Shown: positions 1 to 36,676 of the stretch, one piece after another
Numbering within the stretch: the first letter of the stretch is position 1
Layout of the letters: every line of letters begins with the position of its first letter
DNA from: Campylobacteraceae bacterium
GTDB lineage: Bacteria > Campylobacterota > Campylobacteria > Campylobacterales > Sulfurovaceae
Direction: 5' to 3'
DNA length: 36,676 bases
Assembly: GCA_027023145.1 (NCBI GenBank)
Contig: JALVWV010000196.1
Coordinates: forward strand, 1-36,676
Notes under the pieces: generated by a model
Seen by the model: only the letters and a program-made list of their open reading frames with translations
Database searches by the model: none
What the model was told of the DNA's origin: nothing
Position numbers and translations under genes: made by a program

Positions 1-298
1 GGATGGGACATGTAGGTGGCGATGGCGGCATGTCGGTAGGGTTTGCCGTGCAAAACCCGCATGGTCGATGCGACAGCCGGGCGGATGTGCTCGTGGTTGA
101 GTGAATCGGAACCGGCGACGATGATGCTCGCTTCGGGGAGGTGACATGTTTCATCCTGATTACCGGAAAAGCCTGCTTTTTTGAGGAGTTTGGCATAGGG
201 TTTGACGAAAGGGTGTTTGAAATCTTTGTCGATCACCAGAATGAGGGTGATGTCGGATTTGAGTGAGTGGATCGGTTCGGTAGAGAGTGTTATTTTCA
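1..298 (-). CDS. 5-prime fragment of a CDS that runs off the window edge; possibly the N-terminal domain of a leucyl aminopeptidase (M17)
   Basis: Not in the ORF track because there is no stop in the window. My translation from the ATG at 298-296 gives MKITLSTEPIHSLKSDITLILVIDKDFKHPFVKPYAKLLKKAGFSGNQDETCHLPEASIIVAGSDSLNHEHIRPAVASTMRVLHGKPY..., open to position 1. The resemblance to PepA N-termini is from memory only. Confidence 0.35.
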
Positions 299-361
299 TA
301 GTGAATGACCTTGAGATGATGTTGAAGTAAAGTATAGCAAAACCACGGTTAGAGCGTCGTT

Positions 362-1051
362 TTACTCAGCAAGACCGAGGCGGTAGCCGGAGCGTTTGAT
401 GTTTTGGATAAGCTCAGGGGTGGTGCGTTTGCGCAGACGATAGATGAGGGCTCGGAGGGAATCGTCGGAGAGATCCAGCCGCTCCATGAGGGCTTCTTTG
501 TCCAGTGTCCGGTGGCGCTCATTGGCGAGTAAATAGAGAAGAGCTTGTTCGTGTGCGGAGAGGTCAATGGGATGTCCGTTCCGTTCGAGGCGCTGCGTAT
601 CCATCTCGTAATGGTATCCGTCGATGAGAATCAGGGTTTGTGCTTGTGCGGGATGGGAGGGGCTGCCGAGCAGGCGTGTAGCGGCGAGCTTGAGGGTGGC
701 GGCGATCTGTTTGGGGCGGTAGGGCTTGAGGAGGTAGGCAAACGCTTCAGCTTCGGCGGCATAGTCGGTCATCTCCTCGTCCGAATAGGCGGTCGCAAAA
801 ATGATGAGGATCTGCGGATAGTCCCGACGGATCTCCAGCGCAAACTCTGCCCCGCTGAGTGGCCCGTCGATCATGATGTCCATAAACACCACATCGATGG
901 TTTTGGTTTGGAGGATTGTGCGGGCTTCTTGGGCACTCTGAGCGGTTGCACTTACCCTGAAACGGGGATCATCATGGATAATGGCGGTGAGGTACTCAGC
1001 GGGGATCACTTCATCTTCGACGATCAGGACACGGTAGGGGGGTTCTCTCAT
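362..1051 (-). CDS. two-component response regulator, OmpR/PhoB-type (receiver plus winged-helix DNA-binding domain)
   Basis: 229-aa ORF. Receiver motifs VLIVEDE, DVVFMDIMIDG and LLKPY. C-terminal Trans_reg_C-like region (LSAHEQALLYLLA, LIYRLRKR, GYRLG). The ATG overlaps the kinase stop by 4 nt (ATGA at 1048-1051). Confidence 0.9.
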   Translation of the reverse strand: MREPPYRVLIVEDEVIPAEYLTAIIHDDPRFRVSATAQSAQEARTILQTKTIDVVFMDIMIDGPLSGAEFALEIRRDYPQILIIFATAYSDEEMTDYAAEAEAFAYLLKPYRPKQIAATLKLAATRLLGSPSHPAQAQTLILIDGYHYEMDTQRLERNGHPIDLSAHEQALLYLLANERHRTLDKEALMERLDLSDDSLRALIYRLRKRTTPELIQNIKRSGYRLGLAE

Positions 1052-2259
1052 GTTGACTCCTTATCGCGGGGGAATGTAAGGGTGTAGCAGAGATTCTCTT
1101 CACACGTTGTGATCAGCTTGCCACCCAGCTGTCGTGCCGTCAAGCGGATCAGCGAATACCCAAAACCTCTCTTCAGTTGATTCGGATCGGTTGTGCCGCT
1201 GTCGCAATATTGGAGGCGGTAGCTGTCGGTTTGGTTGGCAAATGTGATGTTGATATAGATGCGTCCGTCAGGCTTGGCGGCGTATTTGAGGGAGTTGGTC
1301 ATCATCTCGTTGATGAGGATTCCCAGATGCATCAAGGTGTTGATTCCGAGCTTTACTGGGGTTATGGAGTATTGCAGGTCTACCGGCACCTCTTCCCCCA
1401 CCGTATCGATCAGGCTACGTGTGAGTAGTTGAAGATAGGTGCGGGTATCGAGGCTACCGAGGGTGTCGCTGCGGTAGAGGATGTTGTGCAGCAGAGCGAT
1501 CGACTCGATCCGGTGGCGGTTTTGCTCGAGGATGGTTTGGGCGGTCGGATCGATGGGACTTCGGGATTGGAGCCCGAGGATGGCGGCGATGAAGTTGAGG
1601 TTGTTTTTGACCCGGTGGTGGATTTCGTGCAGGAGTAGAGTTTTTTCCCGGTTGGATTGCTCGAGGCGCTTGAGGGACTCTTTGATGGCAAAATGGTAGA
1701 AAAACCCGAAGGAGATCATGAAAAAGTGTGCCAGACCGTAGCCGATCATGTATTTGTTGTTGTGGAGGAAGGGGTTGTCCGGATCGTATACGGCTGCTGT
1801 GACGAGAAAGGCGATGAGGAGAAGGTAAAAGAGTGTCAGATTGAGTACGATCAGGCGGGTGGGCAGTGCGATAAAAGCAATCAACGGGATAAAGACGGCA
1901 AAGATCAGATCGAAATCGACCCGATGGACATAGAGAAAGACAAACTCGATCGAGGCGGCGATCCAAAAAAGCTGTACGGCAGCGACACTGGCATTCCGGG
2001 TTTGCAACACACGCCAAAATGCCAATCCAGCCGATGCACCGTAGATGAGATCAATAAGGACATCGATGTGATTGCCGATAAGATAATCCGACACTGATGC
2101 GATCAGCGCAGCCGAGATAATGGTCATAAATGCCCCGTAGATAAAAAGATTACGGTAATGAATATCCCGGATAATTTTCTTCCACTGCACAGGTGACCTT
2201 TGAGGTTTAATGGCGGAATGGTGTACTGCTATTGTACTCAAAGGATCGAGGAAAATCAA
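1048..2259 (-). CDS. membrane sensor histidine kinase with a HisKA_2/HWE-like H-box, about six TM helices and no PAS/HAMP domain
   Basis: 403-aa ORF. The hydrophobic N-terminal ~190 aa are followed directly by HEIHHRVKNNLNFIAAILGLQ and an HATPase_c-like end (LINEMMTNSLKYA, GFGYSLI). TTG start at 2259 is preceded by GAGGAAG. Only 13 nt separate it from the stop of the upstream gene. Confidence 0.85.
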   Translation of the reverse strand: MIFLDPLSTIAVHHSAIKPQRSPVQWKKIIRDIHYRNLFIYGAFMTIISAALIASVSDYLIGNHIDVLIDLIYGASAGLAFWRVLQTRNASVAAVQLFWIAASIEFVFLYVHRVDFDLIFAVFIPLIAFIALPTRLIVLNLTLFYLLLIAFLVTAAVYDPDNPFLHNNKYMIGYGLAHFFMISFGFFYHFAIKESLKRLEQSNREKTLLLHEIHHRVKNNLNFIAAILGLQSRSPIDPTAQTILEQNRHRIESIALLHNILYRSDTLGSLDTRTYLQLLTRSLIDTVGEEVPVDLQYSITPVKLGINTLMHLGILINEMMTNSLKYAAKPDGRIYINITFANQTDSYRLQYCDSGTTDPNQLKRGFGYSLIRLTARQLGGKLITTCEENLCYTLTFPRDKEST

Positions 2260-2272
2260 GGTATGCTTCCTC

Positions 2273-5200
2273 TCAGGGTGTCGGATTCCAGTCGATCATA
2301 TCGTGGGTACCGCTTTCGGTACCGTCGGTGATCCAGGCATGGGCTTCGGTTTCGTTGATAAAGGCCGGGAAAAGAACGGTATGGTTGGCTGTGGCAGGGC
2401 GTGTTCCCCATCCCAATGAACCGTCGGTACCGGGATAAATATCTTTGATCATGTGGGTTCCGGCAGCCGTGCCGTCGCTGATCCACGGTTCGTAGCCATG
2501 TATACTGTCATCGGCACCAAAATAGAGATGCCCCTCCCAGGCAAAGAATCCATCAGGCCAGGAACCATCTGCTCCTAAAACAATGTCTTTGACCATAGTG
2601 GTGCCCGATTCGCTCCCGTCGCTTTTCCATAACTCTTTTCCGTGTGTATCGTCATTGGCAGCAAAATAGAGCGTATCACCCATTGCCGTGAGATGATCCG
2701 GATAGGAAGCGCCGGTGCCGCTGCGAATATCTTTGACCATGGTGGTACCCGCTTCGCTCCCGTCGCTTTTCCACAACTCGTGTCCATGGGCACTGTCCAT
2801 AGCCGTGAAATAGAGTGCATTGTCGGTGACCATCAGATTGTCCGGATATGAGCTAGAAGCTCCGTTTTGGATATCTTTGAAGAGTCGGGTACCGGATTCG
2901 GTGCCGTCACTGACCCAGAGCTCTTCGCCGTGTGTGCCGTCGTCGGCTACAAAATAGATTTTGTCCTGATAGACTCTCAGCAAATCGCCGTTTTGCCAGA
3001 AAGAGCTCTGCGATCCGGATAAAATATCTTTGACCATGTGGGTGCCCGCTTCGGTACCGTCACTCACCCAGAGCTCTTCACCGTGGCTGCCGTCATCGGC
3101 ACTAAAATAGAGTTTGCCGTAGTAGGGTACCAGTATGTGATTTGCCCAGTGGGATCCGAAGCCTCCATCAATGCCACTACGGATATCTTTGACCATGTGG
3201 GTGCCCGCTTCGGTGCCGTCACTGACCCAAAGTTCGTTCCCATGAATACCGTCATTGGCGATAAAGTAGCAGTGACCATTCAATGCCGTGAGTTTTTGGG
3301 GGTTTGAGCTTTCGTAGCCGCTTCGGATATCTTTGACCATGTGGGTGCCTGCTTCGGTGCCGTCACTTGTCCAGAGTTCGCGTCCCGAGATGCCGTCATC
3401 GGCGTTGAAGTAGTAACGGTCGGTGATCTTGAGGATATCTCTGGCCATGTCGGATAAATAGAACCGGTGGCGGGATGAGCCGGTTCCTTCACTGAGTCGG
3501 GCCTGGTCGGTGCCGGATGCGCTGCCGTCGGTTGTCCACAGTTGCCGTCCGTCTTCGTGATTGTTGGCTCCAAAATAGAGTCTGCCTCCCCGTTCGATGA
3601 GCCGGTCGATCTGGGCATCCTGTACATCGGGTGCAATCTCACGGACGATTTGGGTCAGGGCACTGGCACCGTATGATTGGTAGAGTTCTTCCCCGTGAGC
3701 ATCGTCACTGGCGGCAAAATAGAGTACATTACTGTACACATGCAGGGCATGGGGATAGGATCCATCGGCACCTGGACGGATATCCTCAACAAGATCGGCA
3801 TTGCCGACGGTGCCGTTGGATTGCCATACTTCTTTTCCACGTGTTCCATCATTAGCTATAAAATAAAGCATACTGCTTCCCAGGGCGACGAGATCGGATG
3901 GATATGAACTTCCGGAGCCTGCTTTGATATCGGCGACCATCACCGTACCGGCGGATGTGCCGTCGCTTTTCCAAAGCTCCACTCCATGTGTGCCGTCATC
4001 GGCAGCGAAATAGATCGCATTGCCCATGACGGTCAGATGCTCAGGCCGGGAGCCTGCAGAACCGGGATGAATATATTTGACGCCATAAGTGCCGCCGGGC
4101 GTCCCGTTACTGCGCCAGAGTTCACTGCCGTTGATGCCGTCATCGGCGGTAAAATAGAGTACATTGTTCATGACGGTCAGTTCACTGGGATATGAACCGT
4201 TGGAGCCAGAGGGATCGATGTCATAAACCATTTGTGTATTGACACCGGATCCATCGGTTTTCCACAGTTCGCATCCATGGGTGCCGTCATCAGCCGAAAA
4301 ATAGAGCCAGCCGTTCATCGGTGTCAGGTGCTCTGGATAGGATCCTTCGGTTCCAGGGTTGATAATGGTGACAATTGACATTACCGTGCCGTCCCATCGA
4401 AACAATTCATTACCAACAGTGGTGTTGCTGGCTGAGAAGAAGAGGATGCCATTGGCCACGGTCATCTCATCGATCCAACTGTTGCCGTCGCCGGTTTCGA
4501 TCTCATGGACGAGATGAGTTCCGCTCTCGGTACCGTCGCTGACCCAGAGCTCCTGTCCGTGGGTGCCGTCGTTGGCGACGAAGTAGAGTTTGCCGTTGTA
4601 CTCGGTCATCAGTTTGATGGCTGATCCGGATGTACCGGGGTGGATGTCCTTGATCATGCAGGTTCCGGCTCCGGTTCCGTCGGTTTTCCAGAGTTCTTCT
4701 CCATGGACATTGTCGGATGCGGCAAAATAGAGCACCGTACCGATCGTGAGCCTTGATCTCCTCGCACTGTTGTCGTAGGGTAGGGCGTCGTAACCGTTGA
4801 GGTTGATGTCCTTGAGGAGACGGGTATGGGATTGGGTGCCGTCGGTGAGCCATGGCTCGACACCGTGATCCGCAGCGTATTTGAAAAAGAGTGTCCACTG
4901 CCGGATGTGCAGCGTCACATCCCGTGCGATTGTGTGGTTGCCGTCGCTGACGTGCACGGTAAAGGCGTAATCGGTTTGATCCTTGTACATGGGAGAGGTA
5001 TCGAACGTCACTTTTCCTCCGGAATCGATGCTGAGTTTACCACTGTCGGTGCCGCTGAGTGTGTAGGTGAGGGTATCCCCGTCCTCATCGGTCGCATGGA
5101 GTGTAATGGCATCGGTTTTCCCCTCATCAATGGTCTTTTCATGCACATCGCTGTCAAAGACCGGTGCGTGGAGATTGGTGGTGTTGGTGTCCGTTGGAGG

Positions 5201-5287
5201 TTTTGTTTTTCCTCCGCACCCTGTGACGTTTGCCATCCCTGCTATCAGCAGTATTGCCATGCTGCACTTTTTGATGATGTTTTTCAT
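2273..5287 (-). CDS. large surface lipoprotein: lipobox, one cadherin-like domain, then about 18 ELWxxDGT repeats (beta-propeller-type)
   Basis: 1004-aa ORF. Signal peptide and lipobox (LIAGMANVTGCGG). Cadherin-like segment (ATDEDGDTLTYTLSGTDSGKLSIDSGGKVTF). Recurrent G.ELW.SDGT..GT units spaced about 45 aa apart. Confidence 0.85.
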   Translation of the reverse strand: MKNIIKKCSMAILLIAGMANVTGCGGKTKPPTDTNTTNLHAPVFDSDVHEKTIDEGKTDAITLHATDEDGDTLTYTLSGTDSGKLSIDSGGKVTFDTSPMYKDQTDYAFTVHVSDGNHTIARDVTLHIRQWTLFFKYAADHGVEPWLTDGTQSHTRLLKDINLNGYDALPYDNSARRSRLTIGTVLYFAASDNVHGEELWKTDGTGAGTCMIKDIHPGTSGSAIKLMTEYNGKLYFVANDGTHGQELWVSDGTESGTHLVHEIETGDGNSWIDEMTVANGILFFSASNTTVGNELFRWDGTVMSIVTIINPGTEGSYPEHLTPMNGWLYFSADDGTHGCELWKTDGSGVNTQMVYDIDPSGSNGSYPSELTVMNNVLYFTADDGINGSELWRSNGTPGGTYGVKYIHPGSAGSRPEHLTVMGNAIYFAADDGTHGVELWKSDGTSAGTVMVADIKAGSGSSYPSDLVALGSSMLYFIANDGTRGKEVWQSNGTVGNADLVEDIRPGADGSYPHALHVYSNVLYFAASDDAHGEELYQSYGASALTQIVREIAPDVQDAQIDRLIERGGRLYFGANNHEDGRQLWTTDGSASGTDQARLSEGTGSSRHRFYLSDMARDILKITDRYYFNADDGISGRELWTSDGTEAGTHMVKDIRSGYESSNPQKLTALNGHCYFIANDGIHGNELWVSDGTEAGTHMVKDIRSGIDGGFGSHWANHILVPYYGKLYFSADDGSHGEELWVSDGTEAGTHMVKDILSGSQSSFWQNGDLLRVYQDKIYFVADDGTHGEELWVSDGTESGTRLFKDIQNGASSSYPDNLMVTDNALYFTAMDSAHGHELWKSDGSEAGTTMVKDIRSGTGASYPDHLTAMGDTLYFAANDDTHGKELWKSDGSESGTTMVKDIVLGADGSWPDGFFAWEGHLYFGADDSIHGYEPWISDGTAAGTHMIKDIYPGTDGSLGWGTRPATANHTVLFPAFINETEAHAWITDGTESGTHDMIDWNPTP

Positions 5288-5372
5288 CGTAGTCTCCTTT
5301 TTTCGGGTTTGGTATCAAACCTTTTTCCATACTATACTCTCCCATTGTGACGCGAGAGTGACGTTTGGAAAA

Positions 5373-5407
5373 AGTGAGAAGTGAGAGGTGAGAAGTGAGA
5401 AGTGAAA
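5373..5407 (+). repeat. tandem heptamer array AGTGAGA x5
   Basis: Units read directly: agtgaga agtgaga ggtgaga agtgaga agtgaaa, followed by ttgg. Confidence 0.9.
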
Positions 5408-5420
5408 TTGGATGGTGGGT

Positions 5421-5497
5421 GGGGACGCGACTTCAGTCGCGTAGTTGGTTGATAGTGGATGGTGGATGGCGAGAAGGGGCTGGGACTTCAGTCCCAC
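5421..5497 (+). repeat. two CTTCAG-core hairpin modules (GGGGACGCGACTTCAGTCGCGT and AAGGGGCTGGGACTTCAGTCCCAC)
   Basis: Stems are at 5425-5442 and 5482-5495. The same modules with the same flanks recur at 6991-7012, 26667-26710, 15465-15485, 21044-21066, 30863-30885 and 34268-34290. Confidence 0.9.
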
Positions 5498-5601
5498 ATA
5501 GAGAAGTAGAGATTGAAGTCCTCGAAATATCGCTATGTCACTATCTCCTCAGACGCCCATCCCCATCGGGGATGGTGGGGATGAAGATAGAAGATGAAAG
5601 G

Positions 5602-6831
5602 TCAATCCTTGATACAGCGGACAGGTTTTCCATGAGCACGGTAGCCATTGGTATATGCAGATGCATCTACAGAAGCAATACCTATATATGCTCCTCCAGT
5701 ACCCCCATCCTCATGCAACAACCACATACCACCCCACGTACCCTGACGATAAAGGGCAGCAGTATTTCCAACTCGATAACCTGCCGAAGGCAGCTTCAGG
5801 AAAGAGTTAAAAGCATTGACCCTTCGGTCGTCATCGTTGCCGGGTTTTTGTGTACTGTTTTTGTCAATCTGCGCACTATCGTCGTCAAGCAACTCCGCTT
5901 TCATCTCATCAAGAGTCGCTACCCGGAAGCCGACCGGACAGACAAACGAACCGTCGGTCTTGGACCAGTTGGCGATCCGTTGGCTGCCGTTGGCATCCAA
6001 GCTATCAATTACCCAGTCACGACGAGAACTGTTGTCATCTGTGATAAAGTTGCCGTGTTCCACAAAGGCAATATCGGTTGCCAGCGTAGCGGTAGTGCCG
6101 CTGAGTGGATCCTCGTGCCCGTCGAAGTTGCGACCCCATTGGTAATAATCCCCATAACAGGCCACATCGTTGTACGCCGTGCAGACGCGGGCAGCTCCGA
6201 GGTTGCGATCGAGGAAGATCTTGCCGGTGTAGGGGGACTTGACGGCTCCATACGTGGTGCCGTTGGCGGTGATACTGAATGCCGTCACCGTAACGGTACG
6301 GGTAACACTTGCACTGTTGCCAGCACTATCAGTAGCGGTATAGGTGAGGGTATAGGTTCCCGGTGTATCGGTATCGACATTACCACTGACGGTGACGGTG
6401 ATATTTTCATCCACATCATCCGTGGCCGTCGCTCCCGGATCGGTAAAGGTCTCGAACTGAACAAGACTCATGATTGTATCCCCGGTGAGAGAGACGGTCG
6501 GAGCTGTCGTATCGGCCACAGCGGTGACGGTAACTTTCCGGGTCTTGGTAGCGGTGTTCCCGGCTGCATCGGTGGCGCTATAGGTGAGGGTATAGGTTCC
6601 GACCGTACTCGTATCTACACTGCCGCTCACGCTCACCGTGACATTGCCATCCACATCATCGACGGCCGTGGCACCTGGATCGGTAAAGGTTGCTCCCTGA
6701 GCGACACGCATAGTGGACGCACCGTTGAGGGTGATCACCGGAGCCGTCGTATCGGCTCCACTTCCACATGCCGTGATCAGCACGGCAACCATGGCCACTG
6801 TGAGCCATTGCATCCATTTGATGTTATGCAT
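5602..6831 (-). CDS. lipoprotein with two Ig-like (DUF5011-type) repeats and a C-terminal FISUMP (Fibrobacter succinogenes major paralogous) domain
   Basis: 409-aa ORF. Lipobox LITACGSG. Two ~100-aa repeats (APVITLNG...FTDPGATA.DDVDGN.TV.VSG.VDT...GTYTLTY.ATD.AGN). C-terminus has LDRNLGA...CYGDYYQWGR and CPVGFRVATLDEM. AGGAGG lies 5 nt upstream of the ATG. Confidence 0.8.
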   Translation of the reverse strand: MHNIKWMQWLTVAMVAVLITACGSGADTTAPVITLNGASTMRVAQGATFTDPGATAVDDVDGNVTVSVSGSVDTSTVGTYTLTYSATDAAGNTATKTRKVTVTAVADTTAPTVSLTGDTIMSLVQFETFTDPGATATDDVDENITVTVSGNVDTDTPGTYTLTYTATDSAGNSASVTRTVTVTAFSITANGTTYGAVKSPYTGKIFLDRNLGAARVCTAYNDVACYGDYYQWGRNFDGHEDPLSGTTATLATDIAFVEHGNFITDDNSSRRDWVIDSLDANGSQRIANWSKTDGSFVCPVGFRVATLDEMKAELLDDDSAQIDKNSTQKPGNDDDRRVNAFNSFLKLPSAGYRVGNTAALYRQGTWGGMWLLHEDGGTGGAYIGIASVDASAYTNGYRAHGKPVRCIKD

Positions 6832-6986
6832 GATAGCCTCCTTTTTGTTTCAGATACTGATATGATACCATATCTTTATGGCAAAAAAATGTCAAATAGA
6901 GAAAAAGGTGAAAAGTGTGCGAAGAAAATTACTCGACAACCATTTTGTGGTAATTTTTGATTGGCAATTTTTAATGGATCATTGGT

Positions 6987-7012
6987 AAAAGGGGACGCGA
7001 CTTCAGTCGCGT
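6987..7012. repeat. GGGGACGCGACTTCAGTCGCGT hairpin abutting the trpB stop; possible terminator
   Basis: 8-bp stem with TTCA loop at 6995-7012. The trpB stop is at 7013-7015. In the trpB direction, CCCC separates the stem from TTTT, so terminator function is uncertain. Confidence 0.45.
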
Positions 7013-8233
7013 TTATTCAAAATCGAGCATCTCCTTCGCCTGGATCATATCCTTGTCCCCCCGGCCGGAGAGGTTGATGAGGATGGTTTTACCGGAGAGG
7101 GCTTCGTGGGGCATTTTTTTGAGGTATGCCACGGCGTGGGAGCTCTCGAAGGCGGGGATGATTCCCTCGCGTTGGCTGAGCCAGACAAACGCATCGAGGG
7201 CTTCGGTGTCGGTGATGTGATCATACGTGACGATGCGCTCGTCTTTGAGGTAGGCGTGTTCCGGGCCGATGCCGGGGTAGTCGAGTCCGGCACTGATGGA
7301 GTGGGCTTCGAGGATCTGGCCGTCGTCGTCCTGGAGGAGATAACTCATCTGGCCGTGCAGCACGCCCGGTGCTCCTTTGGCGAGGCTTGCACCGTGTTTG
7401 GAATCCAGCCCGAGGCCGCCTGCTTCGATCCCGATGCACTCGACACTCTCGTCTTCGAGGAAGTGGTTGAAGATTCCGATGGCGTTGCTTCCACCGCCGA
7501 TGCAGGCAATCACTGTGTCCGGGAGGGTACCGGCGGCTTCCTGGATCTGGGCGCGGGCTTCCCAGCCGATGATCGACTGGATGTCGCGGATCATCATCGG
7601 GTAGGGGTGAGGGCCGGCGACGGTGCCGATGACGTAGAAGGTATCCCGCGCATGGGTGACCCAGTGGCGAATCGCATCGTTCATGGCGTCCTTGAGGGTA
7701 CGCGATCCCGACTCGACAGCATGGACCTTGGCTCCGAGGAGCTTCATCCGAAAGACATTGAGTTCTTGACGGGCGACGTCTTTGGCACCCATGAAGATCT
7801 CACACTCCAGCCCGAAGAGGGCTGCGACGGTGGCCGTGGCGACCCCGTGCTGCCCCGCACCGGTCTCGGCGATGATCTTTTTCTTGCCCAGACGCTTGGC
7901 GAGGATCGCCTGAGCGACGGTGTGGTTGATCTTGTGTGCTCCGGTGTGGTTGAGGTCTTCGCGCTTGAGGTAGATGCGGGCATCGAGTTCGTCGGAGAGG
8001 TTCTCAGCATAGTAGAGAGGGCTGGGGCGGCCGACGTAATGCTGATAATAATCATGCACCTGCCCCCAGAACTCCGGATCGAAGCGGACTGCTTCGTAGT
8101 CGGCTTTGAGCTGCTCGAGGACAGGCATGAGGGTCTCGGGGACGTAGCGACCGCCGTAGGTGCCAAAATGCCCGAGATCATCAGGATCGTAGGGGGAGGG
8201 TTTGGGGATATAGTATGTGTCGGTTGTGTTCAT
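7013..8233 (-). CDS. trpB: tryptophan synthase beta chain
   Basis: 406-aa ORF with [11 protein letters not shown], the PLP-lysine context [21 protein letters not shown] and GGGSNAIG. Confidence 0.95.
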
Positions 8234-8268
8234 GGTGCGGCCTGTTTTTTGTTGGGGATTATAACAAA

Positions 8269-8289
8269 AAATTAGAAATTAGAAATGAA
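8269..8289 (+). repeat. tandem heptamers AAATTAG x2 plus AAATGAA
   Basis: Read directly in the trpB/recN divergent intergenic region. Confidence 0.7.
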
Positions 8290-8349
8290 TGTACCGGACA
8301 TTAAGGATAATTTCTATACGTTATCGCATACGTTATACAGGAAAAAGAT

Positions 8350-9879
8350 ATGATCGAACGTTTGTATGCCAAATCGTTGTTAAGTTTTCCAAATGTGGAG
8401 CTGGAGTTTTCTCCAGGGCTGGTGGTGTTCAGTGGCCCCAGCGGTGCGGGCAAGTCGGTGTTGATGGGATCGGTGCTGGCCGGGTTTGGTCTCTCGGAGG
8501 GGCTGGCGGAGCTGAGTGAGCTGGAGATCACACGACCCGAGGGGCTTGTGAGCGCACTGTATGATCTGGAAGAAACTCCTGTCATTAAACTGATCAAAAA
8601 AACTTCTCTGCGCTGCTACCTTGATGGTCAGTCGATCCCTCGCCGAGGGCTCAAAGAGCTTTTTGCTCCGTATGTGCACTACCTGAGCGTCCGGGATCGG
8701 GGTGGCTTCGAGAGTGAGCGGCTCATCGGGCTGATTGATGGGGCGTTGGCGGTGACGGATGCTGCATTTGTCACTCAAAAAGAGACGTACCAAAACCGCT
8801 ACGCGATCCTGCGCGAAAAGGAAACCGAGTTAGAGGCGATTCTCCAGAGTGAGCGGGAACTGGCCGAACGGATCGAGTTTGCCACCTATGAGATCGAGAA
8901 AATTCGTGCGATTGACCCGCAGGAGGACGAACTCGAGAGTCTTATGGCGACCAAGCGTCAGCTCTCCCGGATCGAAAAGATCAACGATGCGCTCAGTCGT
9001 GCTGAGGGGATCTTCGCTGCCGAGGGGGCAGTGGAAGAGCTCTTCGGGTTGCTGGAAAAGGACGGCAGCTACTTTAGCGATGCGATGAACCAGCTAAGAT
9101 CCGATATGGAAGCGAGCGAACAGCTGGCGGAGGAGCTGGCTGAGACCGATGTCGAAGCCGTTCTCGACCGCCTCGAAGCGCTCAACGGCCTCATCAAGCG
9201 CCACGGATCGATCCCCGAAGCACTGGCCTATCTGGCCGACAAAGAGGCAGAATTGGCCGGCTATACCCACATCGAGGAGGATAAGAGCGCTCTGGAGGCT
9301 TTTATTACTGAAGAGACGGACGCGCTCAAGGCTTTGTCCGGAGAGATCAGCACCCTGCGCCGTGCCAAAGCTGATGAACTGGCAGAGAAAATGTCCGAGT
9401 ATCTCCACGATCTCAAGCTCCCGGCGGTTTCATTCCTCTTCGAGACCACCGAACTGAGCGAGACAGGGAACGACCGGATCGATCTGGAGCTGGCCGGATC
9501 GACCACCGCGACGCTTAGCGGCGGCGAGCACAACCGTCTCCGTCTCGCCCTCATGGCTACCGCCCTCTCTTCAGGTACACGGGGGCAGGGGGTCGTGATC
9601 CTCGACGAGATCGATGCCAACGTCAGCGGCGACGAGAGCATCGCCATCGCCCGCATGATCGCCGACCTCTCCCGCGTTTACCAGGTCTTTGCCATCTCCC
9701 ACCAGCCCCATCTGGCCGCTCAGGCCGATCAGCACATCCTCGTGACCAAATCGGGTGACGTCAGTCATGCTCAGGAACTCGACAGTGATGGACGCGTGCA
9801 GGAGATCGCCCGGATTGTTGGTGGTGAGACGGCGGATGAAGAAGCGGTGGCTTTTGCGCGGAAGTTGTTGCGCTCGTAA
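8350..9879 (+). CDS. recN: DNA repair protein RecN
   Basis: 509-aa ORF. N-terminal Walker A (FSGPSGAGKS), long coiled-coil middle, C-terminal signature LSGGEHNRLRLAL and Walker B VVILDEIDA. Confidence 0.9.
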   Translation: MIERLYAKSLLSFPNVELEFSPGLVVFSGPSGAGKSVLMGSVLAGFGLSEGLAELSELEITRPEGLVSALYDLEETPVIKLIKKTSLRCYLDGQSIPRRGLKELFAPYVHYLSVRDRGGFESERLIGLIDGALAVTDAAFVTQKETYQNRYAILREKETELEAILQSERELAERIEFATYEIEKIRAIDPQEDELESLMATKRQLSRIEKINDALSRAEGIFAAEGAVEELFGLLEKDGSYFSDAMNQLRSDMEASEQLAEELAETDVEAVLDRLEALNGLIKRHGSIPEALAYLADKEAELAGYTHIEEDKSALEAFITEETDALKALSGEISTLRRAKADELAEKMSEYLHDLKLPAVSFLFETTELSETGNDRIDLELAGSTTATLSGGEHNRLRLALMATALSSGTRGQGVVILDEIDANVSGDESIAIARMIADLSRVYQVFAISHQPHLAAQADQHILVTKSGDVSHAQELDSDGRVQEIARIVGGETADEEAVAFARKLLRS

Positions 9880-9900
9880 CCTGTGAGAAGGTGCGCTGTA

Positions 9901-11103
9901 TCAATAAAAATACCCCATTGGCAGAGCCACACACTTCTCGTTAATATGTAGCACGTTTTTTCCCATATAAAAGACGATACCCAAAACATCTTTCGATGAT
10001 TTCTTTTGATACTCCACAATATGCCTAAAGTCATCTTTGCTCACTCTGGTTGAAGATTTTACCTCAACAGCTATCATTCTATTTTGACGCTCCAAGATAA
10101 AATCTATCTCTTTTTTATCATTGGTGAGGTAGTGGTAGATTTTGGTATCATCTATAGCAAAACTACAATGTTTGAGCAACTCATTAAAGACAAAAGTTTC
10201 TACCAGTGCCCCTTTATACCGAGAGTTTTCAAATGCTTCTATGGAGTAGATGCCCAAGAAATAACTCATCAGCCCTGTGTCGTTTAGAAATATCTTTGGT
10301 GACTTGACAAACTGCTTTCCGATGTTTTCAAAAAAAGGTCGCAATGTATGGAGCTGAAAAGTCTGCTCCAAAATGACCAGATAGTTTTCACAAGTCTCTA
10401 TTCGTACTCCTACCTCTTTGGCTAGTTTTGATTTATTGAGCAAAGAGGTGCTCCGTGGAGCAATGATATTGACAAAACGATAAAAGCTGTCTATATCTCT
10501 AAACTCCCCCAAATTACGGGCATCACGCTCTATGTAAGTGCTCACATAAGAGGAAAACCAAAGTTTTTTCTCCAGTGGAGTTTTTAAATTTTGCACATCA
10601 GGATAGCCACCCTTTAAGATAGACTCTACCACACTATTGGTCTCTACCTCAGTAGTGCTAAAGTCATGGACAAAGAGTTTATCTACTATGTTTTCATTCG
10701 GTTTTTTCGTCTTCTCTTTTGCGCTCAATGGGTACAAGTCTATCTCTATAATACGACCTGCCAATGTATCCTTGGCCTGTTTCATATCTAAAATATTAGC
10801 AGAGCCTGTCAGCAAAAAATCCCCATTATTTCGTTTTTTATCCACGTATGTTTTGATGGCTTCTAAGAGCTCTGGTACCTTTTGTATCTCATCAATGGTA
10901 GCAGGCTTTGGTAGTGCTTCCACAAATCGTACAGGGTCATCTTTGGCATTAACGCGTGTAGAGACATCATCTAAGACAACATAATTTTTTCGTATCTCCA
11001 TAGCCAATGTCGACTTGCCCACCTGCCGTGCACCTTTGAGCAACACAACAGGAGAAATCTTAAGTGCCGTCTCCAAGATAGGTACAATGCTTCTTTTTAG
11101 CAT
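9901..11103 (-). CDS. AAA+ ATPase of the AAA_14/DUF4143 (COG1373) type with a PD-(D/E)xK-like C-terminal motif
   Basis: The ORF track starts at TTG 11109; I prefer the ATG at 11103 (MLKRSIV...). Walker A GARQVGKST and Walker B-like ATIDEIQ. C-terminal EIDFILE...IAVEVKSS. The gene is visibly AT-rich compared with its neighbours. Confidence 0.75.
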   Translation of the reverse strand: MLKRSIVPILETALKISPVVLLKGARQVGKSTLAMEIRKNYVVLDDVSTRVNAKDDPVRFVEALPKPATIDEIQKVPELLEAIKTYVDKKRNNGDFLLTGSANILDMKQAKDTLAGRIIEIDLYPLSAKEKTKKPNENIVDKLFVHDFSTTEVETNSVVESILKGGYPDVQNLKTPLEKKLWFSSYVSTYIERDARNLGEFRDIDSFYRFVNIIAPRSTSLLNKSKLAKEVGVRIETCENYLVILEQTFQLHTLRPFFENIGKQFVKSPKIFLNDTGLMSYFLGIYSIEAFENSRYKGALVETFVFNELLKHCSFAIDDTKIYHYLTNDKKEIDFILERQNRMIAVEVKSSTRVSKDDFRHIVEYQKKSSKDVLGIVFYMGKNVLHINEKCVALPMGYFY

Positions 11104-11224
11104 AATCAATGCCTTATTGGATTTGTATTTTGTAAATTATACTATTATAATAGTTAAAATTATGCTATCTTGGCAATATTTTTAGAGATTTTGTGGATTT
11201 TCTGTTTATGTATGTTTTTTCCCT

Positions 11225-11250
11225 CGTTCCGCATCTCCTGATGCGGAATG
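11225..11250 (-). repeat. AGGA-loop hairpin module (minus strand: GGTATG-CATTCCGCATC-AGGA-GATGCGGAACG-AG)
   Basis: 11-bp stem including one G-T pair, with a 4-nt loop. The flanks match copies at 16041-16074 and 26755-26788. It sits at the junction of the AT-rich ATPase gene and higA. Confidence 0.85.
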
Positions 11251-11319
11251 CATACCAAACTGCTGACAACCCAAAACCTCCTGGAGATACGAAAACACGA
11301 AGCAAGGAATCCTGCCGTT

Positions 11320-11622
11320 TTATGCCACCTCTTCAGCAGCGTGAATCGTCTCGAAAACGCTCCGTTTCTTTTTGGCAACGTTGTAGAGGTCGTAGCTGTT
11401 CTGGAGGTTGAGCCAGAGTTCGGGGGAAGTGCCGAAATATTTTGAGAGCCTCAGTGCCATTTCGACGGTGATGCCTCTTTTTTGATTGACCAGTTCATTG
11501 ATCGCGCGAAACGATGTGTGAAGTGCATCTGCCAGTTTGGTCTGCGTGATACCCATGGGGATCAAAAACTCCTCTTTGAGGATTTCTCCGGGATGGGTGG
11601 GTGCTCGCTGTAACTCTATCAT
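11320..11622 (-). CDS. higA: HigA-family antitoxin (XRE helix-turn-helix)
   Basis: 100-aa ORF with HPGEILKEEFL, ITQTKLADAL, ALRLSKYFGTSPELWLNLQ. AGGAGAG RBS. Located 17 nt downstream of higB. Confidence 0.9.
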   Translation of the reverse strand: MIELQRAPTHPGEILKEEFLIPMGITQTKLADALHTSFRAINELVNQKRGITVEMALRLSKYFGTSPELWLNLQNSYDLYNVAKKKRSVFETIHAAEEVA

Positions 11623-11639
11623 GGTCTCTCCTTCTACTT

Positions 11640-11921
11640 TCAGTGATAATCCACTATCTTGACATCATAAGCATGGTTGTCTTCAAATCTGAAAATCACC
11701 CTGAATTGCTTGTTGACCCGTATGGAATAGTATCCTTTCAAGTCGCCTTTCAGCCCCTCGAGTCTGTTGGCCGGAGGGATTTTCAGGTCATTCAGATCAC
11801 GGGCATTGTTCAAATAGTCCAATTTTCGCAATGCTACTTTTTGGATATCCGGAGGCAGTGTCCTGCTCCTCCCTGTGGTATAAAATGCTTTACACGCTTT
11901 GTCCTGAAAACTTTTGATCAT
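11640..11921 (-). CDS. higB: HigB toxin (RelE/ParE superfamily, plasmid maintenance system killer type)
   Basis: 93-aa ORF with IKSFQDKA.KAFY, LKIPPANRLEGLKGDLKGYYSIRVNKQFRVIFRFE, and ending VDYH. Toxin-first order is typical of higBA. Confidence 0.9.
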   Translation of the reverse strand: MIKSFQDKACKAFYTTGRSRTLPPDIQKVALRKLDYLNNARDLNDLKIPPANRLEGLKGDLKGYYSIRVNKQFRVIFRFEDNHAYDVKIVDYH

Positions 11922-11923
11922 AT

Positions 11924-11944
11924 AACACTATAACATATAGTGTT
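11924..11944. promoter_or_regulatory. perfect 9-bp inverted repeat AACACTATA-ACA-TATAGTGTT overlapping the putative higB -10; candidate HigBA operator
   Basis: Read directly, 3 nt upstream of the higB ATG. Type II TA operons are commonly autoregulated through palindromic operators. Confidence 0.5.
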
Positions 11945-11955
11945 TTAATAGTCAA
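11927..11955 (-). promoter_or_regulatory. candidate higB promoter (TTGACT, 17-nt spacer, TATAGT) ending 5 nt before the ATG (leaderless layout)
   Basis: The minus strand reads TTGACTattaaaacactatatgtTATAGTgttatATG. No Shine-Dalgarno sequence is present. Confidence 0.45.
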
Positions 11956-11959
11956 GAGG

Positions 11960-11990
11960 TTGACATTTTTTGAACCTATGATGGTATAAT
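11960..11990 (+). promoter_or_regulatory. candidate tatD promoter (TTGACA, 19-nt spacer, TGgTATAAT extended -10)
   Basis: Read directly, about 40 nt upstream of ATG 12031, with a CAAGGAG RBS between. The spacer is longer than optimal. Confidence 0.45.
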
Positions 11991-12030
11991 AGCGCAACAA
12001 AAATGACAACCATCACACAAGGAGCTCTCC

Positions 12031-12801
12031 ATGATCGTCGATACCCATATCCATCTCGATGATGCGCGGTATGTTGAAGATCTCAACACAGTGCTGGAGC
12101 GGGCGCGGGAGGCGGGGGTGACCCGGTACATCATCCCGGCGGCCGATCCTGAGACGTTGCCGCGTGCGGTGGAGTTGGCGGAGCGGTATGAGGCTATCTA
12201 TTTTGCCGTTGGCGTTCACCCGGATGAAGCCGACCGGTATGATCGTGCGGAGCAGGAGCGCTTCATCGAGCATCCCAAGTGTGTCGCGGTTGGGGAGATT
12301 GGGTTGGATTATTATCGCCTGCCCGATGATCCGGAAGCAGCTGAGCGGATCAAAAAACTCCAGCACGAAGTGTTTATCGATCAGATCGATCTGGCCAATA
12401 CCTATGGCAAACCCATTATCGTCCACATCCGCGACGCCAGCCGCGATGCACAGGCGGTGCTCGAAGCCCATGCCGGAGAGCAGGGCGGGGTGCTCCATTG
12501 TTTCAACGCTGACCATGAGCTGCTCTCACTGGCTGAGCGGGGGTTTTACTATGGGATCGGTGGGGTGTTGACGTTTAAAAATGCCAAGAAACTCGTCGAA
12601 GTCTTCCCCCGCATCCCTGAAGATCGTCTTCTCATCGAGACCGACGGCCCTTACCTGACGCCCCACCCGTATCGCGGAGAGCGGAATGAGCCAGCTTACT
12701 GTGCTTTGGTCGCGGAGAAGATGGCGGAGCTGGGCGGCATCCCGCTGGCAGCAATGCAGGGGATGTGCCGTGAAAATACCACGAGACTCTTCGGAATATG
12801 A
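12031..12801 (+). CDS. TatD-family metal-dependent hydrolase/DNase
   Basis: 256-aa ORF with MIVDTHIHLDD, AVGEIGLDYY, IVHIRDA, GVLHCF and LLIETDGPYL. CAAGGAG RBS. Confidence 0.9.
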   Translation: MIVDTHIHLDDARYVEDLNTVLERAREAGVTRYIIPAADPETLPRAVELAERYEAIYFAVGVHPDEADRYDRAEQERFIEHPKCVAVGEIGLDYYRLPDDPEAAERIKKLQHEVFIDQIDLANTYGKPIIVHIRDASRDAQAVLEAHAGEQGGVLHCFNADHELLSLAERGFYYGIGGVLTFKNAKKLVEVFPRIPEDRLLIETDGPYLTPHPYRGERNEPAYCALVAEKMAELGGIPLAAMQGMCRENTTRLFGI

Positions 12802-13913
12802 TACGGCGATGGTTGCTTGGGGTGTTGATCCTCTCGGGGCTTCTAAGCGCCAGCCATCTGGCGGATGTATACCCAAGCTATCGCTATGTAATGGAGAAAC
12901 TCGACATTGATCCTTCGTACATTGACAACCCCCAGTTTGTCGCATTTGTCCGAAAAAACGAAGCCAAATATCGCCGCTTCTATACCCATTCAATCCAGCG
13001 GGGAGCGAAACTGATCCCCACCTTTACTGAACTGCTGCTGAGCAATGGTCTGAGCCACTTGTTTGTCTACCTCTCGATGACCGAATCGGGCTTCAAGACG
13101 TACGCCAAATCCAACAAGAGTGCTGCCGGGTTGTGGCAGTTTATGGCCGCTACGGCGCGGACGTACAATCTGCGTGTCGATCGCACAATCGATCAGCGCT
13201 ACGATCCCATCGCCTCGACCCAGGCGGCAATGCGCTACATCAACGCCCTTTACAAAAAATTTGGCAAATGGTACCTCGTGATGATGGCGTACAACTGTGG
13301 GGAAGGGCGTCTGGCACGATCGATTCAGCGGGCAGGGACGAATGATTTCGCGACGTTGATGGATGACCGCCGCCGCTTCATCCCGTCCGAGACACGAGAC
13401 TACCTCAAGAAGATCATCCTTCTGGCCATGATGGGCGAGCACATCGTCGAGAGTAAAAAACCCGAAGAGAAAAAGATCAAACGTAAAATCATCGATGGTA
13501 AGACCTTTGTCAACGTCGTGGCGGGCACCCGGATCGCCGATTTGCTCAAGATACTTGACATGAGCTTGCTTGAGTTTACAGCGATGAACCCCCAGATTAC
13601 AACCGATCGGATCCCTGCCGATGCTTTCCTTGTCCAGATCGCGATTCCGGCCGAGAAATTACAACGGTTTCACGATCACTATGCCCCGCCGACGCTGCAA
13701 CAGATCTACCGGGACAAGGGCTACCGCCGCCTCATCGCCCATGTGGTACGTGCTCATGAGGATCTCGGTGCCATTGCCCGCCGATACCATGTCACTCCAC
13801 TGGAGCTGATCATCGCCAACGAACTCCCCCGGGCACAGCTAACCCCAGGGCAGTTGCTGATGATCCCGGTGACCGAAGCGTGGTATCAGCGCCATCGGTA
13901 CGACAGAAGGTGA
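12798..13913 (+). CDS. lytic murein transglycosylase (SLT domain) with C-terminal LysM repeats, MltD-like
   Basis: 371-aa ORF with a signal peptide. The catalytic motif is LSMTESGF, followed by AAGLWQFM and AYNCGEGR. Two LysM-like segments near the C-terminus. 4-nt overlap with tatD. Confidence 0.85.
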   Translation: MIRRWLLGVLILSGLLSASHLADVYPSYRYVMEKLDIDPSYIDNPQFVAFVRKNEAKYRRFYTHSIQRGAKLIPTFTELLLSNGLSHLFVYLSMTESGFKTYAKSNKSAAGLWQFMAATARTYNLRVDRTIDQRYDPIASTQAAMRYINALYKKFGKWYLVMMAYNCGEGRLARSIQRAGTNDFATLMDDRRRFIPSETRDYLKKIILLAMMGEHIVESKKPEEKKIKRKIIDGKTFVNVVAGTRIADLLKILDMSLLEFTAMNPQITTDRIPADAFLVQIAIPAEKLQRFHDHYAPPTLQQIYRDKGYRRLIAHVVRAHEDLGAIARRYHVTPLELIIANELPRAQLTPGQLLMIPVTEAWYQRHRYDRR

Positions 13914-13964
13914 TGCCGCTTCAACCCGGTTTAAAGAAAAAGAAGCCATAATTCATATTAAAAA

Positions 13965-14780
13965 ATGAAAGAGGCGGGAATGTTTCAGAAAACCATGGGA
14001 TTTTTTGTAATCGCGTTGATGATCTCTTTGGTACTTGGAGGGTGCTCACAGCGGGAACCCTTCGCCACAGCGCATACCTCCAAAGCCCGCCATAAAGCCA
14101 CCATGCGTACGTATCGTGTCCGGGGGCGTACCTATCGGCCGACGTATGTGAGCGTCGGGGATACGCAGCGGGGTATTTCGAGTTGGTATGGTCCCAATTT
14201 TCACGGGCATTATACCAGCAACGGTGAGGTCTACAATATGTACAAAATGACCGCTGCACATAAGACCTGGCCGATGGATACTATTGTACGTGTCAAAAAT
14301 CTCGACAATGGTCGCAGCGTCATCGTCCGGATCAACGACCGGGGGCCGTATGTCCAGGGGCGGATCATTGACTGTTCGTATGCTGCTGGCAAGAAGCTGG
14401 GACTGGATCGCAGCGGAATAGCGCATGTCAAACTTACAGTGCTTGGGTTTGCAGGCAAAGTGTTTAAGCCCCATCCAAAAGAGAAACCTCACACACAGAC
14501 TGCGCGGACACAATCGGCTGATATCGCACCTCTGCCTACTGTTCGGTTGAGCAACTTTGGGGTGCAGGTGGGTGCCTTCCGTCGACAAGAAGGGGCGACT
14601 AGGATACGTCAGCGCTATGCTGCCCTCGCCGGAGGTGCCCAGCGGGTGATTGTACGCACATTCGACGTCGACGGTGCGCCACTCTACCGCGTGTGGGTGA
14701 TGGGTTTTGGTTCTGACGAAGAAGCCGAAGACTTCATCCGTGACCATGATATCCGCGGTGGATTTGTAATCCGTCCATAG
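13965..14780 (+). CDS. rlpA: septal ring lytic transglycosylase RlpA (DPBB domain plus SPOR domain), lipoprotein
   Basis: 271-aa ORF. Lipobox LVLGGCS. SWYGPNFHGHYTSNGEVYN...IVRINDRGPY. C-terminal SPOR-like FGVQVGAF...YRVWVMGF. The true start may be an internal Met (MFQK). Confidence 0.85.
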   Translation: MKEAGMFQKTMGFFVIALMISLVLGGCSQREPFATAHTSKARHKATMRTYRVRGRTYRPTYVSVGDTQRGISSWYGPNFHGHYTSNGEVYNMYKMTAAHKTWPMDTIVRVKNLDNGRSVIVRINDRGPYVQGRIIDCSYAAGKKLGLDRSGIAHVKLTVLGFAGKVFKPHPKEKPHTQTARTQSADIAPLPTVRLSNFGVQVGAFRRQEGATRIRQRYAALAGGAQRVIVRTFDVDGAPLYRVWVMGFGSDEEAEDFIRDHDIRGGFVIRP

Positions 14781-14805
14781 TCTTAACAGCACAAAGGAGA
14801 CCACC

Positions 14806-15393
14806 ATGTCCCAAAATACTACGATAGAAAAGACCCGCGAAACCCGCGAAACCCAAATTGCCGCCCGCCTCAATCTTTATGGAAGTGGGCACTCTACTAT
14901 CGATACCGGTGTAGGGTTTTTCGACCACATGCTCGAAGCGTTTGCCAAACACGCCTGGATCGATCTGGAAGTCACCTGCAAAGGGGATCTCCATGTCGAT
15001 GCCCACCACACGGTGGAAGATGTGGGGATCGTCCTTGGGCAGATGCTCGGTGAAGCGGTCTACCCGGTCAAAAACATCGAACGCTACGGCAACGGCATCG
15101 TCGTGATGGACGAAGCGGCCGTCCAGTGCGACCTCGATTTGAGCAATCGAGGTTATCTCGTATTTGAGATGCCTTTGGGGGGCAGTGTAGGGGCGTTTGA
15201 CGTCGAACTCGTCGAAGAGTTTTTTCGCGCGGTGAGTGCCAACATGCCCCTGACTTTGCACATCACTACCCTGCGGGGTCGCAACAAACACCACATCATT
15301 GAAGCAGCGTTTAAGGCCTTTGCTGTCGCCTTCCGCCGGGCGGTGACGCCCAATGAGCGGGCGGGGGTGCCGAGTACGAAGGGAGTGCTTTGA
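14806..15393 (+). CDS. hisB: imidazoleglycerol-phosphate dehydratase
   Basis: 195-aa ORF with TGVGFFDHMLE, DLHVDAHHTVEDVGI, GRNKHHIIEAAFKA. Confidence 0.95.
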   Translation: MSQNTTIEKTRETRETQIAARLNLYGSGHSTIDTGVGFFDHMLEAFAKHAWIDLEVTCKGDLHVDAHHTVEDVGIVLGQMLGEAVYPVKNIERYGNGIVVMDEAAVQCDLDLSNRGYLVFEMPLGGSVGAFDVELVEEFFRAVSANMPLTLHITTLRGRNKHHIIEAAFKAFAVAFRRAVTPNERAGVPSTKGVL

Positions 15394-15428
15394 GAATTAG
15401 GAATTAGGAATGAGGAATTAGGAATGTT
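15394..15428 (+). repeat. tandem heptamer array GAATTAG x5, starting at the first base after the hisB stop
   Basis: gaattag gaattag gaatgag gaattag gaatgtt, then ggtatgcg. Confidence 0.9.
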
Positions 15429-15433
15429 GGTAT

Positions 15434-15453
15434 GCGTTGCTTTGCAACGCTTT
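15434..15453 (+). terminator. intrinsic terminator-like hairpin GCGTTGC-TTT-GCAACGC plus TTT (repeat module)
   Basis: 7-bp GC-rich stem, 3-nt loop and T-run, downstream of hisB. The same module occurs at six other sites. Confidence 0.6.
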
Positions 15454-15556
15454 CAATTAAATAGGGGGTGGGACTTCAGTCCCACAAACATTGTTCGCGA
15501 TGTATTGTGCAGTGTGCGCCATTGTATATTGTTGCAAACCCCATACAGGAGAACTC

Positions 15557-15874
15557 ATGTCCCCCATCGCCACCACCCCCAAACCTCCCTACTACGCCGT
15601 TATCTTCACCTCCCTCAAACACCCTGACGATCAAGGCTACACCGAGATGGCCGATCGGATGGTCGAACGGGTGCAGCAGCAGGAGGGGTTTCTCGGGTTT
15701 GAATCGGCCAGAGAAGCGGTGGGAATCACTGTCTCGTATTGGCGGGATTTGGCGTCTATTCAGGCGTGGAGAGCCGACCTCGAGCACCGGGAAGCGCAAC
15801 AGAAGGGGAAGGAACTCTGGTACCGATCCTACACAATCCGCATCGCCAAAGTCGAGCGGGAATATTCACTGTAG
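15557..15874 (+). CDS. antibiotic biosynthesis monooxygenase (ABM) family protein
   Basis: The ORF track starts at 15491 inside repeat DNA. I prefer ATG 15557 (MSPIATT...), preceded by CAGGAG. YAVIFTS...GFLGFESAR...ITVSYW is typical of ABM domains. Confidence 0.75.
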   Translation: MSPIATTPKPPYYAVIFTSLKHPDDQGYTEMADRMVERVQQQEGFLGFESAREAVGITVSYWRDLASIQAWRADLEHREAQQKGKELWYRSYTIRIAKVEREYSL

Positions 15875-15968
15875 GCTGTCCTTATTTCCATCGTCCTGAG
15901 ACCGTGAAAGAACGTACACTTTTTAGGAGCAGAGGCTTTAGCCCCGTTAAAATAGTCCCATTTTTCTC

Positions 15969-16072
15969 GTTCCCACCGTCCCGTGGGAATGTATGTGCGT
16001 TGATCACAAGTTATGGCATGTTTGCTCCATTTTATACTCTCGTATGCGTTCCCACGCAGGAGCGTGGGAACG
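15969..16072 (+). repeat. pair of GTTCCCAC...GTGGGAA hairpins (15969-15990 with loop CGTCCC; 16047-16072 with 11-bp stem and loop AGGA)
   Basis: Read directly. The second copy has the TCGTATG 5-prime flank and AG 3-prime flank shared with 26755-26788 and (minus strand) 11223-11256. Confidence 0.85.
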
Positions 16073-16119
16073 AGTGTTAACAACTTTTTGGATATAATCG
16101 CTCAAAAAAAAGGTCATAT

Positions 16120-16740
16120 GTGTCTCTCCAGCCCCGTGTGGTCAATGCCATGTTTGTCAAATCCGCCCAAAGTATCCGTGATGCGCTCGAAGAGAGTATG
16201 AGCGAAGTGGTGTTTCTGGGGCGCTCCAATGTCGGTAAGAGCTCCACTATCAACACCCTGACCCACCGCAAAAATCTCGCCAAAAGCTCCTCCACTCCGG
16301 GCAAGACACAATTGATCAACTTTTTTAATGTCGAGTACCGTCTCGGCGATGAGCCTTACGGCGTGCGGTACGTCGATCTGCCGGGCTTTGGGTATGCGCG
16401 GGTCTCCAAATCGCTCAAGGAAGTATGGCAGAAAAACCTCGTGGAGTACATCGAAGAGCGGGTGGCGATCCGGCTCTTTATCCACCTGCGGGATGCCCGA
16501 CACCCCCATGCGGCGATTGATGACGACGTGGCGCGGTACATCGGAGAGTTTATCCGCCCCGATCAGCGCTATCTGACTGTCTTTACCAAAATCGATAAAC
16601 TCAACCAAAAAGAACGTGCCGCCCTCAAGCGGGAGTTTCCCGGATCCATCACCCTCTCCAACCTCAAGAAGAGTGGCGAAGAGCGGGTGCATCGGGAGAT
16701 TTTCGAGACAATCTTCGGAGCGATTGAGGAGGACACGTGA
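16120..16740 (+). CDS. engB: ribosome biogenesis GTP-binding protein YihA/EngB
   Basis: 206-aa ORF with a GTG start. G1 GRSNVGKSS, G3 DLPGFGYA, G4 TKIDK. Confidence 0.9.
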   Translation: MSLQPRVVNAMFVKSAQSIRDALEESMSEVVFLGRSNVGKSSTINTLTHRKNLAKSSSTPGKTQLINFFNVEYRLGDEPYGVRYVDLPGFGYARVSKSLKEVWQKNLVEYIEERVAIRLFIHLRDARHPHAAIDDDVARYIGEFIRPDQRYLTVFTKIDKLNQKERAALKREFPGSITLSNLKKSGEERVHREIFETIFGAIEEDT

Positions 16741-17207
16741 TTGAACTGACCAAAGCTACCCTCCATGATATTCCAGCGATGCAGCAGCTCGTTTCCGAAG
16801 AGGTCAGTACGGGTGTGATCCTTGAGCGCAGCGACGATGAGCTGGCCACCAATATCCGCAGCTACGTCCTTGCCAGAGACGAAGGGTATCTCGTCGGCTA
16901 CACGGCGCTGCACATCCATTCACCTCGACTGGCGGAGATCCGCAGTCTCATCGTCGATCCGACATTCCGGGGGCAGTCGGTGGGCAGGCAGATGGTACTG
17001 TTTGCTCTTGAAGAGGCGCGTGAGCTCGGGGTCGAAGAGGTGCTGGCACTGACGTACGTGCCGGACTTTTTCCGCAAGCTGGGCTTCGAAGAGATCGCCA
17101 AAGAGAGCCTCCCTGAGCAGAAGATCTGGACCGACTGTATCAAGTGTATCCACTTCCCGGTCTGCAACGAGGTCTCCCTCATTTATACGTTGAACCCGGA
17201 GCCATGA
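16737..17207 (+). CDS. GNAT-family N-acetyltransferase (short amino-acid N-acetyltransferase-like)
   Basis: 156-aa ORF. Acetyl-CoA motif RGQSVGRQM. C-terminal KIWTDCIKCIHFPVCNE. GTGA overlap with engB. Confidence 0.75.
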   Translation: MIELTKATLHDIPAMQQLVSEEVSTGVILERSDDELATNIRSYVLARDEGYLVGYTALHIHSPRLAEIRSLIVDPTFRGQSVGRQMVLFALEEARELGVEEVLALTYVPDFFRKLGFEEIAKESLPEQKIWTDCIKCIHFPVCNEVSLIYTLNPEP

Positions 17208-17210
17208 TCC

Positions 17211-17660
17211 GTGCACAATCGATGGTTTTTCCTCAAAATCCTCCTGGGATTGTTCCTGATCCTGTTTGTGATCCTCTACCCGATGCTGATCTCAATTTAT
17301 GTCTTTTTGCCCCTGTTTATCGGCTTCGCCGGGTGGTCGCTGGTACGGGGGATCGATGGCGAGGGCTGGGGGTATATTCTCTTTCCTCTGATATACTTGA
17401 CCAATCTCGAAATCAACCTCTCGCTACCGTTGATGATGGTCGTGTTTGCGACGTTACTGTATTATCTGACTTTGTACGAACGTGTTCTGGTGCTCAAAAA
17501 ATGCCGGGTATGTGTGGCGGTATTGAGTGTGGTGTTGATCGACCTGTATTATCTCGGATCACTGATTGTGTATGATGTGGTGATGGATACCGGCAGTATC
17601 GTGATCGATAAACTTCTGTGGTATTCGCTTTTGGCGGATATCTTCATGGCGGTGTTGTGA
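17211..17660 (+). CDS. small polytopic membrane protein translationally coupled to mrdA; possibly MreD-like
   Basis: 149-aa hydrophobic ORF with a GTG start. Its stop overlaps the mrdA ATG (ATGA-type overlap at 17658-17662). The MreD assignment rests on position only. Confidence 0.5.
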   Translation: MHNRWFFLKILLGLFLILFVILYPMLISIYVFLPLFIGFAGWSLVRGIDGEGWGYILFPLIYLTNLEINLSLPLMMVVFATLLYYLTLYERVLVLKKCRVCVAVLSVVLIDLYYLGSLIVYDVVMDTGSIVIDKLLWYSLLADIFMAVL

Positions 17661-19606
17661 TGCGGTACAAGATCATCGGGTTGGTGTTTGCTGTGATTTG
17701 GGGGTTGTTGATTTATCAGCTGTACCAGATCAGCATCAAATCCAATCTTTACTACGAGCGTCTTGCCAAAGAGAACATTGAGCGCAAGAGTTATCTCAAG
17801 CCAGTGCGGGGAGAGATTCTTGATAGCAAAGGTGATTTTCTCGCGATTAACAAGATGGGCTTTTCCCTCTCGATTGCCCCATATCTCCGCCGCAAAAAAG
17901 GGGCACTCGATGAGGTGATTGCTGAGATCCAGCGCTATTTTCCCGATATCAATGCAACGGTGATGCGTAAAGTGTACAAAAAGCACAGTTCACCCTACAA
18001 CCACAAATACATCAAGGTGATCGATTTTATCTCCTATGACCAGATGATCCGCAACTACGCGAACATCGCCGAAGATCCCCGCATCCACATCACGGCGGAG
18101 ACCAAGCGCTATTATCCACAGGGCTATTATGCTGCGCATATCGTCGGCTACATTGGCCGATCCAATGCCAAAGAGAACAAAGCCGATCCAGTCGTTGCGC
18201 AGGTGGGACGGACAGGCAAAAGTGGACTGGAGCGCTACTACAACACGCTTCTTGAAGGGGAGCTGGGCTATGACATCAGTAAAGTCAATGCACGCAATCA
18301 GGCGCTTGAGCTCCTCGAACACAAACAGCCGGTGAGCAATCGAAACTTGCAAGTCTCACTGGATATGGATCTACAGAAATACGTTTACAAACGTCTCCAT
18401 AAACTGGCCGCCGTGGTAGTGGTCATGCGCACCACTGGTGAGGTGCTCGCGGCGGTGAGCAATCCGAGCTACGACCCCAATCTCTTCGTCACGGGGATCA
18501 GCCACAAAGACTGGCGGGCGCTCCAAGCCAACCTTGGTCACCCGTTTACCAACAAATTCATCCACGCTGTCTATCCTCCCGGTTCTGTGATCAAGATGGG
18601 AGTGGCACTGGCTGCTTCCCGGGTCAAGGACAAAGAGACGGATGAGAATGTTTTGGATCAGCATGAATTCTGCAAAGGGTATATCCAGATTGACAAAAGC
18701 AAACACAAATTTCGCTGTTGGAATAAATGGGGACATCGGGACGTCGATCCGGTCAAAGCGATCCGGGAGAGTTGTGATGTGTTTTTCTACAACAAAGGGC
18801 TCAAAGTAGGGATCAATCGCCTCTCGAAAACGCTGCATGAAATTGGTCTGGGGATCAAAACTGGGTTGGATCTTCCCCGTGAATACAATGGAATCATCCC
18901 CGATAAGAAATGGAAGATGAAGCGGTACCATTTGCCGTGGTACAAAGGGGAGACGGTCATCGCTGCGATTGGCCAGGGGTACGACAATGTCACTCCGATG
19001 CAGGTGGCACGCTATACCGATTTTCTCGCTACGGGTCGGCTGGTGCAGCCGACATTTGCGACGAAGATCAACGGAAAGCCGGTTAAAATTCCCTACAAAA
19101 TTATCCCGTTTGATCCCCATGTGATGCAAGAAGTTCGGCAAGGGATGTATGATGTGTGTAATGCTTACAAGGGGACAGCCTATCGGACACTCCGGAAGGA
19201 GGTGACGGGATTGCCGTTTGCTGTCGCCGGCAAGACTGGTACAGCGCAAGTGGTTTCGATTCCTCAGGAGATCAAAAAACGGGTCAAAGAGGGGGATATG
19301 AAGTATTTCCGAAAATCCCATGCTTGGATCACGACCTATGCTCCATACAAAAAGCCTGAATACATTGTAACGGTTCTGATTGAGCATGGAGGGCATGGGG
19401 GGAGTGCTGCTGGCCCCATAGCAGCAGACATTTACAAGTGGCTGTTTGCCAACGGATATTTCAAGGGATATCCGCGTCAGGAGACTCCGGTGAAAACCGA
19501 AGCCCAAAAAGCCGAAGAGGCAGCACGGGAAAAAGCCTTTTTTGACAAGTTGAGACAGCAGCAGCTCACCGTACCTGAACAAACCGCCCCGCTGCCCGAT
19601 CTTTGA
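17660..19606 (+). CDS. mrdA: penicillin-binding protein 2 (elongasome transpeptidase)
   Basis: The ORF track starts at 17618; I prefer ATG 17660 (MRYKIIGLVF, the TM anchor). Transpeptidase motifs PGSVIK (SxxK) and KTGTA. Low-complexity C-terminal tail. Confidence 0.9.
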   Translation: MRYKIIGLVFAVIWGLLIYQLYQISIKSNLYYERLAKENIERKSYLKPVRGEILDSKGDFLAINKMGFSLSIAPYLRRKKGALDEVIAEIQRYFPDINATVMRKVYKKHSSPYNHKYIKVIDFISYDQMIRNYANIAEDPRIHITAETKRYYPQGYYAAHIVGYIGRSNAKENKADPVVAQVGRTGKSGLERYYNTLLEGELGYDISKVNARNQALELLEHKQPVSNRNLQVSLDMDLQKYVYKRLHKLAAVVVVMRTTGEVLAAVSNPSYDPNLFVTGISHKDWRALQANLGHPFTNKFIHAVYPPGSVIKMGVALAASRVKDKETDENVLDQHEFCKGYIQIDKSKHKFRCWNKWGHRDVDPVKAIRESCDVFFYNKGLKVGINRLSKTLHEIGLGIKTGLDLPREYNGIIPDKKWKMKRYHLPWYKGETVIAAIGQGYDNVTPMQVARYTDFLATGRLVQPTFATKINGKPVKIPYKIIPFDPHVMQEVRQGMYDVCNAYKGTAYRTLRKEVTGLPFAVAGKTGTAQVVSIPQEIKKRVKEGDMKYFRKSHAWITTYAPYKKPEYIVTVLIEHGGHGGSAAGPIAADIYKWLFANGYFKGYPRQETPVKTEAQKAEEAAREKAFFDKLRQQQLTVPEQTAPLPDL

Positions 19607-20060
19607 TTACCTCAAAGTGTGTCCCGAACTGCCCGTTCATGGCGAGATACACCCCATCCTTCTCCAGCGCCTGAGCATACCCAATAGCTGAGGCAAGATT
19701 GGCAGTTGCTTCAACCGGATCGATTGACCATGGGACCATGGCTCCGGTGAAGACTATGTGTTTGGGGAGTCGCGCTGCGGCGACGGTATCGGCACTCTGA
19801 TCGATCGTATCGGTACCGTGGATGACGACGATTGCCTTTTCCTGCGCATTTCGTATCGTCTCAAGCAGTGTATGACGATCTTGGTCGTCCATCTCGAGGG
19901 AATCCTTGCCAAGGATGCTCTGGATGCGATAGCCAGCCTGCCAATGCTCAAGGAGCCGGTGGAGCGATGTGGAGCTGGGGTCGACCTCCAACTGACCGTT
20001 GAGGGGGTTGTAGATTTTGTTGAAGGTGCCGCCAGTGGAGAGGAGGAGGATGGGTTTCAC
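19566..20060 (-). CDS. asparaginase/glutaminase N-terminal-domain protein (half-size, 164 aa)
   Basis: LLLSTGGTFNK (asparaginase TGGT nucleophile context) and VVIHGTDT. Only the N-terminal domain is present. The 3-prime end overlaps the mrdA 3-prime end by 41 bp. Confidence 0.6.
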   Translation of the reverse strand: MKPILLLSTGGTFNKIYNPLNGQLEVDPSSTSLHRLLEHWQAGYRIQSILGKDSLEMDDQDRHTLLETIRNAQEKAIVVIHGTDTIDQSADTVAAARLPKHIVFTGAMVPWSIDPVEATANLASAIGYAQALEKDGVYLAMNGQFGTHFEVIKDRAAGRFVQVR

Positions 20061-20115
20061 ATGGTGACCTTTTTTGTTTTTTTATCTCTTCTTGGTGTAG
20101 ATTCTACCTAAATCG

Positions 20116-20124
20116 TGGTAAAAT
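20116..20124 (+). promoter_or_regulatory. candidate fabI extended -10 (TGgTAAAAT)
   Basis: Located 27 nt upstream of ATG 20152, with GGAGG at 20141-20145. Confidence 0.4.
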
Positions 20125-20130
20125 ATCTAA

Positions 20131-21007
<877 letters not shown>

Positions 21008-21014
21008 TTGGTAT

Positions 21015-21035
21015 GCATTGCTTCGCAATGTTTTT
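21015..21035 (+). terminator. terminator-like hairpin CATTGC-TTC-GCAATG plus TTTTT (variant of the GCGTTGC module)
   Basis: Downstream of fabI, in the same position within the cassette as at the other loci. Confidence 0.55.
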
Positions 21036-21089
21036 ATATGAAAAGGGGTTGGGACTTCAGTCCCATAAACATCGCTTGCGATGTATCGT

Positions 21090-21111
21090 GTAGGGTGCGC
21101 AATTGCGCACC
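21090..21111 (+). repeat. GTAG-headed palindrome GTAGGGTGCGCAATTGCGCACC (REP-like)
   Basis: Perfect 18-bp palindrome GGTGCGCAATTGCGCACC preceded by GTAG. Confidence 0.9.
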
Positions 21112-21127
21112 TTCCAACGGTATTTCT

Positions 21128-21205
21128 CCGGAAGCGGAGACTTCAGTCCCGCCAAAAGGTCAAACAACACAGCAACCTTAGGGTGAGGCTGAAGCCTTCA
21201 CTTCC
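21128..21205 (-). mobile_element. 78-bp TIR-bounded MITE/REPIN-like element, copy 1 (inverted relative to copies 2 and 3)
   Basis: The reverse complement aligns along its full length with 26806-26884 and 32810-32887. The arms GGAAGTGAAGGCTTCAGCCTCACC and CCGGAAGCGGAGACTTCAGTCCCGCC are inverted repeats of each other. Confidence 0.7.
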
Positions 21206-21228
21206 AGATAAATCGCGTTGCGATTTTT

Positions 21229-21249
21229 GTGTGCTGTTGCACACCCTAC
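21229..21249 (-). repeat. GTAG-headed palindrome on the minus strand (GTAGGGTGTGCAACAGCACAC)
   Basis: Reverse complement of gtgtgctgttgcacaccctac. The adjacent AATCGCGTTGCGATT hairpin (21211-21225) matches the module order seen at 30909-30947 and 34501-34539. Confidence 0.85.
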
Positions 21250-21263
21250 ACGGGTATGACTCA

Positions 21264-21438
21264 ATGAATAATGAAAAATGAAAAATGAATAATGAATAAT
21301 GAAAGATGAAAGATGAAAGATGAAAGATGAAAGATGAAAAATGAAAGATGAAAAATGAAAGATGAAAAATGAAAGATGAAAAATGAAAAATGAATAATGA
21401 ATAATGAAAGATGAAAGATGAAAGATGAAAAATGAATG
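21264..21438 (+). repeat. 25-unit tandem heptamer array ATGAAAR/ATGAATA; the last unit contains the TrmH-family start codon
   Basis: I counted 24 complete units over 21264-21431 (168 bp): ata aaa aaa ata ata aag x5 aaa aag aaa aag aaa aag aaa aaa ata ata aag x3 aaa. Unit 25 is ATGAATG at 21432. Confidence 0.95.
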
Positions 21439-22193
21439 AAAAAAAAGACTCCGAAGCGTACCTCGCCAAAAAAGCCTTCTTCGATAAAGTGCTGACCCTC
21501 TATGGTCGTCATGCGGTGATGGAGGCTCTTTTGGATGAGGCTTTGACGATCCATAAGCTCCATCTCTCCACTTCTAACAAACCCTCTGACGAGATCGATC
21601 GGATGGTTCAGATCGCCGATGCGCGGGGGATTCCTGTTGCACACCACGACAAGCAGGCGCTTTCGCGCATCTCCCGAAATGCCAGACAAGATCAGGGGGT
21701 GGCACTGGATGTGGTGATGGATCATTTTGTGGATGAGGCGGAGTTTTTAAAGCAGGAGCGTTATCGGATTATCGCTCTTGACGGCGTGACCAATCCGCAG
21801 AATCTGGGGATGATTATCCGCTCGTGTGCGGCGGGGCGGGTCGATGCACTGCTGCTGCCGACCAGAGGCAATGCCCAGATTTCTCCACTGGTGATTCAGG
21901 CGAGTGCCGGGACGCTTTTTCGCCTGCCGATTATCAAAACCTCCGATCTTGTTGCTTCGCTGGAGCGCTTTAGAGAGCAGGGCGCAAGGGTGTATGCTCT
22001 CGAAGCCGATGCTCCTCTTGATTATCGTGAAGTGCCAGTTGAGGGGAAAAATATCTTTGTCCTCGGCAATGAATCAGAAGGGATCTCCCCGGCAGTCTCC
22101 CGTACCTGCAATGCTGCCATTGCCATCCCCATGGCACGCGGCGTCGAATCGCTCAACGTCGCCGTGACCGCTTCGCTTTTGGCCTTTTGTTAG
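21432..22193 (+). CDS. TrmH/SpoU-family RNA 2-prime-O-methyltransferase (RlmB-like)
   Basis: 253-aa ORF with LYGRHAVMEAL, ALDGVTNPQNLGMIIRS, VLGNESEGIS, GVESLNVAV. The ATG at 21432 is the first in-frame ATG after a TGA and is itself the 25th unit of the upstream heptamer array. Confidence 0.85.
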   Translation: MNEKKDSEAYLAKKAFFDKVLTLYGRHAVMEALLDEALTIHKLHLSTSNKPSDEIDRMVQIADARGIPVAHHDKQALSRISRNARQDQGVALDVVMDHFVDEAEFLKQERYRIIALDGVTNPQNLGMIIRSCAAGRVDALLLPTRGNAQISPLVIQASAGTLFRLPIIKTSDLVASLERFREQGARVYALEADAPLDYREVPVEGKNIFVLGNESEGISPAVSRTCNAAIAIPMARGVESLNVAVTASLLAFC

Positions 22194-22197
22194 CACC

Positions 22198-22620
22198 GTG
22201 GTTTACCTCTCGCTCTTTATCACTGCCTTCATCTCGGCAACCCTTTGGCCGATGGGGAGTGAAGCCGTCCTCCTCTACGATATCACGCAGGGACACCCCA
22301 TCCTAGCTCTCTGGGCAGTAGCTACCGCCGGCAACACCCTCGGAGCGACACTCAACTACTGGATGGGTCTGGGTGGTGAAGCGATGCTCGAAGAGCGCGG
22401 CCGCATCCGCCCTGGAGCCCTCCGCCCTATCCACCGCTATTTCGAGCGTTATGGGGCGGCGACCCTGCTGCTGAGCTGGCTGCCGATTGTCGGGGATCTC
22501 TTTACCTTCGTAGCCGGGATTGTGCGGTATCCTTTTTGGCGGTTTGTCGTGTGGGTGCTAGTGGCCAAAGGAGGACGGTATGCGGTGTTGGTGTGGGGGG
22601 TGTTGCGGGTTGCGGGTTAG
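22198..22620 (+). CDS. YqaA/DedA-related (SNARE-associated domain) membrane protein
   Basis: 140-aa ORF with a GTG start, containing FISATLWPMGSEAVL and ATAGNTLGATLNYWMG. The last 7 codons lie in a heptamer array. Confidence 0.7.
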   Translation: MVYLSLFITAFISATLWPMGSEAVLLYDITQGHPILALWAVATAGNTLGATLNYWMGLGGEAMLEERGRIRPGALRPIHRYFERYGAATLLLSWLPIVGDLFTFVAGIVRYPFWRFVVWVLVAKGGRYAVLVWGVLRVAG

Positions 22621-22641
22621 GGGTTACGTGTTACGTTTTGG
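22600..22641 (+). repeat. heptamer array GTGTTGC GGGTTGC GGGTTAG GGGTTAC GTGTTAC GTTTTGG spanning the stop of the yqaA-like gene
   Basis: Read directly. The stop codon TAG (22618-22620) lies inside unit 3. Confidence 0.9.
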
Positions 22642-22675
22642 TATGGGGTTTAAACATCGCAACGTGATGTATCAC

Positions 22676-22794
22676 GTAGGGTGTTGTGCCCTCACAACAC
22701 CGAAATGGCCATACGGTGCAATGGGTTCCATGATTGTATCGGAATGTTTTTTGATTGTCGTATCAATTGGTGTTGTCGGGGGACAACACCCTAT
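22676..22794. repeat. inverted doublet of GTAG-headed palindromes (GTAGGGTGTTGTGCCCTCACAACACC at 22676-22701 on the plus strand; ATAGGGTGTTGTCCCCCGACAACACC at 22769-22794 on the minus strand)
   Basis: 9-bp stems GGTGTTGTG/CACAACACC and GGTGTTGTC/GACAACACC, arranged head to head with a 67-bp spacer. Confidence 0.85.
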
Positions 22795-22811
22795 GGGAAA
22801 TGTGATATGAA

Positions 22812-23723
22812 TTATTTTTTGAGGCTTTTGTAAATCCGCTCCATCCCCGGCACCTCCACCCCCAACCGTTCCCCTTCATGGACGATATACCCGCACAACG
22901 CTTCAACCTCGGCGGGTTTGCCCTGCTCGATGTCAAGCTGGAGGGAGGTTTTGGCTCCAGGGGCGACTTTGGCGGCCTGGGTGAGGGCGGCGGTGATATG
23001 TTCTTCGGTCAGGGGGATATCTTTGACCTGCGCGACGGCTGTAATTTCCCGCATGAGGGTTTCCAGTTCTTCAGCATGTTCGGTAGTGATGGCATTCATG
23101 GGTTTGTTATGGTAAGCTGTCAGGGCGGCGAAGGCGGAGATGAAGAGGTATTTTTTCCAATTATCAAGTGTGATGGAGTCGCTGTAGTGGTGGCGGAGTC
23201 CGGCGGTGTCGAAGAGCTCGGTGAGGGCGTGGACGATGGCAGGGTCGACTGCCTGTTTGCTCCCCCAAACGAGGCGGAAGACTTTGCCCCGCTTGCGGAC
23301 CGTGCCGGGGGCGGTGATGTTGGAGAGGATGTAGATGTGGCCGTCGAGGATGGTGGAGTTGGGGTAGTATCGGCGGATGGTATCGGCATGTCCGACGCCG
23401 TTAAGGAGGGGGAGGAGGATGGTGTTGGAGGTGATGGTGGGTTTCAGCTGCTTCAGCGTCGCTTCCAGGGAGGTGGCTTTGACACTGAGGATGATGAGGT
23501 CAAAGGTGCCCAGCTCTCCGGGATTGTCGGTTGCCTGAGCTGGATGGACGGTGTAGTGCTCGTTATCTTCTTCGATCCTCAGACCCTTTTCCCGGATCGC
23601 TTCAAGATGCTTACCTCGTGCCAGCAGAGAGACGTGGGCATCGGTGTGGCGGATCAGCTGAGCGCCGACGTAGCTTCCTACTCCGCCGCTGCCGGCGATG
23701 AGGATTGTGGTGATGGGATTCAT
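22812..23723 (-). CDS. panE: 2-dehydropantoate 2-reductase
   Basis: The ORF track starts at 23807; I prefer ATG 23723 (MNPITTILIAGSGGVGSYVG, a Rossmann GxGxxG at the N-terminus). KTSLQLDIEQGKPAEVEAL is typical of the ApbA C-terminal domain. The ATG lies 1 nt after the stop of the upstream gene. Confidence 0.85.
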   Translation of the reverse strand: MNPITTILIAGSGGVGSYVGAQLIRHTDAHVSLLARGKHLEAIREKGLRIEEDNEHYTVHPAQATDNPGELGTFDLIILSVKATSLEATLKQLKPTITSNTILLPLLNGVGHADTIRRYYPNSTILDGHIYILSNITAPGTVRKRGKVFRLVWGSKQAVDPAIVHALTELFDTAGLRHHYSDSITLDNWKKYLFISAFAALTAYHNKPMNAITTEHAEELETLMREITAVAQVKDIPLTEEHITAALTQAAKVAPGAKTSLQLDIEQGKPAEVEALCGYIVHEGERLGVEVPGMERIYKSLKK

Positions 23724-23724
23724 G

Positions 23725-24201
23725 CTATTTGTTCTTTGTGATGATAGCACCGCTGGCTTCGTCGAGGTCGGCAGCCATGATTTTGACGAGTTTGAGGCAG
23801 TTGGCATCTTTCATGTTGTGCTTGAGTGTCCAGTATTCTGGGTTGGTATAGACCAGGGTGACTTTTCCACTGAGCTCTCGGTAGACCCCGATACGCACTG
23901 GAAGATCGGCGGCCAGTGTCGGGTTGCAGTCGAGGAGCTTGGAGTCGATGAGAGGGTTGCTCAGATCGACGCTGAGGGTGGGTTTGAGGTACATTTTTTC
24001 CTGAGTCGCCAGCGGGGTGTGATCCATCTGGTGGATAGGGGTGTATTGTTTGGGGGCAAGTGCTTTGCTGAAGCGGGCGAGGGTCTCGGTCGTGTTGTAG
24101 TCGCTGACGGTTTTGTGGATGAAGGTGCTCTCCCCGGTCTTGGTGCATCCGGTGAGGGCGAGGAGGGCGGTGAGGGTGAGGAGGGGGAGGAGGTGTTTCA
24201 T
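23725..24201 (-). CDS. DUF302-domain lipoprotein
   Basis: 158-aa ORF. Lipobox LALTGCT. Matches the DUF302 pattern I recall: MDH...A, NP..., DLPVRIGVY...GKVTLVYTNPEY. Confidence 0.65.
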   Translation of the reverse strand: MKHLLPLLTLTALLALTGCTKTGESTFIHKTVSDYNTTETLARFSKALAPKQYTPIHQMDHTPLATQEKMYLKPTLSVDLSNPLIDSKLLDCNPTLAADLPVRIGVYRELSGKVTLVYTNPEYWTLKHNMKDANCLKLVKIMAADLDEASGAIITKNK

Positions 24202-24220
24202 TCGGGTGTCCTTTTTGCGT

Positions 24221-24248
24221 GTTAAGTGCTACGTGTTACGTGTTGCGT
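24221..24248 (+). repeat. heptamer array GTTAAGT GCTACGT GTTACGT GTTGCGT followed by TTTTGG
   Basis: Read directly, upstream of the DUF302 lipoprotein gene. Confidence 0.8.
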
Positions 24249-24251
24249 TTT

Positions 24252-24299
24252 GGAGTTGGGACTTCAAGCCTTATTAAACGGGACTAAAGTCCCTACTCC
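24252..24299. repeat. extended stem-loop GGAGTTGGGACT...AGTCCCTACTCC enclosing a GGGACTAAAGTCCC hairpin
   Basis: 12-bp outer stem with one mismatch. It is related to GGAGTAGGGACTTCAGTCCC at 31514-31533. Confidence 0.7.
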
Positions 24300-24305
24300 A
24301 TCAAT

Positions 24306-24326
24306 AAAAGCGTTGCTGCGCAACGC
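24306..24326 (-). terminator. intrinsic terminator of ychF (minus strand GCGTTGC-GCA-GCAACGC plus TTTTATT)
   Basis: 7-bp stem at 24310-24326 with an A-run at 24306-24309 on the plus strand. It is the same module as at the plus-strand loci. Confidence 0.65.
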
Positions 24327-24332
24327 AACCAA

Positions 24333-24367
24333 AACTCCTAATTCCTAATTCCTCACTCCTAATTCAC
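24333..24367 (-). repeat. heptamer array on the minus strand (GTGAATT AGGAGTG AGGAATT AGGAATT AGGAGTT), starting 2 nt after the ychF stop
   Basis: Reverse complement of aactcct aattcct aattcct cactcct aattcac. Confidence 0.9.
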
Positions 24368-24369
24368 AT

Positions 24370-25473
24370 CTACACGTTAAACCTGAAATGCATCACATCC
24401 CCGTCCTGGACGATGTACTCTTTTCCTTCAAGGCGCATTTTGCCCGCTTCTTTGGCTCCGGCCTCCCCGCCGTGCTCGACAAAATCGTCGTAACTGATCA
24501 CTTCGGCACGGATGAAGCCTTTCTCAAAATCGTTGTGGATCACGGCGGCGGCTTTGGGGGCGGGGGTGCCTTTGCGGATGGTCCAGGCACGGACTTCTTT
24601 GACTCCGGCGGTGAAGTAGCTCATGAGACCGAGTTTGTCAAAGCCTTTGCGGATGATCTGATCGAGGCCGGACTCTTCGACGCCGAGGGATTCGAGCATC
24701 TCGGTTTTTTCCTCTTCGTCGAACTCCACCATCTCCTCTTCGATCTTGGCGCAGAGTTTGATCACTTCGCGGTCATGCTTGGCGGCGTATTCCCGGAGGG
24801 CGGTGACGTAGGCGTTGTCTGCTTCGAGCCCCTCTTCATCGACGTTGGCGCCGTACATGATCTCCTTGGCCGTGAGGAAGCGCAGGTCGCGCACCAGCTG
24901 GCGGAACCCCTCGTCGTCCTGTTCAGGGAAGGTGCTGACAGGGTTTTCAGCTTCGAGGTGGGGGAGGAGTTTTTCGGCCACGGCAAGCTGGGCTTTGGCA
25001 TCCCGGTCATTCCCTTTGGCCTTTTTCTGCAGGGCGGAGATCCGTTTTTCGAGTGCGTCCATGTCCGCCAGCAGCAATTCGGTCTCGATGATCTCGATAT
25101 CGCGCACCGGATCGATGGAGCCCTCGACGTGGGTGATGTTTTCATCCTCAAAACAGCGCACAATCTGGAGGATCACTTCGGTTTCGCGGATGTTGGAGAG
25201 AAACTTGTTGCCCAGCCCTTCGCCCTGGCTTGCTCCTTTGACCAGTCCGGCGATGTCCACGAAGTCGAGGGTGGAGTACTGGATCCGCTCAGGATTGACG
25301 ATCCTAGCCAGCGCTTCGAGGCGCGGATCGGGGACGGGGACGACTGCTTTGTTGGGTTCGATGGTGCAGAAGGGGTAGTTGGCACTCTCAGCGTTTTGTG
25401 CTTTGGTGAGTGCGTTGAAGGTGGTTGATTTGCCGACGTTGGGGAGTCCGACGAGTCCGATGCCTAGTCCCAT
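24370..25473 (-). CDS. ychF: ribosome-binding ATPase YchF
   Basis: 367-aa ORF with [28 protein letters not shown], and a C-terminal TGS-like end ([26 protein letters not shown]). Confidence 0.95.
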
Positions 25474-25697
25474 AGTAGTGATTCCTTACGATTAAATTGT
25501 CGCGATTATATCTAAAAGGGGAAAAAGGGGAGATGAAATCAACGTTTTCGCTCCATGGCTCCAGCTGTGGAGTGACATATTGGAGGTTTTAATTGTACTT
25601 TGGATTTCACTTTATGTGTGTACTGTCAATAAATATACTCTATCTTTCTTTAGCCAAAAATCGTTATAATCGGACTATCTGATATAAAGGAGCGGGT

Positions 25698-25970
25698 ATG
25701 ACTATAAAAATAGATAACCCCGAAATAGAGCACTTCTTTATAAATGAATTCAAATCGGATATTAAACAATTTTCTGAATTTATTTTGATGAATCTTGAAA
25801 AATACAAAAAACAAAATGACTTCAATATTACTCCTCTTGATCCGCAGAAGAACTCTTATAAATTAGAATTTGACGATATTGAAGAGGTTGATGAAAGTGC
25901 CAATCCCTTTAAAGATATTGATGATGTAGCTACATATGCTCGAAGATTACGAGAAAATGCATGGCGATAG
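25698..25970 (+). CDS. putative antitoxin partner of the downstream PIN toxin (family not recognised)
   Basis: 90-aa acidic ORF with an AAGGAG RBS. It overlaps the PIN gene by 10 nt. The DNA is AT-rich. The call rests on context only. Confidence 0.55.
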   Translation: MTIKIDNPEIEHFFINEFKSDIKQFSEFILMNLEKYKKQNDFNITPLDPQKNSYKLEFDDIEEVDESANPFKDIDDVATYARRLRENAWR

Positions 25971-26335
25971 TTTTTGTAGATACCAATATTGTGATTGACT
26001 ATCTCAAAAAGAGAGACAATGAGGCTCTTATAGAGTTTGTTGACAGCTTTGATACCGTGTATATCAATGATGTTGTCATTATGGAACTTTATCAGGGAGC
26101 CAGGGATAAGAGAGAGTTAAACTATATTAAAAAAAAGATAATGAAATTTGAAGTTTTGAAAATGAATCAGGAGATCATATCTTTGGCAAGAGAAATTTTA
26201 GATCGTTATACCTTGTCTCACAATACCAAAATAATGGATGCACTTATTGCCTCAACTGTCATTATGTACAATATGGATTTATACACTTTCAACAAAAAAG
26301 ACTTTAGATATCTAAAACAGGTTAAACTAATTTAA
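25961..26335 (+). CDS. vapC: PIN-domain ribonuclease toxin, VapC-like
   Basis: 124-aa ORF. Acidic PIN residues in the expected contexts: FVDTNIVIDYL, MELYQG, MDALIAST, TFNKKDF. Confidence 0.85.
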   Translation: MAIVFVDTNIVIDYLKKRDNEALIEFVDSFDTVYINDVVIMELYQGARDKRELNYIKKKIMKFEVLKMNQEIISLAREILDRYTLSHNTKIMDALIASTVIMYNMDLYTFNKKDFRYLKQVKLI

Positions 26336-26351
26336 AAAGAAGGAATACACC

Positions 26352-26666
26352 ATGCGTTTTTTTACCTGGATTATTATGGGGATACTGGGAATAGCGGCTT
26401 TGAGCGGTTGTGCCCCAAAGGGAGAGCAGGTGATGATCCAAAATGCTAAAAGCTCGGATTATGCGACAGGATACGGTGATGGGTGTGAGAGTGGACGAGC
26501 CGACGCGGGGTCTGTGACGTCTATGGCGCAGAAAGATGGGGAAAAATATCAAAACAATTCCCAATACAAAGAGGGGTGGGATACCGGGTTCAGGGAGTGC
26601 AAGTTTCGAGAGCTGCAAGTCTCAAAACTCTCAAAAAGAGACCCCAAAAAACCGGTACGTTTCTAA
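26352..26666 (+). CDS. small lipoprotein, function unknown
   Basis: 104-aa ORF. Lipobox IAALSGCA. Internal GYGDGCESG / YKEGWDTGFRECK motifs. Followed by a hairpin and T-run. Confidence 0.6.
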   Translation: MRFFTWIIMGILGIAALSGCAPKGEQVMIQNAKSSDYATGYGDGCESGRADAGSVTSMAQKDGEKYQNNSQYKEGWDTGFRECKFRELQVSKLSKRDPKKPVRF

Positions 26667-26670
26667 GGGG

Positions 26671-26707
26671 ACGCGACTTCAGTCGCGTTTTGTGGGACTG
26701 AAGTCCC
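26671..26707 (+). terminator. back-to-back hairpins ACGCGACTTCAGTCGCGT-TTTT and GGGACTGAAGTCCC(AGCCCC)-TTTCTT; likely terminator of the small lipoprotein gene
   Basis: The first stem starts 5 nt after TAA 26664-26666 and is followed directly by TTTT. The second is the inverted copy of the GGGGCTGGGACTTCAGTCCCAC module. Confidence 0.6.
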
Positions 26708-26760
26708 AGCCCCTTTCTTCCGACAGGGAACGCACATATTACGTTTGATGCAGTCGTATG

Positions 26761-26786
26761 CGTGCCATATCAGGAGATAGGGCACG
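26761..26786 (+). repeat. AGGA-loop hairpin module (TCGTATG-CGTGCCATATC-AGGA-GATAGGGCACG-AG)
   Basis: 11-bp stem with one mismatch. The flanks and loop match 16047-16072, but the stem sequence differs. Confidence 0.85.
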
Positions 26787-26805
26787 AGACAATGCGATTT
26801 ATTTT

Positions 26806-26884
26806 GGAAGTGAAGGCTTCAGCCTCACCTTGAGGTTGCTATGTTATTTGACCTTTTGGGCGGGACTGAAGTCTCCGCTTCCGG
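26806..26884 (+). mobile_element. 78-bp TIR-bounded MITE/REPIN-like element, copy 2
   Basis: Aligns with 32810-32887 and with the reverse complement of 21128-21205. Confidence 0.7.
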
Positions 26885-26898
26885 GAAAATCGGTGGAA

Positions 26899-26918
26899 GG
26901 TGCGCAATTGCACACTAC
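26899..26918 (-). repeat. GTAG-headed palindrome on the minus strand (GTAGTGTGCAATTGCGCACC); its GTAG contains the der stop codon
   Basis: The minus strand reads GAA GAG TAG TGT GCA ATT GCG CAC C. The der stop is at 26915-26917. Confidence 0.85.
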
Positions 26919-28300
26919 TCTTCTGCTACTCGCTCACCTCGTTTCCGTGCCACGATATCCAGCGGTACCCCTTCGAAATCGAACGCTTCGCGGAAGGCGT
27001 TGGCGAGGTAGCGTTGGTAGCTGAAGTGGAGGAAGTTTGGTTTGTTGACAATCAGGGCGATTTTGGGGGGTTGGGTTTCGTACTGGGTGGCAAATTTGAT
27101 CTTGACCACCGCACCGTTGTGGCTGGGGACGTGGTGGCGGCGCATGGCGCGTTGGAGCACTTCGTTGAGCTTGGCTGTCGGGATGCGCTGGCTGTAGCGT
27201 CGGTAGATGGCGACGATCTCATCGAGGATGCGGGGGACGCGTTTGCCGGTCTTGGCTGAGAGGGTGATGATGGGGGCGAAATGGAGGAACTTGAGCTCGT
27301 CGCGCACCTCCTGGATCGCTTCCTCGTAGGTTTTGTCTCCCCGGATGTCCCATTTGTTGAGGACGATGATGGTGCCAAGTTTGTACTTCTCGGTGATCCC
27401 GGCGATCCGTTCATCCAGCTCGGTGATCCCCACACTTGCATCGATCATCACCAGTGCGATGTCAGCTTTCTCCAGCATCGCTTCGGTGCGGGAGAGGGCG
27501 TATTTTTCGATCCCGACGATCTTGCCCCGGCGGCGGATTCCGGCGGTATCGACGAAGGTGATTTGGTAGTCGTCGTAGGTGATTGTTTCATCGATAGGGT
27601 CGATGGTGGTGCCGGCCACATCGCTGACGACGGAACGCTCTTGCCCCAGCAGCGCGTTAAGCAGAGAGCTTTTGCCAGTGTTGACCCGGCCAATGATCGC
27701 CACACGGATGTCACGGCTCTCCTCTTGGGGGGCATCTTCTTGCTCAAGAAATTGCTCGAGGGAGAAATCATCGTCCTCGATGGTCTCTGGCTCGATGAAC
27801 GTTTCCCGCTCGGGGATGTACGGCTCGAGCCAGCGATAAAATGGGGTCATCTTGCGGTTGTGGCTGACGGAGATGGGGAAGATGTTTTCGGCACCAAACT
27901 CGACAAACTCCCAAAAACGCCCCTGCTCCTCTTTATCATTGTCGATTTTATTGACCACCAGCGCGATCGGTTTGCCCAGCTCCTGCAGGCGGTAAAAGAG
28001 TTTTTTATCTTCCTCATCTGGGAGGCTCTTGCCGTCGACCATGTAGAGGATTACATCAGCTTCCTCTGCGGCACGCATTGCCATGTCGCCGACTTTGGAA
28101 AAGAGATCACTGGTGTAGTCGATCCCGCCGGTATCGAGGACTTCGAAATCGCGGTTTTCGGAGATGGTGACGATCCGCTTCTTGACATCGCGTGTGGTGC
28201 CGCTGATGTCGGAGGTGATGGCGTCCCGTTGACGTGCCAAGCGGTTAAATAAGGAACTTTTGCCCACGTTGGGGCGACCAAGGATGGCGACTTTTTTCAT
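26915..28300 (-). CDS. der: ribosome biogenesis GTPase Der (EngA), double GTPase domain
   Basis: 461-aa ORF with two G1 motifs (GRPNVGKSSLFN, GRVNTGKSSLLN), two NKxD motifs (NKID, NKWD) and a KH-like C-terminus. Confidence 0.95.
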   Translation of the reverse strand: MKKVAILGRPNVGKSSLFNRLARQRDAITSDISGTTRDVKKRIVTISENRDFEVLDTGGIDYTSDLFSKVGDMAMRAAEEADVILYMVDGKSLPDEEDKKLFYRLQELGKPIALVVNKIDNDKEEQGRFWEFVEFGAENIFPISVSHNRKMTPFYRWLEPYIPERETFIEPETIEDDDFSLEQFLEQEDAPQEESRDIRVAIIGRVNTGKSSLLNALLGQERSVVSDVAGTTIDPIDETITYDDYQITFVDTAGIRRRGKIVGIEKYALSRTEAMLEKADIALVMIDASVGITELDERIAGITEKYKLGTIIVLNKWDIRGDKTYEEAIQEVRDELKFLHFAPIITLSAKTGKRVPRILDEIVAIYRRYSQRIPTAKLNEVLQRAMRRHHVPSHNGAVVKIKFATQYETQPPKIALIVNKPNFLHFSYQRYLANAFREAFDFEGVPLDIVARKRGERVAEE

Positions 28301-29508
28301 GCGATCTCCTGTGATGTAGAGGTAGGAAGAGTCTCGACGTAGAGGCTCTGAGACGGGAAGGCGAAGCTCGCCCCATGCTGCTCGACAATCTCCATGATCT
28401 TGAGGTTGATATCCTCGCGGATATTGAGATAGGTTTTCCAGTCGGAACTGGAAGCAAAGGTATAAATCATAATCCCCAGATCGCTGGCATTGAAGTCTCG
28501 GAAGTTAACAAGTTTGGCCTGATCCTGCGCAATGTCAGGGTGGTGATCGAGCAGGGTACGCAGATCGGTGATGATCGCCTCCAGGGTCTCGCGGGAGGTG
28601 TCATAGGTCAGACCGATGAACATTTTGATCCGCCGGATGCCACGTCGGGAGTAGTTTTCGATGGGGCTGGAGGCAACCATAGCATTGGGGATGGCGATGA
28701 TCGATTTCTCAAAGGTTCGGATTTTGGTGGTGCGCATGCCGATATCCTCGACCGTCCCTTCGACCCCGGCAACGCGGATCCATTCACCCACTTTGACGGA
28801 GCGATCCACCAGCAAGGCAACGGAGCCGAAGAGGTTGGCCGCCGTGTCCTTGGCCGCCAGCGCCAGCGCCAGTCCCCCGATCCCCAGTGAGGCAAAAAAG
28901 GCGGTGACATTGATCCCAAAATTATACAGGATTGCCATCAGACCAATGATCACGATAAAAATCCGGATAATGCGGATCAGGAAATTGGTCAATTCATACG
29001 AAAGGTGGTCGTTGGTGTGGCTGTAGCGGTAGAGAGAGGCTTTGAGTGCGGGTGTGATGGCGTACAAGACCCAGAAGACCGTATAGATGGTCATCGCATC
29101 GAGGATCATTTTGACCCAATGGGTTTCGCGGAAGATGAGCTGGAAAAAGACCCGTAACCCGAGGATGATAAAGAAGAAACGCAACGGATTGCGCAATTCA
29201 CGGACGATCATGTCATCCAAGGTAGTTGTGGTACGTGCGGTGATGTGCAGCAGGGAGGCAATGATCAGCGACGAGAAGAGGGTACGCAATAGGAGGAAGA
29301 AGAGAAATGCCAAAATGGCCGCGAGGAAATTGGCCAGAGGGATTCCAAAAAACGAGAGGGAAAAATATTCACTGTATGTACCGCTGTAGAGTTTGTTGAG
29401 CCAGGGTTGGATGGAGTGGTAGAGATCAATATTGAGTCCGTCGATCACCTGAGTGCCGGTTTGAACGACTTTGTCAATGGCGTGGGCTGTCGTGTTGGCA
29501 TCACTCAT
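28297..29508 (-). CDS. mechanosensitive ion channel (MscS family) protein
   Basis: 403-aa ORF with multiple TM helices, then GGLALALAAKDTAANLFGS...VKVGEWIRV..VEGTVEDIGMRTTKIRTF. 4-nt overlap with der. Confidence 0.85.
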   Translation of the reverse strand: MSDANTTAHAIDKVVQTGTQVIDGLNIDLYHSIQPWLNKLYSGTYSEYFSLSFFGIPLANFLAAILAFLFFLLLRTLFSSLIIASLLHITARTTTTLDDMIVRELRNPLRFFFIILGLRVFFQLIFRETHWVKMILDAMTIYTVFWVLYAITPALKASLYRYSHTNDHLSYELTNFLIRIIRIFIVIIGLMAILYNFGINVTAFFASLGIGGLALALAAKDTAANLFGSVALLVDRSVKVGEWIRVAGVEGTVEDIGMRTTKIRTFEKSIIAIPNAMVASSPIENYSRRGIRRIKMFIGLTYDTSRETLEAIITDLRTLLDHHPDIAQDQAKLVNFRDFNASDLGIMIYTFASSSDWKTYLNIREDINLKIMEIVEQHGASFAFPSQSLYVETLPTSTSQEIA

Positions 29509-29548
29509 CGGTTTTCCTCTAAGATTTTAGAGAATTCTACCCAAAATA

Positions 29549-29557
29549 TGTTATACT
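29549..29557 (+). promoter_or_regulatory. candidate extended -10 (TGtTATACT) 6 nt upstream of ATG 29564 (leaderless layout)
   Basis: Read directly. There is no Shine-Dalgarno sequence between it and the start codon. Confidence 0.35.
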
Positions 29558-29563
29558 CTCTGT

Positions 29564-30289
29564 ATGATAATACGCGCCATTCTTTTACTATCAATGTTTT
29601 TTTTCGCAGGATGCCAAGGGAACGGTCGCTTCAGCGTGCATTCTTCTCTTTTGGGGGAGTTTGCGACGGCCGATGTGCGCAGCACCGAGAGCAGCAGTCG
29701 CTATACGATCACCATCCGTGTCCACTCGACAGGGATCTACAATCTCGTACGCGGCAAACGTACCGAAAAATATACCTCGAAAGGGAGTGTACGTCGCGGT
29801 AAGTACTACAGCCACCTTTTTGCTGTCGAAAAATGGGCGAACGGCAAACACTCCCTGACTGAATACACCTTTGATTACCGTCGACACAAAATCCGTCGCC
29901 ATTATCGCGACTGGATCCAAGGCAAAGCAAATGAGGATGTGACCGATACGATGGAGTATTTCGGGCATGATGATTTCTTGACGGTGATGCACAATGCCGT
30001 GCGTGGTGAGCTCAAAACATCCGGACGACGTAAAACCGTCATTGTCGCCGGAGCTGACAACAGTCACGGGAAAGTGCCGGTCTACGTCTCCAACGATCCC
30101 AAACGCCTTCAGCGCTGGGGTGGGCCGGCGGATGGTGCTTTGATCCAAGTGGGGATCGCCAAAGGGATCTTTGATGGGGGTAAGGGAAGCATCACAGCGG
30201 TACTTGATGCCCAAAACCGTCCGATCAAATTGATCATCAAAAAAGTCAAAATTGTCCGAACCGTTACCGTAACACCCACAAAAAAATAG
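29564..30289 (+). CDS. hypothetical lipoprotein (possibly DUF3108-like)
   Basis: 241-aa ORF with signal peptide and Cys (MFFFAGCQG). No motif I can assign confidently. Confidence 0.55.
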
Positions 30290-30297
30290 GAGAAATA

Positions 30298-30774
30298 ATG
30301 AAAACCATCGAAGGAAATTTGAGCGTCGATCGCTCCAAAAAAGTTGCCATCATCAGTGCACGATTCAACCACTTTATCACCGACCGTCTCGTCGAGGGAG
30401 CCAAAGATGCCTACGCCCGCCATGGTGGGCAAGCAGAGGATCTCGATTTGATCCTCGTTCCCGGAGCGTTTGAGATCCCTTTTGCTCTGGACAAGGCGTT
30501 TGCATCCGGTAAGTACGATGCCGTCTGTTGTCTTGGAGCCGTGATCCGGGGGGCGACACCGCATTTTGATTATGTCTCAGCCGAAGCGACCAAAGGGGTA
30601 GCCAATGTCACCCTCAAACATGGCAAGCCTGCTTCGTTTGGTGTCCTCACAGTCGACAGCATTGAGCAAGCCATCGAGCGTGCCGGGACAAAAGCGGGCA
30701 ACAAAGGAGCTGAAGCGATGACGGGATTGATCGAGATGATCAATCTGTATGAGGAATTAGGAGTGAGGAATTAG
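30298..30774 (+). CDS. ribH: 6,7-dimethyl-8-ribityllumazine synthase
   Basis: 158-aa ORF with [43 protein letters not shown]. The last 7 codons and the stop lie in an AGGAATT heptamer array. Confidence 0.95.
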
Positions 30775-30779
30775 GAATT
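30752..30779 (+). repeat. heptamer array AGGAATT AGGAGTG AGGAATT AGGAATT spanning the ribH 3-prime end and stop
   Basis: Read directly. TAG 30772-30774 straddles the junction of units 3 and 4. The array is followed by TTGG. Confidence 0.9.
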
Positions 30780-30786
30780 TTGGTAT

Positions 30787-30807
30787 GCGTTGCTTTGCAA
30801 CGCTTTT
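30787..30807 (+). terminator. intrinsic terminator-like hairpin GCGTTGC-TTT-GCAACGC plus TTTT after ribH
   Basis: Identical to the hisB copy. Confidence 0.65.
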
Positions 30808-30810
30808 ATT

Positions 30811-30832
30811 GTAGGGTTGGCTTCAGCCGACC
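30811..30832 (+). repeat. GTAG-headed hairpin GTAGGGTTGGCTTCAGCCGACC
   Basis: 7-bp stem including one G-T pair, with a TTCA loop. A second copy lies at 34411-34432. Confidence 0.85.
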
Positions 30833-30908
30833 AAAAATGGCACGAACGCATAGAGATCAAACAGGGGCTGGGACTTCAGTCCCACAAACATCGTTTGCGA
30901 TGTATCGT

Positions 30909-31001
30909 GTAGGGTGGGCAACAGCACACCAAAATCACATCGTGATTGTCAAAATGTTCCTGTAATTCAATCGTTGGAAGGTGCGCAATTGCGCACCCTA
31001 C
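30909..31001. repeat. inverted doublet of GTAG-headed palindromes (30909-30930 on the plus strand; 30980-31001 on the minus strand) with an internal AATCACATCGTGATT hairpin
   Basis: GTAGGGTGGGCAACAGCACACC and, on the minus strand, GTAGGGTGCGCAATTGCGCACC, with a 49-bp spacer. Confidence 0.85.
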
Positions 31002-31040
31002 GCGGGGAACACATTTAAAACCATACACAAAAGGACACCC

Positions 31041-31433
31041 ATGGCCACACGCCGTCAAGCTCGTACCGCTGTCATCGGTCTGCTCTATGCCTACGATCTG
31101 GGCAATGCTAACATCGCACAATTCAGCGACGACATCCTCGAAGAGGGGAAGATCCGGAACAAACAGCGGGAATTTTCCCAAGGGTTGTTCAGGGGTACCA
31201 TCGAGCATCTTGATGAGATTGATGCTGAAATAACTAAACACCTCAAAGAGTGGGATATGGATGGCATCGGCAAGGTCGAAAAGGCGATCCTGCGTCTGGG
31301 CACGTATGAGATCCTCATCGCCGGTACCGATCGCCCCATCATCATCAACGAAGCAGTCGAGCTGGCCAAAGAGCTTGCCGACGACCGGTCGCCGCAGTTT
31401 ATCAATGGGGTTTTGGATGCGGTTGGGAAATGA
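31041..31433 (+). CDS. nusB: transcription antitermination factor NusB
   Basis: The ORF track starts at 30981 inside repeat DNA; I prefer ATG 31041 (MATRRQARTAVIGLLYAYD), preceded by AAAGGA. Contains ILRLGTYEI and INEAVELAK. Confidence 0.9.
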   Translation: MATRRQARTAVIGLLYAYDLGNANIAQFSDDILEEGKIRNKQREFSQGLFRGTIEHLDEIDAEITKHLKEWDMDGIGKVEKAILRLGTYEILIAGTDRPIIINEAVELAKELADDRSPQFINGVLDAVGK

Positions 31434-31461
31434 GTGGGTAGTGGGTAGTGTGTAGTGGGTA
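31434..31461 (+). repeat. heptamer array GTGGGTA x4, starting at the first base after the nusB stop
   Basis: gtgggta gtgggta gtgtgta gtgggta. Confidence 0.9.
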
Positions 31462-31516
31462 GAAATTTATGGTGTTTGGATTGTTGTGGATCTGGTCGCA
31501 GTTGTACTCATCAGGA

Positions 31517-31553
31517 GTAGGGACTTCAGTCCCGTATGTAGGACTGAAGTCCT
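31517..31553 (+). repeat. twin GTAG-headed hairpins GTAGGGACTTCAGTCCC and GTAGGACTGAAGTCCT
   Basis: Read directly. The cores are in opposite orientation (CTTCAG then CTGAAG). Confidence 0.85.
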
Positions 31554-31607
31554 GCCCCCAAAGTTGAAATATCCGCCGATTTAATAAAACAAAGAGAGAA
31601 AATAACT

Positions 31608-32702
31608 ATGAAAAAAACCGTTAAAAAGAGCTCTACCCGCTACCCGCTACCCGCTACCCGCTTGTCTATAAGCGAAGCGATAGACTTAATCGAACACGCC
31701 GACCTCAAAGAACTCGGACGTATGGCATATGCTCGCAAGCAGGAGCTTCACCCCAAAGGGGTTACCACTTTCGTTGTCGATCGCAACATCAACTACACCA
31801 ATATCTGTTGGGTGGACTGCAAATTCTGTGCGTTTTATACCCATGAGAAAAAAGAAGATGCTTATGTACTGAGCTTTGAGGAGATCGACGCCAAGATCGA
31901 TGAGCTCGTGGCCATCGGTGGGACGCAGATTCTCTTCCAGGGAGGGGTGCATCCCAAGCTGGAGATCGAGTGGTACGAAGATCTGGTGGAGCATATTCAT
32001 CAAAAGTATCCTGAAGTGACCATCCACGGTTTCTCAGCCATAGAGATCGACTATATTGCCCGCCGTTCTCACTTGAGCATTCGTGAAGTGCTCGAACGGC
32101 TCCAAGCCAAAGGACTCAGCTCGATCCCGGGAGCCGGAGCCGAGATCCTTAGCGACCGGGTACGCGATATCATCGCTCCGAACAAACTTGACACGGCTAC
32201 CTGGATCGATGTCCACCGCCAAGCCCACACAATCGGGATGAAATCGACCGCGACGATGATGTACGGCACCGTAGAGACGACCCGGGAGATCGTGGAGCAC
32301 TTCGATCACATCCGCCGCTTACAGGATGAGACGGGCGGGTTTCGGGCGTTTATCATGTGGAGTTACCAAAGCGACAACACCGAACTCAAACGCCAACTCC
32401 CCACTCTGAGCAAAACAAGTTCCAACTATTATCTTCGGTTATTGGCTGTGGCACGTCTCTTCCTTGATAATGTCCCCAATATCCAGAGCTCTTGGGTCAC
32501 TCAGGGAAGCTACATCGGTCAGATGGCACTCCGCTGGGGAGCCAATGACCTCGGCTCGACGATGATGGAAGAAAACGTCGTCTCCGCCGCCGGAGCCCAC
32601 AACCAAATGAATCAGGAAGAGATGATCCGCCTTATTGCTGACATCGGAGAGAAACCGGCTAAGCGTAATACGGCGTATGAGATTTTGGAGAGATATTATT
32701 GA
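31608..32702 (+). CDS. radical SAM enzyme of the futalosine (mqn) menaquinone pathway, MqnC/MqnE (CofH-like) family; C versus E cannot be told apart by eye
   Basis: 364-aa ORF. Cluster motif NICWVDCKFCAF, GGTQILFQGG, TATMMYG, GGFRAFIMWSYQ. Codons 9-18 are encoded by a CTACCCG heptamer array. Confidence 0.85.
   Translation: MKKTVKKSSTRYPLPATRLSISEAIDLIEHADLKELGRMAYARKQELHPKGVTTFVVDRNINYTNICWVDCKFCAFYTHEKKEDAYVLSFEEIDAKIDELVAIGGTQILFQGGVHPKLEIEWYEDLVEHIHQKYPEVTIHGFSAIEIDYIARRSHLSIREVLERLQAKGLSSIPGAGAEILSDRVRDIIAPNKLDTATWIDVHRQAHTIGMKSTATMMYGTVETTREIVEHFDHIRRLQDETGGFRAFIMWSYQSDNTELKRQLPTLSKTSSNYYLRLLAVARLFLDNVPNIQSSWVTQGSYIGQMALRWGANDLGSTMMEENVVSAAGAHNQMNQEEMIRLIADIGEKPAKRNTAYEILERYY
31633..31660 (+). 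repeat. heptamer array CTACCCG x4 inside the 5-prime end of the mqn-family CDS; it is the reverse complement of the GGGTAG-type array at 31434-31461
   Basis: ctacccg x4 read directly; it encodes S-T-R-Y-P-L-P-A-T-R. Confidence 0.9.
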
Positions 32703-32730
32703 AGTAGGAAGTAAGAAGTAGGAAGTAGGA
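32703..32730 (+). repeat. heptamer array AGTAGGA AGTAAGA AGTAGGA AGTAGGA, starting at the first base after the mqn-family stop
   Basis: Read directly; followed by ATTTTGG. Confidence 0.9.
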
Positions 32731-32740
32731 ATTTTGGTAT

Positions 32741-32761
32741 GCGTTGCTTGGCAACGCTTTT
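32741..32761 (+). terminator. intrinsic terminator-like hairpin GCGTTGC-TTG-GCAACGC plus TTTT
   Basis: Same module as at the other loci, with a different loop. Confidence 0.65.
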
Positions 32762-32786
32762 GTAGGTGTTGTCCTCTGACAACACC
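32762..32786 (+). repeat. GTAG-headed palindrome GTAGGTGTTGTCCTCTGACAACACC
   Basis: 9-bp stem GGTGTTGTC/GACAACACC with loop CTCT, followed by AAAATCAC as in other copies. Confidence 0.85.
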
Positions 32787-32809
32787 AAAATCACAAATGT
32801 ATTTTATTT

Positions 32810-32887
32810 GGAAGTGGAGGCTTCAGCCCCACCTTGAGGTCACCATGTTATTTGAGTGTTGGGCGGGACTGAAGTCTCCGCTTCCGG
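32810..32887 (+). mobile_element. 78-bp TIR-bounded MITE/REPIN-like element, copy 3
   Basis: Left arm GGAAGTGGAGGCTTCAGCCCCACC. The reverse complement of the right arm is GGAAGCGGAGACTTCAGTCCCGCC (20 of 24 identical). Confidence 0.7.
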
Positions 32888-32962
32888 AAAAGCTCCATCA
32901 AAAGGTGCGCAATTGAGCATTCTGCGGGGAAACAAATATAAAAACCACAAAAAGGAACAACC

Positions 32963-34204
32963 ATGCCAGCCACCCAAACCACCTTTCACCTCCACGGGGT
33001 TGAAATCCCCGTGATTTTTGAAGAGGAGCGGTATCTTCCGATTGTTTCATTGCAGTTGGTGTTTGAAGACAGCGGAGCACTCAGTGATCTCAATCCGGGT
33101 CAAGCGCGGATGACAGCGCGGCTACTGGGAGAAGGATCACGCAAGGCGGGTTCAGCGGCGTTTGCCGAGCGTCTGGAGTCCCGGGCGGTGAGCCTGAGTG
33201 CTCACGCAGGGCGGGAGACGATGGTGATCGAGCTGAGTGCGCTCAAGGAGAACTTCGGGTATGGAGCCGGGATGCTGGCCGAACTGCTGGCAGATCCCAA
33301 CTATTCTCCTGAAGCATTTGAAACCGTTCAGGCAAGCACGCTCGGTAAACTCACCCAGAAACAGAGTGACTACGATTATCTCGCGTCTGTCGGGCTCTCG
33401 CGCCTGCTCTTTGAAGGTACCGGGCTGTCTGAACCGATTGACGGGACGCTTGAGAGTGTGCGAATGATGGATCCGGAGGATTTGGTCTACCAATTCCGCA
33501 CCCATGTGGGCTTGAGCAACCTTACCATTGTCCTCGGAGGGGATCTGAGCTGGGAAGAGGCGCAAACGTATCTTCAGCAGGCGCTCACACCGCTCAAGCA
33601 AACATCCGTCGTCCCCATCGGTCATTTTACGGCGACCGATACCCCCCGGATCGATCGGGCGTTTGTCCAGACAGAACAGGCGTATATCTATTTTGGAGCG
33701 CCGCTGGATGTGGCGTACGATGGCGCAGAGACCCATCTGGCCAAAATCGCCGCGTTTGTGCTGGGCAGCAGCGGTTTTGGAAGCCGCCTCATGGAAGAAG
33801 TCCGGGTCAAGCGGGGACTGGCGTATTCTGCTTATGGGCATTTTGCCCTCAAACGCTCGGTGAGTTACTTCACCGGACATGTCCAGACCAAACTTGAGAG
33901 CGAAGAGGAAGCCATCGAAGTGATTGGCGAAGTGGTCTCCGAGTTTGTCAAGGACGGCATCACCGCCAAAGAGCTCGAAGGAGCCAAAGCCTTCCTCCTT
34001 GGGAGTGAGCCTTTGCGCACCGAGACCCTCTCTCAGCGTCTGGGGCGGGCGTTTGATGAGTATTATGCGCACAAACCTCTGGGTGAGAGTGCCCGTCAGC
34101 TGGAGCAGATCGAAGGGGTGAGCCTCGAGGAGATCAACGCGTTTATCCGGGAGCATGAGGAGATTGAGAAGCTTAGTTTTTATGTGGTAACAAGGGAGAA
34201 TTAG
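32963..34204 (+). CDS. M16 (pitrilysin) family peptidase-like protein lacking the HxxEH zinc motif (probably a non-catalytic subunit)
   Basis: 413-aa ORF with the two-domain M16 layout (R/Y pair region VRVKRGLAYSAYG). The position where HxxEH is expected reads ARMTARLLGEG. Confidence 0.75.
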   Translation: MPATQTTFHLHGVEIPVIFEEERYLPIVSLQLVFEDSGALSDLNPGQARMTARLLGEGSRKAGSAAFAERLESRAVSLSAHAGRETMVIELSALKENFGYGAGMLAELLADPNYSPEAFETVQASTLGKLTQKQSDYDYLASVGLSRLLFEGTGLSEPIDGTLESVRMMDPEDLVYQFRTHVGLSNLTIVLGGDLSWEEAQTYLQQALTPLKQTSVVPIGHFTATDTPRIDRAFVQTEQAYIYFGAPLDVAYDGAETHLAKIAAFVLGSSGFGSRLMEEVRVKRGLAYSAYGHFALKRSVSYFTGHVQTKLESEEEAIEVIGEVVSEFVKDGITAKELEGAKAFLLGSEPLRTETLSQRLGRAFDEYYAHKPLGESARQLEQIEGVSLEEINAFIREHEEIEKLSFYVVTREN

Positions 34205-34226
34205 GAGTTAGGAATTAGGAGTGAGG
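34199..34226 (+). repeat. heptamer array AATTAGG AGTTAGG AATTAGG AGTGAGG spanning the last codon and stop of the M16-like gene
   Basis: Read directly; followed by AATTTTGG. Confidence 0.9.
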
Positions 34227-34237
34227 AATTTTGGTGG

Positions 34238-34258
34238 GCGTTGCTCTGCAACGCTTTT
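34238..34258 (+). terminator. intrinsic terminator-like hairpin GCGTTGC-TCT-GCAACGC plus TTTT
   Basis: Same module; a duplicate lies at 34386-34406 with loop GTA. Confidence 0.65.
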
Positions 34259-34315
34259 ATTTGAAAAAGGGGCTGGGACTTTAGTCCCACAAACATCGCT
34301 TGCGATGTATCGCGT

Positions 34316-34408
34316 AGATTGAGAAGTTGAGTTTTTATGTGGTAACGCGGGAGAATTAGAGGTTAGAAATTAGAAGTTTTGGTGGGCGTTGCGTAGCAAC
34401 GCTTTTAT
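34316..34408 (+). repeat. non-coding duplicate of the M16-like gene tail plus heptamer array plus terminator hairpin (copy of 34161-34260, one heptamer shorter)
   Basis: agattgagaagttgagtttttatgtggtaacgcgggagaattaga... aligns with agattgagaagcttagtttttatgtggtaacaagggagaattagga... The offset is 155 bp. Confidence 0.85.
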
Positions 34409-34410
34409 CT

Positions 34411-34432
34411 GTAGGGTTGGCTTTAGCCGACC
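34411..34432 (+). repeat. GTAG-headed hairpin GTAGGGTTGGCTTTAGCCGACC
   Basis: Copy of 30811-30832 with one loop change. Confidence 0.85.
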
Positions 34433-34500
34433 ATATGGGGGATTTGATACGCTGCGCGTTTGGTTGGACTGAAGTCCAAGCCCCATGGAGAAGGGCTCGC

Positions 34501-34592
34501 GTAGGGTGTGCAATTGCACACCAAAATCGCAACGCGATTGTCAGAATGTCCCGGTAGTGTAACCATTGGAAGGTGCGCAATTGCGCACCTAC
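34501..34592. repeat. inverted doublet of GTAG-headed palindromes (34501-34522 on the plus strand; 34572-34592 on the minus strand) with an internal AATCGCAACGCGATT hairpin
   Basis: GTAGGGTGTGCAATTGCACACC and, on the minus strand, GTAGGTGCGCAATTGCGCACC, with a 49-bp spacer. The architecture matches 30909-31001. Confidence 0.85.
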
Positions 34593-34655
34593 GTGATAAA
34601 ACGTAAAAAAATATGACAATTTGACATATTTTCCGATCCTGTGCCTATCCTTAGC

Positions 34656-34661
34656 TATAAT
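34656..34661 (+). promoter_or_regulatory. candidate -10 box TATAAT 5 nt upstream of the recG ATG (leaderless layout)
   Basis: tagcTATAATaccccATG. There is no Shine-Dalgarno sequence and no convincing -35 at the proper spacing. Confidence 0.3.
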
Positions 34662-34666
34662 ACCCC

Positions 34667-36628
34667 ATGCAAACCGATGAAGCGAAACAACTGTTCAAAA
34701 AACTCAAGATTCATACGCTGCTGGATTTGGCATTGATTGTGCCAATCTCGTACAACGACACCACCCTCTCAGCAGCACTTGATCTCGGCAAAACGGTGAC
34801 GGTGGAGGCGACGGTAGAGGAGATGGGGATGTTTGGGGGGAAGCTGCGGGTGACGTTTTTCCTTCCGCAGTTTGGCAAGCGGGTCTCTTCGACCTTTTTC
34901 CGTGCCACACCGTACCATTACGACACGTTCAAAGTGGGATCACATCACACCATCCAGGGACGACTCGAAGAGTATCGGGGATATCTCCAGATCCCGCAGC
35001 CTCGATCGATCAAAGAGGTTGGTGCTATTACTCCCAAGTATAAAACTTCCCTCAAAGCGACTGAGATCCGCGATCTGATCCGCACCTATATCACGGAGAA
35101 AAATCTTTTTGATGAGGGGTTGGACTCCCGTGAAGTGGCGACGTTGATGCACCTGCATTTCCCTAAGAGCATCGAAGAGATTTATCACGAAGGGGCACTC
35201 AAGCCTGAGCACACCCAGACACTCAAATTCATCGAAGCGTACAACCATCTGCGGAAACTGCGCAGCAAGCGGCATGACTACCCGGCCATGGAGGCGCTGA
35301 CGGGGGAGATCACACCGTTTGTCTCAGGATTGCCCTTTTCCCTGACAGCAGAGCAGGAAGAGACGATTGCCGCGATTCAACAGGATCTCTCGCGTAGCGA
35401 TCGGGCGGCCAAGCGGATGATCGTCGGAGATGTCGGTTCGGGCAAGACGATGGTGATTCTTGCCGCAGCAATGATGGCGCTGCCTCATCGGAGCATCCTC
35501 ATGGCACCCACGTCGCTGCTGGCACTTCAGCTGTATGAAGAGGCACAGAAGCATCTGCCCGATTTGGTACGTATCGCCCTGGTGATGCAGGGGCACACGG
35601 ATGAGAGTTACCGGGAGGCGGACTTTATCATCGGTACTCATGCACTGCTCTATCTCGAAGATCTGCCGGTTGCGCCGTTGGTGATGGTGGATGAGCAGCA
35701 CCGCTTCGGTACGCAGCAGCGGCAGATGTTGGAGGCGTTGGTTAGCCGTCAGAGCAGAAAGAGCAGAAAGGGGTCAGGTGATAACGATTCATCTGCTGGC
35801 GCAGACAAATCATTATCACCAGACCCCAACCCAGACAAATCATTATCACCTGACCCCTCCAACCCTGAGAAACCTCATTATCTCCAGTTTTCGGCGACCC
35901 CGATTCCCCGTACGCAAGCGATGATGGAGTCGGAGCTGGTGGATGTAAGCCTCATCACCACGACGCCGTTTGAGCGGACAGTGACGACTCGGACGGTTGG
36001 GCGGCCGGAATTTCCCAAGCTCTTGGAGCATATTCGGCAGGAGATTGCGCAGGATCACCAAGTCCTGATCGTCTATCCTCTCGTCGAGGAGAGTACCGAA
36101 GTGCCGTATCAATCACTCGATGAAGCACGGGGATACTGGGAGGAGCGGTTTGATGGGGTGTATGTAACACACGGAAAGGACAAGGACAAAGAGGAGGTGC
36201 TCCTGCGTTTTCGGGAGGAGGGCAATATCCTGCTGGCTACGACCGTCGTGGAAGTGGGGATCTCTCTGCCACGCTTGACCCTCATCGTCATCGTCGGTGC
36301 CGAGCGTCTTGGCTTGGCGACGCTCCACCAGCTGAGAGGGCGTGTCGGGCGCAACGGCTTGGAGAGCTGGTGCTATCTCTTTTCCAACACCCCGGATAAT
36401 GAGCGACTGAAGCAGTTTTCCGTTACGACCAACGGATTTGAGATCGCCAAGCTGGATTTGAAATTTCGTGACAGCGGTGATATTCTAGATGGGACGATCC
36501 AAAGCGGGCAGAAGTTTCGCTGGCTGGATATGGGGGAGGATGAGGATATGGTGGCGTATGCGAAGGAGAGAGTGGGGAAATTAGGAATTGAACCCTCCGA
36601 AAAATCAACCAAAAAAACGGTAAAATAA
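34667..36628 (+). CDS. recG: ATP-dependent DNA helicase RecG, with an unusual ~40-aa low-complexity insertion between helicase motifs II and III
   Basis: 653-aa ORF with GDVGSGKT, VDEQHRFG, FSATPIPRT, TTVVEVGI and QLRGRVGR. N-terminal wedge/OB region present. Confidence 0.9.
   Translation: MQTDEAKQLFKKLKIHTLLDLALIVPISYNDTTLSAALDLGKTVTVEATVEEMGMFGGKLRVTFFLPQFGKRVSSTFFRATPYHYDTFKVGSHHTIQGRLEEYRGYLQIPQPRSIKEVGAITPKYKTSLKATEIRDLIRTYITEKNLFDEGLDSREVATLMHLHFPKSIEEIYHEGALKPEHTQTLKFIEAYNHLRKLRSKRHDYPAMEALTGEITPFVSGLPFSLTAEQEETIAAIQQDLSRSDRAAKRMIVGDVGSGKTMVILAAAMMALPHRSILMAPTSLLALQLYEEAQKHLPDLVRIALVMQGHTDESYREADFIIGTHALLYLEDLPVAPLVMVDEQHRFGTQQRQMLEALVSRQSRKSRKGSGDNDSSAGADKSLSPDPNPDKSLSPDPSNPEKPHYLQFSATPIPRTQAMMESELVDVSLITTTPFERTVTTRTVGRPEFPKLLEHIRQEIAQDHQVLIVYPLVEESTEVPYQSLDEARGYWEERFDGVYVTHGKDKDKEEVLLRFREEGNILLATTVVEVGISLPRLTLIVIVGAERLGLATLHQLRGRVGRNGLESWCYLFSNTPDNERLKQFSVTTNGFEIAKLDLKFRDSGDILDGTIQSGQKFRWLDMGEDEDMVAYAKERVGKLGIEPSEKSTKKTVK
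35770..35857 (+). repeat. palindrome-bounded in-frame insert within recG: 15-bp perfect inverted repeat GGGGTCAGGTGATAA / TTATCACCTGACCCC enclosing a 30-bp tandem duplication
   Basis: Arms at 35770-35784 and 35843-35857. CAGACAAATCATTATCACC is repeated at 35802-35820 and 35832-35850. Upstream there is a 9-bp tandem AGCAGAAAG x2. Confidence 0.85.
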
Positions 36629-36655
36629 GATATCAAAGCAAAAGGAGGAGAAAAA

Positions 36656-36676
36656 GTGATGCATACACAGAGATTT
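36656..36676 (+). CDS. start of an unidentified CDS that continues beyond the window
   Basis: AGGAGG at 36643-36648 is followed by GTG (36656) and ATG (36659); open to the window end. Only about 6 codons are visible. Confidence 0.3.

Follow-up and report, generated by a model that had tools for sequence, protein, structure and literature searches.

Multi-family intergenic mosaics between core genes are known from the BIMEs of Escherichia coli and the NIMEs of Neisseria (dRS3, RS and Correia elements), in which modules recur in preferred orders and alternating orientations and clusters grow when they are duplicated in tandem together with adjoining DNA. In cyanobacteria, STRR heptamer arrays with inserted small dispersed repeats (SDRs) were reportedly described by Elhai in 2008 (cited in PMC5861425). 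A single heptamer unit, TAACTGA, forms direct arrays with stop triplets at gene boundaries, mostly just upstream of start codons, with a patchy distribution over marine Beggiatoaceae, cyanobacteria and Bacteroidetes (MacGregor 2015, PMC4679880). GTAG-REPs, which are associated with RAYT transposases (Di Nocera 2013, PMC3733652; PMC4690160; Nunvar 2010, PMC2817692), are extragenic palindromes near gene 3' ends, with a 5' GTAG whose TAG may be a stop codon; their 5' arm is rich in G, the stem is 6-10 bp long and the 2-nt loop is of the TY type. Both GTAG and CGTC REPs have been reported in Sulfurovum. The REPINs of Pseudomonas consist of two inverted REPs, tags outermost, around a conserved spacer (Bertels and Rainey 2011, PMC3116915).

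Here we analyzed a 36,676-nt stretch (the window) of a Nitratifractor-like chromosome from a vent bacterium of the Campylobacterota (Sulfurovaceae), whose Der protein shows 75-77% identity to proteins from Nitratifractor and Sulfurovum. Its longer intergenic regions share the above properties of BIMEs and NIMEs, but differ in their repeat sequences, in the host phylum and in the heptamer arrays that bracket the mosaics. We consider it likely that they constitute a mosaic of the BIME/NIME kind made up of non-autonomous REP-type elements, probably mobilized by a RAYT-type enzyme encoded elsewhere.

Extent and composition of the intergenic mosaics

Searches of the window ORFs against Pfam confirmed hisB, fabI, ribH, nusB, der, ychF and a RecG-like helicase, the core genes between which the initial annotation had placed the mosaics. 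Of the 15 intergenic regions that measure 100 nt or more, 12 are made up of modules of one common set, far over chance (module-free: 8234-8349, 11110-11319 and 25474-25697), in line with the earlier claim that almost every longer intergenic region is filled, and the twelve regions total 2,773 nt (7.6% of the window), within the 2.5-3 kb previously estimated by eye. Compared with shuffled sequences, we found 24 strand-hits of GGGACTTCAGTCCC at up to two mismatches (0.28 expected), 6 of GGTGCGCAATTGCGCACC at up to three mismatches (0.02 expected) and 6 of TTTTGG plus GCGTTGC-NNN-GCAACGC plus TTTT at up to three mismatches (0.00 expected), with a seventh copy of the TTTTGG/GCGTTGC/T-run arrangement on the minus strand at 24306-24333. 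Repeat finding within the window connected the regions through families D5, D8, D10-D17 and I1-I23 (Table 1).

Some details of the initial annotation required revision. Among its at least 12 regions built from one set, 6987-7012 is a lone hairpin and 15875-16119 has just two modules in common with the others, the GGAGCAGAGGCTTTAGCCCCGT and GTTCCCACGC-AGGA-GCGTGGGAAC hairpins, while its region list is extended by a further inverted array at 31633-31662. The usual module order that it proposed is often seen but is not universal, and the short heptamer arrays that it described are joined by one of 25 units (21263-21436). Its statement that the set belongs to no described family does not hold for the GTAG-REP part (PMC3733652, PMC4690160); the searchable literature yielded no description of the TTCA-loop hairpins, of the common terminator or of the framing by heptamers.

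Table 1. Mosaic features in the window
Positions	Strand	Feature	Repeat families or remarks
5372..5498	+	C-free heptamer arrays (AAGTGAG, TGGTGGA) and two GGGG-tagged TTCA hairpins (5421-5443, 5476-5498)	
6991..7013	+	Lone hairpin GGGGACGCGACTTCAGTCGCGT adjoining stop codon of PALP gene (minus strand)	D11
15391..15453	+	3' cassette after hisB: TGA stop, (GAATTAG)x4.6, TGTTGG, GCGTTGC-TTT-GCAACGC, T-run	
15464..15530	+	GGGG-tagged TTCA hairpin, ACATTGTTCGCGATGT palindrome, decayed REP	D8
15926..16075	+	GGAGCAGAGGCTTTAGCCCCGT hairpin and two GTTCCCAC-type hairpins	
20973..21035	+	3' cassette after fabI: heptamers, TTTTGG, GCATTGC-TTC-GCAATGT, T-run	
21045..21086	+	TTCA hairpin and ACATCGCTTGCGATGT palindrome	D8
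21087..21252	.	Inverted GTAG-REP dimer GTAGGGTGCGCAATTGCGCACC ... GTGTGCTGTTGCACACCCTAC	I1, I2, I4, I5, I10
21263..21436	+	Array of 25 AATGAAA heptamers (family D2) that runs into start codon of SpoU-type methyltransferase gene	
22602..22635	+	GTTACGG/GTTACGT heptamers across VTT stop, then TTTTGG	
22672..22798	.	Inverted dimer of Sulfurovum NBC37-1-class REPs, GTAGGGTGTTGTGCCCTCACAACACC ... GGTGTTGTCGGGGGACAACACCCTAT	I22
24218..24299	.	GTTACGT heptamers and TTTTGG adjoining DUF302 start, decayed hairpin, GGAGTAGGGACTTTAGTCCCGT (24277-24299, minus)	
24306..24369	-	3' cassette after ychF (families I3, I6-I8): heptamers 24336-24365, TTTTGG, GCGTTGC-GCA-GCAACGC, T-run	
26667..26713	.	TTCA hairpin dimer, tags outside, GGGGACGCGAC... 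/ ...GTCCCAGCCCC	
26806..26918	.	GGAAG-tagged TTCA hairpin dimer (26806-26882), then REP body (families I2, I9, I17)	
30750..30807	+	3' cassette after ribH: heptamers substitute for last codons and provide stop; then TTTTGGTATGCGTTGCTTTGCAACGCTTTT	
30811..30905	+	GTAGGGTTGGCTTCAGCCGACC (GTAG tag, TTCA-type loop), spacer, GGGGCTGGGACTTCAGTCCCAC, ACATCGTTTGCGATGT palindrome	
30906..31004	.	99-nt inverted GTAG-REP dimer, REPIN-like, conserved spacer	D13, I5, I10
31433..31662	.	Putative insertion between nusB and mqnC	(GGGTAGT)n, two inverted TTCA hairpins (31514-31559), new RBS, ATG at 31608
32701..32786	+	3' cassette after CofH/MqnC-like gene: GAAGTAG heptamers, TTTTGG, terminator, then GTAGGTGTTGTCCTCTGACAACACC	
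32810..32921	.	GGAAG-tagged TTCA hairpin dimer (32810-32885) and decayed REP GGTGCGCAATTGAGCA (families I1, D14)	
34161..34410	+	3' cassette after M16 peptidase gene, two copies	Tandem duplication, 155-nt offset; D5, D19
34269-34291		TTCA hairpin in duplicated M16 cassette region	
34411..34593	.	GTAGGGTTGGCTTTAGCCGACC, inverted TTCA hairpin (34462-34484), 96-nt inverted GTAG-REP dimer (34498-34593) (families D13, I4, I12)	
34613..34666	+	Promoter-like repeated module ATGACAATTTGACATATTTTC ... TATAAT, upstream of RecG-like gene	

GTAG-tagged palindromes and TTCA-loop hairpins

Several families of palindromes in the mosaics are directly preceded by GTAG, have 2-nt loops and fall into recurring classes; most form inverted, REPIN-like dimers of ~96-127 nt, and single copies also occur. 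Modules 5, 8 and 11 of the initial annotation bear this tag, which defines GTAG-REPs, and its items 8-11, listed there as separate modules, jointly form one inverted REP dimer of ~96-99 nt. The REP class at 22676 matches 23 of 26 bases of GTAGGGTGTTGTACCCCTACAACACC, a RAYT-associated REP of Sulfurovum NBC37-1 (PMC4690160). At der (minus strand), the tag consists of the last G of a GAG codon and the stop codon TAG, and the conserved GAGTAG end of der directly precedes the REP body both in the window and in the related genome L249. The window REPs share the listed properties of GTAG-REPs, including the use of the TAG as a stop codon, but several classes coexist here, the DNA sampled from the window, relatives and metagenome loci yielded no RAYT gene, and the REPs lie within a fixed heptamer/terminator framework that is not in PMC3733652, PMC4690160 or PMC2817692.

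Like REPINs, the inverted dimers comprise a repeated unit (~96-99 nt) that folds as a single long hairpin (z = -3.5 to -4.6), although their spacer is longer and has its own small palindrome, AATCGCAACGCGATT, and in one copy (21087..21252) it holds a nested GGAAG-tagged TTCA hairpin dimer (21130-21205). Elements of ~96-166 nt with terminal inverted repeats, together with an IS110-family transposase gene beside recG in the syntenic region of a relative (L250), might also suggest MITEs derived from DDE/DEDD insertion sequences and moved through their TIRs by such a transposase. This origin is very unlikely, given that each terminal repeat is a tagged palindrome with a 2-nt loop that is also found singly, as REPs are, that target-site duplications are not visible at junctions comparable with empty sites, and that no insertion sequence with matching ends was seen in ~220 kb.

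The TTCA-loop hairpins are a sister superfamily of the GTAG-tagged palindromes, with a GGGG, GGAG or GGAAG tag and a 6-bp covarying stem, usually arranged in inverted pairs. Those with a perfect inner 5-bp stem number 78 in 190 kb, against 1.7 expected. They have a common 5' tag, yet at least six stem types, and both sides of the stem change in 6 of 7 pairs (42 such cells versus 12.9 in shuffles, a value attained by 0 of 500 shuffles). The majority are tagged GGGG, not GTAG, and they may rely on another enzyme than the GTAG-REPs, or on none. The dimer at 26667..26713 folds into two hairpins closed by a GGGG/CCCC stem, and the GTTCCCAC-type module is common to the window, L147 and L156. Covarying stems, some of which contain G-T pairs, and the 301 nt at 30745-31045 spanning the ribH|nusB mosaic, which fold as RNA better than shuffles (z = -3.9), would also fit hairpin chains that are structured small RNA genes or cis-regulatory motifs of a paralogous RNA family. 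We find this highly improbable: no Rfam family scored at the gathering threshold, the stems are equally perfect in DNA and RNA terms, the hairpins occur in both orientations relative to transcription as well as in inverted dimers, and the module content of one junction varies among close relatives.

Terminator cassettes and heptamer arrays at gene ends

The terminator cassette consists of TTTTGG, a GCGTTGC-NNN-GCAACGC hairpin and a T-run, and its direction is always that of the upstream gene; all seven GCGTTGC hairpins score as intrinsic terminators in this orientation. The stem after fabI departs from GCGTTGC/GCAACGC on both arms yet still pairs. Heptamer arrays edge the mosaics, are unstructured and have one strand without C; they adjoin or cover the stop codons of hisB, fabI, ychF, ribH, nusB and the CofH/MqnC-like and M16 peptidase genes, and overlap that of the VTT gene. 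In a hand tally against the gene maps of the window and its relatives, the C-free strand was the sense strand in 13 of 13 compositionally polar arrays abutting a stop codon. The tandem duplication after the M16 peptidase gene includes the last 44 nt of that gene.

The arrangement resembles that of the STRR/SDR system, with very small, putatively mobile hairpins among intergenic tandem heptamers (the GGGG-tagged hairpin at 5421-5443 is embedded within an array), but in a Campylobacterota host in which HIP1 is absent, and with locus-specific units and a C-free sense strand. Like the TAACTGA repeats (PMC4679880), the arrays are direct heptamers with stop triplets at gene boundaries of a sulfur-oxidizing bacterium and are patchily distributed, whereas here many different units occur, most of them bordering stop codons, and they are linked with hairpin elements. 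The RAYT model offers no explanation for the origin of these arrays.

Conservation and strict co-orientation of the cassette are no less compatible with a host function under selection than with selfish spread. The cassette is conserved among widely differing genomes, a 29-nt stretch of it being identical between the window and N. salsuginis; TTTTGGTATGCGTTGCTTTGCAACGCTTT is the same in both, despite Der being only 76% identical, and even L124, though devoid of the other modules, has a degenerate copy. The mosaics could then primarily be host regulatory cassettes or operon insulators that supply all-frame stops, a terminator, RNA-stabilizing hairpins and sometimes a promoter, spread or homogenized by recombination or gene conversion and kept by selection, with no dedicated transposase. 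The orientation of terminators and polar arrays and the promoter-like module repeated upstream of different genes agree with this, as does the finding that no RAYT or other Y1 transposase was detected in the ~220 kb searched (window, relatives and metagenome loci); none of the window ORFs matches a transposase family, as the initial annotation had noted. We nevertheless regard host cassettes as a rather unlikely primary explanation, since the GTAG tag and inverted-dimer architecture are hallmarks of RAYT-mobilized elements, elements are nested in one another, and 3-nt or overlapping junctions suffice at the same sites in close relatives.

For the REP-type mosaic, we propose that the hairpins probably move as single-stranded DNA via an HUH/Y1 (RAYT-type) transposase encoded elsewhere. 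Their insertion would take place on the 3' side of GTAG-like sites where genes end, or within arrays and other elements, and selection would retain only those orientations that spare the translation stop, transcription termination and downstream initiation. The co-orientation of the cassettes with their upstream genes may be a consequence of this selection.

Dispersal and turnover among relatives

The mosaic elements are dispersed and nested in one another, and close relatives vary in whether an orthologous junction has them. Modules, often in the same order, occurred beyond the window in four related MAGs (L122, L123, L249 and L250), in the complete N. salsuginis genome and in 30 unrelated metagenome contigs with GC contents of 0.30 to 0.55 that have an exact 20-mer in common, and matches at non-orthologous loci were obtained for 12 of 20 intergenic regions versus 0 of 20 coding controls. 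Common flanks and order were shared as well: a stop codon, heptamers, TTTTGG, the GCGTTGC hairpin, GGGGACGCGACTTCAGTCGCGT and inverted GGGGCTGGGACTTCAGTCCCAC recur beside unrelated genes. The REP/BIME-like mosaic of the initial annotation is thereby supported, as the modules are neither confined to the window nor reduced to generic terminator hairpins. That a prophage and genomes ranging from 30 to 55% GC have identical hairpins further argues against host cassettes.

A comparison of orthologous junctions, which the initial annotation had suggested, revealed that the ribH|nusB junction spans 267 nt in the window, 203 in L249, 145 in N. salsuginis, 20 in L250 and 3 in L122, and that the two genes overlap in L124; likewise, nusB and mqnC overlap by 17 nt in L122 and L124, versus 174 nt between them in the window. 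Occupancy does not track Der identity, with ribH|nusB empty in L122 (97%) and occupied in L249 (94%). Orthologous junctions differ among relatives, apparently through gain or loss. The window is a metagenomic contig and many related contigs terminate at repeats, as would be expected if contigs had been misjoined through repeats. Such an assembly artefact is, however, exceedingly improbable: gene order and kinds of mosaic recur both in independent assemblies (L122, L123, L249) and in CP002452, a finished genome from a cultured strain, and the flanking genes are intact and syntenic.

Mosaic elements have given flanking genes stop codons, one start codon and a new N-terminus. The latter two come from the putative insertion that split the overlapping nusB and mqnC genes, in which the N-terminus is encoded by an inverted (CTACCCG)x4 array (31633-31662) within the start region annotated for the CofH/MqnC-like gene. 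The mosaics are unusually modular, change fast and have rewritten the termini of adjacent genes. A hairpin pair that lies in frame within an hsdM-like gene of L141 and L149, which also speaks against host cassettes, and the CTACCCG array resemble the in-frame coding insertions of Rickettsia palindromic elements (RPE) and intragenic REPs; window-type copies differ in being mostly extragenic and unrelated in sequence.

GTAG-tagged REPs and TTCA-loop hairpins

Proteobacteria are well-known hosts of REP, REPIN and BIME elements. The modules described in the initial annotation were found again on reading the regions, at counts far above those of shuffled sequence: 24 strand-hits compared with 0.28 expected for GGGACTTCAGTCCC (≤2 mismatches), and 6 compared with 0.02 for GGTGCGCAATTGCGCACC (≤3 mismatches) in the window. 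The 12 module-bearing regions total 2,773 nt; among the 15 intergenic gaps that reach 100 nt, 12 contain modules. These regions are linked by direct and inverted families from the repeat search of the window (D5, D8, D10-D17 and I1-I23).

In the four REP classes (see the table of features), GTAG directly precedes a 6-10 bp stem with a 2-nt loop, giving short imperfect palindromes in the 20-40 nt range of REP stem-loops. A hairpin follows GTAG at 4.3% of sites, compared with 1.5-1.7% for three control tetramers. One copy, GTAGGGTGTTGTGCCCTCACAACACC, agrees with GTAGGGTGTTGTACCCCTACAACACC at 23 of 26 bases, the tag and 8-bp stem being identical; the latter is the REP of Sulfurovum sp. NBC37-1, identified beside a RAYT gene (PMC4690160, Table II), and this genome is listed with GTAG and CGTC REPs (Di Nocera et al., PMC3733652). 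The GTAG-REPs therefore add a new member to an already described family, effectively the Sulfurovum one. A literal sequence search of the literature returned this Sulfurovum REP only, and the GGGG-tagged TTCA superfamily, the common terminator and the polar heptamer framing described below were not found in searchable literature.

Most REP copies are paired as inverted dimers whose tags lie on the outside. Two of these (30906-31004 and 34498-34593) share 84% identity from end to end, spacer included (family D13), as expected of REPINs, and copies of the unit also occur in two related MAGs (L122 and L249). Because the REPs stand as inverted dimers with a conserved spacer, the eighth to eleventh modules in the order given by the initial annotation are a single REPIN-like unit. 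As single strands the dimers fold into long hairpins (z = -3.5 to -4.6; -3.5 to -5.3 across the tested REP and hairpin elements). In the contigs and loci sampled, GTAG-REPs are scattered across 30 metagenome contigs and also occur in several relatives. A classical, DDE-derived MITE is unlikely, since no target-site duplication was seen at junctions comparable with empty sites or around the nested element at 21130-21205.

When the TTCA hairpins are oriented on their loop, GGGG, GGAG or GGAAG stands as a common 5' tag, and the 6-bp stem exists in six or more versions, each fully compensated; hairpins with a perfect inner stem number 78 in 190 kb, compared with 1.7 expected. Among 40 distinct hairpin sequences, picked regardless of pairing at the outer six positions, two-sided changes were detected at 6 of 7 stem pairs (42 cells, a count that none of 500 shuffles attained; 12.9 expected from shuffling). 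Slid controls collapse, and the outermost pair is mostly unpaired. The GTAG tag is absent from most TTCA hairpins, which have GGGG instead, with the exception of the GTAG-containing GGAGTAGGGAC subfamily; in addition, GTAGGGTTGGCTTCAGCCGACC combines a GTAG tag with a TTCA-type loop in one element. Given this subfamily and the hybrid, GTAG-REPs and TTCA hairpins look related. These data document a second hairpin superfamily (GGGG tag, TTCA loop, covarying stems), common to genomes of 30-55% GC and a prophage.

An inverted TTCA hairpin pair also lies in frame inside an hsdM-like methyltransferase gene on two low-GC contigs (L141 and L149, GC 0.30-0.36), where it adds about 20 residues (GAGTSVPQ...KVPAP) and no stop, resembling the Rickettsia palindromic elements, which insert without a stop codon. 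A myovirus-like prophage in a low-GC isolate genome (L177/L228, IMGVR_UViG_2654587899_000001; 29.4 kb, GC ~0.38), encoding tail sheath, baseplate, head protease and major head protein, contains at least eight GGGG-tagged TTCA hairpins, including exact GGGGCTGGGACTTCAGTCCCAC in tandem or inverted clusters between head genes, and is a possible vehicle for their horizontal spread. Apart from this prophage, the degenerate hairpin pattern in viral contigs gave mostly single chance matches.

Features of the mosaics and of neighbouring sequence (window coordinates unless a locus is named)
Feature	Position	Description
REP class 1		GTAG tag 5' of stem GGTG[CT]GCA-at-TGC[GA]CACC; REP form GTAGGGTG...CACC
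REP class 2		GTAG tag 5' of stem GGTTGGCT-tc-AGCCGACC (also GGTTGGCT..GCCGACC)
REP class 3		GTAG tag 5' of stem GGTGTTGT...ACAACACC; Sulfurovum NBC37-1 class
REP class 4		GTAG tag 5' of stem GGGCAGAyC...
REP compared with Sulfurovum	22676-22701	GTAGGGTGTTGTGCCCTCACAACACC
Inverted REP dimers	30906-31004; 34498-34593; 22672-22798; 21087-21252	Tags outside
Inverted TTCA pair	26667-26713	Two hairpins closed by GGGG/CCCC; z = -5.3
GGAAG-tagged TTCA dimers	21130-21205; 26806-26882; 32810-32885	Inverted pairs
In-frame TTCA pair	L141 ~730-830; L149 ~6985-7080	Inside hsdM-like gene
Smaller pieces		Palindromes ACATCGCTTGCGATGT and AATCGCAACGCGATT; promoter-like ATGACAATTTGACATATTTTC...TATAAT
Promoter-like module	34613-34666	Palindromic core ATGACAATTTGACAT, TATAAT ~30 nt downstream; upstream of RecG-like gene
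Repeat-derived protein start	31608-31662	New ATG and four CTACCCG
Heptamer array before SpoU-type gene	21263-21436	25 units, AATGAAA/GATGAAA
Segmental duplication	34161-34222 / 34316-34377	Tandem, 155-nt offset, 87% identity
IS110-family (DEDD) transposase gene	L250 273-1220	Directly beside RecG-like gene
Low-GC stretch	9901-12030	GC 38-43%
PIN-domain toxin and small upstream ORF	25698-26335	Between ychF and ORF104
Repeat protein	2273-5287 (minus strand)	1004 aa, ~15 tandem 144-nt (48-aa) repeats
Ig-like surface protein	5602-6831	409 aa

Orthologous junctions, dispersal and module order

We compared junctions across the syntenic loci of MAGs and N. salsuginis and observed presence/absence polymorphism between relatives, e.g., 267 nt vs 3 nt at the ribH-nusB junction. 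Junction content varies even between genomes that are both occupied. Occupancy does not track Der identity, and the differences may reflect either gain or loss. The 3-nt or overlapping junctions of near relatives, compared with mosaics of 170-460 nt, point to fast remodelling of a compact vent-bacterium chromosome.

Lengths of three orthologous junctions (nt; negative values are overlaps)
Genome	Der identity	ribH-nusB	nusB-mqnC	mqnC-M16
Window		267	174	260
L122	97%	3	-17	249
L249	94%	203	77	253
L250	89%	20 (heptamers only)	58 (heptamers only)	101
L124	89%	-1	-17	20
N. salsuginis	76%	145	141	143

In the window, the RibH C-terminus EELGVRN derives from heptamers and replaces GEL, its stop codon also coming from the insertion. 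Between nusB and mqnC, (GGGTAGT)n opens the insertion at the stop codon of nusB, and a new RBS, ATG and inverted (CTACCCG)4 close it. This inverted array encodes the predicted CofH/MqnC-like N-terminus MKKTVKKSSTRYPLPATR in place of MLLANNRMI; about 18 first residues of the radical SAM protein thus come from inserted repeats, and the start codon used by the relatives, inside nusB, is lost. The der gene ends with GAGTAG in all seven genomes compared, and in the window and L249 a REP body follows directly, the gene's own stop being the tag. On the sequence of these two cases, the der-stop REPs match what would be expected as the product of insertion 3' of a GTAG target. In a relative with 89% Der identity (L250), an IS110-family transposase gene lies beside the RecG-like gene; in other bacteria, REP sequences are reported targets of IS110/IS1111 elements.

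The exact 20-mer GGCTGGGACTTCAGTCCCAC was present in 30 JGI metagenome contigs with GC of 0.30 to 0.55, 26 of them from one sample, with many matches at contig ends; repeats of this kind fragment metagenome assemblies of this group. Beside unrelated genes, six loci (L134, L140, L145, L147, L152 and L156) share one order, namely stop codon, C-free heptamers, TTTTGG, GCGTTGC hairpin, GGGGACGCGACTTCAGTCGCGT and inverted GGGGCTGGGACTTCAGTCCCAC. This recurrence at independent loci, together with inverted pairs and conserved linkers, is that of BIME/NIME assemblies. Intergenic regions of the window matched non-orthologous loci in 12 of 20 cases and coding controls in 0 of 20, part of the former being built in by selection on GGCTGGGACTTCAGTCCCAC; the regions at 24202, 31434, 32703, 6832, 15875 and 22621 match via other modules. 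Dispersal, recurrent module order and the GTAG-REP match support the REP/BIME-like mosaic proposed in the initial annotation.

The palindrome GGTGCGCAATTGCGCACC, as an exact 18-mer, recurs as a dispersed repeat in many Bradyrhizobium species too (L002-L121), where it belongs to a separate hairpin mosaic (GAATCTCGAGATTC, CCGGAATGAC and others) flanked by, for example, CTAT/ATAG. All genome-contig matches listed were from Bradyrhizobium and carried zero other window modules. Convergence and a common protein-binding site are both possible for the palindrome in the two groups.

Heptamer arrays, terminator cassettes and possible mechanisms

Period 7 accounts for 64 of the 124 short-period Tandem Repeats Finder rows in 190 kb, and in the window eight genes have an array at or across their stop codon. 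Their units vary by locus (GAATTAG, AAGTGAG, GAAGTAG, GGGTAGT, GAATAGT, GTTACGT and others), many include TAGG, GTAG or TGAG, and most arrays are C-free on one strand, which permits TAA, TAG and TGA, with TAA alone on the complement. Hand tallies against gene maps placed the C-free strand on the sense strand in 13 of 13 compositionally polar arrays abutting a real stop codon; start-codon-adjacent arrays are usually inverted (three of four in the window, also tallied by hand). Strand-polar heptamer arrays are tied to gene ends. One hairpin sits embedded inside an array, and the two arrays tested by folding gave no fold. A 25-unit array in the window runs into the ATG of a SpoU-type rRNA methylase gene; the corresponding junction in L124 measures 21 nt. 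Slippage could change the length of this array and alter expression.

The closest parallels to the arrays come from cyanobacteria (the STRR/SDR system) and from Beggiatoaceae (TAACTGA repeats). Membership in STRR/SDR is contradicted by the Campylobacterota host and by the lack of HIP1 (GCGATCGC), with zero copies in the 36.7-kb window; a cyanobacterial origin (STRR/SDR/HIP1), prompted by the heptamers, was likewise ruled out by missing HIP1 and the placement of Der in Sulfurovaceae.

The terminator cassette (consensus TTTTGG-(N3)-GCGTTGC-NNN-GCAACGC-TTTT) occurs six times compared with a shuffled expectation of 0, plus a seventh copy on the minus strand. All seven GCGTTGC hairpins score as predicted intrinsic terminators that share the strand of their upstream gene (fold dG -8 kcal/mol, z = -4.6), and a scan of viral contigs for the cassette gave zero matches. 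The main rival explanation of the mosaics is a host cassette without a transposase. The terminator cassette is strictly co-oriented and deeply conserved, with a 29-nt stretch identical between the window and N. salsuginis and a degenerate copy in L124, which fits a use by the host or, at the least, strong purifying filtering.

The mosaics fit non-autonomous REP/REPIN elements in BIME/NIME-like assemblies because of the tag with a covarying hairpin, inverted dimers, nesting, location at gene 3' ends with TAG donated as stop, in-frame intragenic copies and presence/absence between relatives. All of these traits except nesting and between-relative polymorphism are known for REPs (PMC3733652). By analogy, the elements would move as single-stranded DNA via a RAYT-type HUH enzyme. 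No RAYT was matched by phmmer with seven RAYT/TIRYT seeds (E. coli YafM, sequence per PMC3733652 Additional file 5, and six others) in all ORFs of ~220 kb, a sample that says little given that RAYTs are usually single-copy. Pfam gave zero transposase matches among window ORFs, in agreement with the initial annotation, which had seen none.

We regard as improbable the further proposal that the composite is a portable gene-boundary cassette, more than a pile of REPs, in which heptamer arrays, perhaps HUH-made by repeated copying of a GTAG-containing 7-mer, would be laid down first at gene junctions and then serve as landing pads for hairpins. Arrays alone at two L250 junctions, the hairpin embedded in an array and units with TAGG, GTAG or TGAG may point to arrays coming first and acting as landing pads. 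Heptamer arrays reportedly act as landing pads for hairpins in Nostoc. Period 7 with one C-free strand would stop translation in three frames one way, with TAA alone possible the other way, and the CTACCCG array of the window is open in all three frames. Such an insertion could split even overlapping genes and re-equip the neighbours with stop, terminator, promoter/RBS and start codon, which matches the nusB-mqnC junction. N. salsuginis DSM 16511 (CP002452.1), cultured and fully sequenced, has the same cassettes, and termination, RNA stability and RAYT-dependent mobility are testable there.

Host genome and neighbouring sequence

Der shares 75-77% identity with proteins of Nitratifractor salsuginis, Nitratifractor sp. 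and Sulfurovum, and 89-97% with MAG proteins; the window is a metagenomic contig from a Nitratifractor-like member of Sulfurovaceae with a GC content of 52%. Pfam mapped a response regulator and kinase, large repeat-rich surface proteins, TatD, SLT, RlpA-like, HisB, ABM monooxygenase, GTPases, PBP2, an asparaginase fragment, FabI, SpoU methylase, PanE, YchF, a PIN toxin pair, Der, MscS, RibH, NusB, a CofH/MqnC-type radical SAM enzyme, M16 peptidase and a RecG-like helicase. Across the whole window, zero Rfam families matched at gathering score and no tRNA genes were found.

Sigma-70-like sites were not enriched (15 vs 15.2 expected). The promoter-like module stands before the RecG-like gene and other genes and is shared with L122, L129, L130 and L133, in the last three directly 3' of a TTCA hairpin and an ACATCGC..GCGATGT palindrome. 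The segmental duplication took in the final 44 nt of the M16 peptidase gene along with heptamers and terminator. The low-GC stretch, with an AAA_14/DUF4143 ATPase, a HigB-like toxin and its HTH_3 partner and modules absent inside, is probably a small acquired island. The PIN toxin and its small ORF are missing at that position in L122 (11866-11991), L123 and L124. The 1004-aa repeat protein, with weak beta-propeller and Big_9 matches, adjoins the Ig-like surface protein.

Follow-up and report, generated by a model that had tools for sequence, protein, structure and literature searches.

Intergenic heptanucleotide arrays, in part linked to terminator-like hairpins, in a Nitratifractor/Sulfurovum-like lineage of Campylobacterota

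The window, by which we mean the whole 36,676-nt stretch of DNA analysed here, from a vent-type genome, contains 16 tandem arrays with a period of 7 nt (Tandem Repeats Finder), compared with a mean of 0.64 and a maximum of 2 in 100 dinucleotide-preserving shuffles. These arrays belong to the long simple-sequence repeats typified by the STRR sequences, a class that abounds in this Nitratifractor/Sulfurovum-like lineage. We consider it probable that they are heptanucleotide microsatellites generated by slippage, which form the 5' module of dispersed, BIME-like mosaics of terminator and REP hairpins and which are filtered by their compatibility with translation.

Each of the 11 arrays located in a preliminary description of the window was recovered as a period-7 row by Tandem Repeats Finder, and four further arrays were detected (21263-21436, 31633-31662 and 34354-34375, included in Table 1, and 5446-5469). 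A few of the three-unit arrays, those at 8269, 34354 and 5446, had low scores. The preliminary description had placed the arrays exactly at gene ends. When ORFs, sequence and gene identities were compared, eight of the 11 indeed adjoined or overlapped a true stop codon (hisB, fabI, the yqaA-like gene, ychF, ribH, nusB, mqnC and the M16-like gene), but the other three, at 5373, 8269 and 24221, are not at a gene end and lie upstream of opposite-strand genes; they had been misplaced because spurious ORFs were trusted. The array at 5373-5407 sits between two minus-strand genes (an Ig-like gene at 5602-6831 and the gene at 2273-5287), the true gene near the array at 8269-8289 encodes a PALP enzyme (7013-8233, minus strand), and next to the array at 24221 the plus-strand ORF 23698-24225, which has no Pfam match, is antisense to a DUF302 lipoprotein gene (23725-24201, minus strand). 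Searches of the window returned no Rfam match and no tRNA gene, and its HisB protein has no exact match on record.

Table 1. Period-7 arrays and copies of hairpin-1 in the window
Feature	Position	Strand	Context
AGTGAGA x5 array	5373..5407	+	followed by TTGG and GACGCGACTTCAGTCGCG hairpin; non-coding strand, 85 nt upstream of the start of minus-strand gene 2273-5287
AAATTAG x3 array	8269..8289	+	divergent promoter region
GAATTAG x5 array	15394..15428	+	begins at first base after hisB TGA
Hairpin-1 (GCGTTGC TTT GCAACGC TTT)	15434..15453	+	linked to hisB-end array via GTTGGTAT
AGGAATT-type array	20971..21007	+	3' of fabI TAG; degenerate units from the stop, clear units from 20980 (9 nt past TAG)
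Hairpin-1 variant (GCATTGC TTC GCAATGT TTT)	21015..21034	+	fabI end
AATGAAA x25 array	21263..21436	+	extends into start codon of SpoU/TrmH-like gene
GTGTTGC/GGGTTRC/GTGTTAC array	22600..22641	+	yqaA-like gene end; TTTTGGTAT next; without hairpin-1
GTTACGT-type x4 array	24221..24248	+	followed by TTTTGG; not a gene end; about 19 nt upstream of opposite-strand DUF302 lipoprotein gene start
Hairpin-1	24307..24326	-	downstream of ychF array
AGGAATT x5 array	24333..24367	-	2 nt past ychF stop
AGGAATT/AGGAGTG x4 array	30752..30779	+	codes EELGVRN and TAG of ribH
Hairpin-1	30787..30806	+	after ribH
GTGGGTA x4 array	31434..31461	+	begins at first base after nusB TGA; 5' arm of long-range inverted array pair
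CTACCCG x4 array	31633..31662	+	G-poor strand is sense; in frame within MqnC N-terminal extension; 3' arm of inverted pair
AGTAGGA x4 array	32703..32730	+	begins at first base after mqnC TGA
Hairpin-1	32741..32760	+	after mqnC
AATTAGG/AGTGAGG x4 array	34199..34226	+	supplies last codon (N) and TAG of M16-like gene
Hairpin-1	34238..34257	+	after M16-like gene
AATTAGA x3 array	34354..34375	+	within ~155-bp tandem duplicate of M16 3' end
Hairpin-1, second copy	34386..34405	+	in M16 3'-end duplicate
Two-unit relic AAATTAGGAATTGA	36578..36591	+	within recG 3' end; codes KLGIE

We extended the analysis to 896 kb from relatives (Nitratifractor/Sulfurovum-like genomes), in which 119 period-7 arrays were found. 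In the spacers of 97 loci, 96 arrays reach a score of 40 or more, and 74 of them have a period of 7 or 14 (63 and 11, respectively). Arrays with periods of 5, 6 and 8-11 end at two to three copies; those of period 7 show a second mode at 4-4.5 copies followed by a sharp fall at five or more, and the copy-number peak at 4-4.7 units in the relatives is sharp whatever the unit sequence. The units themselves, which include AGGAATT, AGTGAGG and GTGTTAC, represent 60 or more classes in 118 arrays, so that the constant period and variable unit first remarked on in the window hold for the lineage. On the G-rich strand, C makes up 4% of the bases and is absent altogether from 77 of the 118 arrays, while the complement strand carries a start codon in 7 of 110 cases and an SD-like motif in none. 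Each of the three frames contains a stop in 56% of arrays and in 3.5% of ordinary 30-nt segments past stops, but periodicity and composition would lead one to expect 70%, and these stops are a by-product, not a selected property. Manual inspection likewise gave no consistent register between stop codon and array, the offsets to the first in-array stop triplet being 7, 8, 5, 7 and so on.

As befits long simple-sequence repeats whose unit length is no multiple of 3, the arrays are largely non-coding: 97 of 119 (81%) fall between genes, against a called coding share of about 93% of the DNA, and 20 of the 22 ORF-internal arrays are antisense, mostly near a called start. The near end of the intergenic arrays faces the start of an opposite-strand gene in 44 cases and a stop in 45, and a location exactly at gene ends is thus not the rule in the relatives. 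An enrichment at gene ends is nevertheless evident, with 30 sense-orientation arrays adjoining a stop compared with a mean of 12.5 and a maximum of 24 when arrays were placed at random in the same spacers (2000 trials).

At orthologous loci, copy number and unit sequence vary between close relatives, the instability that characterizes slippage-type repeats. The ribH end carries four or five units and the recG end two or six, while the spoU leader has 25, about four or none. At the yqaA end we found two, four or 5-6 units that also differ in sequence, at 93-94% amino-acid identity, and at the nusB end the units have changed in concert (GTGGGTA vs GAGGGTA). The recG relic of the window corresponds in relative L116 to a six-unit GGAATTA array that codes for ELGIRS and the stop. 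Independent assemblies (L004, L053 and L196-L198) have the same arrays at the orthologous positions. Judged by their sequence, the arrays appear to be seeded from native 3' codons, as at ribH: the C-terminus reads NLYxEL[DAE]* in about 60 RibH orthologues, whose native codons GAA TTA Gxx include the unit GAATTAG. Similarly, the mqnC-end unit GTAGGAA has GTAGG in common with the 5' end of the adjacent REP element, and GGGTA, part of the nusB-end unit, recurs in the hairpin that L116 and L117 have at the nusB end.

The arrays also alter the ends of proteins. We confirmed from the sequence that they code for the C-termini and stops of the ribH, yqaA-like and M16-like genes, the array at 22600-22641 covering the last 19-21 nt of the yqaA-like gene and coding for VLRVAG and TAG. 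Comparison with orthologues identified the array-coded residues of RibH, M16 and RecG as lineage-specific extensions, and the protein termini remodelled by arrays are those of RibH, YqaA, M16, RecG and MqnC. Of the generating mechanisms put forward in the preliminary description, a slippage-type process fits best with the turnover at orthologous sites, the concerted change of units and the local seeding. It is further favoured by the period specificity in the window and by the literature, in which heptamers are over-represented and Mrazek 2007 proposed polymerase slippage (summaries in PMC4679880 and PMC4692102).

Arrays in the window are frequently joined to a conserved hairpin. The pattern GCRTTGCNNNGCAAYGYTTT occurs in seven copies where none is expected, and the corresponding element, hairpin-1, has the form GCGTTGC-NNN-GCAACGC-TTTT. 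All seven copies are in sense orientation after a stop, with an array directly upstream, and in six of them the junction is TTTTGG (GTTGG in the hisB copy), in agreement with the shared junction and hairpin described earlier. An array also lies directly upstream in all 16 independent matches from Campylobacterota MAGs. The hairpin-1 variants compared for covariation had been selected by the search pattern and included few AT-shifted forms. The stem comprises 7 bp (9 bp in both copies after the M16-like gene) with 3-5 G-C pairs, the loop has 3 nt and TTTT follows; the folding energy is about -10 kcal/mol and the adjoining array is largely unpaired. Hairpin-1 is among the top matches of a terminator scan of the window, and a stem-loop with a T-run, in sense and past a stop in seven of seven copies, has the sequence features of an intrinsic (Rho-independent) terminator, which is most likely what it is. 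Conservation of the stem sequence across genomes of 45-61% GC suggests that it may additionally serve recognition or mobility, beyond the needs of a generic terminator. Many modules are directed away from gene starts, and for these there is no obvious sense transcript to stop, which speaks against a terminator role. We discarded two resemblances of the hairpin, namely GCGTTGC as a DNA-uptake sequence, since solitary copies are few and close to chance level, and kinship with a Pseudanabaena repeat with the identical core AAAGCGTTGCNNNGCAACGCTTT, a long palindromic element without heptamers whose match is coincidental. The module was not found in viral contigs.

The hairpin-linked arrays are in turn part of a larger element. 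A dispersed composite of about 135 nt is common to the hisB, fabI, ribH and M16 ends, and 24 matches to a GGGACTTCAGTCCC-type hairpin were found, in the manner of REP/BIME mosaics, in which several hairpin modules recur in a fixed order across many spacers of one genome. The seven hairpin-linked arrays of the window form a single unit family (AGGAATT, AGGAGTG, AGTAGGA, AGAAATT), and clearly distinct units are confined to arrays without hairpin-1. The earlier view that the unit differs while the junction is shared therefore applies across related genomes but only in part to the window, where, contrary to the suggestion that no single sequence had spread, the hairpin-linked arrays are copies of the ~135-nt composite.

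Such dispersal could also point to a terminator cassette that is mobile, resembles MITEs or REPs and may be moved by a hairpin-specific transposase of the RAYT type, with the array made or extended at the 5' junction on insertion, for example by staggered 7-nt cuts or by repeated insertion and excision. The hairpin always has its array on the same side, REP-like GTAGGGTG elements are abundant, and the array and hairpin-1 at the mqnC end represent a clean 60-nt indel relative to L116, the insert being flanked on both sides by GTAGG. In L098 and L027, several modules stand in series within one spacer, each with a different, perfect four-unit array, and the paralogous composites of the window are more alike than the orthologous spacer in L004. 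We nonetheless regard a mobile cassette as unlikely. Neither to the right of hairpin-1 nor around the 135-nt composite was a consistent target-site duplication found, which sets the element apart from MITEs, though inverted arrays bracket some spacers; no transposase or RAYT gene was found within the window; many arrays lack an adjoining hairpin-1; and native codons seed arrays. Templated addition during element insertion, the second mechanism of the preliminary description, is contradicted by the missing duplications too, as well as by the variety of units, since a fixed template would give only one. Both ideas are at odds with arrays that vary in unit and copy number while their orthologous sites stay fixed and no re-insertion occurs.

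If slippage is the generator, the arrays would originate and turn over by slipped-strand mispairing nearly confined to a 7-nt register, starting from local 7-mers such as native 3'-terminal codons, REP-like 5' ends or a 7-nt hairpin arm, and would grow to about four to five units. Homogenisation would outpace mutation, and units would for that reason be array-specific yet internally uniform. The arrays do not stand on their own: the commonest class constitutes the 5' part of a dispersed ~60-nt module consisting of a C-free 4 x 7 array, RTTTYGGTAT, a hairpin with a 7-bp stem and 3-nt loop, and a T-run. This module lies, together with hairpins of the GGGACTTCAGTCCC type and the REP-like GTAGGGTG type, within the ~135-nt mosaic, which is copied or homogenised between loci of one genome. 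The array would then act as a 3'-UTR spacer, unstructured and some 30 nt long, in front of the putative terminator. Such a spacer is not obligatory, because where relatives lack an array (L116, L196) the REP hairpin is placed directly on the stop codon. Translation would act as a filter on both strands: the stop-rich, C-free strand could adjoin the terminal codons of an ORF or take their place, and the G-free complement, lacking start codons and SD-like sequence, would be tolerated upstream of starts or in N-terminal extensions.

Slippage alone predicts a monotonic decay of copy number, yet the arrays show a sharp mode at four units and a ceiling near 4.7, indicating that something else limits or sets their length. 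Their orientation is equally distinctive. The G-rich strand is directed away from the nearest gene, its 5' end being the gene-nearer end in 60 cases versus 20 (40 at random), and adjacent arrays on opposite strands are convergent in 25 cases and divergent in none, about half of these pairs being complementary. The G-poor strand is sense in half of the arrays, the start-proximal ones among them. Polarity, convergence, C-free composition and the length ceiling all lie beyond what slippage by itself explains, and we infer that selection stands behind the polarity and the ceiling of about four units. Start-side arrays cluster at 11-42 nt from start codons, a feature that slippage alone likewise leaves unexplained.

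All four properties would be accounted for by a module that is a selected, direction-dependent insulator, read by period and composition rather than by sequence, a proposal to which we attach a low probability. On leaving a gene at either of its ends, a transcript would run into a stretch that is unstructured, free of C and rich in stops, presumably a poor substrate for Rho, and then into an intrinsic terminator. Transcripts entering the gene would carry the G-free complement, in which YC dinucleotides every 7 nt might provide a compact Rho-loading site. A dedicated factor that measures the 7-nt spacing is a possible variant of this scheme.

Just as improbable, in our judgement, is an action through non-B structures, either G-quadruplexes or long stems and cruciforms formed by inverted pairs, which might serve as RNase III sites or unite a stop with the next start. 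The exclusively convergent pairs are consistent with stems, as are the arrays at the nusB end and 5' of mqnC, which together form a 31-bp stem (z = -8) and are also paired in L004. However, most arrays of the window have no complementary partner, and single arrays fold weakly (mean -1.5 kcal/mol). GG is present in 37% of units and GGG in 8 of 118 (7%), below the 15% expected by chance, and since GGG is rarer than chance, G-quadruplexes cannot explain the four-unit mode here.

We give slightly less weight still to the idea that the arrays are bound, as RNA, by a multimeric protein recognising triplets at a 7-nt spacing (HutP-like UAG-N4, TRAP-like (G/U)AG or CsrA-like GGA) and modulating the adjacent terminator or translation. 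HutP recognises UAG triplets 4 nt apart; this, the constant period, a copy number held tightly at about four independent of unit sequence, the position directly 5' of a terminator hairpin, and GAG or TAG in 53% of units versus 39% expected all agree with it. Against this, TAG occurs in 28% of units, GGA in 23%, which equals chance, and SD-like motifs in 19%, so that no CsrA, SD-like or HutP motif is enriched or universal. The diversity of unit classes, the G-poor sense strand of half of the arrays and the free gain and loss of arrays between close relatives also argue against such a protein. Finally, chance repeats or assembly artefacts, to which only the low scores of a few three-unit arrays would point, can be dismissed in view of the shuffled sequences, the specificity of the signal for period 7 and the arrays at orthologous sites in independent assemblies.

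A literature search found no description of such arrays in Campylobacterota, in keeping with the preliminary description, which knew of no equivalent for this type of genome, but families with the same geometry have been published (PMC4692102; PMC4679880). The system is a new, unusually varied example of the heptamer repeats known from Xanthomonas and cyanobacteria, and no new kind. Its closest precedent is the intergenic heptamer repeats GGGAATC of Xanthomonas and GGGGA(C/T)T of Nostoc (Rehm et al. 2015, PMC4692102), which likewise have a period of 7, a strongly intergenic location, a four-unit mode, frequent convergent inverted pairs, and length and sequence that vary between close relatives. 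Both groups of repeats lie nearer to the ORF on their 5' side than to the following one, with distances of 28 vs 160 nt in Xanthomonas/Nostoc (PMC4692102) and median near-side and far-side distances of 23 vs 121 nt here. In contrast to the one dominant G-tract unit of Xanthomonas and Nostoc, for which G-quadruplex formation has been demonstrated, the lineage studied here has at least 60 unit classes and is depleted in GGG, the G-tract of at least three G per unit, by which four units can form a quadruplex, being present in 8 of 118 units. Unlike those repeats, the arrays described here have physical links with a conserved, terminator-like hairpin as well as with REP-like mosaics, overlap ORF ends, remodel protein termini and occur in the phylum Campylobacterota.

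The TAACTGA direct repeats of marine Beggiatoaceae (MacGregor 2015, PMC4679880) are also intergenic heptamer arrays, of 2-6 copies, in which forward stop triplets limit the overlap with ORF ends and occasional in-frame reverse copies are found inside ORFs. They differ in having a single unit and no associated hairpin, and in being mostly forward and immediately upstream of start codons, where they overlap the ribosome-binding site; TAACTGA is absent from the 118 arrays examined here, whose start-proximal members have the G-poor strand in sense.

The likeness to cyanobacterial STRR drawn in the preliminary description is apt, inasmuch as these and other heptanucleotide long simple-sequence repeats are over-represented relative to other periods, intergenic and strand-asymmetric in G and C, with a slippage origin proposed. 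STRR sequences were defined in heterocystous cyanobacteria and comprise a few fixed units (CCCCAGT, TTGGTCA, CAACAGT), different from those of the Campylobacterota arrays; we know of no described link of STRR to stop codons or terminators, nor of a four-unit ceiling. The mosaics resemble the BIME/REP elements of enterobacteria and the BOX elements of Streptococcus pneumoniae, which are likewise mosaics built of hairpin modules and scattered over intergenic sites at gene 3' ends, in their modular order, concerted evolution within a genome and REP-like 5' GTAG motif. BOX elements contain a variable number of internal tandem units, the boxB unit measuring about 45 bp, and to our knowledge BIMEs have no heptamer microsatellite module.

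Heptamers are the most over-represented long bacterial microsatellites, and this lineage is a natural experiment on their period of 7 and their preference for four units, since dozens of units share the same period, length and polarity, which makes period and composition separable from sequence. It removes, for these arrays, the G-quadruplex explanation given for the four-unit mode in Xanthomonas, and in it the repeats are physically joined to stop codons and to hairpins of terminator type. For genome annotation, the arrays create spurious antisense ORFs and extended start calls, and stop codons shift between strains. If the polarity is functional, whether through terminator context or transcriptional insulation, Campylobacterota, a phylum with poorly characterised terminators, would gain from it a compact 3'-UTR design rule that is open to testing.

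Tandem Repeats Finder (TRF) returned a period-7 array at every position listed in the preliminary description, together with four others, and the 16 period-7 rows observed in the window compare with a mean of 0.64 and a maximum of 2 in dinucleotide-preserving shuffles. The arrays are real and statistically robust. Their placement at gene ends held for eight of the 11 arrays first described, which adjoin or overlap a true stop codon on their own strand (hisB, fabI, yqaA-like, ychF, ribH, nusB, mqnC and M16-like), and the C-terminal residues said to be array-encoded were read correctly: EELGVRN-stop (ribH), VLRVAG-stop (yqaA-like) and N-stop (M16-like). The other three are not at gene ends; two lie on the non-coding strand, 85 and ~19 nt upstream of a minus-strand gene start, and the third sits in a divergent promoter region. 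Checking the gene map, which was built from ORFs and a codon-usage model and verified with NCBIfam and Pfam, matters here because these three supposed gene ends depend on spurious ORFs; the true genes at these places are on the minus strand.

The window has a GC content of ~52% and a positive GC skew throughout, and its best NCBIfam models include PRK08415 (FabI), PRK08445 (MqnC) and PRK10917.2-3 (RecG), all of them models derived from epsilonproteobacterial sequences. The nearest DNA found was L004 (L-numbers denote loci used for comparison), from a MAG labelled 'Campylobacteraceae bacterium', with 83-95% nucleotide identity across ribH-nusB-mqnC-M16-recG; further matches came from Nitratifractor and Sulfurovum MAGs and from metagenome contigs. 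The window also holds a low-GC island (~40% GC) with an AAA_14/DUF4143 ATPase and a HigB-toxin/HTH_3-antitoxin pair, and a separate PIN-domain toxin gene. A near-palindrome, TATG(A/T)CAATTTGACATA, precedes recG and a TATAAT box, recurs at this position in dozens of loci (e.g. L134, L146 and L173) and is kept across relatives of 31-55% GC; given this conservation, it may be an operator site.

Features of the window and of comparison loci
Sequence	Feature	Position	Strand
Window	Array 85 nt upstream of a gene start	5373-5407	
Window	Ig-like protein gene	5602-6831	-
Window	PALP enzyme gene	7013-8233	-
Window	Array in divergent promoter region	8269-8289	
Window	Low-GC island	9901-11921	
Window	25-copy leader array	21263-21436	
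Window	SpoU/TrmH-like methyltransferase gene	21432-22193	
Window	PanE gene	22812-23807	-
Window	DUF302 lipoprotein gene	23725-24201	-
Window	Array ~19 nt upstream of a gene start	24221-24248	
Window	PIN-domain toxin gene	25961-26335	
Window	(GTGGGTA)4, nusB end	31434-31461	
Window	(CTACCCG)4	31633-31662	
Window	Tandem duplication, M16-like gene end	34160-34260, 34315-34410	
Window	Near-palindrome upstream of recG	34617-34640	
Window	Further hairpins, example sites	5482-5495, 15470-15483, 21051-21064, 26694-26707, 30870-30883	
L027	Dense array spacer	4214-4313	
L098	Dense array spacers	2926-3418, 5416-5852	
L007	Pseudanabaena MITE-like repeat	2183-2202	
L045	Three units upstream of hairpin	~4290-4351	

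We extended the census to 896 kb, comprising the window, 16 Campylobacterota MAG loci chosen solely by the hairpin pattern and a further 80 loci from metagenomes chosen via MqnC. TRF identified 119 period-7 arrays in this sample, 97 of them intergenic despite ~93% of the DNA being called coding. Twenty of the 22 located within ORFs were antisense, most of these near the called start, which points to start calls set too far upstream or to N-terminal extensions. Among the 96 spacer arrays with a score of at least 40, the period was 7 in 63 and 14 in 11. With a uniform detector, periods 5, 6 and 8-11 disappeared beyond 2-3 copies, and period 7 showed a second mode at 4-4.5 copies with an abrupt fall thereafter; TRF copy numbers concentrated at 4.0-4.7. 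The nearly C-free strand, here called G-rich, consisted of 35% A, 32% G, 29% T and 4% C, with no C at all in 77 of 118 arrays. The period-7 arrays fell into at least 60 unit classes, and none of the candidate motifs was universal (TAG in 28% of units, GGA in 23%, equal to chance, and Shine-Dalgarno-like sequences in 19%). GGG occurred in 7% of units, below chance, and stop triplets were moderately enriched (78% versus 63% expected).

The arrays are also oriented with respect to genes. For the G-rich strand, the median distance to a gene boundary was 23 nt from the 5' end and 121 nt from the 3' end, the 5' end being the nearer in 60 cases versus 20, where random placement in the same spacers predicts 40. 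This 5' end faced a stop on the same strand in 45 cases and an opposite-strand gene start in 44. Thirty arrays began no more than 15 nt from a same-strand stop (mean 12.5, maximum 24 in 2000 random-placement trials); this is the G-rich sense orientation, compared with 8 in the opposite one. Where neighbouring arrays had opposite orientations they converged in 25 cases and never diverged, and about half of them had matching units, forming true inverted repeats. At the mRNA level, the arrays downstream of stops are C-free and those upstream of starts G-free, and one spacer is often flanked by both. An inverted pair links nusB and mqnC: (GTGGGTA)4 at the nusB end is complementary, allowing G-U pairs, to (CTACCCG)4 170 nt downstream, and the two are predicted to form a long-range stem of 31 bp (z = -8), inside which the ribosome-binding site and start codon of mqnC would fall. 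The CTACCCG array is in frame within an N-terminal extension of MqnC (STRYPLPATR), and it keeps this frame in L004 and in L119, a 38%-GC relative where no alternative start codon is available.

A hairpin, GCRTTGC-NNN-GCAAYGY-TTT (hairpin-1), occurs seven times in the window, where none is expected. All seven copies lie downstream of a stop, in sense orientation and with an array immediately before them; they rank with the best matches of a terminator scan and fold at ~-10 kcal/mol, with the adjoining array mostly unpaired. The seven linked arrays belong to one unit family (AGGAATT, AGGAGTG, AGTAGGA, AGAAATT) in fixed register with the junction; at the hisB, fabI, ribH and M16 ends they form the first part of a shared ~135-nt composite. 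The order is array, TTTTGGTAT, hairpin-1 with T-run, (A)AAAGGGGCTGGGACTTCAGTCCCACAAAC, a small ATCGCTTGCGAT hairpin and REP-like GTAGGGTGCGCAATTGCGCACC. Since hairpin-linked arrays in the window share one unit family and one composite, the earlier argument against spread of a single sequence is unsupported. Arrays with no hairpin-1 downstream have clearly different units (AGTGAGA, GGGTTRC/GTGTTAC, GTGGGTA, AATGAAA and CTACCCG). Composite-type hairpins occupy most spacers of the window. Two more dispersed hairpin families are found in its spacers, a GGGACTTCAGTCCC-type (24 matches at ≤2 mismatches versus 0.28 expected) and REP-like GTAGGGTG-palindromes; many relatives, too, have REP-like elements downstream of mqnC. 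At the M16-like gene, a ~155-bp tandem duplication includes the last ~35 nt of the gene, the array and hairpin-1.

In all 16 Campylobacterota MAG loci, a heptamer array lay immediately upstream of the hairpin with the junction RTTTYGGTAT, and its unit varied by locus (AGTGAGG, ATTGAGA, AATGAAT, AGTGAAT, GAGTGGA, AAAGTGA and others). Several modules (4 x 7 array, TTYGG, hairpin-1) follow one another within single spacers of L098 and L027, the unit differing between modules and being perfect within each, as would be expected if homogenisation within an array outruns point mutation under a length limit. These two loci hold the densest array spacers seen, with 3 to at least 6 perfect 4-unit arrays per spacer (e.g. 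GTCGTTT, GTCGGCA and GTCGCAA, each x4), alternating in L098 with hairpin-1 variants. Pseudanabaena genomes (L001-L115 loci) contain a long palindromic repeat of MITE-like type, with a core, AAAGCGTTGCNNNGCAACGCTTT, that matches hairpin-1 exactly; this repeat lacks heptamer arrays, and the match is therefore apparently coincidental. In L045, a Ruminococcaceae MAG locus from an unrelated phylum, three GTTTTTA/GTGTTTA units directly precede a GCGTTGC-NNN-GCAACGC hairpin.

Arrays turn over rapidly at orthologous sites. The ribH end has four units in the window versus five in L004, and no array in L117, where ribH and nusB overlap (TGATG). At the nusB end the unit has changed in concert, from GTGGGTA in the window to GAGGGTA in L004; L116 and L117 have instead a hairpin starting GGGTA. 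The array and hairpin-1 at the mqnC end form a clean 60-nt insertion relative to L116, in which the stop is followed by three bases and a REP-like GTAGGGTG element, and at the equivalent spot in L004 the array is a different one (GTGTTAC). The yqaA end has 2, 4 or 5-6 units of differing sequence at 93-94% protein identity, and the C-terminal tail follows the change (VLRVVA, AGVLGVKC or VLRVAG, each then stop). At the recG end, L116 has six units (ELGIRS-stop) versus a 2-unit relic in the window, past which the ORF continues for 12 codons. A SpoU/TrmH-like methyltransferase gene has its ATG reached by an AATGAAA/AGATGAA array, each unit of which contains overlapping ATG and TGA (ATGA); the 25 units in the window, versus ~4 in L053 and none in L196 or L198, might form a leader or promoter spacer of variable length.

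Local sequence appears to have seeded several arrays. Some 60 RibH orthologues end in NLYxEL[DAE]-stop, and the native codons GAA TTA Gxx contain the exact unit GAATTAG, so the window array arose from conserved codons, adding GVRN. GTAGG is common to the mqnC-end unit and the start of the adjoining REP at its 5' end, and units of the GTTGC/GTTAC type are similar to the hairpin's 7-nt arm, GCGTTGC.

The account with the best support is that the arrays are heptanucleotide microsatellites, made and homogenised by slipped-strand mispairing, that constitute the gene-proximal module of dispersed BIME-like mosaics, whose first hairpin in sense orientation is most probably an intrinsic terminator. A translation-compatibility filter fits the placement and polarity of the arrays: C is absent from stop codons, so that the C-free strand can adjoin the end of an ORF or take its place, and G is required in all three start codons and in the Shine-Dalgarno sequence, so that the G-free complement would be harmless upstream of starts or in N-terminal extensions. 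The slippage origin, already suggested in the preliminary description, and the composite structure are well supported, and the templated addition suggested alongside is unsupported; we infer both terminator activity of hairpin-1 and a selective filter. The four-unit ceiling, the near-absence of C and the tight start-side clustering lie outside the reach of this four-part account.

Among the long simple-sequence repeats of prokaryotes, heptamers are the most over-represented, and slippage of the polymerase has been proposed as their cause (Mrazek 2007, as cited in PMC4679880 and PMC4692102). Of the cases described, GGGAATC in Xanthomonas and GGGGA(C/T)T in Nostoc (PMC4692102) come closest and have the same array geometry. 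The authors of that work tied the four-unit preference to G-quadruplex formation (PMC4692102); GGG-containing units are depleted here, so this account cannot be general. TAACTGA repeats (PMC4679880) differ in their fixed unit and start-proximal forward orientation, and STRR sequences in their fixed units. Our literature search found no paper mentioning heptamers together with Nitratifractor. Taken together, the arrays are a property of the clade, beyond this locus, and are distinguished from known heptamers by diverse units at constant period and length, a link to a conserved terminator-like hairpin, strict polarity and documented remodelling of protein termini.

Follow-up and report, generated by a model that had tools for sequence, protein, structure and literature searches.

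Introduction

Heptanucleotides are the commonest class of long simple sequence repeats (LSSRs) in prokaryotes (Mrazek, Guo and Shah 2007, as cited in PMC4679880). An LSSR is an uninterrupted head-to-tail series of 5- to 11-nt units that is longer than expected by chance. According to the same citation, the heptanucleotide LSSRs, with 7-nt units far beyond chance, are mostly intergenic and present many times per genome, and both their existence and their indels in 7-nt steps are ascribed to polymerase slippage. Among heptamer arrays close to genes, the TAACTGA arrays of marine Beggiatoaceae, some Cyanobacteria and Bacteroidetes consist of forward heptamers that end at or near the start codon, place stop codons in all three frames, and are usually found without a ribosome-binding site (MacGregor 2015, PMC4679880). 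One unit is used at about 170 loci and the arrays stop at least 1 nt before the ATG; they also occur ahead of housekeeping genes, reach up to 43 copies in some genomes, and differ between strains by 7-nt indels (PMC4679880).

In Haemophilus influenzae, the 5'-UTR repeat (ATCTTTC)n of hmw1A and hmw2A lies between the promoter and the start codon in double-digit copy numbers that vary between strains (PMC12721329). It pairs with a G-rich arm into a long hairpin that is cut by RNase III, and expression of these adhesin genes was shown to fall as the repeat lengthens (PMC12721329). Genome-wide heptamer arrays are also represented by the GGGNATC repeats of Xanthomonas and Nostoc and by the cyanobacterial STRR-type heptamers, which are G-rich and quadruplex-forming, have 2–26 units with 4 units preferred, and lie preferentially within 50 bp of stop or start codons (PMC4692102). 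The purine-rich 5'-UTR repeat (AGAT)n of the Moraxella catarrhalis surface-protein gene uspA2 is a tetranucleotide with 6–23 copies depending on the strain, and its effect on expression was shown experimentally, as cited in PMC4679880.

In this study, we analysed a heptamer array in a 36.7-kb stretch of DNA (the window). The closest public genomes to the window are metagenome-assembled genomes (MAGs) labelled Nitratifractor sp., and the sequencing runs that contain its sequence are vent metagenomes; its source is an uncultured hydrothermal-vent member of the Sulfurovaceae.

Results

Structure of the array

The spacer between fabI and an RlmB-like methyltransferase gene occupies positions 20971–21431, and the array fills its gene-proximal end. 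The upstream neighbour fabI (20152–20970, plus strand) encodes an enoyl-ACP reductase (NCBIfam NF006266, 467 bits, above the cutoff; Pfam adh_short_C2). Direct reading and parsing gave 25 consecutive 7-nt units at 21264–21438 (175 bp). The first 24 (21264–21431, plus strand; also found by TRF) are an uninterrupted series of ATGAATA (T), ATGAAAA (A) and ATGAAAG (G), and unit 25, ATGAATG (X; 21432–21438, plus strand), carries the start codon of the methyltransferase gene. Directly 3' of unit 25, an A8 homopolymer (21439–21446, plus strand, direct reading) lies within codons 3–5. The five T, eight A, eleven G and one final X units are arranged 5' to 3' as T A A T T G G G G G A G A G A G A A T T G G G A X.

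The array was placed by TRF at 21263–21436, with a period of 7, 24.9 copies, 91% matches and a score of 236, compared with 5.4 copies for the runner-up array within the window. The parsing agreed in every detail with the 24 unbroken ATGAAAR/ATGAATA units at 21264–21431 described by the initial annotation, which had also correctly taken this array for by far the longest of the window. It had further read the block-like order of the variants as suggesting repeated unequal exchange, and the same block order was seen on parsing. With 25 uninterrupted head-to-tail units, longer than chance, the array has the form of a heptanucleotide LSSR. It contains a 55-bp direct repeat on the plus strand, with one copy at 21271–21325 (units 2–8 plus 6 nt) and the other at 21376–21430 (units 17–23 plus 6 nt).

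The RNA of the array is purine-rich and predicted to be unstructured; the minimum-free-energy fold left the whole array unpaired, with a z-score of -1.0. Rfam gave no credible family at the gathering score, nor at E ≤ 1 on 20900–21560, and a tRNA/tmRNA search found none. The search at E ≤ 1 returned only sub-threshold matches to miRNA models, on a palindrome. Two reverse-strand ORFs (21143–21469 and 21261–21725, with FIFHLSS... repeats) were dismissed as spurious, because the repeat lacks stop codons when read on that strand.

Repeat mosaic upstream of the array

The 290 bp ahead of the array (20971–21262) are made up of dispersed palindromic repeat modules, and further copies of these lie in either orientation at other sites of the window; this agrees with the earlier placement of the array at the end of a repeat mosaic. 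On the plus strand, the mosaic begins with a post-stop module (20971–21048; family D5, 6 window copies) made up of AGGAATT x3.6 (20980–21004), TTTTGGTAT, a hairpin and a T run. The hairpin, GCATTGC-TTC-GCAATG (21015–21031, 7 bp), and the T run that follows it are terminator-like, and together they look like an intrinsic terminator. A palindromic module containing GGGACTTCAGTCCC, CATCGCTTGCGATG and GGGTGCGCAATTGCGCACC (21041–21111; family D8, 4 window copies) comes next, followed by a dispersed element (21096–21212) with inverted copies at 26805–26890 and 32803–32919 (inverted repeats I1, I2 and I6) and by another palindromic module (AATCGCGTTGCGATT, GTGTGCTGTTGCACAC; 21211–21252) with inverted copies at 30906–30947 and 34498–34539 (I4 and I5). 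In all, spacer pieces recur in the window as families D5 and D8 and as the inverted pairs I1–I7, and none of the window's dispersed families includes the ATGAAAR array.

The word depth of the spacer pieces in vent metagenomes was 100 to 1000 times as high as for the flanking genes, and these pieces are points at which short-read contigs break. An origin of the arrays by target-site duplication was not supported, as the arrays flanking the mosaic differ (AGGAATT versus ATGAAAR).

Start codon and upstream reading frames

The first three bases of unit 25 are the ATG at 21432, which opens an ORF of 253 aa ending at 22193 on the plus strand. Its product carries both domains of a SpoU/TrmH 2'-O-methyltransferase, namely SpoU_sub_bind (PF08032, 6.7e-10) and SpoU_methylase (PF00588, 3.7e-34). 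The best match was TIGR00186, the RlmB equivalog, at 142 bits, which is below its cutoff of 160. Therefore, although Sulfurovum orthologues carry the name RlmB at NCBI and JGI, we prefer "RlmB-like", which we regard as a safe name for the gene. RlmB is dispensable in E. coli, which would relax the constraint on its expression.

An alignment of 16 homologues indicated that the N-terminus is kept from residue 6 (KDSEAYLxKKAFFDKVLTxYGRHAVMEAL), and no other start codon lies between ATG 21432 and the conserved D6/S7 motif (M..KDSEAYLxKKAFFDK). Because this N-terminal motif is conserved with no intervening start codon, ATG 21432 is the only usable start. The in-frame codon at 21426–21428 is TGA. 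ORF parsing and the homologue alignment thereby upheld the proposal that unit 25 provides the sole usable in-frame ATG behind a TGA at 21426–21428. GTG 21489 was considered as an alternative start and ruled out, since residues 6–19 are conserved in the homologues.

Since every unit contains ATGA and its length of 7 nt is not divisible by 3, all frames are shut within 5 codons. All 24 upstream ATGs open mini-ORFs of 4–5 codons (MKDER, MKNEK, MNNE and similar), and the stop of every mini-ORF overlaps a further ATG through ATGA and TAATG overlaps. The last odd-numbered mini-ORF (MKDEK, unit 23; 21418–21435, plus strand) ends with the TGA at 21433–21435, which overlaps the true ATG as ATGA. Start/stop pairs in all plus-strand frames and the resulting mini-ORFs, both proposed beforehand, were thus recovered for each upstream ATG. 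Since only the last ATG reads into the coding sequence, the protein is immune to the gain or loss of units. No Shine-Dalgarno (SD) motif was found ahead of 21432; such a motif is present in 21 of the 37 crude gene calls.

Promoter-like hexamers were also observed within the array. The T units create AATAAT at 21393–21398 and 21400–21405, so that the -10-like motifs which had been expected near the start are indeed two in number, 27–39 nt upstream of it. A consensus scan, the only source of these matches, gave a promoter-like combination ATGAAA-18 nt-AATAAT at 21376–21405 (plus strand) and two further sigma-70-like matches in the array at 21369–21398 and 21271–21300. The proximal match ends at 21405, 26 nt ahead of the start. 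A search for RNA sequencing runs that contain the locus found none.

Proto-units in relatives

Relatives at 79–89% protein identity have only three proto-units, which end in the conserved start ATGAAAGAC. The 89% relative (P0002, L084/L085) reads ATGAAAA ATGAAAG ATAAAAC ATGAAAGAC, the 84% relative (P0007; identical in 4 independent assemblies) reads ATGAAAC ATAAAAG ATGAAAC ATGAAAGAC, and the 79% relative (P0008) reads ATAAAAC ATAAAAG ATGAAAC ATGAAAGAC. In three other relatives (L001, L002 and the lineage of P0003), decayed remnants are seen and the start is a new one, ATGCCC. The protein has a conserved beginning, ATG-AAA-GAC (M-K-D), and the proto-units of six relatives run directly into the conserved start in the same register. 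Based on this conserved beginning and the three proto-units of the relatives, the repeat unit appears to be the gene's own first seven nucleotides (ATG AAA G), which were expanded in this lineage. The same comparison indicates that the three-unit proto-array predates the clade.

A strain at 96% protein and 92% DNA identity (L083) is represented by a contig that begins inside the array and gives the same N-terminus, MNEKKDS, as the window. As this strain shares the array, the expansion with its three variants predates the split at 92% identity. Few substitutions separate the orthologous arrays of relatives, a pattern consistent with concerted evolution.

Copy number in public assemblies

A 24.5-kb ENA scaffold (L081) encodes the same protein, and over 6.8 kb only 6 substitutions separate it from the window (99.9% identical). 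Its array has 10 units, T A A T T G G G A X, compared with 25 in the window. Removal of 105 bp (15 units) from the window anywhere between the 55-bp repeat copies reproduces the scaffold exactly. A loss of this kind is what one slippage or recombination event would leave behind, and a de Bruijn assembler with k ≤ 55 would yield the same result. Every 31-mer of the 10-unit form is also present in the 25-unit form, and consequently k=31 unitigs cannot separate the two. Contigs placed on the window at 99% likeness gave no joints, and the unitigs are too short to separate the alleles. The 10-unit form, which is the largest length difference, may therefore be a collapse in short-read assembly.

In the 92% strain the array ends T G G A X, compared with T G G G A X in the window, a difference of two versus three G units. 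This one-unit difference is less likely to be an artefact because it comes from a k141 contig. Both differences between strains are whole-unit steps as in LSSRs (105 bp being 15 x 7, and G3 versus G2), the 15-unit step being possibly a collapse. Accordingly, public assemblies support the earlier suggestion that copy number changes (25 versus 10 units, where the 10-unit form may be a collapse, and G3 versus G2), and copy number probably varies.

The long form is real. In run X1, a vent metagenome that contains the same strain at a depth of about 16, unitigs matched the G run, the A/G core and the G-A-A-T-T-G-G-G-A junction with no mismatch and at about the depth of the gene, which supports the long form. 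We consider it exceedingly improbable that the array or its length is an assembly artefact. Such a reading could draw on the breaking of short-read assemblies inside the array (L082, L083 and contig pieces) and on the different array lengths given by two assemblies; however, both junctions and the order of the variants inside the array are the same in three independent assemblies and in unitigs from several runs. The existence of the array is certain, and only its exact copy number is uncertain.

Heptamer arrays in the lineage and in metagenomes

Period-7 arrays of at least 3 copies were found at 12 loci in the 36.7-kb window, against 0.05 expected from composition-matched shuffles, and no array of period 8–12 was found in the window. 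All but one or two of the 12 lie outside confident coding sequence, which corresponds to the intergenic, many-per-genome occurrence of LSSRs. Per 10 kb, the window has 3.3 such arrays, the loci of the closest MAGs have 1.6, and a set of 76 Sulfurovum-type loci has 0.26. The arrays occur after stop codons and ahead of starts, beside dispersed hairpin modules; at eight window sites the layout is a stop codon, 3–5 heptamers and a TTTTGG-hairpin module. Eight of the 12 window arrays directly adjoin this dispersed module, and the heptamer unit differs from site to site. The ATGAAAR array stands apart from the others by its 25 copies (at most 5.4 elsewhere), its position at the gene-proximal end of the mosaic, and its absence from the dispersed families; it is the extreme member of a lineage-wide heptamer habit. 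This genome-wide habit weakens any gene-specific regulatory reading of the array.

A metagenome scan for (ATGAAAR)≥4 gave, among the matches listed, contigs of 21–68% GC with mostly 4–8 units and a maximum of 17, and about 9% of these listed arrays (about 1/11) abut a long ORF. Because arrays of this kind occur widely among unrelated organisms, the unit itself is not specific to the lineage, and the part of them that abuts long ORFs indicates that duplication of a start heptamer recurs elsewhere. Six Sulfurovum loci have a different array, (CTCAACG)2-5, inside the RlmB-like gene near the 5' end of its coding sequence; there, the gain or loss of a single unit would cause a frameshift.

Discussion

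Comparison with described repeats

The array shares with the TAACTGA arrays its forward orientation, its position at the start, stop codons in all frames, and the lack of a ribosome-binding site. However, the unit here is ATGAAAR, other units are found elsewhere in the window, and the start ATG lies within a unit derived from the gene. Its unit is a different one that does not recur from locus to locus, which places the array outside the TAACTGA set. Like the hmw repeats, it is a 7-nt simple sequence repeat (SSR) beside a start codon in double-digit copies. In contrast to hmw, no pairing partner is present and the array is predicted to be unpaired; given the lack of a pairing arm for a long RNase III-processed hairpin, it is not of the hmw type. 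Furthermore, the gene is not an adhesin gene. The GGGNATC and STRR-type repeats resemble it as genome-wide heptamer arrays, but ATGAAAR contains no G tracts. The likeness to the uspA2 repeat described above lies in its being a purine-rich SSR, whereas unit length, gene class and the experimental demonstration of an effect set uspA2 apart. With regard to contingency loci in general, the array occupies a typical position (an SSR in the promoter, 5' UTR or 5' coding region), and the gene falls outside the typical classes (surface structure, adhesin or restriction-modification).

Probable origin and tolerance of the array

We consider it fairly probable that the array is a hyper-expanded heptanucleotide SSR that was seeded by the start of the rlmB-like gene itself, insulates itself, and is tolerated. 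A three-unit proto-array ending in the start codon would already have been present in the ancestor of the vent Sulfurovaceae ("Nitratifractor"-labelled) clade. In the lineage of the window, it would then have grown to at least 25 units by slipped-strand mispairing and by unequal exchange between multi-unit blocks, and it presumably still gains and loses whole units. The lineage seems permissive for such growth: period-7 arrays and dispersed palindromic modules abound in its intergenic DNA, and canonical mismatch repair is missing in Epsilonproteobacteria, which have no MutL/MutH and lack further mismatch-repair genes (PMC2147049).

The expansion would be tolerated because the unit insulates itself, each upstream ATG being shut after 4–5 codons. 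The block T-T-G-G-G-A-X is common to the window and the 10-unit scaffold, and the 92% strain has T-G-G-A-X, with one G unit fewer. This proximal block may supply a -10-like AATAAT at a nearly constant spacing to the start and, in addition, an A-rich leader that is unstructured and has no SD sequence. Most units would then lie at or upstream of the promoter. With distal units upstream of the transcription start, large length changes there would be nearly neutral, and any effect of length on this dispensable housekeeping gene would be modest and graded at most. Several observations count against this explanation. The largest length difference may be an assembly artefact. Many further loci of these vent metagenomes carry ATGAAAR arrays, some of which are attached to the same palindromic modules. 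Moreover, the array and its variant units are common to two lineages that are only 92% identical in DNA, and this persistence could reflect selection rather than neutrality.

Alternative explanations

The array might instead be a contingency or rheostat locus comparable to hmw, either transcribed or spanning the promoter, in which the gain and loss of units tunes or switches expression of the RlmB-like gene in populations. Unit numbers differ between nearly identical assemblies and between strains, the units themselves create promoter-like -35/-10 pairs, the array has persisted across about 8% DNA divergence, and a one-unit change in the (CTCAACG)2-5 array of six Sulfurovum loci, in the 5' coding region of this gene, would cause a frameshift; precedents are the hmw (ATCTTTC)n repeats (PMC12721329) and the AGAT repeats of uspA2 (as cited in PMC4679880). 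We nevertheless regard this as rather unlikely, since the gene encodes an rRNA methyltransferase rather than a surface or restriction-modification function, the same genome has heptamer arrays beside many unrelated genes and after stop codons, the proximal block with the -10-like hexamers is conserved while the observed length difference is distal to it, and the leader is predicted to fold without an hmw-type hairpin. Overall, a regulatory role of the array is possible but unsupported. A role in translation, by which the A-rich leader recruits ribosomes in an S1-type manner in place of an SD sequence and the chain of mini-ORFs passes them to the true AUG, would accord with the 24 of 24 upstream ATGs whose short ORFs end in stops overlapping further ATGs, with the unit 23 ORF whose stop overlaps ATG 21432, and with the lack of both predicted structure and an SD sequence. 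The Beggiatoaceae TAACTGA arrays likewise end by starts without ribosome-binding sites and have been proposed as S1, Csp or CsrA sites (PMC4679880). On the other hand, this presupposes transcription of the whole array and efficient reinitiation; reinitiation is inefficient, and a 12-step relay would lose most ribosomes. Relatives manage with three units, and unit sequences vary among the arrays of the genome, which argues against one sequence-specific binder. We thus find this role improbable.

It is equally hard to credit that the array was imported as the terminal heptamer array of a dispersed palindromic mosaic element and that its likeness to the gene start is fortuitous. The adjacency of 8 of the 12 window arrays to the TTTTGG-hairpin module, the joining of ATGAAAR arrays to such modules at other loci in the same metagenomes, and a related contig (L172) in which the post-stop array of a hairpin element is AATGAAA x5 point towards import, whereas no dispersed family of the window contains an ATGAAAR copy and the array here is followed by a gene, not by a hairpin module. 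The proto-units of six relatives are contiguous and in register with the conserved start ATGAAAGAC, and on this sequence comparison local seeding is favoured over import. Little weight is also given to a joint reading in which the array is a self-built expression module and heptamer arrays more broadly are the product of an active process generating 7-nt repeats. The multiplied start heptamer would here supply the ATGAAA-18-AATAAT hexamers, an SD-free leader and a ribosome-relaying chain of mini-ORFs, and the 7-nt process may be linked to the palindromic mosaic modules and to 23S_rRNA_IVP (Avd-like) cassettes rather than being plain slippage. If the expression-module part were true, vent populations would adjust an rRNA-modifying enzyme, and with it the properties of their ribosomes, in a graded and heritable way by gaining and losing units.

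Significance

With local seeding and tolerated growth as the favoured explanation, the locus would illustrate the birth of a microsatellite from a gene's own start codon and its growth to 175 bp with no harm to the protein. Its main interest lies in the clean evolutionary series from 3 to 25 units together with the lineage-wide heptamer habit. A literature search for heptamer repeats in Sulfurovum or Nitratifractor found no paper; as far as the literature searched shows, this is the first description of heptamer arrays for the vent Sulfurovaceae/Nitratifractor-like lineage, and it documents a strong, previously unreported habit in uncultured vent Campylobacterota. If array length does tune expression, the locus would offer a rare example of an SSR that controls a housekeeping gene with a ribosome-modifying product. 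In practical terms, arrays of this kind break short-read assemblies, produce long spurious ORFs on the reverse strand, and can mislead the calling of start codons. Finally, heptamer arrays were observed to border palindromic mosaic modules and 23S_rRNA_IVP (Avd-like) gene cassettes, sometimes as inverted pairs.

Heptamer arrays at the 5′ end of the rlmB-like gene

An array of two to five CTCAACG units coded for an N-terminal extension of the rlmB-like SpoU/TrmH methyltransferase, S-Q-R-S-T-L-N-A-Q-R-S, in six Sulfurovum-type genomes (related loci L010, 2969-2996; L036, 1233-1246; L038, 2976-2996; L070, 2975-3002; L076, 2963-2990; and L079, 2592-2626). Heptamer arrays therefore recur family-wide at the 5′ end of the rlmB-like gene. 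Gain or loss of one unit in the coding CTCAACG array would cause a frameshift of the gene.

In the window, an A8 tract was observed at 21439-21446, just past the unit containing the start codon, and was also present in the strain with 96% protein and 92% DNA identity. A9 instead of A8 would bring the out-of-frame ATG at 21436 into frame, giving MKKKDS..., and the tract is therefore a second potential slippage site at the 5′ end of the rlmB-like gene. Two minus-strand ORFs, one of 108 aa (21143-21469) and one of 154 aa (21261-21725), run through the main array with the translation FIFHLSSFIFH..., owing to the lack of stop codons in the repeat on that strand; gene callers may output them.

In L079, a 23S_rRNA_IVP gene (PF05635; four-helix-bundle, Avd-like) was located between fabI and the rlmB-like gene at 2224-2589, with the CTCAACG array directly 3′ of its stop codon. 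A remnant of this gene was found in L010 (about 2800-2996) and L036 (about 1070-1255), flanked by inverted CTCAACG arrays. This layout resembles a cassette with heptamer arrays as borders.

Heptamers in 3′-end modules and other spacers

A recurrent 3′-end module was observed downstream of stop codons at eight sites in the window: 15394-15467, 20971-21048, 22621-22660, 24302-24369 (minus strand), 30743-30820, 32697-32774, 34194-34271, and 34342-34419. From the stop codon, the module consists of three to five heptamers, TTTTGGTAT, the hairpin GCGTTGC-nnn-GCAACGC with a T run, and further palindromes, including GGGACTTCAGTCCC and others. The heptamer units in the window were GAATTAG, AGGAATT, GAAGTAG, GTTACGT, and TTAGGAG. 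Across the relatives, the orthologous site at fabI showed a conserved hairpin with a varying unit (AGGAATT, AGAAATT, AGTGAAT, or GATGGTK).

In the related metagenome contig L172 (56% GC), the layout on the reverse strand at 1199-1365 was a stop codon, AATGAAA x5, TTTCGGTTT, and the hairpin GCGTTGC-GCG-GCAACGC, followed by CTCAACR x5 immediately 5′ of the following gene, adjoining its SD sequence and ATG. Within the clade, different loci employ the same heptamer types.

The spacer between nusB and a CofH/MqnC-type radical-SAM gene in the window was bracketed by two nearly reverse-complementary heptamer arrays, GTGGGTA x4.3 after nusB (31433-31462) and CTACCCG x4.6 near the 5′ end of the radical-SAM gene (31631-31662). 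The latter lies between ATG 31608 and TTG 31662, which share a reading frame, and is therefore either within the first 18 codons of the gene or immediately 5′ of its real start.

Other features of the window

The first approximately 45 codons of a mechanically called ORF at 5395-6960 were intergenic mosaic (5372-5530) containing AAGTGAG x5, a GATGGTG array, and the GGGACTTCAGTCCC palindromes; the real start must lie downstream of these codons. No Pfam match was found for this ORF. The 1004-aa ORF at 2273-5287 (minus strand) was composed of about 15 diverged repeats of 144 nt (48 aa), and showed a bacterial Ig domain (Big_9) as well as weak beta-propeller-type matches (DUF5050 and DUF5980). Its product is probably a large repeat protein that is secreted or located at the cell surface. 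A low-GC stretch at 9901-11933 (38-43%, versus 52% for the window) carried genes for an HTH_3 protein and an AAA_14/DUF4143 ATPase. In the region 25698-26666, a PIN-domain gene (25961-26335) and its small upstream partner look like a toxin-antitoxin pair. Both regions are probably accessory DNA.

Follow-up and report, generated by a model that had tools for sequence, protein, structure and literature searches.

GTAG-headed hairpins of a Nitratifractor-like Sulfurovaceae member as probable REPs of a REP-RAYT system

The locus and its GTAG-headed hairpins

The window examined here, by which we mean the whole analysed stretch of 36,676 nucleotides, is chromosomal DNA of ~52% G+C that carries fabI, a SpoU/TrmH-family methyltransferase gene, panE, ychF, der, mscS, ribH, nusB, and genes for a peptidase and a DEAD-box helicase. 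The encoded YchF shares 90% identity with the Nitratifractor salsuginis protein, and the other named matches are to Nitratifractor or Sulfurovum; the host of the repeats is a Nitratifractor-like vent bacterium of the Sulfurovaceae. A near-identical scaffold (99.97%) is present in the ENA metagenome JOHN19-1 (SAMN10217875). A low-G+C island at 9901-11933 (38-43% against ~52%) contains an AAA_14/DUF4143 ATPase gene and a HigB-like toxin/HTH antitoxin pair and is probably acquired DNA. Positions 2273-5287 (minus strand) encode a 1004-aa protein with ~15 copies of a 144-nt (48-aa) repeat and weak Ig-like and beta-propeller matches.

The window has 17 intergenic regions, and 8 of them together contain thirteen intact GTAG-headed hairpin units and two decayed remnants. 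Every sequence quoted for such units in a preliminary description of this DNA is present at its position, and the three head-to-head doublets reported there are confirmed, with spacers of 67 nt (22702-22768), 49 nt (30931-30979), and 49 nt (34523-34571). The stems are perfect and 8-9 bp long, with loops of 2-4 nt. All of the units are intergenic, and only the one at 26899-26918 touches a gene.

The focal doublet (22676-22794) is located between two convergent genes, those of a VTT-domain protein (ending at 22620) and PanE (ending at 22812). Its left arm (22676-22701, plus strand) reads GTAGGGTGTTGTG-CCCT-CACAACACC, and its right arm (22769-22794, minus strand) has the head ATAG. When the doublet is folded as a single DNA strand, its arms base-pair with each other to give one long hairpin (-29 kcal/mol, z = -4.6). 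This doublet belongs to a subfamily, F2, of the form GGTGTTGTS-NNNN-SACAACACC. The main family, F1 (GTAGGGTG[Y]GCAA[YW]GC[R]CACC), supplies doublets of 93 nt at 30909-31001 and 92 nt at 34501-34592. The former has arms at 30909-30930 (plus; one G.A stem mismatch) and 30980-31001 (minus) and an internal hairpin ATCAC-ATC-GTGAT (z = -4.6); the latter has arms at 34501-34522 (plus) and 34572-34592 (minus) and an internal hairpin ATCGC-AAC-GCGAT (z = -4.4).

Two further doublets were found among units earlier listed as singles. One is a 160-nt long form of F1 at 21090-21249, in which ~70 nt with two extra hairpins stand between the arms (21090-21111, plus; 21229-21249, minus); the same form occurs on metagenome contig L160 with 88.8% identity. 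The other, at 32762-32925, is a decayed long form, its left arm an intact F2 unit (32762-32786, plus) and its right arm (32904-32925, GGTGCGCAATTGAGCATTCTGC) carrying a broken stem and a mutated head. A single F1 unit, GTAGTGTGCAATTGCGCACC, sits on the minus strand at 26899-26918, where der uses the TAG of the GTAG head as its stop codon (26915-26917). The plus-strand sequence GCAGTGTGCGCCATTGTATATT at 15509-15530, which aligns with the units at 21090 and 30909 and is also conserved in a related genome (contig L211, see below), is probably a decayed F1 unit.

A third subfamily, F3 (GGTTGGC-TTC-GCCGACC), is represented by two single plus-strand units. That at 30811-30832, GTAGGGTTGGC-TTC-AGCCGACC, starts 7 nt past a terminator-like hairpin and has a T.G wobble in its stem, folding at -4.9 kcal/mol on the top strand versus -2.4 kcal/mol on the bottom strand. 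The unit at 34411-34432 is placed in the same way relative to a terminator-like hairpin; it had been equated with the first in sequence as well, but it reads GTAGGGTTGGCTTTAGCCGACC, one loop base apart. F2 and F3 are rare and share with F1 only the GTAGGGT...ACC stem base. The diversity of stems had been attributed either to several subfamilies or to compensatory evolution, and each proposal holds in part: GGTGCGCA and GGTGTGCA belong to one family and differ by compensatory change, while GGTGTTGT and GGTTGGC mark separate, much rarer subfamilies. A shared AAAAT tail likewise stands for one doublet arm type but not as a general feature, the other arm ending in TTCCAACGG. Two units at 31517-31553 do not belong to the GTAG class to which they had been assigned. 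These GGGACTTCAGTCCC units are members of a separate hairpin family with the core GACT-TC-AGTC and the usual head GGGGCT, and the apparent GTAG, there and in a unit at 24296, stems from the head variant GGAGTA.

The excess of GTAG-headed palindromes over shuffled controls that the REP reading predicts was found. Counting perfect hairpins with a stem of at least 6, a loop of 2-9 and GTAG at the 5' edge gave 12 in the window versus 0.75 +/- 0.82 (maximum 4) in 100 dinucleotide-preserving shuffles; hairpins of every kind numbered 95 versus 63. A 78-kb set comprising the window and the related contigs L210 and L211 was retrieved via proteins and not via the repeat. Within it GTAG heads 21 hairpins, the median for the 256 possible tetranucleotide heads being 2.5, and GTAG and TAGG are the top heads. 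REP density over the window, L210, and L211 is 2-3 per 10 kb, from which a copy number per genome would be an extrapolation. No GTAG unit was flagged in a check for intrinsic terminators, AAAAT or TTCCAA rather than a T run coming next. The hairpins flagged as terminator-like form a separate class, GCGTTGC-NNN-GCAACGC followed by TTTTAT, that lies directly 3' of genes and upstream of the REPs. A search of Rfam returned no family matching the REPs.

Doublet architecture and stem covariation

An identical 22-mer of the repeat was found on 78 metagenome contigs, and 110 F1 copies were gathered from these and the window. Stem positions 9 and 18 form the one pair left free by the retrieval pattern; the other stem positions are uninformative because the pattern fixes them. 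At this pair, T-A occurs in 73 copies, C-G in 28, G-C in 5, T.G in 3, and G.A in 1, and the intermediate C-A, which the pattern permits, in none. The F1 stem is thus maintained by compensatory substitutions, with T-A, C-G, or G-C in 106 of 110 copies.

The proposed excess of inverted pairs is also borne out. Adjoining F1 copies have their GTAG heads facing outward in 21 cases, inward in 4, and are never in tandem; the outward to inward ratio is 10:1 on contigs of at least 44% G+C, among which the window counts, and 11:3 where G+C is lower. Doublet lengths in the lineage of the window have a mode of 92-94 nt, or of 92-95 nt in a stricter set of doublets. Ten doublets of this length, from the window, the related metagenome-assembled genome (MAG) described below, and metagenome contigs, align end to end with a mean identity of 85% and nearly invariant stems. 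F1 doublets are asymmetric, with TTCCAACGG following one arm and AAAATCGCAACGCGAT the other. The latter is itself a small hairpin with compensatory variants (ATCGC/GCGAT versus ATCAC/GTGAT). Single-strand folding of the doublets gives one long hairpin in which the GTAG heads take part, with z-scores of -4.4 to -4.6 on the plus strand and -3.3 to -3.5 on the minus strand.

RAYT genes among the same REPs

As the preliminary description had noted, no RAYT is visible in the window; a tblastn search of it with the RAYT of this lineage gave nothing at E <= 10 and no remnant. RAYT genes flanked by these REPs, which it had suggested looking for, were found on metagenome contigs L149/L208, L159, and L215 and in MAG GCA_054004435.1. 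A comparison of E. coli RayT with six-frame ORFs of the metagenome contigs yielded two (L149 and L159). The L149 ORF, identical to part of L208, is 160 aa long. It matches the NCBIfam model NF047646 (REP-associated tyrosine transposase) with 147.7 bits against a cut-off of 80, falls under the cut-off of the IS200 model (35.7 bits versus 55), and has a Pfam Y1_Tnp match. Against PDB 4ER8 (E. coli TnpAREP), with E = 5e-22, its HLH at residue 58 aligns with HMH at 59 and its Y130 with Y115. These scores place the protein with the RAYTs and not with the IS200 transposases.

On L208 the order is REPIN doublet, RAYT, REP, REPIN doublet, and F1 REPs also stand on both sides of the RAYT on L159, L210, L212, and L213. 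The L159 gene, from a low-G+C organism, is interrupted by a TGA codon. On L215 the sole F1 doublet is ~1.2 kb upstream of the RAYT, and the contig stops at the stop codon of the gene. No RAYT was seen beside any F2 or F3 REP. Their dependence on RAYT is only assumed, because they share the GTAGGGT...ACC stem base.

The link to the organism of the window draws on GCA_054004435.1. Its contig JBPNKZ010000002 (L210) carries, among F1 REPINs, a RAYT 96% identical to the L149 protein. Its contig JBPNKZ010000003 (L211) encodes a YchF that falls in the same 90% cluster as that of the window. The surrounding locus keeps synteny with the window at a DNA identity of 84-92%, and many repeat copies occupy identical sites in the two. 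JOHN19-1 sample SAMN10217877, a sister of the sample with the near-identical scaffold, contains a further RAYT, of the same 90% cluster as the one on L210. From this ~90%-identity relative and the sister sample, we infer that the exact strain of the window also has a RAYT. In addition, contigs of at least 44% G+C have in common with the window GACTTCAGTC hairpins and the terminator-like hairpin, neither of which occurs on the lower-G+C contigs. REPs disrupt metagenome assemblies: the contigs with the RAYT are mostly ~1 kb long, and at one repeat-rich junction the sister scaffold is interrupted by a run of N. Because the repeats break assemblies, RAYTs are easily missed in MAGs.

A motif, TGACAAT(T/A)TGACATA, precedes the start codon by ~45-60 nt in every RAYT gene examined (on L213 with one base changed). 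Its sites are at 34614-34628 of the window, at 156 on L208, 924 on L159, ~9957 on L212, and 2631 on L126, and on L213 and L215. The DEAD-box helicase gene of the window has it upstream too, as does that of the relative L126, which is free of REPs; this suggests a shared promoter or operator. The sequence TGACAATTTGACATA near the REPIN at 34592 was considered as a part of the repeat and rejected, since the same helicase gene has it upstream in L126.

The closest described system is that of Sulfurovum sp. NBC37-1, which is listed among the species with GTAG-REPs, outward-facing dimers predominating (Di Nocera et al. 2013, PMC3733652). Its REP core is identical to the one described here (GTAGGGTGTGCAATTGCACACC), outward-facing doublets flank its RAYT gene (WP_011980781.1) on both sides, TGACAAT(A/T)TGACATA stands upstream of that gene, and both hosts are Sulfurovaceae. 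The two RAYT proteins are 72% identical, and a third, on a contig of 43% G+C, is 71% identical and is also flanked by GTAGGGTGTGCAATTGCACACC. The present lineage differs in genus and in G+C (~52%), in a common C-G stem variant, in unrelated doublet spacer sequences, and in its 160-nt composite forms and subfamilies F2 and F3. The documented pair is thereby extended to a Nitratifractor-like lineage. A REP hairpin that is nearly unchanged while the RAYT has diverged to ~70% identity and host G+C ranges from ~34% to 52% makes this a case of REP-RAYT co-conservation.

More distant systems share individual features. As with the REP/BIME sequences of E. coli and their RayT (TnpAREP, PDB 4ER8; group 2), GTAG lies 5' of a palindrome, and the protein is of ~160 aa, HUH/Y1 in type, with HUH motif and tyrosine aligning. 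E. coli REPs are imperfect palindromes with a bulge needed for activity, and group 3 REPs of S. maltophilia are perfect palindromes (Corneloup et al. 2021, PMC8266576). Unlike those of E. coli, the present stems are perfect and thus like group 3, a likeness taken from REP shape. Inverted REP doublets that fold as one long hairpin recall the REPIN-RAYT system of Pseudomonas (Bertels and Rainey; PMC5581495), although no identical master copies were seen here. The Pseudomonas RAYT is reported to be single-copy, chromosomal, and vertically inherited (PMC5581495). The RAYT here is also chromosomal, the DNA upstream of it matching in part between L210 and L215 (77% over ~550 nt). A Y1 HUH enzyme, subterminal hairpins in single-stranded DNA, and a 5' tetranucleotide guide are shared with IS200/IS605; unlike there, the protein is under the IS200 cut-off and the hairpins are dispersed alone rather than forming element ends. 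CGTC-tagged REPs are described as having a terminal CGTC tag and a CCA tail, with a stem of 8-9 bp that opens with A-T pairs and encloses a 4-5 nt loop (Di Nocera 2013, PMC3733652). This description suits neither the GTAG units nor the GACTTCAGTC hairpins with their GGGG head. Separately, the F1 stem has an exact counterpart in Bradyrhizobium and relatives, where the 18-nt palindrome GGTGCGCAATTGCGCACC is repeated in high copy number (at least 120 blocks matched). Among the matches listed it is flanked there by CTCA or CTAT, never GTAG, and is set in multi-hairpin mosaics.

We take the GTAG hairpins to be REPs, mostly REPINs, of a REP-RAYT system in a Nitratifractor-like member of the Sulfurovaceae, with a probability of roughly 0.87. 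The REP/REPIN reading put forward in the preliminary description gains from the GTAG head, the outward doublets, the compensatory stems, the intergenic position, and the cognate RAYT found outside the window. With the RAYT in the genome of a close relative, the hairpins are therefore a new example of a known system and open no new question on how REPs work. TnpAREP enzymes bind the folded single-stranded REP together with GTAG and cut at a nearby CT or CA (PMC8266576). By analogy, each REP, or a whole doublet, would fold into a hairpin on single-stranded DNA, and the single RAYT (HUH/Y1) of the lineage would bind this hairpin together with its GTAG. The substrate to be bound and cut would be single-stranded GTAGGGTGCGCAATTGCGCACC. 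Cutting at a nearby dinucleotide would proceed through a 5'-phosphotyrosine link, and the enzyme could rejoin the strands, thereby spreading or removing REP copies. In this lineage, copies have built up between genes, often right after terminator-like hairpins or between convergent genes.

Repeat history, alternatives, and other intergenic repeats

The corresponding loci of N. salsuginis (L124) and of MAG GCA_964520575.1 (L126) carry none of these repeats. In L126 the gene order is the same, and junctions of 0-66 nt compare with 170-460 nt in the window. In L211, repeat copies at the same sites are 85-98% identical to those of the window, compared with 77% at third codon positions of neighbouring genes. 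The excess conservation of the repeats is modest, because the remaining intergenic DNA is also 72-95% identical. At the focal site, L211 has the same doublet with its 67-nt spacer (22702-22768) inverted (91% identity when reversed) and the arms and outer flanks in unchanged order, as expected from recombination between self-palindromic arms. The hairpin at 21229-21249 remains only by half, replaced by array DNA, and the module at 30854-30905 is missing. The der gene ends in GAG TAG both in the window and in the REP-free L126, so this GTAG is native; in the window the REP stem comes directly next, and L211 has a different GTAG palindrome, GTAGGGGTACCCCTAC, at the same stop codon. The site is either a hot spot or one at which a native GTAG was taken over as a REP head.

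Clean excision footprints were considered and rejected, the L211 differences being messy (half a hairpin giving way to array DNA in one case, repeat modules differing at a shared junction in another). Comparison of the window with L211 showed no clean REP insertion or excision, and comparison with its 99.97% sister scaffold showed no strain-level gain or loss of REPs. The sister scaffold is uninformative on REP mobility, because it differs only in 15 heptamer-array units and a scaffolding gap of N at the NusB-CofH junction. Non-orthologous REPIN pairs are never identical (80-96% identity). Overall, the REPIN population looks old and maintained rather than recently expanded.

The most serious alternative, which we nevertheless consider improbable, is that the hairpins are host elements under selection, serving mRNA 3' end protection, transcription insulation, or nucleoid-protein binding, with a historical or incidental link to RAYT. 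The 85-98% identity of same-site copies against 77% at third codon positions points this way, as do the fixed short distance of F2 and F3 units past terminator-like hairpins and the retention of the F3 T.G wobble, which can pair only on the strand that runs in the direction of the upstream gene. Part of this weight is lost to the similar conservation of other intergenic DNA. Such a function is moreover compatible with the RAYT reading, and alone it gives no account of the GTAG head, the outward doublets, or the same REPs around RAYT across several genera. Less probable still is an origin as ordinary MITEs moved by a DDE-type transposase, or as leftover IS200/IS605 ends. The inverted ends and a MITE-typical size of 92-160 nt would suit it, but the ends show no evident target-site duplications, each arm is itself a palindrome headed by GTAG, the window showed no DDE transposase, and the sole transposase-like gene beside the repeats scores as a RAYT and not as IS200. 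Chance, through base composition and intrinsic terminators, can draw on the general surplus of hairpins in the window; it is already refuted by the 12 GTAG-headed hairpins against 0.75 expected, by the lack of a T run after any of them, and by the same 22-mer on 78 metagenome contigs. The REP-RAYT reading is accordingly preferred.

The window holds a second palindromic family, with the core [GT][GC]GACT-TC-AGTC[CG][CA], a GGGG(C/A/T)(T/C) head, compensatory stem variants, and outward-facing doublets. Members are at 5419-5499, 6989-7014, 15467-15488, 21047-21068, 21134-21155, 24280-24296, 26665-26715, 26860-26881, 30867-30888, 31517-31553, 32863-32884, 34272-34293, and 34465-34484. In ~200 kb of same-lineage DNA there are 47 oriented copies, 29 with a GGGG head and 27 with GGGG followed by C/A/T and T/C, an abundance equal to that of the REPs in this lineage. 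The family does not occur in 157 kb of lower-G+C metagenome contigs bearing the same GTAG REP, in a 20-kb locus of Sulfurovum NBC37-1, or in the loci of N. salsuginis and L126. No enzyme was found in association with it, and it fits neither the GTAG nor the CGTC class. The GTAG REPINs could conceivably be one layer of a set of lineage-specific intergenic modules in which the GGGG-headed family is a new REP-like class, mobilised either by some other enzyme or by the RAYT if it also accepts a substrate without GTAG; we hold this extension to be rather doubtful.

Sixteen tandem arrays of 7-nt units (GAATTAG, GAGTGAG, GAAGTAG, GTGGGTA, GTTACGT, and AATGAAA x25 among them) were also observed, at positions including 5372-5469, 8269-8286, 15394-15425, 20980-21004, 21263-21436, 22602-22635, 24218-24248, 24336-24365, 30752-30779, 31433-31462, 31633-31662, 32701-32731, 34201-34227, and 34354-34375. 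Most begin at or just past a stop codon, in the direction of the upstream gene, and are usually followed by TTTTGG and then the terminator-like hairpin; ribH ends inside one. All three frames are closed in the arrays because the units carry TAG or TGA. At the fabI-trmH junction L211 has a different unit (TGGTGGA), and arrays occur in the REP-free L126 as well. The nearest described case is that of the TAACTGA arrays of Beggiatoaceae and cyanobacteria (PMC4679880). Lastly, 34161-34400 contains a tandem duplication of ~155 nt. The duplicated segment takes in the 3' end of the M16 peptidase gene (45 nt) together with a heptamer array and the terminator-like hairpin, and its second copy starts exactly 3' of a GTAG (34312-34315), where a REP stem normally comes next.
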